Source of the DNA: Eledone cirrhosa
Lineage: Eukaryota
Assembly: GCA_964016885.1 (NCBI GenBank)
Contig: OZ024744.1
Span: 75,330,001 to 75,394,000, forward strand
Reading direction: 5' to 3'
Length of the DNA: 64,000 nucleotides
Shown here piece by piece: positions 1 through 64,000 of the stretch (the first letter of the stretch is position 1; every line of letters begins with the position of its first letter). Under the pieces are notes generated by a model. That model did not search any database, was not told where the DNA came from, and saw nothing but the letters and a program-made list of their open reading frames with translations. The translations under genes were made by a program, and so were the position numbers.

Positions 1-490
1 TGCATAACCAAGATTGAGGAACCATGTCGAATAACTTCTTGTAATCTATCCACCCCAAGGCAAGATTAGTATGTGTTCTCTTGCTGTTCCTTATCATGGG
101 ACTTCTTTCGGTATCCTTTCTGTTCCTCTGGCAAAAGGTTGTGTATGCCGAGGTGGTGGTAGATTTCCTCAGACACAATGTTTGTTAGCAATTTCCACAT
201 CAAGACAGACATGTGATAGGCCTATATTTGGTAACGTTATCTCCCTTGGCTTGATCTTTCATTATTAGGACCGTTCTATCTTTTGCCAATCACTTCAGTA
301 CTTCACCTAACACCAAGCAGTCATTCATTGAACAATTGTCAGTATCGGATGGTGAAACATCATATTTTTAGTCCAATAACCTTGCACACCATCCGGGGCT
401 GGTAATTTCCAGTTGGTTAATTTATTTAGCTGCGTTTTAAAGGTTTCAACCGAGATACTCAAGTCAGGTTATTGGTAGGCTTGTTCATTA
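1..490 (-). mobile_element. R4/Dong-type non-LTR retrotransposon fragment (RT N-terminal region), runs off window start
   Basis: Visibly homologous to 21700-22110 (e.g. ccttgcacaccatccggggctggtaatttccagttggtt); minus strand reads NWKLPAPDGVQGY and NYRPITCL-like motifs; 5' junction abuts (TAA)n at ~490-502. Confidence 0.8.
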
Positions 491-502
491 ATTATTATTA
501 TT

Positions 503-614
503 TTGGCAGTATCGGTAGAGGGTTACGTCCCTTTACGGTCTGAGTTCAAATCCCGTCGAGGTTAACTTTGCCTTTCATCCTTACGGGGTCGATAAAATAA
601 AGTATCAGTAATGT
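503..614 (+). mobile_element. tRNA-derived SINE, internally deleted, 3' end replaced by Tx1 sequence
   Basis: Box A-like TGGCAGTATCGG, box B GAGTTCAAATCC, central GCCTTTCATCCTTACGGGGTCGATAAAATAAAGTA; same family as 13720-13921. Confidence 0.9.
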
Positions 615-3521
615 ATAGACTGGATTATCTGAATGTGGCAATGTGGACATGGGCAAACCGCATCGGGTCATCGAGATCGTATTTAGATAGGGTATTCTGT
701 AGGGAAACAGAGAAGGCTAGTGTAGGTTGTCCACCACTTAAAGTATTCGACTATACGGACCACAAATTTGTGATCTGTAAAGTTGACTTAGATAGACTCC
801 ATAGGCAAGGGCCCGGCTACTGGAAGCTGAACGCGTCTTTCCCGGCGCGCAAAGCTTACAGAGACAGGATTAGCGAATTAGTTAAGCGTGCGTTGTCGGG
901 TGCGATCGTCAACAAAAGGTGGAGGTTTACCCTGAAAAGGGCTATTAGAGTAGAATCATAAGGTTTAGCACAGGAGTAGTGATAGAGGAAAATATAGTAG
1001 AGAGAGAGTTAGAAAGCTAGAAGAGGCGTTTAGGACAGGCATCGCAACCGACCTGCTTGCGGTGAGATTGGCATTCGACCAATTCTTCAACGCAAAGCAT
1101 GAAGGCTGCGTTGTCAGAGCTAGAGCGCGTGCTCTAAGAATGATGGACGAAAGCCGTTCAATGGGCCCGGGTAGGGAAGGCGCGACGTGGCAACAAAGCC
1201 ACAATTCGGTCTTTGTCTGATCAAAACGGGCGCATGATGCTCGAACCCGAGCAGAATTGTGCGGCTTTTATGCGTATATGCCAGACTTATTCGGCGACCT
1301 CTTGGCAGATGTCTACTGCAACTGGCAGCAGAACGGGAGCATTCCCAGTTTTGTGAGCCGGGGAGCGGTCGCGCTGCGGAGAAAAGACCCGAACAAGGGG
1401 GACGTTATAGACAATTTCAGGCCCATAACTCTGCTTATCGCAGTGTTTAAGATTTTGCAAAGAGATTAGCGCTTGTCGTCGGTGATCTGGTGGGAGAGGC
1501 GCAGACAAGCGCCATTCCGGACAAATCCATCTACGACAGCCTGCATCTCATGTGATACATCATAGAGATGGTGGTTAAGGAACCTGGCACGGGTGGGGCC
1601 CTGATCAACTTGGATCAATCTAAAGCATTTGATAGGGCGACCATCGGTTCCTGGCTGCGGTCTTCGAGGCGGCCGGCTTCGGGCCCGTTTTTAGGGTTGG
1701 ATCGCTGTGATGCATAGCGACATCTGTTCTATTGTGAGGGTGAATGGTCACCTATCATAGAATTTCAGCATCATGCGCTCGGTCCGCCAGGTTTGCTCCC
1801 TCACGTCCCTCGTGTACGTACGGGCCCTAGAGCCGTTACTGCACAAATAGGAGACGAAGAGGGGGTTCCCACGTGAACTGGGATGCGGGAGATCCATGTC
1901 AGCTTACGCCGACGACGTCACAGTGGTGATGTCGAGCACCAAACACGTCCAGATGCTTGGCACCAATCTCAAGGAATACGATGACAGGAGCAAAGATAAG
2001 CCAGGAAAAGTTGGTGGGTTTGCAACTCGGAACCTGGAAAGGCTAGTTCATGCCGTCCGACAGCGTTGTGGAGCGATGGATGGACGGAGCGGATAAATTG
2101 CTGGGGGTCTGGTTCGGTCCGGACCTCCAGATGGAGAAATTCTGGAGCGAGGTGTCGAGCAGAGTGGCCTCTCCCACCCAGAAATAGGGCCGAGAGGAGG
2201 CTGTCTTTGAAAGGTCGGGCGGAGATGGCGAATGCGTACATTGCGTCCGTCATCTGCTAGCGCCTGACCGGCTTACCTTTTCCCCGCCCAACTCCGACCA
2301 AAATGGAGCGCCTTTTCTTCCGCTTTTTGTGGAAGGGACGTACTCCCATGGTCAAACAATACATTTGCTGTCAACACCCGTTGCGTGGAGGACTAGGCAT
2401 GCCGTGGCTGATGATACGCAAACATGCGCTGAGGCTGCGACATATCTGGTGCTTGCTTGATGGTGAACAGGTGTGGTCGCCGTTTGTCAGACGCGCTTTT
2501 CTCCCAGCTCGTCTCTTTTACGGAGCTGCAGTCCTGGATCAGGAAAAGACAGAGGGATAGCGCTTGGAAGTTGAAATGTTTCCAAGCGTTCCTGTACCAG
2601 CTGGGCACTAGTATGGGTGGAACATCTTCCTCGGCGTTCTATAGAGTGCTAGAAGAGGGAAAGAGCGACGACGTTCTCGGGGAGACCCTGGGCGTCGAAG
2701 ACGATCAGCTGTTCGCTCTCTTCAAGAGAACTTTTAGACCAGGGTCTATGGACAACTTCCAGAAATTCCTGGCCCGGGAGCGTTGCCGGTTCGAGATAAG
2801 ATCTACAGGCACGGATGTGCTGTCAGCCGAGCCTGTCCGAGATGCGCGCAGGGCGACGAAACCGTCGTGCACGCACTCGTTCAGTGCCCGAAGATTGCTG
2901 ACTTGTGGAGCTATGTCGAACAGCTACTGCCGCGTGTAGGACGGATCCGGTTATCGACTGATTCCATTGTGCAGATAGCCATGAGATCCTCCTTTAAAGA
3001 ATTGGAAGGGCAGGCAGTTTTCATCTGCCTGGTGGCCATGGCAAAAGAGATTGTGTGGTGGACAAGGTTAAAAGTGTTGAAGACGGACACTTTCCTCTCC
3101 GGCCAATCCCTGATTAATTTTTTCAAGTTTCACTTGAAGAGGAAAGTCAGGGTGGAGAGGCAAGTGCTATCTTTTAGTAAGTTTGTTGAAAGGTGGGTGA
3201 AAGTGGCGAGTCTGGTCCGACTGAACGGGCCCGCTCTGAGTATACGCCTGTAGACTGGGGAGTGGGAAAACTGAGAGAGGGCGCTTGCCCTGTTGGTCAG
3301 GGTGACCGTGTTTGTTTGTTTTTGTGTGGTTTTCGGCACGACTGACCCTCGGAGGTTTCCCCCTTTTTGGGGAATTTTGTTGTTTGAATTTTGTTTTTAT
3401 TTCTAGCCCGGTTTTGTTATAACCTGTTTACACGACCAAACCCACTTTGTATCGTCCTGTACTGTTCTGTGCCATCTCTAATGCTTTTCTTCGTGTTAGC
3501 CCTTGTGGCCAATAAAGAAAC

Positions 3522-3558
<37 letters not shown>
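613..3558 (+). mobile_element. Tx1-type (L1 group) LINE copy 1, 5'-truncated and degenerate ORF2, (ATT)n tail
   Basis: ORF fragments 611-961, 1257-1469, 1896-2096 (YADD), 2303-2560 and 2783-3253 (CPRC..ETVVHALVQC) match ORF2 at 10004-13423; 3' UTR and (ATT)12 tail at 3523-3558. Confidence 0.95.
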
Positions 3559-3698
3559 TGCATTTATCTTGCTTTATGTTTATACGAGTTAGCACCAAGT
3601 CACAACCAGTGACCTCAAGAGACAACAAGGTCCGCCATGTTCAAGAAAGAACACACATATTCACACATGCATCCTTAGTGTTTAGACTTGTGATGTAC

Positions 3699-6293
3699 TT
3701 ATATTGACAGGATCTTCCTTAGTATATGGGCAGTTCCCATTAGTACTATCTTTTGTATTTCTCCTATACGCGGGTTTCCTGGGATTTGCGATAAGTAGTC
3801 GTTAGACCCCTTAGGTATCATTCCCAGAGCGCCTACAACCACTGGTATTGTTTTAGTTCTCAATTTCCACATTTTTCCAATTTCTATCTCCAGGTCCTTA
3901 TACTTGCTCAATTTTTCAAATGTTTTTATAGATACATTCTTGTCTATTGGAACAGACATATCAATTAGCAGGCATACCCTCCTTTGAAAGTCCTTCAATA
4001 TTATATCAGGTCTATTTGCATCTATTTTTCGGTCTGTTTGGATGCTAAAGTTCCACAAGATTGAGATGTGATCTTTTTCAAGTATGGGAGGTGGTTGATG
4101 CTCCCACCAATTCTTTTGATGGGGCAGGTCAAAATGCTTACACATTATCCAATGTATGTATTGTGCAGCTCTGTCATGCCTGTTTAGGTATTCGGTTGGA
4201 GCTATAGGACTGCACATTGAAATTATATGGTCAATGGTCTCTGGTTGTTTTTTGCATACACGGCATAGTGGGCTGCACCCATTTTTTATTATGTTGGCTT
4301 GGTAATTTTTTGTTGGCAGACACTGATCTTGTGCGGATATAATCAGTCCTTCAGTCTCCGATTTCAGTCCAGAGGATGCCAACCACTGATGGGTTAAAGT
4401 TTTGTCAACATCAGGATTGTTAGCTCGCTCTGGGTATTTTCCATACAGAGGCTTTTCTTGCCATTTCTTAGCCAGTTTCTGTAGCAGTTCTTTCTTTGCA
4501 GTTACTTTTACCTGCTTTGCTTTTTCTGTGTTTTCCATTTCAGCAGTAAATGGGACTTCTGAAATTTGTAGTCCATTACTGTATCTTTGTGCATCTTTTG
4601 TAATGGAATATGATCTTTTGGTGCTTTCGTGTTTCAAAACGAGTTTGATCATCCAATCATGTGATTCCCTTAGATATGTGGATAATCCAATTGTTGCAGT
4701 TTTCAACGCAATGTCTAACTGGATTAACCCACGTCCTCCTTCTTTCCTAGGGAGATATATTCTATCTATGTCTGTCTTAGGGTGATGCATTCTGTGCATG
4801 GTTAAGAATTTTCGGATTTTTGTATCGAGCCTACGGATCTCTGTGCTTGACCAGTTGATGACATTGTAACTGTAGGTTACTACTGGTATGGCAAGCGTGT
4901 TTATGGCATCGATCCTATTCCTTGCATTCAATTCCGTTCTTAAGATTGCTCTGACTCTGCGGTAACATTCCTTCCTTATCCTTTCCCTCATTGTCGAGTG
5001 CTTGATTCCGTCTCCTTCACAAACACCTAGATATTTGTAAGTTTGTTCTTGATCAAGCTCTCTTATCACGTTCCCCCGATCAAGATTAATGTCTGAACTC
5101 TTCAGCAGCTTTCCTCTGGTGAACGTTGCTTTGGCGCATTTATCCAGTCCAAACTCCATTTTAATGTCATCACTGAACTGCTTCACAGTGGATAATAGCC
5201 CTTGCAATTGTTCATCATTTTTTGCAAATAGTTTCAGGTCATCCATGTAGAACAGGTGATTAATGGTTTTGTCATAGACTCTATATCCATGTTTTGTTTC
5301 ATTGAGCATTTTACTTAATGGTATAAGTGCGATGCAGAATAAAAGCGGTGATAAAGAGTCACCCTGAAAAATTCCACAATTAATGTTAACTTCTCCAGCT
5401 TCCAGTGATTTTGTTTCACTATTCAAAAGGAGTGTCGTTCTCCATGTCCTCATACTGAATGACAAAAACCTCCTGACAACGGGGGATATTTTGAAAATCT
5501 CTAAACATTTTTCAATCCAACTGTGTGGCAAACTATCAAATGCTTTTTTATAATCTATCCAAGCAATCGATAGATTTTTGTGTCTATTATGACAATCTTC
5601 CAGTATCATTTTGTTAACCAGAAGCTGATCCTTACAGCCATATGAGCCTCGTTTACACCCTTTCTGCTCAATGGGAAATAGGTCATTTGTTATCAGGTGG
5701 TCATATGTGTATTCAGTTAGGACTGATGTTAAAATTTTATACATTGTGGTCAAGCAGGTTATCGGTCTGTAATTTTTGGGATTGTTTGTCTCATCATTCT
5801 TCGGTAGCAGGAATGTAATGCCGTTAACTAGCCATGATCGTATCTTTTCTGGCTCCTTAACTATTTCATTGTAAAGTTGGGCTAACAGCTCATGAGACTC
5901 TGTGAAGGCATTTATCCAAAAGTTTTGTATTTTGTCTTTTCCTGGGGATTTCCATTTGCTGGTTTTTCTTAGAGCCAAGCGCAGCTGTTCAACTGTTATA
6001 TTTTCCCATGTTTGTTCTTCAAGGTGAGCTGTTTCTTTCATTTGTCTGTCTATCCATGGGGCATGTATGTTATGAACTTTTTCTTCGGCCCAGATCTTTT
6101 CCCAGAATTCTTGCACTTCCTCCTTGGGTGGTATTGATTTAGCAGTTATTGTTGACTTACCAATTTTTCTGTAGAAGTTTCTTTGGTTGTTTTTGAACAT
6201 ATTATTGTCCTTATAGAATCTAGATCGTTTTTCAAAGCGCCTTATACGAGCAGCTTTGGCCGACACTTTTTGCTTGATTGTTTCTATCAGCAT
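3699..6293 (-). CDS. R4/Dong polyprotein C-terminal part: reverse transcriptase, CCHC zinc knuckle, restriction-like endonuclease
   Basis: 864 aa open frame with KSPGKDKI, NYRPITCL, IDYKKAFDS, GIFQGDSLSPLLF, YMDD, CRVC-x8-HIISMC, RHD, RPDII..D, KYKDL motifs. Confidence 0.93.
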   Translation of the reverse strand: MLIETIKQKVSAKAARIRRFEKRSRFYKDNNMFKNNQRNFYRKIGKSTITAKSIPPKEEVQEFWEKIWAEEKVHNIHAPWIDRQMKETAHLEEQTWENITVEQLRLALRKTSKWKSPGKDKIQNFWINAFTESHELLAQLYNEIVKEPEKIRSWLVNGITFLLPKNDETNNPKNYRPITCLTTMYKILTSVLTEYTYDHLITNDLFPIEQKGCKRGSYGCKDQLLVNKMILEDCHNRHKNLSIAWIDYKKAFDSLPHSWIEKCLEIFKISPVVRRFLSFSMRTWRTTLLLNSETKSLEAGEVNINCGIFQGDSLSPLLFCIALIPLSKMLNETKHGYRVYDKTINHLFYMDDLKLFAKNDEQLQGLLSTVKQFSDDIKMEFGLDKCAKATFTRGKLLKSSDINLDRGNVIRELDQEQTYKYLGVCEGDGIKHSTMRERIRKECYRRVRAILRTELNARNRIDAINTLAIPVVTYSYNVINWSSTEIRRLDTKIRKFLTMHRMHHPKTDIDRIYLPRKEGGRGLIQLDIALKTATIGLSTYLRESHDWMIKLVLKHESTKRSYSITKDAQRYSNGLQISEVPFTAEMENTEKAKQVKVTAKKELLQKLAKKWQEKPLYGKYPERANNPDVDKTLTHQWLASSGLKSETEGLIISAQDQCLPTKNYQANIIKNGCSPLCRVCKKQPETIDHIISMCSPIAPTEYLNRHDRAAQYIHWIMCKHFDLPHQKNWWEHQPPPILEKDHISILWNFSIQTDRKIDANRPDIILKDFQRRVCLLIDMSVPIDKNVSIKTFEKLSKYKDLEIEIGKMWKLRTKTIPVVVGALGMIPKGSNDYLSQIPGNPRIGEIQKIVLMGTAHILRKILSI

Positions 6294-6313
6294 GTCTATG
6301 TCACATGTTGATC

Positions 6314-7348
6314 TTATACTGTACTTTTTTTCAATTTTCTAAGTTTAGTTTGTTTAACATGTTCACCTACTTTATAGTTTGTTAAAATTTCTATGTCAGA
6401 TCGGAGAAGGTTTATTTGGCGATTGATGTTATCTTGCCAAGTAGATTTCTTGTGGGAATTCCTTTGTTTTTTCATCTTCACTCCACATAAGTGAGTGGTG
6501 ACTTTAGCCGATGCATAATAGAGATGATTTAAGTCAGTAATGTTTATTTTGTTTGTGATGATAATGTTTTTGAGAATTATGTTAGTCTTGTGTATTATCT
6601 TTTGGTTCTGTTTGGAGTTCTGGATCTTAGGGAGGGTGTCTCGTTCCCCCATGTCAGATTCTTTCATTTTCATCCATTCGATCATAATTTCATCCTTCAA
6701 GTTGGCAAGTTCATTCTCATTCATTTCTTTATCATTTACGATCTCATTATTTTCATTTGGAGTTTCATCCTGAGCATGCACTCCCTCCACTTTTTCGCTC
6801 CTTTCTTTAATTTGTTCTGTTGCCAGTGATTCCGCCCCAACTCTGGGATTCGAAGTGTTACAGTTTACCTCGTTTTCACTGACACATGCTTCATTTTCCC
6901 TTCGCTGACTTTGTGCTACTAGCTTGATCTGATCAATTTCTATATCAGTTAGTAACTTTTTTCTTACAATATTTCTTCGTATATTGGCTAGTTTGTTACT
7001 GTCAATATAGCCTCTGTTTTCGGGATGTTTCTTTTTCCAGTTGATATATGTTTGCTCTGTATTCGATGTATTTGATGGGTAGTACATGGCAGTGTAGAAA
7101 GCCTCAAGGACTTCTTTATTATCTTCCCTTGACCATTTTTCTCTCTTTGTCTTTGGATTTCTTGGTGGTGAGCATGGAGGGCCAACAGTAGGAGTATTCC
7201 GGTTATGGGAGGTCTCCAGCTCCGAAGTGATGGGAAGGTTTGAACCATTAGCTGATTTTTCGACCCCAGTCTGGTTCCTCTCTGAGGGACGCGGCCCTTT
7301 TTTACCCGGGTGACGGCCGATCCGGTATGAGATTTCATCATTAGACAT
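6314..7348 (-). CDS. R4/Dong polyprotein N-terminal part (Myb/SANT-like WSREDN..LEAFY segment), frameshifted from downstream part at T7 run 6325-6331
   Basis: 344-aa ORF; one extra A in the run gives KLKKKYSIRSTCDIDMLIET, continuous with 3699-6293. Confidence 0.8.
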   Translation of the reverse strand: MSNDEISYRIGRHPGKKGPRPSERNQTGVEKSANGSNLPITSELETSHNRNTPTVGPPCSPPRNPKTKREKWSREDNKEVLEAFYTAMYYPSNTSNTEQTYINWKKKHPENRGYIDSNKLANIRRNIVRKKLLTDIEIDQIKLVAQSQRRENEACVSENEVNCNTSNPRVGAESLATEQIKERSEKVEGVHAQDETPNENNEIVNDKEMNENELANLKDEIMIEWMKMKESDMGERDTLPKIQNSKQNQKIIHKTNIILKNIIITNKINITDLNHLYYASAKVTTHLCGVKMKKQRNSHKKSTWQDNINRQINLLRSDIEILTNYKVGEHVKQTKLRKLKKSTV

Positions 7349-7590
7349 CTACCTTATTTTGTCGCGTTTTATCCTTAACCGCCAAGGGGTAATCTTTTCG
7401 TGTTACCACTTCTAGAACGAGTGTCAACCAAGACTAGAGGGGTCGTTCTCCCCTAGAGACATGGCTATTCCCCGCCGGCCGCCATCCCGGTATTTCTTGG
7501 TCACGGGGTTTATTTTTGTTGTTTTTTTTAAATTGTTATTATCATGAGTGGTACCTTAATGTGAGCATTGCGTGGCTTAAGAATGAAATT

Positions 7591-7645
7591 ATTAACAATT
7601 GTCTCCACTCCAGGGACAAGGCCAGCAATCACCCAGTGCATTACA
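7591..7645 (-). mobile_element. SINE 3' tail fragment
   Basis: Minus strand gtaatgcactgggtgattgctggccttgtccctggagtggagacaattgtt, a diverged SINE tail. Confidence 0.75.
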
Positions 7646-7885
7646 ATAATATTTATTATTATCATTATTATTGAATGCCATGGTTGACGGAGGCTCGGCT
7701 CTGTAAGGTATAGTAATTTTTAACCGTTAAAACAATTGTAAATTGTTTAAAACTTGAACCAAATTGTTGATAAAGACACCCTCCTCCTCGTGAGAGGGGT
7801 CTTTCTGTCCGTTATTTGGCCCTTCGGGGTTAAATAACCAGTTATTGGGGTTTTGTACCCAAAATTTCATTTTAAACAAAAAAAC

Positions 7886-9968
7886 ATGGCTACGAAAAAG
7901 AAATTTCATACGTCACTCCCACTCATTCCGTCTTCTTCTTCCTCAATCATCACTACAGCAGAGAGAAGATTGTCTCTCTCCCTCCCTTCTTTAAATGTGT
8001 CTCTCTCCCTCCCTTCTCTTTCGCAAGTGACGAAAGAAAAGAAAAGTCTCGTGCAAAGCGTGCAAGGTTTCTCCACGACGACGACGACAGCGACGAAACA
8101 GGTGTGCGGGAAATACGAAAACCCAGTTCATTCGTCTGACGTCAGGAATAATAGCAGTAGCAGCCGTAATAACAACAGCAACAGTGACAATGAAAACAAC
8201 AGTAGCAGCCGCAACAGCATCACCAGCAGCATAAACAACAACAGCATTAGCAGCAGCAACACCAACAACAACCACAGCAACAGCGGCGGAGGCAGTAGTC
8301 GTAGTACCTGCAGCAACAACAAAAGTACCAGCAGCTCTGACGACAACAACAACAGCAGAGAAAAACCAATCTCATTTGCAGGTATTGCGAAAAACTTGGA
8401 AACAATCCTCATAACAAATGAGGAATTAGAGGAAGCGAAGAAGATGGTGACAAAGAACGGACACCGAGCAATCTGCAAGGCAGCGAAAAATTTTTTCGAA
8501 ACCCAACAGCACTGTACGGTCACGTACCGTACAGTAAGTACAAAATCCCGTAGGGTGGAAAGAGCCACAGAGGCCCAAATACAAAAAGCCTTAGGGTCTG
8601 TGTGGCAGCGGAAAACGCACATCACCCGAGGCAAAAAATATGCCACCGTAGACGTACTTTTTGCCACACCCCAGGAGGCAAAGGCCCAATCAGTAGTGAC
8701 CCTAAGGAGCGAGGAAATGGTGTTGGTGCCCTCCTACTGTGGGCAAAAAATTGTGAGGGTCAAACTGACCCACGTCCCCCCCGGAATGACCCCTTCTTGG
8801 CTGGCCGCGTCTGTCCTAATCGGAATCGAGGACAAAACAACTGTACTGCAAGTACAGAAAAAAGTAAGAGAAGATTGGGTCGGCTCCTCCATTGAGATGC
8901 TAATCCAAACCAACCAGGAGTGCATCGAAACTAGACTTCGATAACGGCACTCAACTGCCTATAAGTGTTGAGGGCAAACGCCCGAAATGCTTTCGCTGTG
9001 GATCGGAGACTCACCTCAGTGCTTTCTGCAACGAGAAGACCCTGAGAAAGGAGAAAACCCCCCTCCTTCCGAATCCGGCTCCACGGCTACCAGCAACAGG
9101 ACAAGCGGCAACCAGGAACGATAGGTCCGTGGCACCCATACCCACGCCACGGAAATCAAAAACAGCAGCAGCAGTGGAAATATTAACAACAACAACAGCA
9201 ATACCAAATGCAGCTGCAACAGAGACTCCAGTGCAAACATCACCAACAACAACAAGTGAAAGAGTGGAGCTGGTACCCCTCCCCGACCTCACAGAATCAG
9301 ACATGGAGTGTGAGGTGGGAGAGGGATGGCAAAAGGTCGCAAGAAGGCACAAACGCAGAAGCAGCGCATCGTCGCCTTTGAAAAGGGAGGAAAGAAATGA
9401 GAAAAGGGTAAAGTCTACTGCAAAGAGACCCACAGCAGCAACAACACCAACACCATCACCACCCACACTAGCACCACCATCACCACCGGCGACAACCCCA
9501 CCGCCAACAACACCTTCAACACCACCACCACAAGCACCAACATCGCAAACACAACAACAAAACACACACACCCAGCAACAACGACAAGAAAATAGCAGAA
9601 CCACACCCCACCCCCAGAAAAACAAATGCACGGCAATAAATACACACAACAAGAAACTAATGACTTACATAATTGAACACACAGACATTTCACAACAGGA
9701 CTACATAATACCAGCACCAATCAAAACGCCAACTAACATAAGACTGCTAAAAATAGCACAGAAACAATACACAAACATTAAAACGAAATTCCCCAACGCA
9801 GTTGGTGATTTCAGGGACCTAGGAGGAACCATCAATCGAAGAGTATACTCAGACATTCTCTTAGAAGAGCCGACGACCAGCCGAAGGGACGATTCAACGG
9901 TCCCTTCACCAGACGATCAAGTGAAAAGGGATGTAAAAACCATCCCTCCTCTACCAAAAGTACGGTAA
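7886..9968 (+). pseudogene. Tx1 ORF1 (gag-like, CCHC zinc knuckle, Asn/Ser- and Pro/Thr-rich tracts) broken by a 14-nt deletion near 8930
   Basis: ATG at 7886; CFRCGSETHLSAFC knuckle at ~8988-9029 is in frame with 9129-9968; comparison with copy 3 (ATCGACGC-AATCCCCGATATCA-TAGAC) shows the missing 14 nt. Confidence 0.85.
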
Positions 9969-10003
9969 GTGGTCTTTCCCATCTTTTCCACTCTATTTTA
10001 AAC

Positions 10004-13000
10004 ATGACCTCACTCAGAATAGGCAGCATAAATGCGCGTGGCTTGGGGTCGTCATGGAAGCAGGGTCACCTGCTCAACGACCTCAGGTCACTAAACATAG
10101 ATGTAGTGGCCATCAGCGAGACCAGAATCTCCGAAGCACGGGCCTTCGTACCGATCTTCGGCGGCTACGATGTGTACGCATCTCCCAGCCGTCCTGGATC
10201 GGGTGGAGGAGTTGCTGTGCTTTTTCGGAGAGGTTTGGATCTCGCCATACGGGCCATCTTCCTGGACCCAGAGGGTAAGCTGGTGGTGCTGGACGTGACC
10301 AGCGGAGACGGGCAAGCTTTCAGGCTAGTGGCCGTCTATGCCCCGACAGGAGCAGGGCGGCCTGATTTCTTCCGGCGTCTGGAGACCTTTCTTGGAACGT
10401 CCCGCTCTTTAGTGTTAGTGGGCGACTGGAACGGGATCTTAGATGCACGCTGGGACTGTGTGGGATTAGCGGATAGGGGTGGAGGGTGCAAGAGCCTCAC
10501 CAACCTGCTCAGGCGTTTTGAACTGTCTGACAGGTACCGATTGGATTTCCCGAATGTGCCAATGTGGACTTGGACAAACCGCATAGGGTCATCCAGATCA
10601 TATCTAGATAGAGTATTTTGTAGGGAAATAGATAGGTCTAGCATAGGCTGTCCACAATTCAAGATAGTCAGCTACACGGACCACAAATTCGTGATCTGTG
10701 TGCTTGACTTAGATAGGCTTCATAGACGAGGACCCGGCTACTGGAAGCTAAACGCGTCCTTACCAGCGCGCAAGGCCTACAGAGACCGGATTAGCGAACT
10801 AGTTAAGCGGGCGTTGACGGGGGCCATCGTCAACAACAAGTGGTGGTTTGCTCTGAAAAGAGCGATTAGAATAGAATCGATTAGGTTTAGTAAGGCTTTA
10901 GCAATAGAGAAAAATAGAGCAGAGGGAGAACTAGTTAGAAAATTAGACGAGGCGCTTAGCAAAGGCATTGCGACCGACGTGCTTGCGGCGAAATTGGCCC
11001 TTGACCAATTCTTCAATGCAAAGCACGAAGGCTGCGTTGTCAGAGCTAGGGTGCGTGCTCTCAGACACGAGGGGACGAAAGCCGTTCAATGGGCCCGAGT
11101 GGCGGAGGCGCGTCATGGCAACAAAGCCACGATCCGGTCTTTGGTGGACCACGACGGGCGCATGCTACTCGATCCCGGGCAAATGTGTGAAGCTTTTCAG
11201 CGACACTTCGCTCAGCTGTTCGGGGGCAGCGGGGGGCCGGGTAGAGGGATGGACTTTAGTGTCTACCTCGACGGACTGCCGCGGCTCTCGGCCACTGAGG
11301 CGAAGTGTTGCGAAAAGCCGATAACAGCCGCTGAAGTAAGGGAGGCAATGACTGGCTGCACAAGGGGTAAATCGCCTGGTTTGGATGGTCTGCCCTATGA
11401 ACTTTACGTACAGATGCCAGACTTGTTCGGAGGCCTCTTGGCGGACGTCTACTGCAACTGGCAACAGAACGGGAGAATTCCCAGTTCTGTGAGCCGAGGA
11501 GCGGTGGCACTGCTGAGAAAGGATCCGAACAAGGGGGATAACATAGACAATTTCCGGCCCATAACTCTGCTAAACACAGAGTTTAAGATTTTGGCCAAGG
11601 TGCTAGCAAAGAGGTTGGCGCTTGTCGTTGGTGGTCTGGTGGGAGAGGCGCAGACATGCGCCATTCCCGACAGATCCATCCACGACAACCTCCACCTCAT
11701 GCGATACATCGTAGAGAGGGTAGCTAGGGAACCTGGCACGGGTGGGTCCTTGATCAATTTAGATCAGTCGAAAGCTTTCGATAGGGTCGACCATCGTTAC
11801 CTAGCGGCAGTCCTGAGGGCGGCTGGCTTTGGGCCCGTCTTCAGAGGCTGGATCGCTGCCATGCACAGCGACATCTGCTCTGTGGTGAGAGTGAACGGTC
11901 ACCTGTCGGAACCGTTCAACATCATGCGCTCGGTCCGCCAAGGATGTCCCCTCTCGTCCCTCTTGTACGTATTGACTCTCGAGCCATTACTGCACAAACT
12001 GGAGACGTTGAGGGGAGTCCCGCGCGAACTAGGATGCGGAAGATCCGTGTCAGCATATGCGGACGATGTCACCGTAGTGGTGTCGAACGCCAAACACATC
12101 GAGGCGATCGGCACTACACTAAGAGAATACGAAGCGGTGACAGGAGCAATGATCAACCAGGAAAAGTCAGTGGGCCTGCAGCTCGGCACCTGGAGAGGCA
12201 GGTCCATGCCGTCCAACAGCGTCGTCGGGCGCTGGACGGACGGACCGGTTAAATTGCTAGGGGTCTGGTTCGGTCCGGACCTCCAGACGGACAAAAACTG
12301 GGACGAGGTGACGAGCAGGGTGGCTTCTCTCACCCAGAAATGGGCGGAGAGGAAGCTATCCCTGAAAGGTCGAGCGGAGGTGGCTAACGCGTACATCGCG
12401 TCTGTCATCTGCTACCGCCTAACCGTCGTACCTTGTCCTAAGCCTCGCCTGACTGCGCTGGAGCGTTTGCTCTTTCGCTTTTTGTGGATGGGACGTGCTC
12501 CGATGGTCAGGCGGTCCATCTGTTGTCAACACCCGCTACGTGGAGGGCTGGGCATGCCGTGGCTGATGATGCGCAGGCACGCGCTCAGGCTACGACATCT
12601 CCACCTCTTCCTCGACGGTGATCAGGTGTGGTCGCCGTTTGCTAGACGCGTTTTTCCCCAGCTCGTTTCCTTGACGGAGCTGCAGTCCTGGGTCAAGCGA
12701 AGACCGAGAGGGAGCGCCTGGAGACTGGAATGTCTTCAGGCGCTCACAGCCCTCGACCAATCGGGCAATGTGATCGGTGGAAACTCCACCTCGGCGTTCT
12801 ATAGAGGATTAGTGGAGGGGAAGAGCGACGACGTACTTGGGGAAACTCTAGGCGTCGACGAAAATCAACTAGCCAATCTCTTCGGAAGAACTTTCGGGCC
12901 GGGGCCTATGGACAACTTCCAGAAATCTCTGGCCTGGCAGTGCTACCGAGGAGCCTTGCCAGTTCGGGATAAACTCTACAGGCATGGAGGTGCCGTCAGC

Positions 13001-13423
13001 CGGGCATGTCCGAGATGCGCGCAGGGCGACGAAACCGTCCTGCACGCACTCGTCCAGTGTCCGAAAATTGCTGACTTGTGGGTTTATGTCGAACACCTGC
13101 TGTCGCGTTTAGGACGGATCCAGCTATCATCTGAGTCTATCGTGAGGATTGCCCCGCCCTCCTCCTTTAGCCGGGAAGGGCAGGCAGTTTTTATCTGTCT
13201 GGTGGCCATGGCGAAAGAGATAGTATGGTGGACACGTTTGAAAGGGCTGAAGACGAGCACTTACCTCTTCGGTGATGCTCTGATTGACTTTTTCAAATTT
13301 CATTTGAAAAGGAAAATCAGAGTAGAGAGGGAAGTGCTCTCTTCCCAGCATTTTGTTGAAAGATGGGTGAGAGAAGCAAGAATGGCCCGAGTGAATGGGC
13401 CTACTCTGAGCATATATCTGTAA
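10004..13423 (+). CDS. Tx1 ORF2: APE endonuclease + reverse transcriptase + C-terminal zinc-binding domain, uninterrupted
   Basis: 1139 aa: SINARGL, ISETR, VYAP, GDWN, YLDR, TDH (APE); KSPGLDGL, NFRPITLLN, DQSKAFDRV, SVRQGCPLS, YADD (RT); CPRC..ETVLHALVQC. Confidence 0.97.
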   Translation: MTSLRIGSINARGLGSSWKQGHLLNDLRSLNIDVVAISETRISEARAFVPIFGGYDVYASPSRPGSGGGVAVLFRRGLDLAIRAIFLDPEGKLVVLDVTSGDGQAFRLVAVYAPTGAGRPDFFRRLETFLGTSRSLVLVGDWNGILDARWDCVGLADRGGGCKSLTNLLRRFELSDRYRLDFPNVPMWTWTNRIGSSRSYLDRVFCREIDRSSIGCPQFKIVSYTDHKFVICVLDLDRLHRRGPGYWKLNASLPARKAYRDRISELVKRALTGAIVNNKWWFALKRAIRIESIRFSKALAIEKNRAEGELVRKLDEALSKGIATDVLAAKLALDQFFNAKHEGCVVRARVRALRHEGTKAVQWARVAEARHGNKATIRSLVDHDGRMLLDPGQMCEAFQRHFAQLFGGSGGPGRGMDFSVYLDGLPRLSATEAKCCEKPITAAEVREAMTGCTRGKSPGLDGLPYELYVQMPDLFGGLLADVYCNWQQNGRIPSSVSRGAVALLRKDPNKGDNIDNFRPITLLNTEFKILAKVLAKRLALVVGGLVGEAQTCAIPDRSIHDNLHLMRYIVERVAREPGTGGSLINLDQSKAFDRVDHRYLAAVLRAAGFGPVFRGWIAAMHSDICSVVRVNGHLSEPFNIMRSVRQGCPLSSLLYVLTLEPLLHKLETLRGVPRELGCGRSVSAYADDVTVVVSNAKHIEAIGTTLREYEAVTGAMINQEKSVGLQLGTWRGRSMPSNSVVGRWTDGPVKLLGVWFGPDLQTDKNWDEVTSRVASLTQKWAERKLSLKGRAEVANAYIASVICYRLTVVPCPKPRLTALERLLFRFLWMGRAPMVRRSICCQHPLRGGLGMPWLMMRRHALRLRHLHLFLDGDQVWSPFARRVFPQLVSLTELQSWVKRRPRGSAWRLECLQALTALDQSGNVIGGNSTSAFYRGLVEGKSDDVLGETLGVDENQLANLFGRTFGPGPMDNFQKSLAWQCYRGALPVRDKLYRHGGAVSRACPRCAQGDETVLHALVQCPKIADLWVYVEHLLSRLGRIQLSSESIVRIAPPSSFSREGQAVFICLVAMAKEIVWWTRLKGLKTSTYLFGDALIDFFKFHLKRKIRVEREVLSSQHFVERWVREARMARVNGPTLSIYL

Positions 13424-13683
13424 ATTAAAGGTGGAAAACTGGGAGAGGGCACTTGCCTTGGTGGTCAGGGTCATTGTGGCTTTTTACTGGGCTTTCTCCA
13501 CAAATGTCCCTCCGAAGTCTCCCCCCTATTGGGGAATTTTTCATTGTTATTTTCATTGTTATTTTTGTTACATCCTCTGTTTTTGTTTTTTTACACGCAG
13601 AAATGCCCATTTGTACCGTCCTGCATTGTCCTGCACTGTCCTTAATGTCTACTTTATGTAAACCCTTGTGGTTAATAAAGAAA

Positions 13684-13718
<35 letters not shown>

Positions 13719-13719
13719 G

Positions 13720-13921
13720 TAGGGCGGTGGATTGGCAGTATCGGTAGAGGATCGGACGCCATGCTTTCCAGCATAGTTACGTCCCTTTACGATCTGAGTT
13801 CAAATCCCGCCGAGGTTGACTTTGCCTTTCATCCTTACGGGGTCGATAAAATAAAGTACCAGTAATGCACTGGGTAATTGCTGGCCTTGTGCCTAAAGTA
13901 GAAACAATTATTATTATTATT
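13720..13921 (+). mobile_element. tRNA-derived SINE, full length, (ATT)n tail
   Basis: GGCGGTGGATTGGCAGTATCGG (box A) ... GAGTTCAAATCC (box B) ... central domain ... GGCCTTGTGCC hairpin, AGAAAC, (ATT)n. Confidence 0.92.
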
Positions 13922-16900
13922 GTTGGTGAAGCCATGCTTCTTATCGCCTCCAGTTTTTTTTCAACGTTTTACCTCGTTTTCAACCGTTCTAAACCTTTCA
14001 TTCAAGTTTTAAATTTGATAAAAGTTTAGAAGAAGTGTCCCACCTAATACAGGGGTTCACTCGTAAATAATACGGCACCCCTTTACGGGGTGTCGTATTC
14101 GTATTCGTATTTGTGTAAAAATATTTTTTTGAAAAAATGTCAACATGGATAACACAAGAAACAGAGAGAGCGCTGTCAGACAACACAGAGAGAGGGAGAC
14201 TTTATCAGCATGTCAACAAGACAGCGTTCCAGCGGAGGTAAATATAAACGAAAATATTACAAAGGAAAAGAAGATTGTTACAGATTTAAAATTAACAAAT
14301 ATTTCTAACACAAACAACACCAACAACAACACCAACAACAACACCATCAATAACAACAGCAACAACAAAAATAACAGCGGTAAAGTCGAGAACGACAATA
14401 ACAAAAATAACAGCGGTAAGGTCGAGAACGACAATAACAATGACAATAACAACAGCCACAACAACAATAATAGTAGGAACAGTATCAACAAAAACAACAA
14501 TAATAACAACAGCCACAATAACAATAACAACAGCAACAGTATCAACGAAAACAATAACAACAACACCAACAACACCAACAACTGTACCAACGAAAACAAC
14601 AACAATGACATCGATACCTGTAATAGCGATCTCAGCACCACCAGTAAGACCAGTGGCGGCAGCAATAGTGGTGCTGCTGAAAAAGGGACCACTTCTTTTG
14701 CCGGTGTCGCCCGAAATATCGAGACAGTGTTAGTCACAGAGGAGGAGATGGCAGTCTCAAGGACATGGTGACAAGAAGCTCCCTGAAACCTCCACCCGAT
14801 TTTTTCAAGGACCAGCTGCTACGGACGGTGACTTACCGCACCGTAAGCAAAATCTCACATCGGGTGGAGAGAGCCACGGAGGTTCAAATCTAAAAGGCCT
14901 TGGGGTGCGTCTGGGCACGCAAAACCCATATCACCCGAGGCAGAAAGTACGCCACAATAGACGTACTTTTGGCCACCCCCCCAGGAAGCAAAGTCTAACT
15001 CTTTGGAAACCCTAAAGAGTGAGGAGATAGTCTTGGTGCCCTCCTACTGCGGGCAGAAAATTGTGAGGGTCAAAGTGACCCAGGTCCCACCCGACGTGCC
15101 CATACCTTGGCTGGCCGCGTCTGTCCTTGTTGGAATCGAGAACAGGATGACCATGCTGCAAGTAGAAAAAATAGGGAGAGAGAACTGGTCAGGTATAGAC
15201 ATGCAAATGCTTATACAAACTGACCAGGAATGTATCGACGCAATCCCCGATATCATAGACATCGAGGAAGGACACCAACTCCCTATAAGTGTAGAAGGAA
15301 GACGGCCAAAATGTTATCTCTGTGGGTCGAAGGGTCACCTCAGGGCCTTTTGCCCGCGAAGACAACGAAGAAGAAGGCCCCTCTCCTTCCAATACCTGGT
15401 CCGCTGCTACCAAGAGCAGGGCAGGCAACAAACGCAGAAGCCCCTTCCACGGTGAGTAGGAGGGCAACGTCCGTAGCACCCGTACAAAGGCCACGGACAA
15501 CTAAAGCAGCATCATCAGTGGCGGCAACACCAATAGCTACATTTGAAGTAGCTACACCAGCAACAAAATTGCCGAAGAGGGCTCCACTACCACCACCAAC
15601 AGTCGTGGAGCACATACCCCTCCCAGACTCCACAGAATCCGACATAGGGTTTGAGGCGGGAGTGAAGTGGCAAACGGTCTGCCACAAAAAAGAAAAAAGA
15701 AAAAAACCCCTTAGATTCACCCTCCAAAAGCGAAGGCATACAAAAAGGGGTAAAGGCAGCAAGGAAACTTGCAGCAACACCACCAACATCACCACCACAA
15801 GCACCACTGACAACAACAACCACACCACCACCAGCATCACCAAAAACACCAACAACGCAAACACAACAAGACACACACACCAAACAGCAACAAGAAGAAA
15901 ACAGCAACAAAATCACCCCTCCCCCCAAAAATGTACACAGCCATAAACATGGCAAAAAAAAGAACTCATACAATATATAAAGCAGCATACAGACATCACG
16001 GAAAAAAACTACTACACCCCACCAACACCAAGAACTCTCCCGGCAAACATAAGCATCATCGAAATCTCAATAGAAGCCTTTAAAACAAAAATTCCCCAAC
16101 GCAGTTGGAGACTTCAGAGGGACGGTTACCAAGAGGATATACATTGACAGTATAAATGCCCGTGGCCTGGGGTCATCTTGGAAGCTGAGTCACCTGCTCA
16201 ACGACCTCAGGTCACTAAACATAGATGTGGTGGCCATCAGTGAGACCAGAATCTCCGAAGCATGTGCCTTCGCACCGATCTTCGGCGGCTACGATGTATA
16301 CGCATCTCCCAGCCGTCCAGGATCGGGGGGAGGGGTTGCCGTGCTTTTTCGCAGTGGCTTGGAACTCGTGACACGGGCCATCTTCCTGGACCCAGAAGGT
16401 AAGTCGGTGGTGCTTGACGCGACCGGCAGCGAAGGCAATGCTTTCAGGTTAGTAGCTGTCTATGCCCCAACAGGGGCAGGACGGCCAGATTTCTTCAGAC
16501 GTCTAGAGACCTTTCTTGGAACGTCCCGCTCTTTAGTGTTAGTGGGCGACTGGAACGGTATCGTGGATGCACGCTGGGATTTTGTGGGGCTAGTGGATAG
16601 GGGAGGAGGGTGCAAGAGCCTCACCAACCTGCTCAGACGTTTTGAACTGTCTGACAGGTATCGACTGGATCACCCGAATGTGCCAATGTTGACATGGACA
16701 AACCGCATCGGGTCATCCAGATCGTATCTCGATAGGGTTTTCTGCAGAGAACTAGATAAGGCTAGTATAAGTTGTCCACAATTTAAAATAGTCGACTACA
16801 CAGACCACAATTTTGTGATCTGTGAGATCGACATAGACAGACTTCATAGACAAGGGCCTGGTTACTGGAAGCGGAACGCGGCTTTCCCGGCGCGCAAATC

Positions 16901-19829
16901 TTACAGAGACCGGATTAGCGTATTAGTTAAGCGGGCGTTGACGGGAGCTTTAGTCAACAACAGTTGGTGGTTCGCTCTGAAAAGGGAAATTAAAGTAGAG
17001 TCGATTAGGTTTAGCAAAGGAGTAGTGATAGAGGAAAATAGAGTAGAGTGAGAGCTAGTCAGAAAGCTAGAAGAGGCGTTTAGGACAGGCATCGCAACCG
17101 ACTTTCTAGCGGCGAGATTGGCACTCGACCAATTCTTCAACGCAAAACACGAAGGCTGCGTTGTCAGAGCTAGAGCGCGTGCTCTGAAACACGAGGGGAA
17201 AAAAAGCCGTCCAATGGGCCCGGGTTGCAGAGGCGTGACGTGACAACAAAGCCACAATTCGGTCTTTGTCTGACCAAAACGGGTGCGTGATGCTCGAACC
17301 CGAGCCGATGTGTGAAGCTTTTCAGCAGCACTTTGCTGAACTGTTCGGGAGCAGCGGCGGCCCCGATCGGGCATGGACTTCAGTGCATACCTCGACGGAC
17401 TGCCTCGGCTCTCGACGACCGCAGCACAGTGTTGCGAAAAGCCAATAACAGCCGGTGAAATACGGGAAGCGATGGCTAACTGCACAAGGGGTAAATCGCC
17501 AGGTTTGGATGATCTGCCCTACGAGCTTTATGCATTTATGCCAGACTTGTTCGGTGACCTCTTGGCAGACGTCTACTGCAACTGGCAGCAGAACGGGAGC
17601 ATTCCCAGTTTTGTGAGCCGGGGAGCAGTGGCGCTGCTTAGAAAAGACCCGAACAAGGGGGATGTTATCGATAATTTCAGGCCCATAACTCTGCTAAACG
17701 CAAAGTTCAAGATTTTGGCCAAGGTGTTATCAACGAGGTTGGAGCTTGTCGTCAAGGGTCTGGTAGGAGAGGCGCAGACATGCGCCATTCTGGACAGATC
17801 CATACACGTCAACCTCCACCTAATGCGATACATCATAGAGAGGGTGGTTAAGGAACCTGGCAGGGGTGGGGCCCTGATCAACTTGGATCAATCCAAAGCA
17901 TTCGATAGGGTCGACAATCGGTACCTGGCGGCGTCCTCGAGGCAGCCGGTTTCGGGCCCGTTTTCAGGGGTTGGATCGCAGCAATGTACAGCGACATCTG
18001 CTCAGTTGTGATGGTGAACGGTCACCTGTCGCAGCCTTTCAGCATCATGCGCTCAGTCCGCCAGGGTTGTCCCCTCTTGTCCCTCTTGTACGTATTGGCT
18101 CTCGAGCCGTTACTGCACAAATTGGGGGCGATGAGGGGCGTCCCACGCGAACTAGGATGCGGGAAATCCGAGTCGGTTCACGCTGACGACATCACCGTGG
18201 TGGTGTCGAGCACCAGATACGTCCAGATGCTCGGCACCGCTCTCAATGAATACGAAGCGGTGACAGGGGCTAAGATAAACCAGGAAAAGTCGGTGGGCTT
18301 GCAGCTAGGTACCTGGAGAGGCAAGTCTATGCCGTCGGACAGCGTCGTGGGGCGTTGGACAGACGGACCGGTTAAATTGCTCGGGGTCTGGTTCGGACCG
18401 GACCTCGAGATGGAGAAAAACTGGAACGAGGTGACGAGCAGGGTGGCCTCCCTCACCCAGGAATGGGCCGAGAGGAAGCTGTCCCTGAAAGGCCGGGAGG
18501 AGGTGGCGAATGCGTACATCGCATCCGTCATCTGCTACCGCCTCACCATCGTGCCTTTCTCCAGCCCAACTCTCACCAAAATGGAGCGCCTCCTCTTCCG
18601 CTTTTTGTGGAAGGGACGCGCTCCCATGGTCAGACGATCCATCTGCTTTCAACACCCATTGCGTGGAGGACTGGGCATGCCATGGCTGATGATGCGCAAA
18701 CATGCGCTGAGGCTGCGACATCTCTGGTGCTTCCCTGATGGTGAACAGGTGTGGTCGCCGTTCGCCAGGCACATTTTCCCACAGCTCGTCTCCTTGACGG
18801 AGCTGCAATCCTGGGTCAGAAAAAGACCGAGGGATAGCGCTTGGAAACTGGAATGTTTCCAGACGCTCACTGCCCCCTGCCAGCTGGGCACCAGTATCGT
18901 TGGAACATCCACCTCGGCGTTCTATAGAGGACTAGGGGAGGGGAAGAGCGACGACATTCTTGGAGCGATACTGGGCGTCGAAGAAGATCAGCTGTTTGCT
19001 CTCTTCAAGAGAACTTTCAGCCCAGGGCCTATGGATAACTTCCAAAAATTCCTGGCCTGGCAGTGCTACCGGGGAGCGCTGCCGGTTCGAGATAAGCTCT
19101 ACAGGCACGGAAGTGCCGTCAGCCGAGCCTGTCCGAGATGCGCGCAGAGCGACGAAACCGTCGTGCTCGCACTCGTTCAGTGCCCGAGCATTGCTGACTT
19201 GTGGAGCTATGTCGAACAATTGCTGTGGCCGGTGGGTCTGTTCCGGTTGTTGACTGAGTCCATTGTGCAGATGGTCTCGCCGTCTTCCTTCGAGGAGGAA
19301 GGGCAGGTGGTTTTCATCTGCCTGGTGGCCATGACGAAAGAGATTGTGTGGTGGACAAGGTTAAAAGGATTAAATACATACACTTTCCTCTTCGGCGAAT
19401 CCCTAATTAACTTTTTCAAGTTTCACTTGAAGAGGGAAATCAGGGTGGAGAGGCAAGTGCTGCCTTCTAGCAAGTTTGTTGAAAGGTGGGTGAATGTACG
19501 TCTGTAGTTTGAGAAATGGAAAAATTGAGAGAGGGCGCTTGCCTTGTTGGTTAGGGTGGCCGTGGTCTTTTGTGTGGTTTTCGCCATGAGTAACCCTCGA
19601 AAGTTTCCGCCCTATTGGGGAATTTTTCATTATTTCAATTTTCATTTTTATTGTTTACATATATATACATTTTTCTATGTCCTTTTTTTCTTTTCTTATA
19701 TAAATAATAAAAATATTTACACGCACAAAACCCACATCGTACCGTCCTGTACCGTCCTGTGACGTCTGTAATGTTTTTTTCTTGATGTCAGCCCTTGTGG
19801 CCAATAAAGAAATCACTATTATTATTATT
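13922..19829 (+). mobile_element. Tx1-type LINE copy 3, near full length, multiple stops and frameshifts
   Basis: ORF1 fragments from ATG 14145 incl. CYLCGSKGHLRAFC; ORF2 fragments 16227-17051, 17373-18011, 17984-19507; deletion across the ORF1/ORF2 junction (~16145); (ATT)n tail. Confidence 0.95.
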
Positions 19830-22745
19830 GTACTTTGAGTCTCAGTCATTGATGTTAGTTAACTGGAAAGTTTGTTAAAATGAATATCAAGCCACTACCT
19901 GCAGCCTCAGATATTCAGGACGTATCGGAGGGTTCTTGCTGTTCCCAGCAAGCATGCTTTTTGAAGCGTTCCAAAAGCCGGTGCGGGGGCCAATTTTCTT
20001 TAACCATCCCTGGAAACTTTTTGAGATAGTCCCCAGTGCGCCTATGACAATCGGGACCACTTTGACTTCATGGCAGTTCCAAATCCTTTTTACCTCCCAC
20101 TTTAAGTCCTGGTATAGGTTAATTTTCTCCCTCTCCTTCTCTTGCACTCTCGTGTCAAATGGGCAGGCCACACCCACAATCAGGCACGATCTTTTTTCCT
20201 TGTCCAAAACAACTAGTTCAGGTCTATCGTGTTCCAGTTTCTTGTCCGTCTGTATCCTAAAATCCCACAGCACCTTCACCTGATCATTTTCTATCACCGC
20301 CTCTGGCTTATGCTCATACCACTTCTCAGAATGTGGTAAATTGTTTTCTTTGCATAGGTGCCAGTGGATCACCCTGCCCTCACATCATGTCTCCAGCCTT
20401 TATAGTGAGTCTGAGCTAGGTGTTTACACTCGGATACAATGTGAGCCACAGTCTCCTCTCTCTCTCCACTGATCCTGCACAGTGGGCTAGCCCCCTCCTT
20501 GTAAATATGGTGTTTCAACCACTACGTTTTGAGGGCCTGCTATTGCGCAGCCATTATCATTCCTTCTGTAGCCTTTTTAAGATCTCCTCTTTTCAACCAG
20601 TTCCATGTCTGTGGATCTCTGAATTCAGTTTTCTCAAAGAAGGTATTATGAAGGGATTGTTCATGAAGGCTGCTCTTTCTCCTTCTTGTTATTTCCTCCT
20701 TGGACATCCCCTGGTCTATTGTCCTCTCCTTCAGTACAATTCTGAGCATTGGCTCCTTACTATCAGTCACGTATTTGTGTATGTTGTTTTTCTCCATCTG
20801 AACACAGTCCTCTATGCTGATAAGACATCTTCCACCTCCAGATCTCCTTAAGTAGAGTCTATCGACATCACTCCTCTTGTGGGACATGTTGTAGATAGTC
20901 AATAGCTTCCTAGTCTTCCTATCCATTTCTTTTTGTTCAGCAACATTCCATCTCAGAATTCCCGCACTGTACCTAATAATAGACACAGCTCGGGAATTTA
21001 CTGCACTTATGGCATTCCTACTGTTCAGATGTGACTTTAATACGCTCCTTACTCTCCGAATGTATTCAGATCTTATCAATTCCTTCATTTTTTGTTCTTG
21101 ATGTCATCAGCCTCCAGAACGCCCAAATACTTGTATCCTTCTTCAGTGTCAATTTCTTTATCATCTCACCTGTTGGTACCTGGATTCGGTTGCTTCTTCT
21201 CAATTTACCCCTCTTCATCACAAGGACACCACATTTACTAATACCAAATTGCATACATATATCATTGCTGAAAATACGGACAGTGTCAACAAGCACATCC
21301 AACTCCTTCTCACTCTTCCCGAAGAGCATTAGATCGTCCATGAAGAGGCGGTGATTGATGGTAAGCCCTCCCTTTCCCAACTTGTATCCTGCTCTCACTT
21401 TTCGCAGTATAATGGCCAGGGGCATCAGGGCAAGGACAAACAACAGAGGGGACAGGCTATCTCCCAGGAAGATACCTCTCTTGATCTTCACGCCTCCCAA
21501 GGATTCTCCAGCTGATGTTAACTCTGTTTTCCAGGACTTCATACTTTTGCTCTGATGTTATCTGCCACTTGAAGATCTCTAGGCTTTTGGTGATCCAAGA
21601 ATGAGGCACCATGTCAAATGCCTTTTTGTAGTCTATCCATCCCATGGCAAGACCAGTGTGTCTCCTCTTGCAATTCCTCATTACCATTTTATCAATAAGT
21701 AACTGGTCCTTTGTACCACGGGACTTCTTTCGCCATCCTTTCTGTTCGTCCGGTAACAAGTTGTTTGTGTGGAGGTGATGGTAGATTTCCTCAGACACAA
21801 TGCTTGTCAACAGTTTCCACATTACGGACAGACATGTGATAGGTCTATAGTTGGTAACATCACTACCCTTGATTCGGTCTTTCATTACCAGAACTGTGGT
21901 ACCTTTTTTCAACCACTTTGGTACCTCACCTGACATCAAGCAGTCATTGAACATGGTTGTCAGTTTCGAGTGGAGGCATGTTATATTTTTAATCCTATAA
22001 CCTTGCACACCATCTGGGCCTGGTGATTTCCAGTTGGTTAGTTTTCTGGCCTGCCCCTTAAGAGTTTCAACTGTGATACTCAAACCAGTTTGTTGGTGTG
22101 CCTGTTCACTAATCTCCTTTTGTACTGTCTCAATCCACACTGCCTGGTCATTATGTTTAACATCCTGGTCCCATATTCCTCTCCAGAATGTCTTAGTTTG
22201 TTCCGCTTCAGGTATCAAGTCGTTGCCTCTTTCTTTCCCTTCAATCTGTCCAAACAACATCTTCTGGCTGTTGTCAAACATGCGGTTCTGTCTATACTGA
22301 CTGACTCTGCTCTCGTATCGCCTAATTTTCGCCCTCTTTGCTACAACGCGTTGCTTCAGTTCCTCTATGATAATATTTCCTCCTAGTTTTGTACTTTATT
22401 TCCAGTCTATTTTTAGTGTCTATGTCCCATTCAGCTTTCCAATGTCATTTCTCATTTCCCTGATTTGACCATTCAGTCGTTTCTTCCACCAAGGTTCTGA
22501 TCTTTCTTGTTTGTTGTTTCCTCTCGCTTTTATGCCAAGTAATTTCCTCACCGCATTTGCTGTTGCTTTGAGGATATTGTTGCACTGGTGAAGGCTCCTC
22601 GCCTCAAGGTATGGGATGACTTTGTTTACCTTAGCTGTTGTTTCTTTTAACTTTTTCCTGTCTACAAATCTTAGGTTCATAGGTTTCCCACTATCATTGT
22701 TCAAGTCATCTACCACTAAGTTTAGGATATCAACCAAATCTTGTC
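19830..22745 (-). mobile_element. R4/Dong-type retrotransposon, second subfamily, 5'-truncated and degenerate
   Basis: ORF fragments 22420-22737, 21457-22281 (KSPGPDGVQGY, IDYKKAFD), 21066-21542 (GDSLSPLLF, FMDD), 20540-21088, 19887-20372 (RLE: WDFRIQTD, RPELVV, PIVIGALG). Confidence 0.92.
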
Positions 22746-22789
22746 CTAGCCCTTGTGGTTAATAAAAAAAGCATTATTATTAATATTAT
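22746..22789 (+). mobile_element. Extreme 3' stub of the Tx1 LINE
   Basis: cctagcccttgtggttaataaaaaaagcattattatt matches the terminal 35 nt of Tx1 copies 1-3. Confidence 0.75.
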
Positions 22790-22905
22790 GATCTGAGTTC
22801 AAATCCCGCCGAGGTTAACTTTGCCTTTCATCCATACTGGTTCGATAAAATAAAGTACCAGTAATGTACTGGGTAATTGCTGGCCTTGTGCTAAAAGTAA
22901 ACACA

Positions 22906-22935
<30 letters not shown>
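22790..22935 (+). mobile_element. SINE, 5'-truncated, (ATT)n tail
   Basis: Box B through tail match family. Confidence 0.9.
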
Positions 22936-22938
<3 letters not shown>

Positions 22939-22959
22939 ATAAATATCATCATCATCATC

Positions 22960-23645
22960 ATCAGCCTCATTCGTTTTTGCTCTGTCAGTTGTTATACCGA
23001 CACTATACCAAAAGAGCAGGACAATTGGCAAATTCCCTTTCGGTCATTCCTTCTTCAACTTTCTAACACCCTCCTTGAATCCTTGCTGTTCCTAGCAAAG
23101 CTGTTTTCTGCAATGTTCATCATGTCCTGCAAGATCATATACTATCCGTTTTCAGTAAACCTTTCTGGTTAGTGTTCATGCCATTTCTCACTTCTGCTCA
23201 TATCATACTTATGTCATAGTTTCCCAATGAACCAATCTAGCAATGTTGTTGTGCCTTCTCTTGTGCCCTTTCTGAGCGAGAATCTTACATTCACTAATAA
23301 TGTGGTTTATTGTTTCACCTTTCACACCATACAACCTACAAAGTGGGGAATTCACCGGCTTGTCAATATTGATCTTGATATAGTTCCTTCTCAGTGCCAG
23401 TTCCTTGGCAGCAAAAATAACCTCTCTTCTCCATTCAAGATCTTATTCAGTTGTTCAGCAATTCTCCCATGAAAGGCCCTCAATATTTTCAACCAGAGCC
23501 CTTGCACACCGTCTCTGTCGGGGCTTTTCCAATTTGGTATATTTCTACACTGGATAGTTATCATATCAGTTGCTATCTCTAATTCTCCCTTTTGGTCATC
23601 CCTAATGTCCTTTTTTATGTTAGTCAACCACTCCAGACTTCTATT
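22960..23645 (-). mobile_element. Highly degraded R4/Dong-type fragment
   Basis: ORF 23391-23627 reads [20 protein letters not shown], homologous to the RT-proximal region of the other copies. Confidence 0.7.
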
Positions 23646-24091
23646 ATGCTGTTTTTAATATTTTTAATATTATTATCATCACTAGCAGAAACCACCCTTC
23701 GAATGGTTTTCTGCTAGCATGTGTAGTGTGCATATTGATATTATGCACAAATATATATACATGTAGATATGATTCGTCAAATAAAATCGTAATTGACAAT
23801 ATAAACAGAAATTGAAGAGAGACTGTGTTACACTCTTTTCCGTAATCAGTAAAGTAATCCATGATACATTTAAAAAAGACGATATTATATACAAACATTA
23901 TATAACGATGCGAATATATGAACGTTTATATAACCGATATAATAGGGAGTACATTATATCATAACCGGAAGTATTGGCATTTGAAAATATTTAAATAAGT
24001 CAATCTTGAAATAAACAATAAAATTATTTATATTTAATCAAGAGTTACGAAATTTAGTAAATAAATTATATAATATTCATTCATTATTTAT

Positions 24092-24334
24092 TTTGGCAGT
24101 ATCGGTAGAGGGTCGGACGCCATGCTTTCTAGCATAGTTACGTCCCTTTACAGTCTGAGTTCAAATCCCGCCGAGGTTAACTTTGCCTTTCATCCTTACG
24201 GGGTCGATAAAATAAAGTACCAGTAATGTACTGGGTAATTGCTGGCCTTGTGCCTAAAGTAGAAACGATTATTTATTCAAAGTAATTGCTGGCCTTGTGC
24301 CAAAAGTAGAAACAATTATTTATTCAAAGTAATC
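24092..24334 (+). mobile_element. SINE with duplicated 3' tail
   Basis: Full family sequence; tail unit gtaattgctggccttgtgcc(t/a)aaagtagaaac(g/a)attatttattcaaa occurs twice. Confidence 0.9.
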
Positions 24335-24577
24335 CAAATTATTTTACAAAAGGGATAAAAAAAATATATTCAAGACGCAGTCCCGCACTCCTCCCTTTAG
24401 TATATTATGATTATTATTATGTTATTTCATATAGATCTGTGCTGTTTCTCTTTTGCTGGATTCAGACCTTGAACCTAGAGCAATAGAGGTTTTCACTGTA
24501 AAGAGAGAACTCGTCTGAGAATGTGTTCTTTTCATAGTAGCCCGATCTTCTGTAGCACATATTTACTGCTCGTGATT

Positions 24578-24945
24578 TACGGCATAGAGTTACGGTCCTT
24601 TATGTGCTAAGTTCAAATCATGCGGAAGTTACATTTGCCTTTCATCTTTACAGTGTCATTAACATAAAGTACTATCACATACTAGGGTCGATGTAATCGA
24701 CTTCTCCCCCCGACAAAAAAACAAAATTGCTGGCGTTGTGGCTAAATCGGAAACTATTATTATAGCAGTATCGGTAGAGAGACGAACACCATGCTTTGCA
24801 GCATAGAGTTACGTCCCTTTACGTTCTGAGTTCAAATCCCGCCGAGGTTAACTATGCCTTTCATCCTCACGGGGTCGATAAAGTAAAGTACCAGTAATGT
24901 ACTGGGATAAATGCTGGCCTTGTGCCAAAAGTAGAAGCAATTATT
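24578..24945 (+). mobile_element. Two head-to-tail SINEs (long-tail variant, then short-tail variant)
   Basis: First carries GGGTCGATGTAATCGACT..CCCCC insert; second begins in its ATT tail at ~24763. Confidence 0.85.
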
Positions 24946-25324
24946 CACATTATTAATTTCTAATGAAATGGATTATCTTTAAACTAGGTTTAATATATTA
25001 CTCTATGCATTTAAATGCTATCATCATCGTCAGCAGCAATAGAACTACAAGAAACGTTGGCTCATCAGCAAGCATCTACGCTCAACCTGCTAAAAAATCA
25101 GTTAATTTTCCCTTAAAACTTCTTTGCCGATTCATTAACATTTCCAGTATCTCAATTAATTTAGTTGTTTAATCATCAATGGTTTGGTAGGATTTAGTAA
25201 AATAATTAATTTCTTCATTGTGGAGCTGCTGTTTGGAACATAACATAAAGAAGGTTACGTACAATTTTGTGAACATGTTTAAATTTATATGAAATAGGTA
25301 CTTTAAAATAAATAAATTTAATTA

Positions 25325-25470
25325 CCGTATTTCCCGGCGGCGAAGACGCTTCGTACTCGAGGACGCACCCTAATATTGACAACCAAAAATTTGAAAAAAA
25401 ATAATAATAATAAACAACCTTCGGCCTCCAGGACGCATGGTTGATTTTTTAGACTAATTTGGGAAATATG
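25325..25470 (+). mobile_element. Possible Tc2/pogo-like DNA transposon end fragment
   Basis: TA followed by CCGTATTTCCCGGCG and repeated GACGCA subterminal motifs; recognised from memory, no partner TIR found. Confidence 0.4.
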
Positions 25471-25741
25471 GTTATAGATTCAGGAGCGGCGTTATGATGG
25501 TTGGTATCAAATGAGTAAAATAATGAAGGAATGTATTAGATAATGTAGACTTGCATACCTCTATAAAAAAGACAAGATGGTCATAGCTAGAATAATTTCA
25601 TCATATTTCTGTTCGGTCTGATTATACCTGCAAGTAAACAATAATCTTAGCGGTACTACAGTAACCATCATCACCATTATCGTTATCACCGCTACCGTCA
25701 GGAGAAGCAAAACAACCATGTTATCATCACCATTCATATGG

Positions 25742-25777
<36 letters not shown>

Positions 25778-26714
25778 ACAACAACAACAACAACACCATA
25801 ATTAATATCTCCACTATACCACCACAACTGCCATTGTCATCATCATCATCGTCGTCAGCAACATCCTCACCATCAGCAGTGGCTACCACATCATTATCTT
25901 CAAGGCCGCCATCATCATCATTAAATTTTTAGTCCGTTTATTACATACTGATGTATTATTGCAGCCATTTTCCTTTAATCTCTATTTAACTGCCTGCCAA
26001 GTAAGAGAGACATCCGTAAGAAAACGAGGGTAGTTTTTATGCATTTACTATAAAATAAACAGGGGGTAGAGAGGTTTCCTAGATAGCATCTTAATTGGAT
26101 AATATTCTGTAAAATGCCATGTTCTAGGATTAAGCAAGCTTATGCTTAGTTGTTTTTTTTACTGGATAGAAAAGAGTTAACGCTGGAACAGAAAAAAAAG
26201 ATATTTACAAAAAGAAAATTAACAAACAATAAAAACATTCAACGATAAATAATGAGCAAACGACAGAATCTGACAAGATATGTTGTCGATATAGACTAGA
26301 CGGATGTGGACAAGAAAGTAAAATAAAAATAAATAAATAAATAAATAAACAAATAAATAAATAAATAAATAAATAAATAAAGCGCTGTTATGTGTGAAGT
26401 TTAAAGGTTGAATGAGATAAAATAATCTTAAGATTTCTGCAAGTTAAAATGTATGTTTAATTTAACATAATAATGATTTCTTTAATTAGCTATGAAACCT
26501 TAAGCAATTTGATTCAAATCTGTTTCGTCTAGTGCCATAAACAAAGAAGAAACGCCGAAAACATGAAATCTAATATGCACTACCATTTTTTCTTTTCTTT
26601 TTCAAAGAGTTTCAATTGGTTACAACACTTTTTTATATTCACAGATGGACGAAAGTTCAGTGATTTTTATTCTTTCCATGAATGTTTTTGTAGACGTTTC
26701 AGGGAAAATAATTA

Positions 26715-26890
26715 TTTCTACTTTTCGCACAAGGCCGGCAATTATTCCAGTGCATTACTGGTACTTTATTTTATCAACCCCGTAAGGATGAAAGGCAACG
26801 TTAACTTCGGCGGGATTTGAACTCAGACCATAAAGGGCCGTAACTTTTTGCTGCAAAGCATGGCGTCCGACCCTCTACCGATACTGCCAA
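26715..26890 (-). mobile_element. SINE
   Basis: Reverse complement of family consensus. Confidence 0.9.
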
Positions 26891-27499
26891 AAAATAATGT
26901 TTGGGGGTTTTCGTTCTTGAATATTTGATATATGAAATGTATATGAAATATATATATATATGATATATAAAGAAATGTGTCTTGCCATATAGTTAAATAT
27001 GACATAAAGAAATCTAAAAAGTGTAATCCTTATGAATTATATATGCTCCTGTACTCATTTAAATTTTTAAAAGAAAATATATTTTTTCCAAACAGCAAAT
27101 AGATTCTCTACTGGACCGTACGCCTAGCTGACAATTTACTGTCATGATATAAGTAGCTGAGAGGTTACGCATCCATGATCTCTTTTCTTAATCTGTTACA
27201 TCTTATCACACAAATATAGAAAATCTAACTTAAACGTTAAATTAGTTAAATTACTGTGAATTCAGTGCGCAACAAACCATTAAATTATAATGATAAACAT
27301 CATTTAATTCTGTTCAAAATGATTTCTTGTAATAAGTACGGTCTGGAATACCGAGCAGATGATGGTTCTATTTACAGGAAATAAGAAAATGATATTTGAG
27401 AGATGACATGGATAAAAATGAGAAATCCGATACAGAGTTTTAAAACAATTATTATTATTTTTCTGACCTTACCATAATCTATAAAAATATATAGTAAAA

Positions 27500-27692
27500 T
27501 AATTGTTTCTACTTTTTGGCACAAGACCAGCAACTCTCAATGCATTACTGGTTCTTTATTTTATCGCCTCCGTAAGGATGAAAGGCAAAGTTAACCTCGG
27601 CGGGAATTGAACTCAGACCGTAAAGGGCTGTAACACTATGCTGCAAAGCATGGTGTCCGATCCTCTACCTATACTGCCAATCCACCGCCGTA
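27500..27692 (-). mobile_element. SINE
   Basis: Reverse complement of family consensus incl. GGCGGTGGATTGGCAG head. Confidence 0.9.
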
Positions 27693-28384
27693 TTATTGCA
27701 AACTAATATGGACATTACAACAGATAGGCATCAACAAATGTCCGCCCTTTCCTACAATACTTTCTAACTAATTCGTTCAACCTATTAAAAAATTGAAGCA
27801 GCTTTTTCAAATAGACCCTTCCACTCCAAGGTCAGGACACATTAGATCATGTAACCTTTTTAAGTCTGCTTGGAGGTCCATCAGCTTGTAGCTTTTCCCG
27901 ACTAACATGTCTACATGACTGCCCAGAGTGGAGCATCGATGCATCGCAAAGGTAATATTCTAATGTGGGTGGTGCTCCTGTTATTGGTACTACACATTTG
28001 TTTTCAGTTGCGTGGACTAAAGCTACGTGAAGAGGAGTGCGTTGTATAAAAAAATAACTTTAAATTCACGACTTCTATAATGTAATCACTAAGCCTGCCA
28101 TGGTCATGGATGACACCTTTGATCATAGGTTCCATCGATAACATATTAACCTAGGGCCAAACGAAAATAATAAGATCAACAAAACTTCTATATTTTCAAT
28201 GTTTATCATCTACCCAAACGCTTATAGTGTTAACTCCTTCTTCAACACTGTCTTAGTATCTTATTTTAATAGGTATTGTATAATAGTATTTATTTGTCAT
28301 TAACACAGCATTTACCGGTGATTATGAATTTGTAGATTGTCGGTGTCAGTGAGCCTAGAATAATAAATATATCAGTGTTTTAAT

Positions 28385-28455
28385 ATTGTGTGTGCCTGTG
28401 TGTGTATGTGTGTGATATGTGCGTATATACATAACTATATATATATATATATAGT

Positions 28456-28517
<62 letters not shown>

Positions 28518-28575
28518 TGTATATATATAGTTATGTATATATATATATATATACATAACTATATATATACATAAC

Positions 28576-28623
<48 letters not shown>

Positions 28624-28627
28624 TATA

Positions 28628-28664
<37 letters not shown>

Positions 28665-28685
28665 AATTATATATATATATATTTA
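28385..28685. repeat. (TA)n microsatellite with interspersed inverted cataact/agttatg units
   Basis: Direct reading. Confidence 0.9.
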
Positions 28686-29154
28686 AATATTCTAAACTAA
28701 ATCTACTTTTTCCATTTGTGTTCATTGATTCCATTCTTTGTGTGTTTTTTTGTTTGTTTGGTTAGCTGTTTGTGCGCTTTATATTCTCTTTCTTTCTCCG
28801 AAAAGGAATATATTCTCATTCTTAGGCGGTCTTCTTTATATTGATGCTATGTCTGTCTTGAAGACTTCAACCCCATTAAATATTCACATCTGATACTTTA
28901 ATCATCTTATCAGTATCTTCTCAGTTCTACGTTGCAAGGAATCAATCCAACCACGCACACTAACACACACATTCTCACATAACTGCGCACACATATGTAC
29001 AGTCATGAACAGAAACACAACACTTACTTCTACACGAACATACACGTGTTGACACAATTACATACACTGGCGTGTACAGACACAAGTACACGTACATAGC
29101 CACAAATATATTCAAACATACACAAATAATCACACATGCTTTCATATATCTACG

Positions 29155-29245
<91 letters not shown>

Positions 29246-29359
29246 GTGTGTGTGTGTGTGTATATATATAGCATATATATACATATAAATATATGTATAT
29301 ATATATACATATACTGTGACAGACAAACAGACAGACATTCTCTGTTTTATATATATATA

Positions 29360-29700
29360 TGCAGAAGTTATATTTAATTTGTTGGGATTCCAACAAGCTT
29401 AAAAGTTTATAACTGATATAAAGCACTCAACAGTTTACTAGAGTAAATATTCAATATATTAATAAATGGAAACTATATTTATAGAACCATAATTATTTTA
29501 TTATAGATATATTTCAAGGACAACCAAATGTTGACATAACCGTCAAGGTTGTTTTTCCACGGTTATGTCAACATTCATAAAACAAATCTTGTATTTTATC
29601 TGATGAAAACGCACCAAGACTGCCTTGGTTGCCCATGAAATATATATAATAAAATAATTATGGTTTTATAAATATAGTTTCCATTTATTAATATATTGTA
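29360..29700. mobile_element. Penelope-like pLTR-type repeat in inverted (foldback) arrangement
   Basis: Left arm matches 57705-57905; right arm is the reverse complement and carries a hammerhead motif; flanked by (TA)n. Confidence 0.65.
29593..29655 (+). ncRNA. Putative minimal type I hammerhead ribozyme (stem II base degenerate)
   Basis: ATTTTAT-CTGATGA-stem II(GCA.CCAAG/CTTGG.TGC)-GAAA-TATATATA-ATAAAAT; stem I 7 bp. Confidence 0.6.
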
Positions 29701-29774
29701 TATATATATATATTTATTTATAATATATATTTATATATATATATTTACAAACACACATAAACTAACACACACAC

Positions 29775-29853
<79 letters not shown>

Positions 29854-30236
29854 GAGAGAGAGAGAGAGCGAAAAACAAATAAAAGCACAGTGATACAATT
29901 CCACAAATTCTTATATGTTTCGTGCGTGCCGGCTAGAAAAGGAAAAGGAAAGTGTTGAATGTATCGGATGATTGTCCTTTTTCAAAAAAGAGTAAAGTTA
30001 GGAGAAAGAGGATGTTGGAAGTTTGAGAGAAATAAAAAAGTATTTTTCAGTATGAGTGTTGTGAACGGGCATGTAGTTAGCGTACGGGAGTGGTTGCGGA
30101 GCGTCTAGGTTATCTTTGTCACTGTTATGTGTATGTCAAAGGGACTCGCGTGAGTCTGTATTTGTCTGTTTGGTTGCGTATGTACATGTTGTTTGTGTTT
30201 AATTGTGTTGCTTGTGAGCGTGTGTGTGTGTGTGTA

Positions 30237-30267
<31 letters not shown>

Positions 30268-31024
30268 ACACGCGTATATGTGTATATGCCTATGTGTTTA
30301 TTTCTTCGATTAATCCATCACTATGACATCTCACGTGTACAACACCACCAGCTGTAGCTCATTATAACTAGGGAGAAAGTAATTGAAAGATCTTCAACCT
30401 TGGTACACTTGCACCAATTCCCGCCGTCGAAATATGGCACAGAACAGTCGACACCTCTCGTTCCTCGTCACAAAGCCAATGAGAGTCGATGAGCTGCACT
30501 TCAATTCCATCAACTTGTGTAGTAGGAAACGTGAAAGATTCTCCAGAACAGTAAATCAAAGATAAAGAATGGGACCAATAGAAATAAAAGGAATTCACAC
30601 TAAAAGAAAGAGCCTGAAAGATCCTCTCTAACTGATGCCCTTTCTGGAATGGCTGGACTTCACCGTAATTCGAAGAAATAAGACGAGGGATGGGAAACGA
30701 TTATTAAATGTTCACAGAGAAAAAGTGGTTGTTTTTCTTCCATATCACTAGACCAGCTGAATGATTATTGTTATGATCAGGCATTGGCAAATATTTAGAG
30801 CAGGAGACCGCATAGAATGGGTTGAACTACTAATTTTGAAATTAGATGTGCCATTCAGAAAGCCAAACGGGCCGCAGTTTGCCCAAAACTGGCTTAGATT
30901 GTATAGAACATTTCAAGGCTCGGCTAAGATGTTCGCAGGAAATTTTGAACGACCCCTGTTTGCAGAAGATGATAAGTAATCGGAGCCGTGAGTTGATGTT
31001 CCAAGATCACATATCCTAAGTTCT

Positions 31025-31025
31025 G

Positions 31026-31081
<56 letters not shown>

Positions 31082-31400
31082 CTTCTTCTTCTTCTTCTTC
31101 TTCTTCTTCTTCTTCTTCTTCTTCTTCTTCTTCTTCTTCTTCTTGGGAGCATCATGGGGCAGAGTCCTCAAACACGCCTCCTGAAGCTCCTATCAAAAGA
31201 AACCGTCTCCAAATGATCTGGCTTGATCCCCAAGTGAGACTAATCAAGCTTATGGATGTTATCCAGCCATCTTGCTCGTGGGCTACTTCTAAGTCTCATG
31301 GTAGTTGGATTTTCCCATAAAATCTCTCCATCGATTCTTTCCTGAGACATTCAAATCTCATATCCGTAATATTGGAGCTGTGATCTCACAATTCGGAAAC
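31025..31400 (-). mobile_element. RTE-clade LINE 3' remnant with (AGA)n(ACT)n microsatellite tail
   Basis: 31200-31360 is the diverged reverse complement of 55135-55262 (R.RGRP..RWLDNI-type ORF end); abuts compound microsatellite 31025-31143. Confidence 0.6.
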
Positions 31401-31981
31401 GTAGAGGCTCTACTTAAAGCGACTTTCTGATCTTCGAGTAACATTACATCAATGACTCTTTGAAGGAACATAATTTCGCCAGCTTTTATTCGCGATCGTA
31501 TTCATTCTAAAATGGTGTACACATAATCTTTTAATGGGAAGGGACAAGAGATACCTTCTACAGGGTCAACGCCCCCCTCTCTCTATATATATATTTATAT
31601 ATATATATTGATTTATTTACCATAAGAACAGATTAAAGTTTACGCAAAGAATCGCTGCTAAGATCCGTTAAGGGTGAAAGCAGCTTGAACTTTAATCTGT
31701 TCTTATATTAAATATTTGCTCTAGAGGTTTATATATATATAATAGTGAAAGATTGAAGAATAACATGGTCGGCTGTGCACAAAGGGTTTTATTTACAGTA
31801 TTAACAATTATTTCATTGATCAGGTGAGTCTAAAGGCCCCTAATTACTCGAAGTTGCGTTACCCGACCTTAAATACAGTGTGTGTTTCTGATCAAATCAT
31901 CGGAATACTGGTACAGAGTTCTCACAACCTCTAACTGGATTACCTAAAACGATAACTTATTATCCCATATATATATATATA

Positions 31982-34900
31982 CTAGCAGCTGAGCCTGGTT
32001 GCACACGAGGCTACTCGGGGCCACTTTTTATTAAGTTAATAAGTTGAGGGGCGACTGAAGAGAGTGGTTTGACAGAGAGACGTTGGGTGGAGTAGGGTTC
32101 AAAGATCTTATTGCAGGGCTTCTTTGTAGACAACGTTCCTGGTGTTGCCCGGGTTACCACAAATGAAGAGATTGTGTGGACTGCCGACGCGGGTGCATCC
32201 GACGTACAGTTGACCATGGGAAAATACCTGCTGTGTTAGATTTAGGCCAACCACTTGCAGCGATTGTCCTTGTGCTTTGTTAATGCTCATTGCAAAGCAG
32301 AGTTTTATGGGAAACTGCCTCCACGTAAATTCATAGGGGACGTCAGAGAGACTAAGGCTCATAGGGGTAATTAACCTGGTCACGCCAGCAGCGGGTCCGC
32401 TCAAAATGGTTGTCTCCAGAATTTGGGTCCTTATTTTTTTATGATTAAACTCGTTCCGTTGCATAGTTCTGGTGCATCCAGGTTTCTCAGCAGCACAACT
32501 GGCACAACAACCTTCAGTTTCAGATCATGAGGAGGAAGTCCTGGAGGTAGTTGACTGTTGAGGAATTCAATTGGGTAGATGACGGCGTCGTCCGCGTTTT
32601 TATTGGTGTCAATCGACTTGAAGAAGACTTCATTTCCGGGAATCTGATCGAGAACTGTTTGGTTCATCACGTCAACAGTGGCTTTGTGTGGTGCCAAAAT
32701 AGCTCTCCCTTTCAGTCAGGTGTGATCATGAAATCGTGATTCAAGGTCTGGAAATACAGATGACATTAATTCGTCAATGTTTGACACATTGTTCCCAAAA
32801 GGCAACGGATATGCTCTTCATCCAATCCAGGTGTAGTTCCATTACCAACTTCCAGTAGATGTTTTGAGAAATCGATAGAGTTTGCGTCACCGTGCACATA
32901 CACTCTCATGTTGGTAGTCAGATGTAGTTTGTGAACATGCTGCCATACGTAGGACGACTTGATGCATGCGTTCACTTCGTCGTGCCTCTAGTGATAACAG
33001 GAAGAGTCTGTCGGAAATCGCCAGCCAGCAGTACTATCGCTCCACCCATGACGCATGAGTTCCGACGCAACTCCTTGAGAGTTCGATCCAGAGCCTCAAA
33101 CGTAGCCTCGTCCCATATGATCAGGCAGCACTCAGAAAGAAGATGTGCTTTAGGTCGCCACAATCTATTCTACATGTAGGATTCTCCTTCTTTGCAATGT
33201 CCAAAGGCAATTTGAATGCGGAGTGTGCCGTACGACCGCCATGTAGCAGTGTCGCTGCAACACCACTGGAGGCGACCGCTAAAGCAACCCGCTTGTCTTT
33301 TCGTAGCTTCGCAAGCAAAAGATTGATGGGAAAAGTTTTTCCTGTTCCGCCAGGAGCATCCAGGAAAAATAGCCGTCCCTCATTTGAATTGACACTGGAG
33401 AGAATTCTGTCATATGCCCGTCTCTGGTCATGCAAAAGTCTGGGTTCGTCCTGAGCTACCTGATGTGTCATATCGTCAATGTTGTAATTTAACTCACGCA
33501 TGAACTCCACATCTAAAGCACTGTGAGTGTTTCGAGGTTGTGACAAACCGAAACCAGATACACCGCCAACTCCAAGAGCTTTCAGATGGTTGTCCATGTC
33601 GATGAGGGTCTCATTGTACACCGCGTCGTTGAAAGCAAAGCCAGCCGCTGGATCTTCTGCTAGTAATCTACGGAGGATGTTCTCTGACATGTTGTCCTTA
33701 TGCGTTTCCCAAAGCTTAAGGGGCTCACCTATGCCGCAGAACAATAGCATTATGCAAAACATCGTCTCATTTCTCGAGGCATCTTACATTCAGCAGCCTC
33801 TGTCAACACCACGTTCAGGTGGGCATCATCCTCGAGCAGCCCGCGCTTCACGCACGCGTCCCTGTGACTGGAACAAAGGTGGCCATCGAAAAGTCTCAGG
33901 TCGGCGAATGACTTGGGCCCTTTTATTTGATGCAGCAACATTCGCAGGAAAAAGCATTCTTGTTGCTTCGGATGAACATTGTACACACGTCCGATGACAT
34001 TATTTCTGAAGACACCTACCCAATCCTCAACTTTTTCCCCTTATCGCCGCCGATGCCATTTTTTGTTCGACCAAGTGAAGTAGGTAGGTACATCGACGTA
34101 AAAAAGGGTAACTGCAAACGTATCGACTGAACATAGCTTTAAAAATGCTGTAAGCGTCGTCTCAGGTTGCTGTTCGGCAGCAGCCGATGCCGTTTCCTCA
34201 GTGAAATAAACGCGTTGACCATTCTCTAAGTGAACATCCAAGTTGACAACTGCTGGAGAGCAGCGGTGAATTTCAAGCCCCTAAATTCGCCAAGCCGCCA
34301 TATTGGACGAAATGTATCTTCCCAACATGAACTGAGTAATTTCGTCTTTTGATTCTACGCCATCACTGAGGCCAACCACCGCCATGTCGCCGCCTTTGTT
34401 GATGTATTTGCAGATATATTTAATGCTTTTAACAGATGTGCAGGACTCCACATTGATGTGAGCATTAAGAATTTTAGCAAGCAAAGGGCTGTAAGGCAGC
34501 ACCCAGCTGTTGTCAATGTCGTATTCTGTCCCTTTCTTCTTAATCCTAGCTGAAAGGCCGCCAAAATCGGGAGCACGCCGCCGGTAGATGGGGTAACCGT
34601 CAACCCCAGTGCAAGTTTCCCTGGTGAAGGCTCTGGGGTAGTCTTTGGTGCACTTGCTCCCCTCCATGCATGAATGTTGGCTGTTAATGGCACCACAGGG
34701 TCCATGTATCATATTAGCCAGCACAATGTTGTAAAGCTGCAAATCAATTTGGGGATCGGGCAACTCTGCACATATAACGCGATCAATGTCCGTAGGTCTG
34801 ATTCGTTCTTTGCACTAAATAAGAATATCTGCGTGTGGAAGACCCCGCTTCTGCCATTCTACAGGATACATCCAAGCATTGAGTTGTCCGTAGATGGCCT

Positions 34901-35670
34901 TATCTTTCAGCAAGCACATTAGTTTCTTCAACTTTCCGTGGAAGACTCTGGTTGTAATATCATGCCTGTCACTCGTCATCTGGCCCGCGAATACATTCTT
35001 AATCTCCACCCACTTAGGATTACATGTGAAGGTAATAAAAAGATCCGGCCGCCCAAACTTACGGACATACGCCATGGCATCCTGTGTCCGTTTATGCATG
35101 TCCGGAATGAGCCACTAAAGCTTGAAGGAAGGATCACCTGATGCCCAACATTGGTTGCGTCACCGTCACGCTGAAAATCATCCTTAAGATGCGCGTATTG
35201 AACCCCTCTTAGTTCTTTTTGACGGGTGAGTATGGACAGAAGACGTTCCGCTTCAATCTTTGCGTACATATCAACCAAGAACTGGTTTGTCACCACTTTG
35301 AACCTAAGTAGTTGGACAAAAGGGTAGTACCAATGCTCTGATTGTCATGAAAATGTACACATTAATGTAAAAGGTGCCGAGGAAGCGACAAATCTACTTG
35401 GGGTTCTCTAAATTGAAAAATGTGGTCTCTGGGGCCAATTTAACTGCTTCACTCTCTCTGTCGCTCTTCACTCCCTATATGACAACACTGAAGAGAGAGA
35501 TAGGCCGTTAGACAGAGAGAGAGACAATTAAAGTGTTAGATTTTCAGAGAGAGAGACTGTGTGTGTGAGAAAGAAAGAGAGAGAGAGAGAGATAGAGAGA
35601 CAGACAGACAGAGAGACAGAGAGGGACCAGCAAACTTTAGTTAACTTTCAGTAACATGTTATATATCTTT
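31982..35670 (-). mobile_element. Helitron, decayed autonomous copy (Rep HUH domain + PIF1-like helicase)
   Basis: PDLFITFTCNPKW, EWQKRGLPHADIL, MIHGPCG, KYICKYINKG (Rep); DAPGGTGKT, GRTAHSAF, IIWDEA, GDFRQTLPV, FAMSINKAQGQSL, FSHGQLYV (helicase); 3' hairpin + CTAG|T at 31982; 5' end approximate. Confidence 0.93.
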
Positions 35671-36199
35671 GATCTGTCGTCGCTCGCATACCTCACACAC
35701 ACACGATACTTATATAAAGCTGAGCGTCGTGTGTATGTGTGTATGTATGTATCCTACTCACCTCCCTATAATATTTAACCTAAAATACTTTTATATCCAT
35801 CTCTTAATGAAGCATTTCCAATTTATTATACATAAACAATGACATTAATTTTCCACTTTTAGCTTAGCATTTTACATTTAATGCCTCCTTTTTTTAGTGC
35901 AACTTTTCATTGAAACGACTACGTGCTCTCAGTGGTTCAGTATTTAACCTAAAATACTTTTACACTGCTTCTATAGTATCGGTATACGATATGCCTAACC
36001 GAAAACGACCAGTAGTTTCTTCTAAACGAAATAAAGCCCTTAAACTGTGAAGAATGGAGGCGCGTGTGCAGGTACGTTTTTTATCGATATCCTTTATTAT
36101 TTTGCTTCTTTTATCTCCATAAAAATACTATTTCTGTTTTGAGAAGTTGTAAAACAGTAATGGCCGAGTTAAAGCATTCAGTTTTTGTTTAACTCCAGG

Positions 36200-38700
36200 A
36201 GACATCGGACCACCTTCAGACCCTCAGAGAGTGAACAGGTGGGCACACCAGTAGCCCCAGTGTGATGTGACAGCTATGACTAGGCTATCACACCAGCAAC
36301 GTCGGACTAGTTTCATTTAAATTAAGAGAAGAAGCACCCAGACAAAAGAAAAGTACCTTTAATGTCTGCATATACAACACACGTACCACCAATGACCGTA
36401 ATACCAACTCTCTTGAGACAATGATGTATAAACTTGAGAAAGTAAACTGGGATATTATCGGACTATCAGAGGCTAAATCAAACGAAAACAAAATAAAGAT
36501 TAACCAAGATACCTGACACCATATTTATCTATCAAACAATGTGACTCGACGCATGAATGGAGTACGTTTCTTGGTGAACATAAAGTGCGAATCATTAGTA
36601 CACAACTATGGACCTATATCAGACAGACTAACTGTTCTGAGCTTGAAAAGTAAGTTTTGTAAACTCGTACTTATCCAGTGCTACTTTCCGACATCTACAC
36701 ATCCAGATGAAGAAATCAATGAGTTATATGACAATATACTGACCATTATAGATAAGACACCAAAGAGAGATCACCTCTTTCTGATGGGTGACTTTAACAG
36801 TAAAGCTGGGAAACCGAATCAATCATTCCCATCAAGTATTGGGAAATATAGCATAAGTACATTTAACTCGAGAAGCGAGCTTCTAGCCGAATTTTGTCCG
36901 AAGAACAATATGCAGATCACCAATACAATATTTCAAAAGTAAAGCCTGTTCACTTGGATATCACCAGACAGTATAACTAAGAATCAAATAGACTTTATAA
37001 TATCAAGAACGTTCAGAAAGACTAAGCATATTAAACAGCACTGCTCTTAACATTCCTGATATATCTGACCATGGAATGGGGCGAACGGAAATACCATCGA
37101 AAGTTAACTTCGACAAACTCTCATGTAACGAAACAGCAAGCCGATTTAAACTCGAGTTGCAAAACCGCTTTTCAGCTTTGCAATCTGATGAAGACACCGA
37201 CAAGATTTATGATACTATCTGCAGAGACCTAAAAGAGGTATCTGAAGAGATTATACCTAAGGAAAGCCTTTCCGTTCCGCAGTGGATGTCACAACAAACA
37301 AAGAAAGCAATATCTGAAAAACAAAGAATCAAAAGAGAATCTGGCCAATAAAGAATAGCAAAGGCTGAATCCAAAAAACATATTAAATCAGACAAACTTA
37401 AGCAAATGTACAACATTGATGAGCTGAATAATCTACCACCCAACAGGTTATATCATGCTGTTCCGAAGAAACTAAAGACTAAACCAAGAAATCTTAGCTG
37501 GGGCATTAAATATTCGCACGATACTATCCTTACTTCCAGAGGTGATATCCTTTAACGCTGGGCTAAATTCTATTAAGAACTGTACTTCAGAAACTTAGAA
37601 CCAACAACCATTCATGATTCGACATCAGATGCTATTCCATCTATCCTAGCTAGCGAGATATCTCATGCCATCAACAATTTGAAGCTAGGAAAAAGCACTG
37701 GACTGGACAACATATACTCAGAATTCATCAAAGCTGGAGGTGAACCAATTATCAAAGCACTTCAACATATTTTTACCTGTATTATCACTACAGGAAAAAG
37801 CCCAGACATGTTCAAGAAAGCATTGATAGTTGTACTCTACAAAAAAGGTAACAGACTTGATTGTGATAACTATCACCCTATCAGCTTACTGAGACATGTT
37901 TACAAGCTTTTCATGAGTATCATTGCATACGAGTGAAGTCAGACCTTTACGCCTCATTTCCTGAAACACAAGCTGCGTATCAACCTGGAAGGGGCACCAT
38001 AGCAGATCCTAGCTATTGGGCAAATCATTGAGAAATCAATAGAATTCAACAACCCTGTGCACATCTCCTTCATTGACTTCACAAACAACGTGAAACTACT
38101 CAGCTTGTGGCAACTCTTAAACAAAAAATACATCAACCTATTGAAAGAAACTTACACCAACTCAACAGCATATATCAAAAACGATTTGGGAACTAGGCGG
38201 TGTATAGATATCTTGAGGGGAGTTAAGCAGGGGGGTGTACTATCAGCACTACTTTTCTGTATAGTTATAGCTGCACTTATTTACTAAACTGAAGAAGAAT
38301 GCTCCTCTGGCTTTCAAATAGGCGGTAAAATCCTATCAAATCTTAGCTATGCAGACGATCTGGCCACCATGAGTTACTCTAGAACTGATCTGCAAATCTT
38401 TCTTAATGTACTGGCCAAACATCCCCTAGAGGCTGGCTTACACATCAACATCCCCAAAACAAAGTGTATGACAACTGATAAAAACAATGCCAATCTTCAA
38501 CTCAAAATCTACAACCAGCAAATTGCTGAAGTTACGGAGGTTTGTATATCTCGGCCACAAAATATCATCAAACAACAAAGGAATGGTCACTGTGCAGTAT
38601 CACATCATTCTAAATTTGGCAGCTTTCAACAGTAACAAGGAAGTCCTAATATCAAAACGAGTTTCCTATCATTTGAAGGCTAAGATCTTCGATACGTTTA
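36200..38700 (+). mobile_element. RTE-like LINE remnant (APE + RT), many stops
   Basis: YNTRT, WDIIGLSE, QCYFPT, MGDFNSK, NQIDFI, SDH; KSTGLDNI, NYHPISLL, GVKQGGVLS, YADD at ~38348. Confidence 0.85.
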
Positions 38701-38726
38701 GCGTCTGTATATATATATATATATTT

Positions 38727-38850
38727 TGGCTCTGAAGAAGGTACTGAATCATGCGCTTATTTTCACTGTACGATTATCGATTTATGGATCGGTAATTATA
38801 TCCTCCATGTACAAATTAATGATTCGGTTTCCGAAACAAGTAGTCAGCCA
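38727..38850 (+). ncRNA. Putative minimal type I hammerhead ribozyme with long stem II (Penelope-like pLTR)
   Basis: TGGCT-CTGAAGA-A-GG.ACTGAATCAT...ATGATTCGGT..CC-GAAAC-aagta-GTC-AGCCA; stem I 5 bp, GUC triplet. Confidence 0.7.
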
Positions 38851-39070
38851 GTAAATATATGTATTCACAAATTTGTTGTTGTTTTCTCTGACATTCATGC
38901 TTTTTAGCTCTGCATATAATAATTTTGCTAGACATATTTTCTTCGAATTACTCGCTTTGTTCGCTTGCCTTGCAAACTATACGCATCGAGCACATTAACC
39001 CTCTTTCTATTAGCTTATGATCTTCTTAACTAATCACGTATCTCTCCTCTTTGATTGGTTTGCTTGCTTA

Positions 39071-39332
<262 letters not shown>

Positions 39333-39399
39333 GGGGCGGCGTAAGTGTGTGTGTATGAATAAAAAGTGACAATGGCGCTGTGTGGTTACTATTAAATAT

Positions 39400-39896
39400 A
39401 TTAGAAAACGTAAGAGAAACACAAACATTAGGACAATTCCCGGACTTCGGCGGTCTGCTGTGAATAGCTGATGTTTTGACGAATTAAAGACAGTACATCT
39501 GACCACGGTGCGTTAATAACTAACAATAATAGTTATTAGGGAAGAAAACGGCCCCCTAAAAAAACAGAGACAATAGCGAAGAGAACGACAAAAAAAGAAA
39601 ATAAACGGAAGAAAATCATACCGATAGAGAGGGGGAAACATGAGATAGTAGTACATGTAAGTTGCAGTAACCAAAGCGAGAGAGGGGGAAGTTAAAAAAG
39701 GAAACTGAACGTAAGTCTTGAATCCGTATTAACAACACGAGGGAAAGTGAAGAAAGAAACGTCTGATCATAGCGAGAACAGGCGCAAAGAGTGTGGTGAG
39801 ATGTATTTCTTTAATGCGTCGAAACATCAGCGACCCATAGCAGACAGCCGAAGAGCGGCAATTATCGTTCTGTTTGAGTTTCTCTTACGTTTTCTA

Positions 39897-39898
<2 letters not shown>
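39400..39898. repeat. Diverged inverted repeat (39400-39490 vs 39808-39898) between (TA)n tracts
   Basis: ttagaaaacgtaagagaaac... vs ...gtttctcttacgttttctaa. Confidence 0.75.
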
Positions 39899-39959
<61 letters not shown>

Positions 39960-39964
<5 letters not shown>

Positions 39965-40152
39965 CGAAGGAAATGTGGTAAGGAACCAGGTGGACCATAA
40001 AGCACCAGAGTACTCAATACTTAGGGTAGTAGAGTGGGTAATAGGAAAATGTTCAAGACCTCGACGGCAGAGCTCGAGCCGTTTCGACGGCTATTTCTGG
40101 ACTGACTCAAAACGGCTCGAGCTCTGCCGTCGGGGTCTTTAACATTTTCCTA
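39960..40152. mobile_element. (TA)n-embedded foldback repeat family, copy 1
   Basis: ataacgaaggaaatgtggtaaggaacc...gacggcagagctcgagccgtttcgacggctatttctggac then inverted arm; other copies at 48195-48390, 51995-52085, 58367-58570. Confidence 0.8.
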
Positions 40153-40169
40153 AATATATATATATATAT

Positions 40170-41001
<832 letters not shown>

Positions 41002-41419
41002 TAATAACTAAAACAGCAGTGGTAAGAAAAACGGAGAAAAAACACTTAATTAAAAATTAAGATACGTGTCATAGAAGACTGTGCATTATTCTCTTATCGT
41101 TTTGCCTATATACTGAGATCTTTACAGAAGAATTGAGAGTAGTATCAATAGGAAGTATAAATATCAACAATTTTAGATATACAAACTAAACTGTTTTATC
41201 AAATTTCCACAAAGATGACCTACAGGAACTTCAAACCTTCAAACTACTGTAAATAACAAAATAATTCCCTATAACAATTAAGAGTAATCCAATTGTTCAG
41301 GCAGCAAAGATAATGAACCTTGTATGTACAGCCAGAAAACTGGAAATGCGAAAGTAGAAATTGAAAGAAGGATTGAAGTGAAAGAAGTAATTTATTTGAA
41401 AATATAATATACATTAACT

Positions 41420-41745
41420 TTAATATCAAAATCAGAAGAAAAAAATGTTTTTAACATGTTATTATATATTGCTCACTCCACATGACCAAAAGTATTATGA
41501 CATTAACAGAAATATTATCAAATAGATTAGAAGCCTTTGAGACGCAGGCATATAGAAGACTTATGAGAATATCACGTGCATAGCACAAAACCAATAATGG
41601 AATAATGAAAAATGGCAAAAACTAAAAAAAATATATATATTAGACACCATCAAAGACAGAAAACTAAGACATTTTGAAAATTTAATCAGAAGAAACGGTT
41701 TACAGATATTATTAATATGAAGCAAAATGAACAGGAATAGAAAAA
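41420..41745 (+). mobile_element. RTE-like LINE ORF2 3' remnant
   Basis: Reads NRLEAFETQAYRRLMRIS..HKTN and TIKDRKLRHF, typical post-RT region. Confidence 0.6.
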
Positions 41746-41885
41746 CTAAGAGTTATGTGGATGAATAATATAATATGAAGAATTGTACAGAATTAACATT
41801 AAAATATAGTGAATACGTAAGTTCAGTAGAAGAAAGATTGAAATAGCGATACATGCTTTTTGGTCTGCTGTGAACAGAGGATATT

Positions 41886-42380
41886 TGATGATGATGATGA
41901 TGATGATGGTGGTGACGATGATGATGATGGTGGTGGTGATGATGACGATGGTGGTGGTGATGATGACGATGATGATGACGATGATGATGGTGGTGGTGGT
42001 GGTGGTGATGATGATGATGGTGGTGGTGATGATGATGATGATAATGATGTTGACGATGATGACGATGATGACGATGATGGTGGTGGTGATGATGGTGGTG
42101 ATGATGGTGGTGGTGGTGGTGGTGGTGGTGGTGATGATGATGATGGTGATGATGGTGATGATGATAGTGATAATGATGATGATGATGATGACGATGATGA
42201 TGGTGATGATGGTGATGATGGTGATGATGACGGTGGTGGTGGTGATGATGATGATAGTGGTCGTGGTGGTGGTGGTGATGATGATGATGATGATGATGGT
42301 GGTGATGACGATGATGACGATAATGGTGGTGATGGTGATGATGATGATGATGATGACAATGATGACGATGATGGTGGTGG

Positions 42381-42426
<46 letters not shown>

Positions 42427-42478
42427 GGTGATGATGGTGATGGTCATGATGGTCATGATGATGATGATGGTCATGATG

Positions 42479-42510
<32 letters not shown>

Positions 42511-42581
42511 GGTGGTGGTGATGGTGATGATGATGGTGGTGATGATGGTGATGATGATGATGATGATGGTGGTGGTGATGG

Positions 42582-42631
<50 letters not shown>

Positions 42632-42796
42632 GTGGTGATGGTGATGATGATGGTGGTGATGATGGTGGTGGTGGTGATGGTGATGATGGTGAGGATGGTG
42701 AGGATGGTGGTGGTGATGATGATGATGGTGATGATGGTCATGATGATGATGATGATGATGATGGTGGTGGTGATGATGATGATGGTGATGATGGTC

Positions 42797-42829
<33 letters not shown>

Positions 42830-42926
42830 GGTGTGATGGTGATGATGATGGTGATGATGATGGTCATGATGATGATGATGATGATGATGATGGGTGTGAT
42901 GGTGATGATGATGGTGATGATGATGG

Positions 42927-42970
<44 letters not shown>

Positions 42971-42978
42971 ATGGTGGA

Positions 42979-43015
<37 letters not shown>

Positions 43016-43070
43016 GTGATGGTGATGGTGATGATGACGACGACGATAATGACATCGACGAGGATGTTTC
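41886..43070. repeat. Compound (GAT)/(GGT) trinucleotide array, ~1.2 kb
   Basis: Direct reading; source of spurious poly-D/H/M/I ORFs. Confidence 0.97.
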
Positions 43071-43399
43071 ATGAGTTTATCGTAACAAGATACAGAGATA
43101 TGTTTTATACTTTTTTTCCATGTAGCGAGTATGAATTAATCAAAACTAGTTCTTGATGTGCACCTACGACATTGTTAAATTATAGATTGATAGTTACTTG
43201 ATCTTCTCTATATGAGAAAAGTTCAGGTAGAAATTAGTACACTAGGGGGAAAGGTTTACATAGCGGTGAAACTAGAAACTCTTTAAAAAAAAAAAATGAA
43301 TGAATCGAGAGATTCATTTTAAATAATACTGGAAACCAAAATGAAAACCAACAGTGTCTCAAAATGTAGGATAAAGTGTAGGACAAAATATATCTTATT

Positions 43400-43950
43400 T
43401 AGTTACACAAAATCAATACTTTAGTCACAAGTACGCTATAAGATTAAAACAAAAAAGAAAAATTGACTTCAAATATGGGCTATATAATCAACATGAAGAA
43501 GTAATCAACCATCGTAATTCAAGCTGCCTACTCTCTTCAAAGAGAGAATATATACACAAACCTGACAAGGTAGTGAGGTATATCTATTGGGCAATATACA
43601 GAACTGTCACATCAAAACTAAAAAATATATACACTAAGCACGCAGCAAATCCGGTATGTGTCAATGACACGTCTGCAAAACTCTACGACATGTCTTTCCA
43701 GGTTGACAAGAAGATCAAAAGAAATCAGCTACCAACTATCAAAGACAAGAGGAAATTCTGTATACTCTGATAAACGTCTCGATCCCTTCCCAGCAAAACA
43801 TCACCCAGAATGATGTCGAAAAGCTTTGTAAGAACGGGAATGTCGAACTACAAACAATCAAGTTTCAGGCCGGTTTGAGCATAATAATTGGGTAACAATA
43901 ATAATTGGGTAACAATAATAATTGGGTAACAATAATAATTGGGACACAGT
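43400..43950 (+). mobile_element. Old R4/Dong-type RLE-domain remnant
   Basis: DKVVRYIYWAI...LYDMSFQVDKKIKRNQ parallels HDRAAQYIHWIM...LWNFSIQTDRKIDANRP; ends with 4x ataattgggtaacaata repeat. Confidence 0.6.
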
Positions 43951-44094
43951 GTATATTATTAAAAAAATTGAAAAACAAAACATAAAAATGACACTAATGG
44001 TTACAAATTTACACTAAGTCTAATACATAATTCTATTAGAAACCCTAACATAGTAACACAACTTACAAAACACATCCTACGTTTTCAGTCAACA

Positions 44095-44270
44095 TAATGG
44101 TTTCTGATTTAGGGACAAGGCCAACAATTTTGTGGCGATAGGAAAGTTAATTAAACTGACCCTAGTGCGTTATTCGTACTTTATTTTATCGACTCCGTAA
44201 GGATGAAAGGCAAAGCTAACATCGGTGGGATTTGAACTCAGAACGTAAAGGGGCGTAACTATATGCCGAA
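44095..44270 (-). mobile_element. SINE, long-tail variant
   Basis: Reverse complement of family with box B and central domain. Confidence 0.85.
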
Positions 44271-44845
44271 AACCCAATAACATAATACAACTTACAAAGA
44301 CCTTACAAAATACACAGAGTCGGTAGTCGATTGTGTAGAATATGAGTTGAATTATAGTATTGTGAGGTGATGTAAAATGTGTTGTGTGAGATGTGTTACA
44401 GTATTAAGAAATGTTTGATTCAAATGTGTATTATGTAAGTCAGATGATCTCCCAGGGAGCGTTGAGAAAGTCTGGGGAGCGCTAGTGCCTAAGGGGCTGG
44501 TAGAGATGATATAATAGTATATTTTTTATGGTACAAGTTTCACACAGTATGATCCTAAAATATAGCATAATTTATACTGTACATATTCTACAAAATTACC
44601 TCGCATGACACGTTTTTCACAACCACTTTCCAATATTATATCAAAAATTACAAAGTACAGTTACAACACAATCAGCTGTTATGGTAACACACCTTACACA
44701 AAAACTACTACACACAGCCACCTTTAATAATCTAACACAATTTACATAACATATTTTACATAATCGCCTCCCAATACTGTAAGAAAATTTCACAATCATA
44801 TCCTACACTTTCCATTAAAATCTTAGATCGCTCTAACTGTAGAAG

Positions 44846-45448
44846 CAGACCTGTCAACTCTCCACGTTCGACGGAGAGATCTCCTACCCACTTTTGGGTG
44901 GGTGAGAGATGTCTTCTCTTGTAAAAATGGGTATAGCTTTAATTATGTAAAATCTCCCCATTTTGCCTCATTTCTCTCCGTTTCGGTTTTTAGAGGTTGG
45001 CATGTCTGTGCAAGAGCTACTAACTAAATCTCACAAACTGTATTTTTCTGTTTTAAAAATAAAAATGAATTATCCTGTGTTTTTGCTATATGGAGTCCTG
45101 CATATAGCAAAGAGTGTGATGATTACGGCTAGAATGCCCATGGAAAGAGATCAGTTGTATAAAGGCTGAAATAGAAATTAAACAAGAGTTGCATGTTGGA
45201 GTATAGAAAAGTGTTGCATATTTAAACTATTCTATTTATAGATTGTATTTGCAAAATGTGTGTTAGCTTGCCGCTTTCTTTGATTGTAAATGAAATTATC
45301 AATTGGGTTTTTTACGAATATAATCAAGCGCTCTCGTAATTCTAAATAGAAATGTAAATTTATCTGTATAGAGAAGGTATAGATTTTAAAGTAGATATTC
45401 AAAGTGGGTGGGGACCTCCCTGTCGGACGGTGAGAGTTGACATGTCTG
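44846..45448. mobile_element. hAT-like MITE(s) with CAGAC(C/A)TG(T/C)CAAC terminal inverted repeats
   Basis: Left cagacctgtcaactctc; right-end matches at ~45008 (gttggcatgtctg) and ~45448 (gagagttgacatgtctg); no clean TSD. Confidence 0.55.
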
Positions 45449-46230
45449 ATAAAAGGCAATGCTAACCTCGGCGGGATTTCAACTGAAAACGTAAAGGGCC
45501 ATAACTCTATGCCACGAAGAATGTTGTCCGATGCTCTACCGATTCTGCTAATCCACCACTCTTTAATAATTGTTTCTACTTTTGGCACAAGGCCAGCAAA
45601 TACCCAGTGTATTACTGGTACTTTATTTTATAGACCCAATAAGGATGAAAGGCAAAGTTAACCTCGGCGGTTTAATAATGATTTCTGATTTAGGCGCAAG
45701 GCCAACAATTATTGGGGAGCGATAAGTCGTTTAAATCGAGCCCTGTGGGTGACTGGTACTTTTTATCGACTCCGTGAGGATGAAAGACAAAGCTAACCTC
45801 GGCGGATTTGAACTTATAATATAAAGGGCCGTAACTCTATGCCACGAAGCATGTTTTTCGACGCTCTACCGATTCTGCCAATCCACCGTCCTTTAATAAT
45901 TGTTTCTACTTTAGGCACAAGGCCAGCAATTACTCCCAGTGCATTACTGGTACTTATTTTATCGACCCCGTAAGGATGAAAGGCAAAGTTAACCTTGCCG
46001 GGATTTGAACTCAGATCATAAAGGGCCATAACTCTTTTAATAATAATGGTTTCTACTTCTGGCACAAGGCCAACAAATACCCAGTGCATTACTGGTACTT
46101 TATTTTATCGACCCCGTAAGGATGAAAGGCAAAGTTAACCTCGGCGGGATCTGAACTCAGAATGGAAAGGGCCGTAACTCTTTGCTACAAAGCATGGCGT
46201 CAGACCCTCTACCGATACTTCCAATCCACC
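45449..46230 (-). mobile_element. Tandem head-to-tail array of about five SINE copies
   Basis: Repeated box B/central domain/tail units joined at short TAA tracts (~45565, 45675, 45895, 46040). Confidence 0.9.
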
Positions 46231-46369
46231 ATATCACACTAGAAATGTTGTTACTCACATGTGAAATGTGAAATAATCGACTTTTCTTTTTGCGTGTACA
46301 CGCATATATGCTTATGTGGACACGCATATATGCAACAACGACATACACGTATACACAAAAAATAGCAGC

Positions 46370-46656
46370 TAGGGTTGCATTTAGATATTGGGGGTCTCGG
46401 GTCACTTCAGATTTGGGGAGAAGGGGCTCCCTGAAACAAAAAAAAAATAGGATACGCAGCAACCCAACACCCCCACCCCCCAATTTTACATATGAAAGTT
46501 AGCTTGGCGCAAGGAGTGAAAAGTTATACATACAGGTATTAAATTAAAAAATTCTAACCATCCTAAAACTAAAATCCCCAGCTGAGAGCACAAATAAATT
46601 GCTGCGACCGTCGCTGATGAGGGCCATCTTTTCCCCCCTTATTAAATACGGCCCTG
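46370..46656. mobile_element. hAT-type MITE
   Basis: 8-bp TSD ATAGCAGC (46362-46369, 46657-46664); imperfect TIR TAGGGTTGCATTTA / CAGGGCCGTATTTA. Confidence 0.75.
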
Positions 46657-47101
46657 ATAGCAGCCACATAAATGCATACTTTATGTATCAGCTTTCAACC
46701 TGCTAGAAATAGAATAACAGACACTATGTCTGCCAAAAGATAAGATGGTTATGGTTTTAATTATAGCACGTCACTGATCAATATCACCCATGATTATAAC
46801 GTTCAAGCCATGACAATTTCATCTTTTCCCCATTTTTAATATGTCTATTTACTCTTGCGTGTAGCCTATTAAAAACAAACATGAAATATAATAGATGTCT
46901 ATAGAATCACATAATGTATTTAAGACAAAATTATATAATCTGCACTTTCTTTTTAATATAACAGTGTGTGATATGAGGAAAATATGATTGCTATTCTCGC
47001 AGACCGATCTTTTACGTAGAGATACTAAAGATGTGTACAGGTAATTGAAAAAGTCTCCTTAAGCAGGACTAAAGGCATGTGTAAACCCTTATACATTACG
47101 C

Positions 47102-47477
47102 TATGGGTTTCCAACCTTTTTTTGCGTCATCGCTCTCTCTCACATGGAACATTTTTTCTCCGCCCACCTGCAAAGAAAATTATCAAAAGCATACCAAAAG
47201 TGTTTGGTAAGAATGTGTTACTGTTTCCTTATTCCAATTTAGTTTCTTGTTTTTGTTTTTTCTTTTGTTGTTTTTTTCTTTTTCTTATAAAGGTTCTTTG
47301 CAGTCTTTCGAATATTTATTATGAGAGAGCATATGCTGAAATAGCTTCTTAATACTCAAAATTATATATCACCCAAAATTTCCAATCAGCCACTATTTTC
47401 TGTCCAGTTGCTCATCGCCCACCCAACAATTGAAATCGCCACCCGGTAGGCGATATTGCCCAGGTTGGGAAACCCTG
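47102..47477. mobile_element. hAT-type MITE
   Basis: TIR ..GGGTTTCCAACCT / AGGTTGGGAAACCCTG; TSD CATTACG(C/T). Confidence 0.75.
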
Positions 47478-48111
47478 CATTACGTTTTTCTACAATAAAC
47501 GTATATGAGTATTTCAAGCTGTGTATATGCATTTCAGAATTATTATTCATCATCAACAAATGCCTAATTACAAAGAAACTAACGTAAATATGATATGATC
47601 ACAACTTAGAATACAGCTGGACTATATATATATATTTTTATTATAAATAAACATATTGTGTACAATTTCCATCTACACATTTATTCTGAATCACGCTGCG
47701 TTAGTTCTATCGCTAATCAGGTAGGGTTGTGTTGACCAGCCCACCAACACAACCATCACTACGACTACAGTCGGCATGACCACCACTAGCCTATCCCCAC
47801 TATCAATACAAGCATCACCACCCACGTGTCACTTTCTAAAAGTCCAGATGTCTCTTTACCCTCTCAGCGTCCTTCCTGTGATCAGCAGCCGTTCACGTCA
47901 CGGGTGAACATCCTTTGACCTTGCTCCCACTTTATGAATGCGTAGGGGGTTTCCACTTGAAGAATCTATCACATACATATATATATACATACACCATTAA
48001 TTTCTTCCACATACTTATAAACGCAAACACACTCTAATATACACACAAACACAAACTCACACACAAAACAAACACACACATATATGTATATACACAGAGA
48101 GATATAGATAA

Positions 48112-48175
<64 letters not shown>

Positions 48176-48194
48176 GTGTGTATATATATATATA

Positions 48195-48383
48195 TATAAC
48201 GAAGGAAGTGTGGTAAGGAACCAGATGGACCATAACGCACCAGAGTACTCAATACTTAGGGTAGTAGAATGGGTAATAGGAAAATGTTTAAACATGACGG
48301 CAGGGCTCCAGCCATTTCGCCGGCTATTTCTGGACAGAAATAGCCGTCGAACCGGCTTGAGCTCTGCCGTCGGGATTAGACAT

Positions 48384-48390
<7 letters not shown>
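48195..48390. mobile_element. (TA)n-embedded foldback repeat family, copy 2
   Basis: Near-identical to 39960-40152; folds back at ctggac. Confidence 0.8.
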
Positions 48391-48464
<74 letters not shown>

Positions 48465-48541
48465 CTCCCCCACTCTCAAGAGCTTGAACCTAATAAACTT
48501 TTATTTGTACTGCCTCTCTGTTTTTGTTCCCGTCCAAGTTT

Positions 48542-48667
<126 letters not shown>

Positions 48668-48717
48668 GAGCGAGAGAGTTGGATTGGAAATACCATGGCA
48701 ATATACATATATATATA

Positions 48718-48948
48718 CAGTGTGTGCAGAAAGTCTTTTCCTGATCATAAAATACCATATCTCAAATACTATTTCAGATTTTACTTTTTCATTGTTTTGA
48801 TTTATAAATTTCAAGTGTAAAGTTTTTCTGAACATGTTTTACATATTCTCTTCTACAGGAAGTTGTTGTCATTTTCAATAACAAAATACCATCTATGAAA
48901 CAAAAAGCTCAGTGTGTTTTGTGGTTTCTAACACTTATACTCACCCTG
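48718..48948 (+). mobile_element. Tc1/mariner deletion derivative
   Basis: TA|CAGTGTGTG ... CTCACCCTG|TA; internal QKAQCVLWF resembles a mariner-type transposase N-terminus. Confidence 0.6.
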
Positions 48949-49189
48949 TATTTAATACATAGAAGGTTTTTCAAATATTGATGATATTAGATAGCAAGTG
49001 AAAATAAGTATACAGGTAGACTCAGAGAAAGTTGTATTAAGCAACTGAAAAATCTGGCAGAGTTAATTATTACTGTTGTGTGCAGCCATACAATTATCAG
49101 ACGCTAATATAGTACTTATGTAGATAAACTTAATATCGAAATACTAAGCAAACATCAAGTTCTAGAAAATCAAACTTTCCTGTTGTTGT

Positions 49190-51420
49190 CTTCCTGTTTC
49201 TTCTACAACTACAACGGTACGCGATGGGGCCCACCCACAGACGCGGCGGACGGCGAGGGAGACGCGCTGGAAGAGACACTCCAACTCGCGGCGCTCACAC
49301 CTGCGGCTGGCTAGCTCAGCGCTTATGGTGGTGAGTAAGGTGTTAGCCCTGGGGCCGAGGACACCAGAAGTCTCCACTGCCAGGGGTACGACCGCAAACC
49401 TGTCGGAGAGCGACCGCTATTTGAGGAGTTGGCCCCCTCAGCCCGACGTGCAGTAGAATCTGGGTTAGTCGCAGACTGCACCATGTTGCGGCTGCAGTAA
49501 GTGTCGGTGCAAGTGGCATCCCAGACGAGGGGTTTGCCACCGCGGAAGGGGAAGATGGTCATGCCATCTGGCCTTTGCCGTCCCCTCGATCCAGCCCCAC
49601 CGGCTCTAGCTGGGAAGGGAAGCCTGCAACGTCCAAGCCATGCTTAATGACCTCGTTGAGGACAGCATGGCGTGGAATGCGGCCGGCACTGTGGCGACAG
49701 GAAAGCGGGTGGAGGCCGAAAGAGTCCACGGATAACCGCAGTGACATTGATGTGGCTGGCAGATCCGGAAGCCGAGCCTCAGGGAAAGTCCGATGCGCAG
49801 GCTATGTTTGTCTAACTACGTTTCTGTGGAGAAGGAGGGCAGGGCATGGAGCCAGGCACTACTGTGGGGTTTGGAGGCCGCACGAAAACAAGCAAGGCGG
49901 TGCTGGTCGAGCTGGTGCGTGAGCCTGTCTGAGCACTAGATGGCATCCCAAATGCGAAGGGGGAGAAGGAGGAGGCACGTCTACTGGGCTAAGTTCCAGC
50001 CGGTCCCACGTCTCACAGGCGGCCTTACGTTCTCTGAACACAGAGGGTTCTGTTGTGTTTTGAAGTACCCTGCTGACGAGGACGCGACACGAGGGTACCG
50101 ACGAAAGATACGCTGGCAAAGCTAGTGAGATCGAGGACCGGAGGCCAAGGCCGCCATACCTGTCAGGTAAAGTGGCCTGTTGCCACACTATGTCGTCAAA
50201 CTTGACGTTGCATATCTCCTCGGCTGCTGGTCGGATACATGTATCGAGGTCAGCGAGGAGAGATGTCTGGGTGTAGCATGGTGCGCTGCGGAGTGCATAG
50301 AGGAGCTTCGGCATGGCGAAGCAGTTCTTCAGCAGAAAGAGAGCTGGCTGGCCGTCAATCAAGCCCAGTCGGCTCGTGAGAGTCTGGAGCTGTTGAAGCC
50401 TGGACCTGATGGTGGAGCGGATGGCCGGCGGGTGGATCGGTGACCCGAGGGTGAGGACATCCACTTTGGGGATCGCCTGAACCTGGCGGAGAATTGACCG
50501 CACGTCCAAGACGGAGGCTGCAAAGCTCGCAGCATCGAGGCTGACTTTCACCATCTCCGACTTGGCCGAGTAGACCTGGAGGCCGATTCCCGCCAGGCCA
50601 GGAACCACCGATTAAAGGTCATGGCAGACTGTCCGTACGGGCCCACCCAACGTAGCATCATCCAGATACCAAACGTTGAGAGGGGCCGTGATATTCCGGG
50701 CGATGTGATCAATAACAAGGGCGAATAGAAGGGGTCTCAAAGGGTCTCCCTGTTGGACCCCAGTAGCCGACGGTATAACCGTATCAGCAGCAAGGAGCAT
50801 GCTCCAGGCTTGGAATGGGCGCTCGCCCAGAGGACGAGACATTGACCTGGACAAAGGCTGCTGTTGACCGGCTGCCCCGGTCAGCGCCAGAGCTGGGGAG
50901 GCCGAGGGCGAGTGGGCGAAATAGAGCAACTGCTCCCAGTCACTGGCTCGATTGGAGTCCAGGGCGCTCTCAATCGGGGAAGCGAGGGATCGGCTACCAG
51001 CACCCGTGCCGCTCTCGGGATCCTGAGTGGGATCTTCCTGATCCGCCTGAACCGAGCGATATTGACCAGGGAGGCTTGGGCGCTAGGCAAGCTCGCTGTC
51101 CCAGCTGGTGGTGTGTCAGACGGCCGTGGCTGGGAAGACGTGGGGAAGAAGCAGCTCCTGAACCTCCACGCTGCGAGGGCATTGGAAGCTCGACGCAGGT
51201 GAGGTGGTGGAAGCAGCCGCACCTCAAACAGTTCCGGCCCCACTTCCGTTTGTTAGTGGTGCTACAAGTGCTGCAGCTGTCGGCATGGAGGGATGGGGGA
51301 TGGGGCGTGGGGCGTGGGGCCGGGAACTGGAGCACCGAGCGGCATCAGGGGTGGGTGGCTGGCGTGTGTAGGTGGAAGGGAAAGTGCTGGTAATAGGGCC
51401 TCATAGCTCACCTATATAGA
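49190..51420 (-). mobile_element. CRE-clade-like RLE non-LTR retrotransposon remnant
   Basis: GVQQGDPLRPLLF, WYLDDATLGG, QATLP..YGGLGL, GLHPLSC..GRIPRHAVLN, EPVGLDRGDGK, KPLVWDATCTDT, ETSGVLG, FQRVSLAV; GC-rich island; internally deleted. Confidence 0.85.
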
Positions 51421-51747
51421 GAGAGGTGTCGTAAAACAAGAGAGAAAAGAAGGGGCTGCATGGAGGGGGACACACAGGAAGGTAGAATGTTAGTAAATGA
51501 ATGTACACAAAAGGGGGGGGGGGGGGTAGGGGGTTGTTCCCAGCGGAAAGACCCAGAGTTCAGCACCCACATATGCGAGCAATTTAGCAGTTTCTCATAG
51601 GACCTTGTGGCTGGTGGTGAGTCAATGATGCTGGGGTTGGCTTCCTTATGTTAATGGTAGAGTTGTTGAAATTAAATCCATTATTAATCACACATATACT
51701 CACATGTGTGTGTGTGCATTTATATGTATATATATACACACACACAT

Positions 51748-51780
<33 letters not shown>

Positions 51781-51846
51781 CGTAGGTCCCGGGTTGAGTC
51801 GGGGATAACCACAGTAAGTAAGGTACTCAATACATGGCAGAGTAAA

Positions 51847-51978
51847 ATTTTTTTATTTTATAGAAGGAGCTTCTACATGACTAGTACTGTTTCATTCAGA
51901 TGAAATCTTCAGGAAGATTTCATCTGAATGAAACAGTACTAGTCCTGTAGAAGCTCCTTCTATAAAATAAAAAAAAAT
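51847..51978. repeat. Near-perfect 132-bp palindrome, centre 51911-51912
   Basis: agaaggagcttctacatgactagtactgtttcattcagatgaaatcttc-ag-gaagatttcatctgaatgaaacagtactagtcctgtagaagctccttct. Confidence 0.95.
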
Positions 51979-52493
51979 ATATATATATAGGAAAAAGTAT
52001 GACCCCGACGGCAGAGCTCTGCCATTGGCGTTATATATATATAACAAACGAATTGTGGTAAGGAACCAGAAGGACCATAACGTATATAAATATACATATA
52101 AATACACACACACGCACATACACACACACATATACTGTATATATATATATACATTTATTTATATATATATATATATATAATAAAACTATATATGTATATG
52201 TAAAGAGTAAAATTAGCCTAGACTCCATAAATGTTTATAGATATTTACGCATTTTTTAAAAATTATTATATATGCATGTAACCATGCCAAATATGTATTA
52301 CTCTCTAAATTGAAAACATGACAAACACCTTTAATCTGTTTTCAAGTTTAGTTGAACTTTCATCGGAAGGAATGCATATAACTTAAACAACCACCTGGAA
52401 ATATGTAATCGAGGGACTTATATTAACCCTCAGTTTTAGTATCCTGTTAAGATGGACGTACTAAATTGTATATTATTTGTGCTCGTGTATATT

Positions 52494-52672
52494 AGGCGGT
52501 GGATTGGCAATTTCGGTAGTGTCAGACACCATAGAGCTGTGGCCCTTTACGTTCTGAATTCAAATCTCGTGGAGGTTGACATTACCTTTCACCCTTACGG
52601 GGTTGATAATATAAAGTACCAGTAATGCACTGGGTTAATTGCTGGTCTTGTACCAAAAGTAGAAACAATTAG
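52494..52672 (+). mobile_element. SINE
   Basis: Family head, box B, central domain, tail. Confidence 0.88.
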
Positions 52673-52815
52673 TAGTGTTGGTAGATAATTAAGATATATT
52701 AATTTGTGCGTGAAGCAGTCGAAGTATATAATAAAGTTTTGCCTGTATATAAATGAAATAGAAGTAACTGAGACTACATAAATGTGTAAATAAATTCCAA
52801 AATTTTTAGTATGTA

Positions 52816-53144
52816 CTCTCGGGTCCCAAATTTCAGGGAGGGTTGGAATACGCGAGAGAGGGATCGAAAATTATTAAATTGCCTATGTAAATTTCTTTTA
52901 AAAACCAGAATTAGTCGTTTAGTTTACATATTTAGACCCCAAACCAACCTATTTATGTTATAACGTATTTCTAGTATTGTACTTTTTTGTCGTGTATAAT
53001 GTTATTTATTGTCTTAAAGAAAATTAATTTTTGCAGGAATGCTACCACTTAAAATAAAATTTCGCATTAAATAGATTAGTAAAATTTAATAAGCGGGGGG
53101 TTGGGAACTGAACGGGGGTGGGGTTCCTATTCGGGACCCGAGAG
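52816..53144. mobile_element. MITE with TA target duplication
   Basis: TA|CTCTCGGGTCCCAAAT ... ATTCGGGACCCGAGAG|TA. Confidence 0.8.
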
Positions 53145-53234
53145 TAGATATGTAGACATGGATAAATACCCTTAACCAATTTTCAAGCCTAACTACGTTT
53201 TCATCATAGGACAATAAATTTAAAAAGTTAATTT

Positions 53235-53307
<73 letters not shown>

Positions 53308-53390
53308 CAGCAGTAGCTATAGCAGCAGCAGCAGAAGCAGCAGCAGTAGTAGTAGTAGTAGTAGTAGTAGTAATAGTTGTAGTAGTATGA
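53235..53390. repeat. (GTA)n/(GCA)n microsatellite
   Basis: Direct reading. Confidence 0.95.
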
Positions 53391-54179
53391 TGATATTTCT
53401 TATCACACTAACCAATACAGTCAGTCTTTCCTGGTCAGAGCGTTGGATCTCTGGAATATTCTCCGTGCTCATATATTTACCAAAGGAGCATCACTGCAAT
53501 CATTCAAACAAAACATCAATGGTATAGATCTCTCAGGTCATAGGGGGCTTTTTGAGGCCAAGGTCACTGTTCCTTGTTCCAGATCTACCAAGTAAAAATC
53601 CTACATATAGCAAATATATTTTAAAAACGAATTCTGAACGAAACAAGTTCCTAAAATGATGATTGCTATTACTTTTGTATAGCACTTACTTGAATTATAT
53701 TTTCCTTAGCTTTCTTGTTAGCTTTCTTGTTATAAAGTGAGTCAAAATATTTCTTAACTATTTTTCTACATGCAAAAATATGTCTTCTGATGAAAGCGCG
53801 CTTGAGAAGTCTATGTCTTGCTGATGAGGTATAATAACTCCAAAACATATCTATACTGACAAAGATTCATTTATTTTTCTTTAAAAATGAAATTCAATAT
53901 TCTGTTAAATTAATTCTTAATATTTTGAAATTATCTCGTTTTCCTTTGATTGTCGCTAACTGCCTTATTTCCAACTCAGATGCAAATTACAATTCATTTT
54001 TAATGGTAGTCATTTCATACATCACCACCTAACTGAAATAACTATGATATCTGGCATTATCTACGATCGGTAGATAGTATTAGCAATGGAAAGACTAATG
54101 AAAAAATTGTTTCCTTGATCCGATTCGACGAATTCCACCTCACTCGATAAGCGAATGAGGTTTAGGAACTTGTATCGTG

Positions 54180-54221
<42 letters not shown>

Positions 54222-55129
54222 ATGGGTATGTCTGTGTGTGTGTGTGTTCGTGTGTGTGTGTGTGTTATTTGCGCAAATAAGGAAAGGAAAAGGGAAAGGA
54301 GCCAATCATCATATTAGTAAATTATATGTCCATCAATCGTTTCACTGTTGAAAAGTATCTGCCGGTTGCAACTCCTGGCAAATTAAAATGTGATTTGAAC
54401 TCTGAACGGCAGATCAGATACAGCGAAGCATTATGTCCAACTCTTCAATAATTTTGCCAATTTCGCCAATTTTGCCTCGAAAGATAAAAGTTATGGTAGC
54501 CCACTGGAGTCCCTACTGCATATGGAGAAAATGTTCAACAACATAAAAGAAAATATTGATATTGGATTAGAGGTAAGTTCCAAATATACACTGAAGAGAG
54601 ACGAAATTAAGAAAATATAGGAAATCATTAGAAGATTAATATTGATTTCATAAATAGACTAAATGCCTAAGATTTTACCGGAGAGTAAGATAATATAAGA
54701 TTGAATTATGGTTATACCCTCCTCAAAAGCATTAACGTTTTAAATAAGTTGAAATAGCTACATCTTGAAATAGAAACTGTCTCCTGAATTCAGTATAGAG
54801 GGAGTTTTACGTACGAATAGAGATCTTACCAATAAGAAAAGGCAAAACTGAAGTTAATAATGATGTCGAGTATTACTACAAAGTCACAAAGAATTATAAT
54901 TGATTACATCGATATCACATGTTAGCAACACGGTAAGAGTTACGGGCAAAGCTGGCTTCGAGTTCAAAACAGGAAGAGGTTAAATTAAATATTGGACAGG
55001 ATTTTATCCGTTGCTTCATCGATATGCAAGTAATATTTATCAGTAAGCAAAGTAGAACAAATATCTGAGGGGGGGGTACTTTCTAAAAGGATATACTTTC
55101 TCTCCTTTTTCTTCGGATACTATGGGAAT

Positions 55130-55262
55130 ATGTTTAAAATGTCTCAGGAAAGAATCGCTGGACAGATATTGCGGGCAAAACCAACCGGCAAGAGACCTAG
55201 GGGTAGACCCCGGAGGAAGATGGTTGGATAACATCTATGAGCTTGGCTGGTCTCGCTTGGGT
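55130..55262 (+). mobile_element. RTE-clade LINE ORF end fragment followed by (GGT)n
   Basis: MSQERIAGQILRAKPTGKRPRGRP + RWLDNI. Confidence 0.65.
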
Positions 55263-55756
55263 TCTGGTGGTGGTGGTGGTGGTGGTGGTGGTGGGCGTAG
55301 TGGGTTTAGGTGGCGGTGGTAGTGGTGGGTTTTGGTGGCGGTGGTAGTGGTGATGGTGGTGGTGGTGGGCGTGGTGGGTTTTGGTGGCGGCGGTCGAGGT
55401 GATGGTGGTGGTGGTGGTGATTGTGGTGGTGGTGGCGGTGGTGACGTTGATGGTTTCTGGGGAGGGAGTTATTGTTGTAGTATAAGGAAGAATATGTTTT
55501 TATCTATTCTTGCCCTTGGCAACATTATCGCTGGTTGTGTATTATATTTTATCTGTAAAGCTATAATTATGGAGGGCATCATTATAATAATGGGACACAC
55601 TATTAAATCTGAAAATAATAAGGTTATATTATTGCGAATATTTTGGACTAATTTCTTAGTGGTTCGAATTCTTATTACACAAAGTAATATTTTACTGCGA
55701 TCTCAGTGAGGGTAGAATTCATTCGTTTATAAATTTCAGGTAATATTCAAAAAATG

Positions 55757-55975
55757 AATAATAGTTTCTGATTTAGGCAAAAAGCCAACAATTTTGGAGA
55801 AAAGGGAAAGTCGAGTAAATGAACCTCAGTGCATTACTGGTACTTTATGGTTTGACCAAATAAGGATAAAAGTCAAAGCTAACCTCGGCGGGATTTGAAC
55901 TCAGAAAGTAAAGGACCATAACACTAAGCCGCTAAACATGTTGTCCAACGCTCTACTGATTCTCCCAATCCATCA
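55757..55975 (-). mobile_element. SINE, long-tail variant
   Basis: Reverse complement of family. Confidence 0.85.
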
Positions 55976-56300
55976 AAAAAATTTAATAATATTTAAGTTG
56001 ATGTCAACTTTAATTCTGACACTGATTTACTAAATAACATTATTAGGTCATTTTAAAATCCATTTAACTCCAGACCGTTGATATAGAGCATGACTATTAG
56101 ACTAGCTCCGTGCCGGTGGTGGTGAGTAGGAAGGTGGCCTAGGGCCAAACACGCCTAAAGATGCTACTGCTACCTCTGATCAAAACAATGTAGAAAATAT
56201 TTTATGCAAACAGTCCAAAATATAGATTCCAATAATTTACCATGAATTAATCCCCATCGTGGGAATCCATGGAAACATAATTCGATATCGTATATATATA

Positions 56301-56630
56301 TATAATATGGAAAACGAAGAATCAGTGATGCACCGGAACACTATTTAATTACGTATTACAATTGTTTCTCCGGCGAACAGCTGGAGGTGCGATTTGTTTG
56401 TGGATCGAACCAGACTCTGGAATCGCAAGTTCCTCAGATACGTCTAGTGATTTCGAAGAAAGAGGATTTGCTTCGAAATCACTATACGTATCTGAGGAAC
56501 TTGCGATTCCAGAGTCTGGTTCGATCCACAAACAAATCGCACCTCGAGCTGTTCGCCGGAGAAACAATAATAATACGTAATATATTGTGCTCCGATGCAT
56601 CACTGATTCTTTTTTTCCATATTATTATAC
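56301..56630. repeat. ~330-bp palindrome with hammerhead-like cores in both arms
   Basis: Arms 56301-56458 and 56471-56630; 12-nt spacer. Confidence 0.95.
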
Positions 56631-56711
56631 TCTGTTCCGAAGGAGCATAGAGTGCTCAACCGGCATACGGCCTATGGACGCATCCTAGCAACCTTAATAC
56701 AATTATATATA

Positions 56712-56871
56712 CTATCAGAATGGCCCGGCGTTGCTCGGGATTCTAAACATAGATTGACATGTTTATCCCTCCATTCTGAAACAGTACAGAGAATTACGGA
56801 ATACCTCGGCCTCGCGAAATAAATAATTTTGTTTATATTTTGTTAATGTGTATGCAAAAATATCTGTACAC

Positions 56872-56957
<86 letters not shown>

Positions 56958-57625
56958 TCGTGTACACATATTTTTGCATACATATTAATCGGCTCAGTAT
57001 TTATACTTTGAGCTGAATAGTTACAGGGTTCCAATTGAGTTTTAACTCTAATTTTCATATATATATATATATATATTTATTAAATAACAGATTAAAGTTT
57101 AAGCAAAGAATCGCTACTTTCACCCTTAACGAGATCTTCTGAAACTAAAAAAATCAATCTGTGAACGCAGAAGTAAATATTTCGAAAAACGTTATATATA
57201 TATATACACATACACACTATATATATATACATATATACACACACATATATAACGTCATAATGTCGTAATGCAGACAACCAGACATACAGACAGCTTTGCC
57301 TTTCATCCTTACGGGGTCGATAAAATAAAGTACCAGTAATGCATTGGGTAATTGCTGGCCTTGTGCCAAAAGTAGAAACAATTATAAGGGCGCAACGTTA
57401 TATTTATGTATCTATCTAAAAAGAAAGACTAAGAATTATAGAGAGAGATCGCTAAATCTCCTAAGGTGGTCCCTAGGGCATTGAAAATTTGAAATATTGT
57501 TTGCTCAAAACACTCACAGGACCATAAGTATTATATGTGTAAAGTTTGAAAACAATTGGATGGCGGTTCTCGAGTTTTAGGGAGTCAGACAGACAGACAG
57601 ACAAACATTCTCTGTTTTATATATA
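56712..57625 (-). mobile_element. Non-autonomous Helitron carrying nested SINE half (57293-57386) and microsatellites
   Basis: Minus-strand 3' hairpin CCCGAGCAACGCCGGG near a degenerate end; 5' end tatataaaacagagaatgtttgtctgtctgtc (also at ~29315-29355). Confidence 0.6.
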
Positions 57626-57685
57626 CTCTTTTACTCTTTTACCTGTTTCAGCCATCCGGCTGAGGCCATGCTGGGGCACCGCCCT
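57625..57685 (-). mobile_element. 3' end of a second SINE/LINE family with (GAGTAAAA)n tail
   Basis: tactcttttactcttttacctgtttcagccatccggctgaggccatgctggggcaccgcc; recalled as a common octopus repeat end (unverified). Confidence 0.55.
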
Positions 57686-57873
57686 TGGTATATATATATA
57701 TATTTGCAGATGTTATATTTAATTTGTTGGGATTCAACAAGCTTAAAAAATGTTATAACTGATATAAAGCACTCAACTGTTTAGTGGAGTAAATATACAA
57801 TATATATGGAGTAAATATACAATATATATACAATATATTAATAAATGGAAACTATATTTATAAAACCATATTT

Positions 57874-57937
57874 ATTTTATTATATATATTTCAAGGGCAA
57901 CCAAGGTAGATTATGGTGCGCTTTCATCAGATAAAAT
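57874..57937 (-). ncRNA. Putative minimal type I hammerhead ribozyme within repeat 57705-58000
   Basis: Minus: ATTTTAT-CTGATGA-AAG.GCA.CCA..TGG.TGC.CTT-GAAA-TATATATA-ATAAAAT; second copy of 29593-29655. Confidence 0.65.
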
Positions 57938-58090
57938 ATAGATATGGTTTATAAATAAATATTGACATACCCGGAAAAAAGACAACCTCTACGGTTGAAA
58001 TTCCAGCGAATGTCACTTTGACGAATCAAAGAAAGGATAAAAAAAAGAAAAACAGACCCTTAAATATATTTTCCGTGCTGTTTCCAACTT

Positions 58091-58160
<70 letters not shown>

Positions 58161-58366
58161 CACCCAAGATACGTTGTTGAACGGATTTTCTAGTGTGTAG
58201 AATCATTTTCATATCAGATTCTGTAATTGATATGCTGTTGACGAAATCTAACACTTTGACGTTTTATGGAGACAGGGCTTACTTTACATTCATATATATA
58301 TGCACTCATATATGTAGGTACACGCGTACATATGTGTGTGTGTGTGTACATATATATATATATATA

Positions 58367-58570
58367 TAGGAACGAGTAGGACCCCGACGGATGAGCTCAA
58401 ACCGTTTCGACGGCTAATTCTGGACTAGTCCAGAATTAGCCGTCGAAACGGCTTGAGCTCAGCCGTCGGGGTCCTACTCGTTCCTATTACCCACTCTACT
58501 ACCCTAAGTATTGAGTACTTTGGTGCGTTATGGTCCACCTGGTTCCTTACCACATTTCCTTCGTTATATA
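58367..58570. mobile_element. (TA)n-embedded foldback repeat family, copy with spacer-less centre ctggactagtccag
   Basis: Reverse-orientation copy of 39960-40152. Confidence 0.82.
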
Positions 58571-58580
58571 TATATATATA

Positions 58581-58913
58581 TGAATGTATGTATAGGATAT
58601 TTGGCAATATACTGTATGTTTAATTAAAAACATTTTGAAGACCATACGCTATTGGTTTAAAAGTAGTGACTATGTCGCTTACTTCTTTTCGCAATCGCTT
58701 TGTATAATCACCTCCTGATTATTACTGCAATTCTAAAAGAATCCAGCTCTCGTGATCGCCAACACCGTAAAACAGACGGTTACCATCTCTCCCTTCTTTC
58801 GCCGAAAAGAAGTAAGTGACATAGTCACTACTTTAAAACCGTTAGCGTATGGTCTTCAAAATGTTTTTAATTAAACATACAGTATATTGCCAAATATACT
58901 ATACATACATTCA
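58581..58913. repeat. Inverted repeat, ~110-bp arms, ~110-bp spacer
   Basis: 58581-58690 vs 58803-58913. Confidence 0.9.
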
Positions 58914-58957
58914 TGTATACATCGCTATGAGTGAAAGTATAAAGAAAAAAAGATGAA

Positions 58958-59138
58958 AGTCTTATTTTTAAAAAAAATATATATATTTATTTGGTTCTTT
59001 TACCGGTTTCGCAGTTCTTCTGCTTTTCAAAAGTAGAGTTGAGATGGAGGGTCTGTGATTTTTGTCACATCTGTGAGAAAAACCACAGGCCAACTAAAGG
59101 AACCAAATAAATATATATATTTTTTTTTAAATAAGACT
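58958..59138. repeat. Inverted repeat, ~40-bp arms
   Basis: agtcttattttaaaaaaaatatatatatttatttggttc vs gaaccaaataaatatatatattttttttaaataagact. Confidence 0.8.
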
Positions 59139-59259
59139 CCAGTTGCATTTTCGATTTCATCTTTTTTTCTATATATAAATATATAGGAAAAGTGAAAAAC
59201 GAAAACAATAACAAGGAGTGCAGTTACGAACAGTGTTGGTATTAGGTTCATATATGTAC

Positions 59260-59389
<130 letters not shown>

Positions 59390-59869
59390 ATAAATGAGTG
59401 CATGCACGTGTGTGTGTGTGTGTGCATGCACGTGTGTGTGTGTGTGTGCATGCATGCATGTATGTGTGTTAGTGCATGTGTGTGTGTTTGTGTGCATGTA
59501 TGTATATGTGATGTTTTTTGTTTGTTTGTTTTTTTTGATTTCTTTTTGTTTTCAGAAATGTATAAAGATACATTTGGCAACAGATAGCGAAGTGTTTTGA
59601 GGATTATAGGTTTTGTTTTCTTTATAAGCAGATAAAACTTATGATTTAAGCGGTCTGTGGATTCAGCTAAAGTATATAATTTTTCAAAATACAGTAGATC
59701 TAAAATATTGTATGAGTATTAGTAAGTTTGTTGTTCTGATCCCTCATAAACTTAATATCAGGTATAATATGTTATTGCCAATTTGCTCTTGATGTAATAA
59801 ATTTTAATTGTTTTCCATAGAGGAACATAAGAAAACTACAGTTAAATAAGTAACTTAGCAAGAGAGATA

Positions 59870-60164
59870 AATAAAATAAAGTACCAGTAACACACTGGGG
59901 TCGATTTAATCGACTTTCACCTCCCCTTCAAATCTGTTGGCCTTGTGCCACAATCAGGAACTATTATTGCTTACAAGGCCAGCAAAATACCCAGTGCATT
60001 ACTGGTACTTTATTTTATCGACCCCGTAAGTATGAAAGGCAAAGTTAATCCCGCCGAGGTTAACTTTGCCTTTTATCCTTACGGGGTCGATAAAATAAAG
60101 TACCAGTAATGCACTGGATTATTGCTGGCCTTATACCAAAAATAGAAACAATTATTGCTTACAA
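59870..60164 (+). mobile_element. SINE tail (long variant) followed by a foldback SINE flanked by a 14-bp direct repeat
   Basis: ATTATTGCTTACAA at 59963-59976 and 60151-60164; inverted arms meet at ~60048-60058. Confidence 0.85.
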
Positions 60165-60339
60165 TAAGAGAGATACTGGATGGAAGTGAAAAATATATTT
60201 ATCAAGCTATGAAACTTTTTTGTATTATAAGAGTTTATAGAATAACTGGAAGTATTCGCTCAACTTGCCATCTCCTTAGAAATATGTTGGCTCTTCCAGC
60301 GTGTGTCTGTGGTTGGGTAGGGTATTGTGGGATGTGGGG

Positions 60340-60677
60340 GTGATTGTATAGTGGTAGTGATGGTAAAGTGATAATGATGATGTAGTGGTGGTTGTTGTTT
60401 TCATTGCTGCTGTTGATATTGTTATTGTGGTGGTGGTGGTGGTGGTGGTGCAACTGTGGTGGTTGTATAGAGGTGGTAATGGTATAATAGTATTGCTAGT
60501 GTTGTGGAGGTGATTGGTAAAGTGAAAATGATGATGGTGGTGTTGTTTTCGTTTCTACTGTTGATGTTGTTGCTGTTGTTATTGTTGTTATTGTTGTTAT
60601 TGTCGTTGTTGTTGTTGTTGTTGTTGTTGATAGTGGGGTGAGGGGGCGTTGTTGTAGTTGTGGTGGTGGTGGTGGTG

Positions 60678-60709
<32 letters not shown>

Positions 60710-61498
60710 AGTCGATGTTGTAGTGGTGGTGGTGGTGGTGGTGGTGGTGGTGGCGACGGCGGTGGTGTTGATGGTGGCGGCGGCGGCGGTGGTGGTGATT
60801 GGTGGTGATTGGTGGTGGTGGTGATGATGTTGGTGGTTGCTGTTGGTGATGTTGGTGGTGGTGATGGTGATGTTGGTGGTGGCGGTGATGGCTGGCGGTA
60901 TTTTTTGGTTATAGTGGTGAGCTGTTTGTACATATAATTTTAGAGGTTGTTATAGGGAGTGTAGTAAGGATTGGTTGTTACCGTGATGTTGGTTGTGCTC
61001 CTGAGCTAGGAAAGTATATAATTTTTTTTTGGGGGGGGGAGGGGGGTTGGCAGTTGTGGCATAACATTGTTGGCGATGTTGTTGTTGTTGTTGTTGTTTT
61101 ATTGTTTTTTTTTGTTTGTTTTTTTTTGTATTTTTGTTTTTTTTTGTATTAGTAAGTGTGATTGTTAAGATGGCGATATTTTGCCTTATTTGAACGTAGT
61201 ACATGTGTTGGTTTAATTTATGTCGGTGATTATGGTTGTAACGGCTGTGGTTTTGGTAGCTGCTGTGATAATGTAACCGATAGGTTTTAATGGTATTGAT
61301 AGTTGTGATAAATTTAGAAGGAACCAACAATCACTGCCGCTTCCACACCATCACAGCCATTATTCGACATCACCATCAGCATCATCATCATCATCAGCAG
61401 CAGCAGCAGCAACGGCAGCAGCGGCAGCAGCAGCAGCGGCAGCGGAAGCGGCAGCGGCAGCACCATTATCATCACCGTCATCATCATGGTCGTCAATG

Positions 61499-61545
<47 letters not shown>

Positions 61546-64000
61546 GTCATGATGAGAGGGGGTGATGACGGTGATGATGAGGGGGTCGGGGTGATGACGG
61601 TCATGGTGAGGGGAGGGGTGATGATGGTGATGATGAGGGGGTCGGGGGTGACGATGATGATGATGAGGAGGATGATGTGGGTGTGATTATGATCATTATC
61701 ATTATATTGATTGTTGTGGTAGTGGTGGTGATGGTGGTGGTGATGGTGGTGGTGATGGTGGTGATGGTGGTAGTGGTGGTGGTAGTGGTGGGGATGGTGG
61801 TGGTGATGGTGGTGGTGATGGTGGTGATGGTGGTAGTGGTGGTGGTAGTGGTGGTGATGGTGGTGGTGATGGTGGTGGTGATGGTGGTGATGGTGGTAGT
61901 GGTGGTGGTAGTGGTGGGGATGGTGGTGGTGATGGTGGTGACGGTGGTAGTGGTGGTGGTGGTGGTGCTGTGGTGGTAGTGGTGGTGATGGTGGTGGTGA
62001 TGGTGGTGACGGTGGTAGTGGTGGTGGTGGTGGTGCTGTTGTGGTAGTGGTGGTGGTGGTGGTAGTGGTGGTGATGGTGGTAGTGGTGGTAGTGGTGGTG
62101 GTGGTAGTGGTGGTGATGGTGGTGGTGATGGTGGTGATGGTGGTAGTGGTGGTGGTAGTGGTGGTGATGGTGGTGGTGATGGTGGTGACGGTGGTAGTGG
62201 TAGTGGTGGTGGTGGTGCTGTGGTGGTAGTGGTGGTGATGGTGGTGGTGATGGTGGTGACGGTGGTAGTGGTGGTGGTGGTGGTGCTGTGGTAGTGGTGG
62301 TGGTGGTGGTGGTGATGGTGGTGATGGTGGTAGTGGTGGTGGTAGTGGTGGTGATGGTGGTGGTGATGGTGGTGACGGTGGTAGTGGTGGTGGTGGTGGT
62401 GCTGTGGTGGTAGTGGTGGTGATGGTGGTGGTGATGGTGGTGACGGTGGTAGTGGTGGTGATGGTGGTGGTGATGGTGGTGACGGTGGTAGTGGTGGTGG
62501 TGGTGCTGTTGTGGTAGTGGTGGTGGTGGTGGTGGTGGTGGTAGTGGTGGTGATGGTGGTAGTGGTGGTAGTGGTGGTGGTAGTGGTGGTGATGGTGGTG
62601 ATGGTGGTAGTGGTGGTGGTAGTGGTGGTGATGGTGGTGGTGATGGTGGTGACGGTGGTAGTGGTGGTGGTGCTGTGGTGGTAGTGGTGGTGGTGGTGGT
62701 GGTGACGGTGGTAGTGGTGGTGGTGGTGGTGGTGGTAGTGGTGGTGATGGTGGTAGTGGTGGTAGTGGTGGTGATGGTGGTGGTGATGGTGGTAGTGGTG
62801 GTAGTGGTGGTGGTAGTGGTGATGGTGGTGACGGTGGTAGTGGTGATGGTGGTGGTGGTAGTGGTGGTGGTGCTGTTGTGGTAGTGGTGGTGGTGGTGGT
62901 GGTAGTGGTGGTGATGGTGGTGGTGGTGATGGTGGTAGTGGTGGTGGTGGTGATGTTGTAGTGGTGGTGGTGGTGGTGGTGGTGGTGGTAGTGGTGGTGA
63001 TGGTGGTAGTGGTGGTGGTGGTGGTTGTAGTGGTGGTGATGGTGGTGGTGATGGTGGTAGTGGTGATGGTGGTGGTGGTGATGTTGTGGTAGTGGTGGTG
63101 GTGGTGGTGGTCGTAGTGGTGGTGATAGTGGTGGTGGTGATGGTGGTAGTGGTGGTGGTGGTGATGTTGTGGTAGTGGTGGTGGTGGTGGTGGTGGTGGT
63201 GGTAGTGGTGGTGATGGTGGTAGTGGTGGTGGTGGTGGTATTAGTGGTGGTGATGGTGGTGGTGATGGTGGTGACGGTGGTAGTGGTGGTGGTGGTGGTG
63301 CTGTTGTGGTAGTGGTGGTGATGGTGGTGGTGATGGTGGTGACGGTGGTAGTGGTGGTGGTGGTGGTGGTGGTGCTGTAGTGGTAGTGGTGGTGATGGTG
63401 GTGGTGATGGTGGTAGTGGTGATGGTGGTGGTGGTGGTGGTGGTGCTGTTGTTGTAGTGGTGGTGGTGGTGGTGGTGGTAGTGGTGGTGATGGTGGTGGT
63501 GATGGTGGTGATGGTGGTAGTGGTGGTGGTGGTGATGTTGTGGTAGTGGTGGTGGTGGTGGTGGTAGTGGTGGTGATGGTGGTGGTGATGGTGGTGATGG
63601 TGGTAGTGGTGGTGGTGGTGGTGGTGGTGGTGGTGGTGGTGGTGGCGGTGGTGGTGGTGGTGATGGTGGTGGTGATGGTGGTGATGGTGGTAGTGGTGGT
63701 GGTGGTGGTTGGGTGGTAGTTGTGGTGATGGGGATGGTGATGGTGGTGATGGTGGTAGTGGTGGTGGTGCTGATGGGGGGGGGGGGGTAGTGGCAGTGGT
63801 GGTGGTGTTGTGGTAGTGGTGGTCGTGGTGATGGTGGCGGTGATGGTAGTGGTGGTGATGGTGGTGATGATGATGGTGATGGTGGTAGTGGTGGTGGTGG
63901 TGCTGTTGTGGTAGTGGTGGTGGTGCTGGTGGCGGCGGTGATGGTGGTGGTGATAGTGGTGGTCTTGGTAGTGGTGAGGACGGTGGTAGTGGTATTGGTG
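60340..64000. repeat. Low-complexity trinucleotide region; (GGT)/(GAT)/(AGT) array from ~61715 to window end
   Basis: Direct reading. Confidence 0.97.

What the first reader, a model, noticed from the sequence alone, without database searches (positions are those of the whole stretch)
1..24330. Self-feeding nest: Tx1/SINE (ATT)n tails on + and Dong-type elements on - stack on the same microsatellite
Seen: order is Dong(-), SINE+Tx1(+), Dong(-), Tx1(+), SINE(+), Tx1(+), Dong(-), Tx1 stub+SINE(+), Dong(-), SINE(+). Most junctions are (ATT)n (490-502, 3523-3558, 7655-7672, 13686-13717, 13907-13921, 19817-19829, 22773-22789, 22906-22935). All Tx1 copies are +, all Dong copies are -, and two Tx1/Dong pairs are tail-to-tail on one shared tract. 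Known: Dong-type R4-clade elements insert in (TAA)n repeats, and several Tx1 families are target-specific. Inference: each Tx1/SINE insertion lays down a fresh target for three element classes with two different endonucleases (APE, RLE), producing polarised arrays.
Basis: partly seen in the sequence, partly recalled or inferred. Interest (0 to 1): 0.75.

Follow-up and report, generated by a model that had tools for sequence, protein, structure and literature searches.

The report
Opposite-facing retrotransposons stack on ATT repeats
Two unrelated kinds of jumping gene sit in the same ATT repeats across this animal's genome and almost always face opposite ways, piling up into arrays of 30 to over 100 kb, likely because each insertion splits and partly duplicates the repeat rather than bringing its own repeat tail, and newcomers likely sometimes copy their front half from the copy next door.

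Summary
The nest is real and genome-wide. The window holds the right 24 kb of a ~31-kb array. Of 1,635 5' ends of the young Tx1-like family, 1,550 follow (ATT)4. All 58 Dong-like 3' ends inspected abut the tract from the other strand. Pooled junctions: Dong 144/144 antisense, SINE 43/43 sense, Tx1 145/149 sense. The 'tail' reading is wrong. The SINE has no (ATT)n tail: it makes 8-21-bp target duplications at ATTAT, mostly in unique DNA, and shares its 3' end with Tx1. For Tx1 and Dong the tracts are targets found on both sides. New target likely comes from splitting plus duplication; a CR1-like LINE with true (ATT)n tails likely seeds some tracts. A sister Tx1 lineage in (ATCT)n has no Dong neighbours (0/10 versus 10/20). 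Added here: adjacent Tx1 copies (44 pairs, 20 loci) are more alike than random copies in the 5' third (ratio 0.70, P=0.003), not the 3' third (0.96); the contrast alone is not significant (P=0.13). This suggests cDNA completion on the neighbour, alongside DNA duplication. The scan noted the polarised arrays before, on other DNA of this genome.

The parts
1..490 (-). Old, decayed Dong-like RLE element, 5'-truncated; continues ~1 kb left of the window
   Evidence: tblastn aa 113-275 of the Dong ORF; 73% to the copy at 21595-22113; L211 9034-10000; best identity to other fetched copies 77%
491..502 (+). (ATT)4 junction tract
503..612 (+). SINE fragment, fused without a tract to the Tx1-like copy (likely later deletion or microhomology join)
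613..3522 (+). Old Tx1-like copy, 5'-truncated in the APE domain, broken ORF2
   Evidence: tblastn to ORF2 aa 238-1204; zf-RVT; best identity 82%
3523..3558 (+). (ATT)12, shared tail-to-tail by Tx1 and Dong
3559..7651 (-). Young Dong-like element (family 'Dong2'): RT, CCHC and PD..D..K RLE; one frameshift near 6324 that most other copies lack; truncated within its ~1.1-kb-longer leader
   Evidence: (R2 structures, E 6e-26, aa 112-825), 66 table 4, 94 (99.7% best identity)
7652..7672 (+). Imperfect ATT tract (~7 units), head-to-head Dong/Tx1 junction
7673..13685 (+). Young full-length Tx1-like element ('Tx1a', 6,013 bp): ORF1 from 7886 (frameshifted near 8930; zinc knuckle), intact ORF2 10004-13423 (APE-RT-zf)
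   Evidence: (human L1 ORF2p E 8e-52); 99.5% best identity
13686..13717 (+). (ATT)10 tract
13718..13906 (+). Full-length ~190-bp SINE; A- and B-box-like motifs (recalled consensus); last ~25 nt resemble the Tx1 3' end
13907..13921 (+). (ATT)5, consistent with a 15-bp target duplication
13922..19813 (+). Full-length Tx1-like element of another subfamily ('Tx1b'), frameshifted
   Evidence: best identity 95%
19817..19829 (+). (ATT)4, shared tail-to-tail
19830..22740 (-). Dong-like element of a second family ('Dong3'), 5'-truncated, frameshifted
   Evidence: intact 1,126-1,141-aa single ORFs in 3 of 8 longer copies elsewhere
22741..22785 (+). 32-bp Tx1 3' stub plus short imperfect ATT tract
22786..22935 (+). 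5'-truncated SINE plus (ATT)10
22965..23660 (-). Strongly decayed, internally deleted Dong-like remnant
   Evidence: tblastn aa 665-730 (E 8e-8) and 87-181 (E 1e-5); no DNA hit among fetched loci
24086..24330 (+). Solo SINE with tandem duplication of its last 47 bp and a 10-bp non-tract target duplication; outside the array proper

Best explanation
This is a mixed array of Tx1-like (APE) and Dong-like (RLE) retrotransposons plus a SINE that likely rides on Tx1; Tx1 and Dong sit in (ATT)n on opposite strands, and the array likely grows because each insertion splits a tract and duplicates part of it. Shown: Tx1 lies with ATT on its sense strand at both ends. Dong lies with TAA on its sense strand at both ends, truncated copies included. 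Polarity follows from these two strand-specific targets alone. Inferred: the Tx1 APE nicks the AAT strand and the Dong RLE nicks the ATT strand. Each event leaves two tracts where there was one; Tx1 and SINE add an 8-21-bp duplication and Dong carries a few AAT/AAC units at its 3' end. Seeds are ordinary microsatellites, some of them CR1-like tails. Inferred with lower confidence: when a Tx1 cDNA is primed just upstream of a resident near-identical copy, it often anneals to that copy and copies its 5' part and the upstream tract, giving full-length hybrid tandems. Unequal exchange then expands some runs.
For: Targeting: 1,550 of 1,635 Tx1a 5' ends follow (ATT)4 and 1,474 follow (ATT)6. 30/30 Dong3 and 28/28 printed Dong2 3' ends abut a tract; 11 of 12 visible truncated Dong2 5' ends do too. 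Polarity at 237 pooled tracts: Dong 144/144, SINE 43/43, Tx1 145/149. Tract-first sample: 15 of 30 (ATT)7+ tracts touch Tx1 or Dong, and 5 more touch a sense SINE. Internal control: (ATCT)n-type Tx1 (71% DNA identity, same 3' motif) has 0/10 Dong neighbours against 10/20 for ATT-type, two of the ten being diverged matches (Fisher P=0.011). Duplication: SINE duplications of 8-21 bp in 36 of 55 copies, 23 starting ATTAT. All 35 full-length Tx1a measured keep at least 6 units upstream. The window's youngest copies are central and decayed ones lie at both edges. Hybrids: L147/L148 are identical for 2,905 nt, then differ at 26 sites; L328/L329 are identical for 3,681 nt, then differ at 9. Neighbour/background difference ratio by third is 0.70, 0.89, 0.96. 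Tract interruptions repeat in front of successive copies in four runs.
Against: No empty allele was observed, so the net gain of repeat per insertion is not measured. Only one Tx1 copy gave a readable duplication (8 bp). 3' tracts are not significantly longer than 5' tracts (medians 13 vs 10, P=0.14), so a short Tx1 tail is neither shown nor excluded. Samples are the first 30 hits on one chromosome and are clustered, so they are not independent. The 5'-versus-3' contrast in neighbours is not significant (P=0.13) and the 5' third has twice the informative sites. 21 of 44 adjacent pairs have more than 12 family-site differences and look independent; a few share the 3' part instead. L323 and L325 are identical, which is DNA duplication or an assembly artefact. 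None of 30 CR1-like tails had a Dong or sense Tx1 directly behind, although 1 of 3 in the tract-first sample did. The age gradient is biased by which families were fetched.
Confidence: 0.75

Rival explanations
1. Tail feeding: Tx1 and SINE synthesise new (ATT)n tails, which are the main source of target.
For: Every ATT-type Tx1 3' end runs into ATT. In 13 of 18 non-tandem-flagged copies the 3' tract is longer than the 5' one (P=0.07). Units left of a shared interruption vary between copies of one run, as a variable tail would give.
Against: The SINE has at most 2 units behind it in 42 of 55 copies. L011 shows duplication with no added tail. Tracts are on both sides of Tx1 and Dong.
Confidence: 0.2
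2. Arrays are mainly products of DNA-level tandem duplication and unequal exchange through the ATT tracts; insertion only seeds them.
For: A run of at least 17 near-identical full-length Tx1a copies over 100 kb with local variants and mosaic haplotypes, an ABAB run with two identical copies, and near-duplicate pairs with 3-11 differences.
Against: The window's neighbours are different families or subfamilies. Most junctions join different classes. Dimers with unique flanks share only the 5' part (L147/L148, L121/L122).
Confidence: 0.15
3. Elements insert broadly, and polarised arrays are what survives selection or deletion (for example removal of inverted neighbours).
For: Some junctions in the window lack tracts and show deletion (612/613, 22740/22741). 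A few inverted ATT/AAT junctions exist.
Against: 95% of 5' ends of a family only ~1% diverged, with 69 of 79 ORF2s intact, already lie in tracts. The sister lineage lies in a different repeat.
Confidence: 0.05
4. Targeting comes mainly from RNA-DNA pairing (transcripts read through AATAAA into the flanking repeat and pair with the nicked strand), with a loosely specific endonuclease.
For: The SINE, which shares the Tx1 3' motif, uses short ATTAT sites genome-wide. Recurrent AAC variants at Dong3 3' ends suggest transcripts run into the repeat. This is compatible with the best explanation and changes only where specificity resides.
Against: APE domains of ATT- and ATCT-type copies differ consistently at several positions. 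Published Tx1 specificity is attributed to the endonuclease (PMC4494074, passages).
Confidence: 0.3

Closest known systems
Dong (R4 clade; Bombyx, Anopheles, Biomphalaria, Darwinula) - PMC3812793, PMC7998251, PMC3774820, passages read
   Same: Single ORF with RT, CCHC and RLE, no N-terminal zinc finger, (TAA)n on the sense strand at both ends. Dong-R4 is listed as recently active in Octopus vulgaris (PMC13282606, passages).
   Different: Here it shares its tracts with an APE element. No HDV-like ribozyme was found at the 5' end. The leader weakly matches the Tx1 5' UTR.
Microsatellite-specific Tx1 families: Kibi (TC)n, Koshi (TTC)n, crocodilian (TTCC)n/(TTTC)n - PMC4494074 (passages, section 15), PMC3812793 (passages)
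   Same: APE-RT-zf ORF2, strand-specific insertion in a microsatellite.
   Different: Targets are (ATT)n and, in a sister lineage, (ATCT)n, which these passages do not list; the target is shared with an RLE clade.
R1 tandem arrays formed by insertion into the 14-bp target duplication, and TE dimers from insertion-site preference expanded by unequal exchange - PMC2718515, PMC5932611, passages read
   Same: An insertion re-creates its own target, giving head-to-tail runs that can expand.
   Different: The target is a dispersed microsatellite, two clades feed on it from opposite strands, and the duplicated stretch in tandems can reach 24-59 bp and is often accompanied by a shared 5' part of the element.
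SINEU mobilised by Tx1-Mar - PMC4494074, passages read
   Same: A SINE likely moved by a Tx1 element, with overlapping target preference.
   Different: SINEU has poly(A) tails and was linked by target only; this SINE has no poly(A), shares ~25 terminal nt with Tx1 and has a much looser target (ATTAT).
L1 chimeras formed by cDNA annealing to a resident L1 in cultured cells (Gilbert et al. 2005; recalled, paper not held, seen only as a reference in PMC11702581)
   Same: A cDNA primed at the target completes itself on a nearby homologous copy.
   Different: Here it would be a recurring natural route to full-length tandem copies, because targeting places new copies beside old ones.

Membership tests
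Dong / R4 clade | Single ORF with RT followed by CCHC and PD..D..K restriction-like endonuclease | tested here: met
   RVT_1; alignment to R2 structures through the CCHC and RLE motifs; intact 1,126-1,141-aa ORFs in 3 of 8 Dong3 copies
Dong / R4 clade | (TAA)n target on the sense strand at both ends | tested here: met
   58/58 3' ends; 11/12 truncated 5' ends; 11 full-length 5' ends
Dong / R4 clade | No N-terminal zinc fingers | tested here: met
   N-terminal 344 aa has no CxxC pair and no such Pfam hit in 34 homologues
Dong / R4 clade | Divergent N-terminal SANT/Myb domain | tested here: inconclusive
   Invariant W72, W104, R124, but no SANT/Myb hit by HMMER; the published detection needed HHpred
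Dong / R4 clade | 5' HDV-like ribozyme (shown for Bombyx Dong) | tested here: inconclusive
   No Rfam hit in 6 loci; a home-made descriptor gave weak sense hits in 2 of 11 5' ends
Dong / R4 clade | RT phylogeny with named R4/Dong references | not testable with these tools
   120 best homologues carry no clade names
Tx1 clade (L1 group) | ORF1 with zinc knuckle; ORF2 APE-RT-C-terminal zinc motif, closest solved relative L1 ORF2p | tested here: met
   APE catalytic motifs present (residues judged from recall)
Tx1 clade (L1 group) | Sequence-specific target | tested here: met
   1,550/1,635
Tx1 clade (L1 group) | RT phylogeny placing it with Tx1 rather than other L1 lineages | not testable with these tools
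   No named Tx1 reference among homologues; the label rests on architecture, targeting and the L1-Tx1 label used for octopus genomes
tRNA-derived SINE with LINE-derived 3' end | tRNA-related head | tested here: inconclusive
   A/B-box-like motifs by eye; no ARAGORN or Rfam tRNA hit
tRNA-derived SINE with LINE-derived 3' end | 3' end shared with a partner LINE | tested here: met
   Last 25 nt beat 5,000 shuffles against 7 of 8 Tx1 ends (0-23 shuffles as good; L193 283); no similarity to Dong or CR1-like ends
CR1-type LINE with microsatellite tail (seeder) | 3' (ATT)n tail without a 5' tract | tested here: met
   25/30 ends have 3-10 units; 1 of 23 visible 5' alignment ends has a tract. The CR1 label is from recalled protein motifs, not from a tool

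The most novel reading that the evidence does not exclude
A genome-scale retrotransposon guild on one microsatellite: RLE and APE clades split (ATT)n by strand, CR1-like tails seed it, duplication renews it, and forced adjacency turns arrays into recombination sites where truncated Tx1 cDNAs are routinely completed on the neighbour. That would give full-length hybrid elements, reshuffle haplotypes and 5' modules (same ORF2 behind different 5' UTR/ORF1; a Tx1-like leader on Dong), and start 6-kb-unit satellites of over 100 kb.
Probability: 0.35. Interest if true: 0.78.

Novelty: new variant of a known kind. Interest (0 to 1): 0.55.

Why it matters
Microsatellite targeting, Dong in (TAA)n and self-renewing targets (R1) are each known. 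What I did not find in nine literature searches is an (ATT)n-specific Tx1 lineage, two endonuclease classes sharing one repeat from opposite strands, or neighbour-completed tandem LINEs in a natural genome. Half of the long ATT tracts sampled touch these elements, so they shape this genome's microsatellites and TE hotspots. Young intact ATT- and older ATCT-type sisters, plus a SINE with a looser target, give a natural series for asking whether endonuclease or RNA pairing sets specificity.

Tried and rejected
A DNA similarity search of the own genome returned nothing because common words are skipped; exact patterns were used instead. My early note that a minus-strand SINE piece breaks polarity was wrong: it is part of the Dong2 leader. 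Laying Logan contigs of four runs on window 1-20000 gave no empty allele, because repeats are skipped and all parts are multicopy. No RNA holder was listed, which says nothing about expression. Rfam and a descriptor search found no convincing ribozyme. HMMER found no SANT domain. Homologue searches gave no clade names; the nearest named RT relative is from Argonauta hians (73%), so the host is likely an octopod. A longer 3' than 5' tract as a sign of tail synthesis was not significant. A purely 5'-sharing rule for tandems was rejected: many pairs are independent and some are whole duplicates. Kojima and Fujiwara 2004, Xiong and Eickbush 1993 and Gilbert 2005 were not held; Repbase and the figure and supplements of PMC4494074 were not seen and may list an ATT-targeting Tx1.
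Full report
OBSERVATION. Three Tx1-like bodies and a 32-bp stub lie on +, four Dong-like bodies on -, and SINEs on +. The central Tx1-like copy (7673-13685) has an intact 1,139-aa APE-RT-zf ORF2. The central Dong-like copy (3559-7651) has RT, CCHC and RLE motifs and one frameshift that most contigs of other copies lack. Neighbours are not duplicates: Tx1 copies are 78-85% identical and Dong copies belong to at least three families. Two junctions lack a tract, the last SINE is a solo insertion, and the array begins ~7 kb left of the window. Best identity to other fetched copies is over 99% for the central elements and 77-88% at the left edge, and the right-edge remnant has no hit. This suggests growth from the inside, with the caveat that the fetched set favours the central families.

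GENOME-WIDE TEST. The genome is 3.0 Gb; the nearest named RT relative is from Argonauta, so the host is likely an octopod. Exact patterns give 16,509 Tx1-type 3' ends, 1,635 Tx1a 5' ends, 7,540 Dong3 and 4,514 Dong2 3' ends, 51,221 SINE heads (inflated by tandem arrays of the head) and 33,393 ends of (ATT)7+ tracts. 1,550 of 1,635 Tx1a 5' ends follow (ATT)4 and 1,474 follow (ATT)6. In the first 30 loci, 26 have a Tx1, Dong or SINE on the far side of that tract. All 30 Dong3 and all 28 printed Dong2 3' ends abut a tract (2 Dong2 loci lost to a script crash). 22 of the 30 Dong3 ends have one of the three classes beyond the tract, and 11 of 12 visible truncated Dong2 5' ends run into ATT. Over 237 distinct tracts in the first 210 loci, Dong is antisense to ATT in 144/144 junctions, SINE sense in 43/43 and Tx1 sense in 145/149; three exceptions are places where an ATT and an AAT tract meet. 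Starting from tracts rather than elements, 15 of 30 touch Tx1 or Dong and 5 more a sense SINE. Ten of 30 Tx1 3' ends belong to a sister lineage in (ATCT)n/(AT)n; none has a Dong neighbour, against 10 of 20 ATT-type ends (8 close, 2 diverged matches; P=0.011). The association is therefore mediated by the repeat. These samples come from one chromosome arm and are clustered.

WHO SUPPLIES THE TARGET. Not SINE tails: 42 of 55 near-full-length SINEs have at most 2 ATT units behind them, and 36 have 8-21-bp duplications, 23 beginning ATTAT, most often after C or T. The SINE's last 25 nt resemble Tx1 ends but not Dong or CR1-like ends, so Tx1 is its likely partner. Several SINEs sit at the first ATT behind a Tx1 or SINE end. 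One off-tract Tx1 copy shows an 8-bp duplication and no tail (L011). Full-length Tx1a keep at least 6 units upstream in 35 of 35 copies; 3' tracts are not significantly longer. Dong3 3' ends carry recurrent AAC variant units in unlinked copies (the commonest form in 12 ends), so its RNA likely brings a few units. A CR1-like LINE (label recalled from motifs) has 3-10 ATT units at 25 of 30 3' ends and a tract at only 1 of 23 visible 5' ends. It is the one family shown to lay (ATT)n at new sites, though none of those 30 tails had yet caught a Dong or sense Tx1 directly. Renewal by splitting and duplication is inferred; no empty allele could be read.

TANDEM TX1 RUNS. In four runs an interruption of the upstream tract recurs in front of successive copies (24-59 bp duplicated). 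I predicted that, if a new cDNA completes itself on the downstream resident, neighbours would share 5' but not 3' parts. In the first 11 pairs, four had no family-site difference over the first 0.9-3.2 kb. I then fetched 60 more regions around junctions found by one exact pattern. Among 79 copies at least 98% identical and 5.5 kb long, 44 adjacent pairs at 20 loci were compared with 1,912 unlinked pairs. Locus-averaged difference ratios were 0.70 (P=0.003), 0.89 (P=0.13) and 0.96 (P=0.42) for the 5', middle and 3' thirds; the 5'-minus-3' contrast gave P=0.13. Clear cases are L147/L148 and L328/L329, and near-duplicates mostly differ near the 3' end. Against a single mechanism: 21 of 44 pairs look independent, a few share the 3' part, two copies in an ABAB run are identical, and one run has at least 17 copies with mosaic local haplotypes. 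I take neighbour completion as likely for some tandems (about even odds), with unequal exchange acting as well. In the window itself insertion of different families is sufficient.

COMPARISON WITH PRINT. Dong in (TAA)n is known, including in molluscs (PMC3812793, PMC7998251, PMC3774820; passages). Tx1 families in (TC)n, (TTC)n and (TTCC)n/(TTTC)n, and a Tx1-mobilised SINE, are known (PMC4494074; passages and section 15). R1 tandems from insertion into a target duplication, and TE dimers expanded by unequal exchange, are known (PMC2718515, PMC5932611; passages). Octopus repeat surveys list Dong-R4 and L1-Tx1 as abundant or active and report hotspots; the passages read give no target or polarity (PMC13282606, PMC8967140). 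PMC4640811, PMC3747384, PMC11485995 and PMC11702581 (passages) added background only. Nine searches found no ATT-targeting Tx1, no shared-target polarised Tx1/Dong arrays and no neighbour-completed LINE tandems. Kojima and Fujiwara 2004, Gilbert 2005, Repbase and supplements were not seen. Clade labels rest on architecture and target, not on trees with named references.

EARLIER SCAN NOTES. Other windows of this genome reported the same polarised arrays, the sister lineage and a Tx1-like Dong leader. I had tested the first two before looking; the leader match I then tested partly. A look-up for hybrid tandems returned nothing.

VERDICT. Real, genome-wide and mechanistically coherent; a new variant built from known parts. 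Interest 0.55.

Noticed in passing
L332-L348 (G000:C4:357950300-358054000): At least 17 consecutive full-length Tx1a copies (over 100 kb), many preceded by the same GTT(ATT)6 interruption; ends of the run not reached.
   Followed up: partly
L005, L008, L010, L014, L015, L020, L022, L024, L027, L029, L213-L217: A sister Tx1 lineage (~71% DNA identity) with the same 3' motif lies in (ATCT)n/(AT)n instead of (ATT)n; its APE domain differs at several positions.
   Followed up: partly
L181, L202, L208, L229-L258: A CR1-like LINE (4,876 exact 3' ends) carries true (ATT)3-10 tails at non-ATT sites.
   Followed up: partly
L170, L179, L221, L222, L289: Copies with a different 5' UTR/ORF1 (51-56% aa) joined to a Tx1a-type ORF2 (95-97% DNA) at the same point just upstream of ORF2: a 5'-module swap.
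   Followed up: no
L046, L180 and other full-length Dong 5' ends; window 7590-7644: Dong2 and Dong3 share a ~360-bp leader. Its first 260 nt weakly match Tx1 5' UTRs (0-4 of 1,000 shuffles for Tx1a; lead from earlier findings). The Dong2 leader also holds a 45-bp piece like the SINE 3' end.
   Followed up: partly
L106-L115; G000:C1:10.32-10.33 Mb: The SINE's first 45 bp form long tandem arrays (minisatellite), which inflates the 51,221 head count.
   Followed up: no
L136/L137: Two neighbouring Dong2 3' ends share a variant seen in only these 2 of the first 100 listed copies, while the Tx1a copies between them differ.
   Followed up: no
window 33121-33783 (-): PIF1-like helicase fragment (Pfam E 3e-26), likely Helitron-derived.
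   Followed up: no
window 41886-43052: (TGA)389 microsatellite of 1.2 kb.
   Followed up: no
window 23680-23730; L242: A short repeated element with an internal inverted repeat starts right after the array's last tract-like stretch; the same element follows a CR1-like tail in L242.
   Followed up: no
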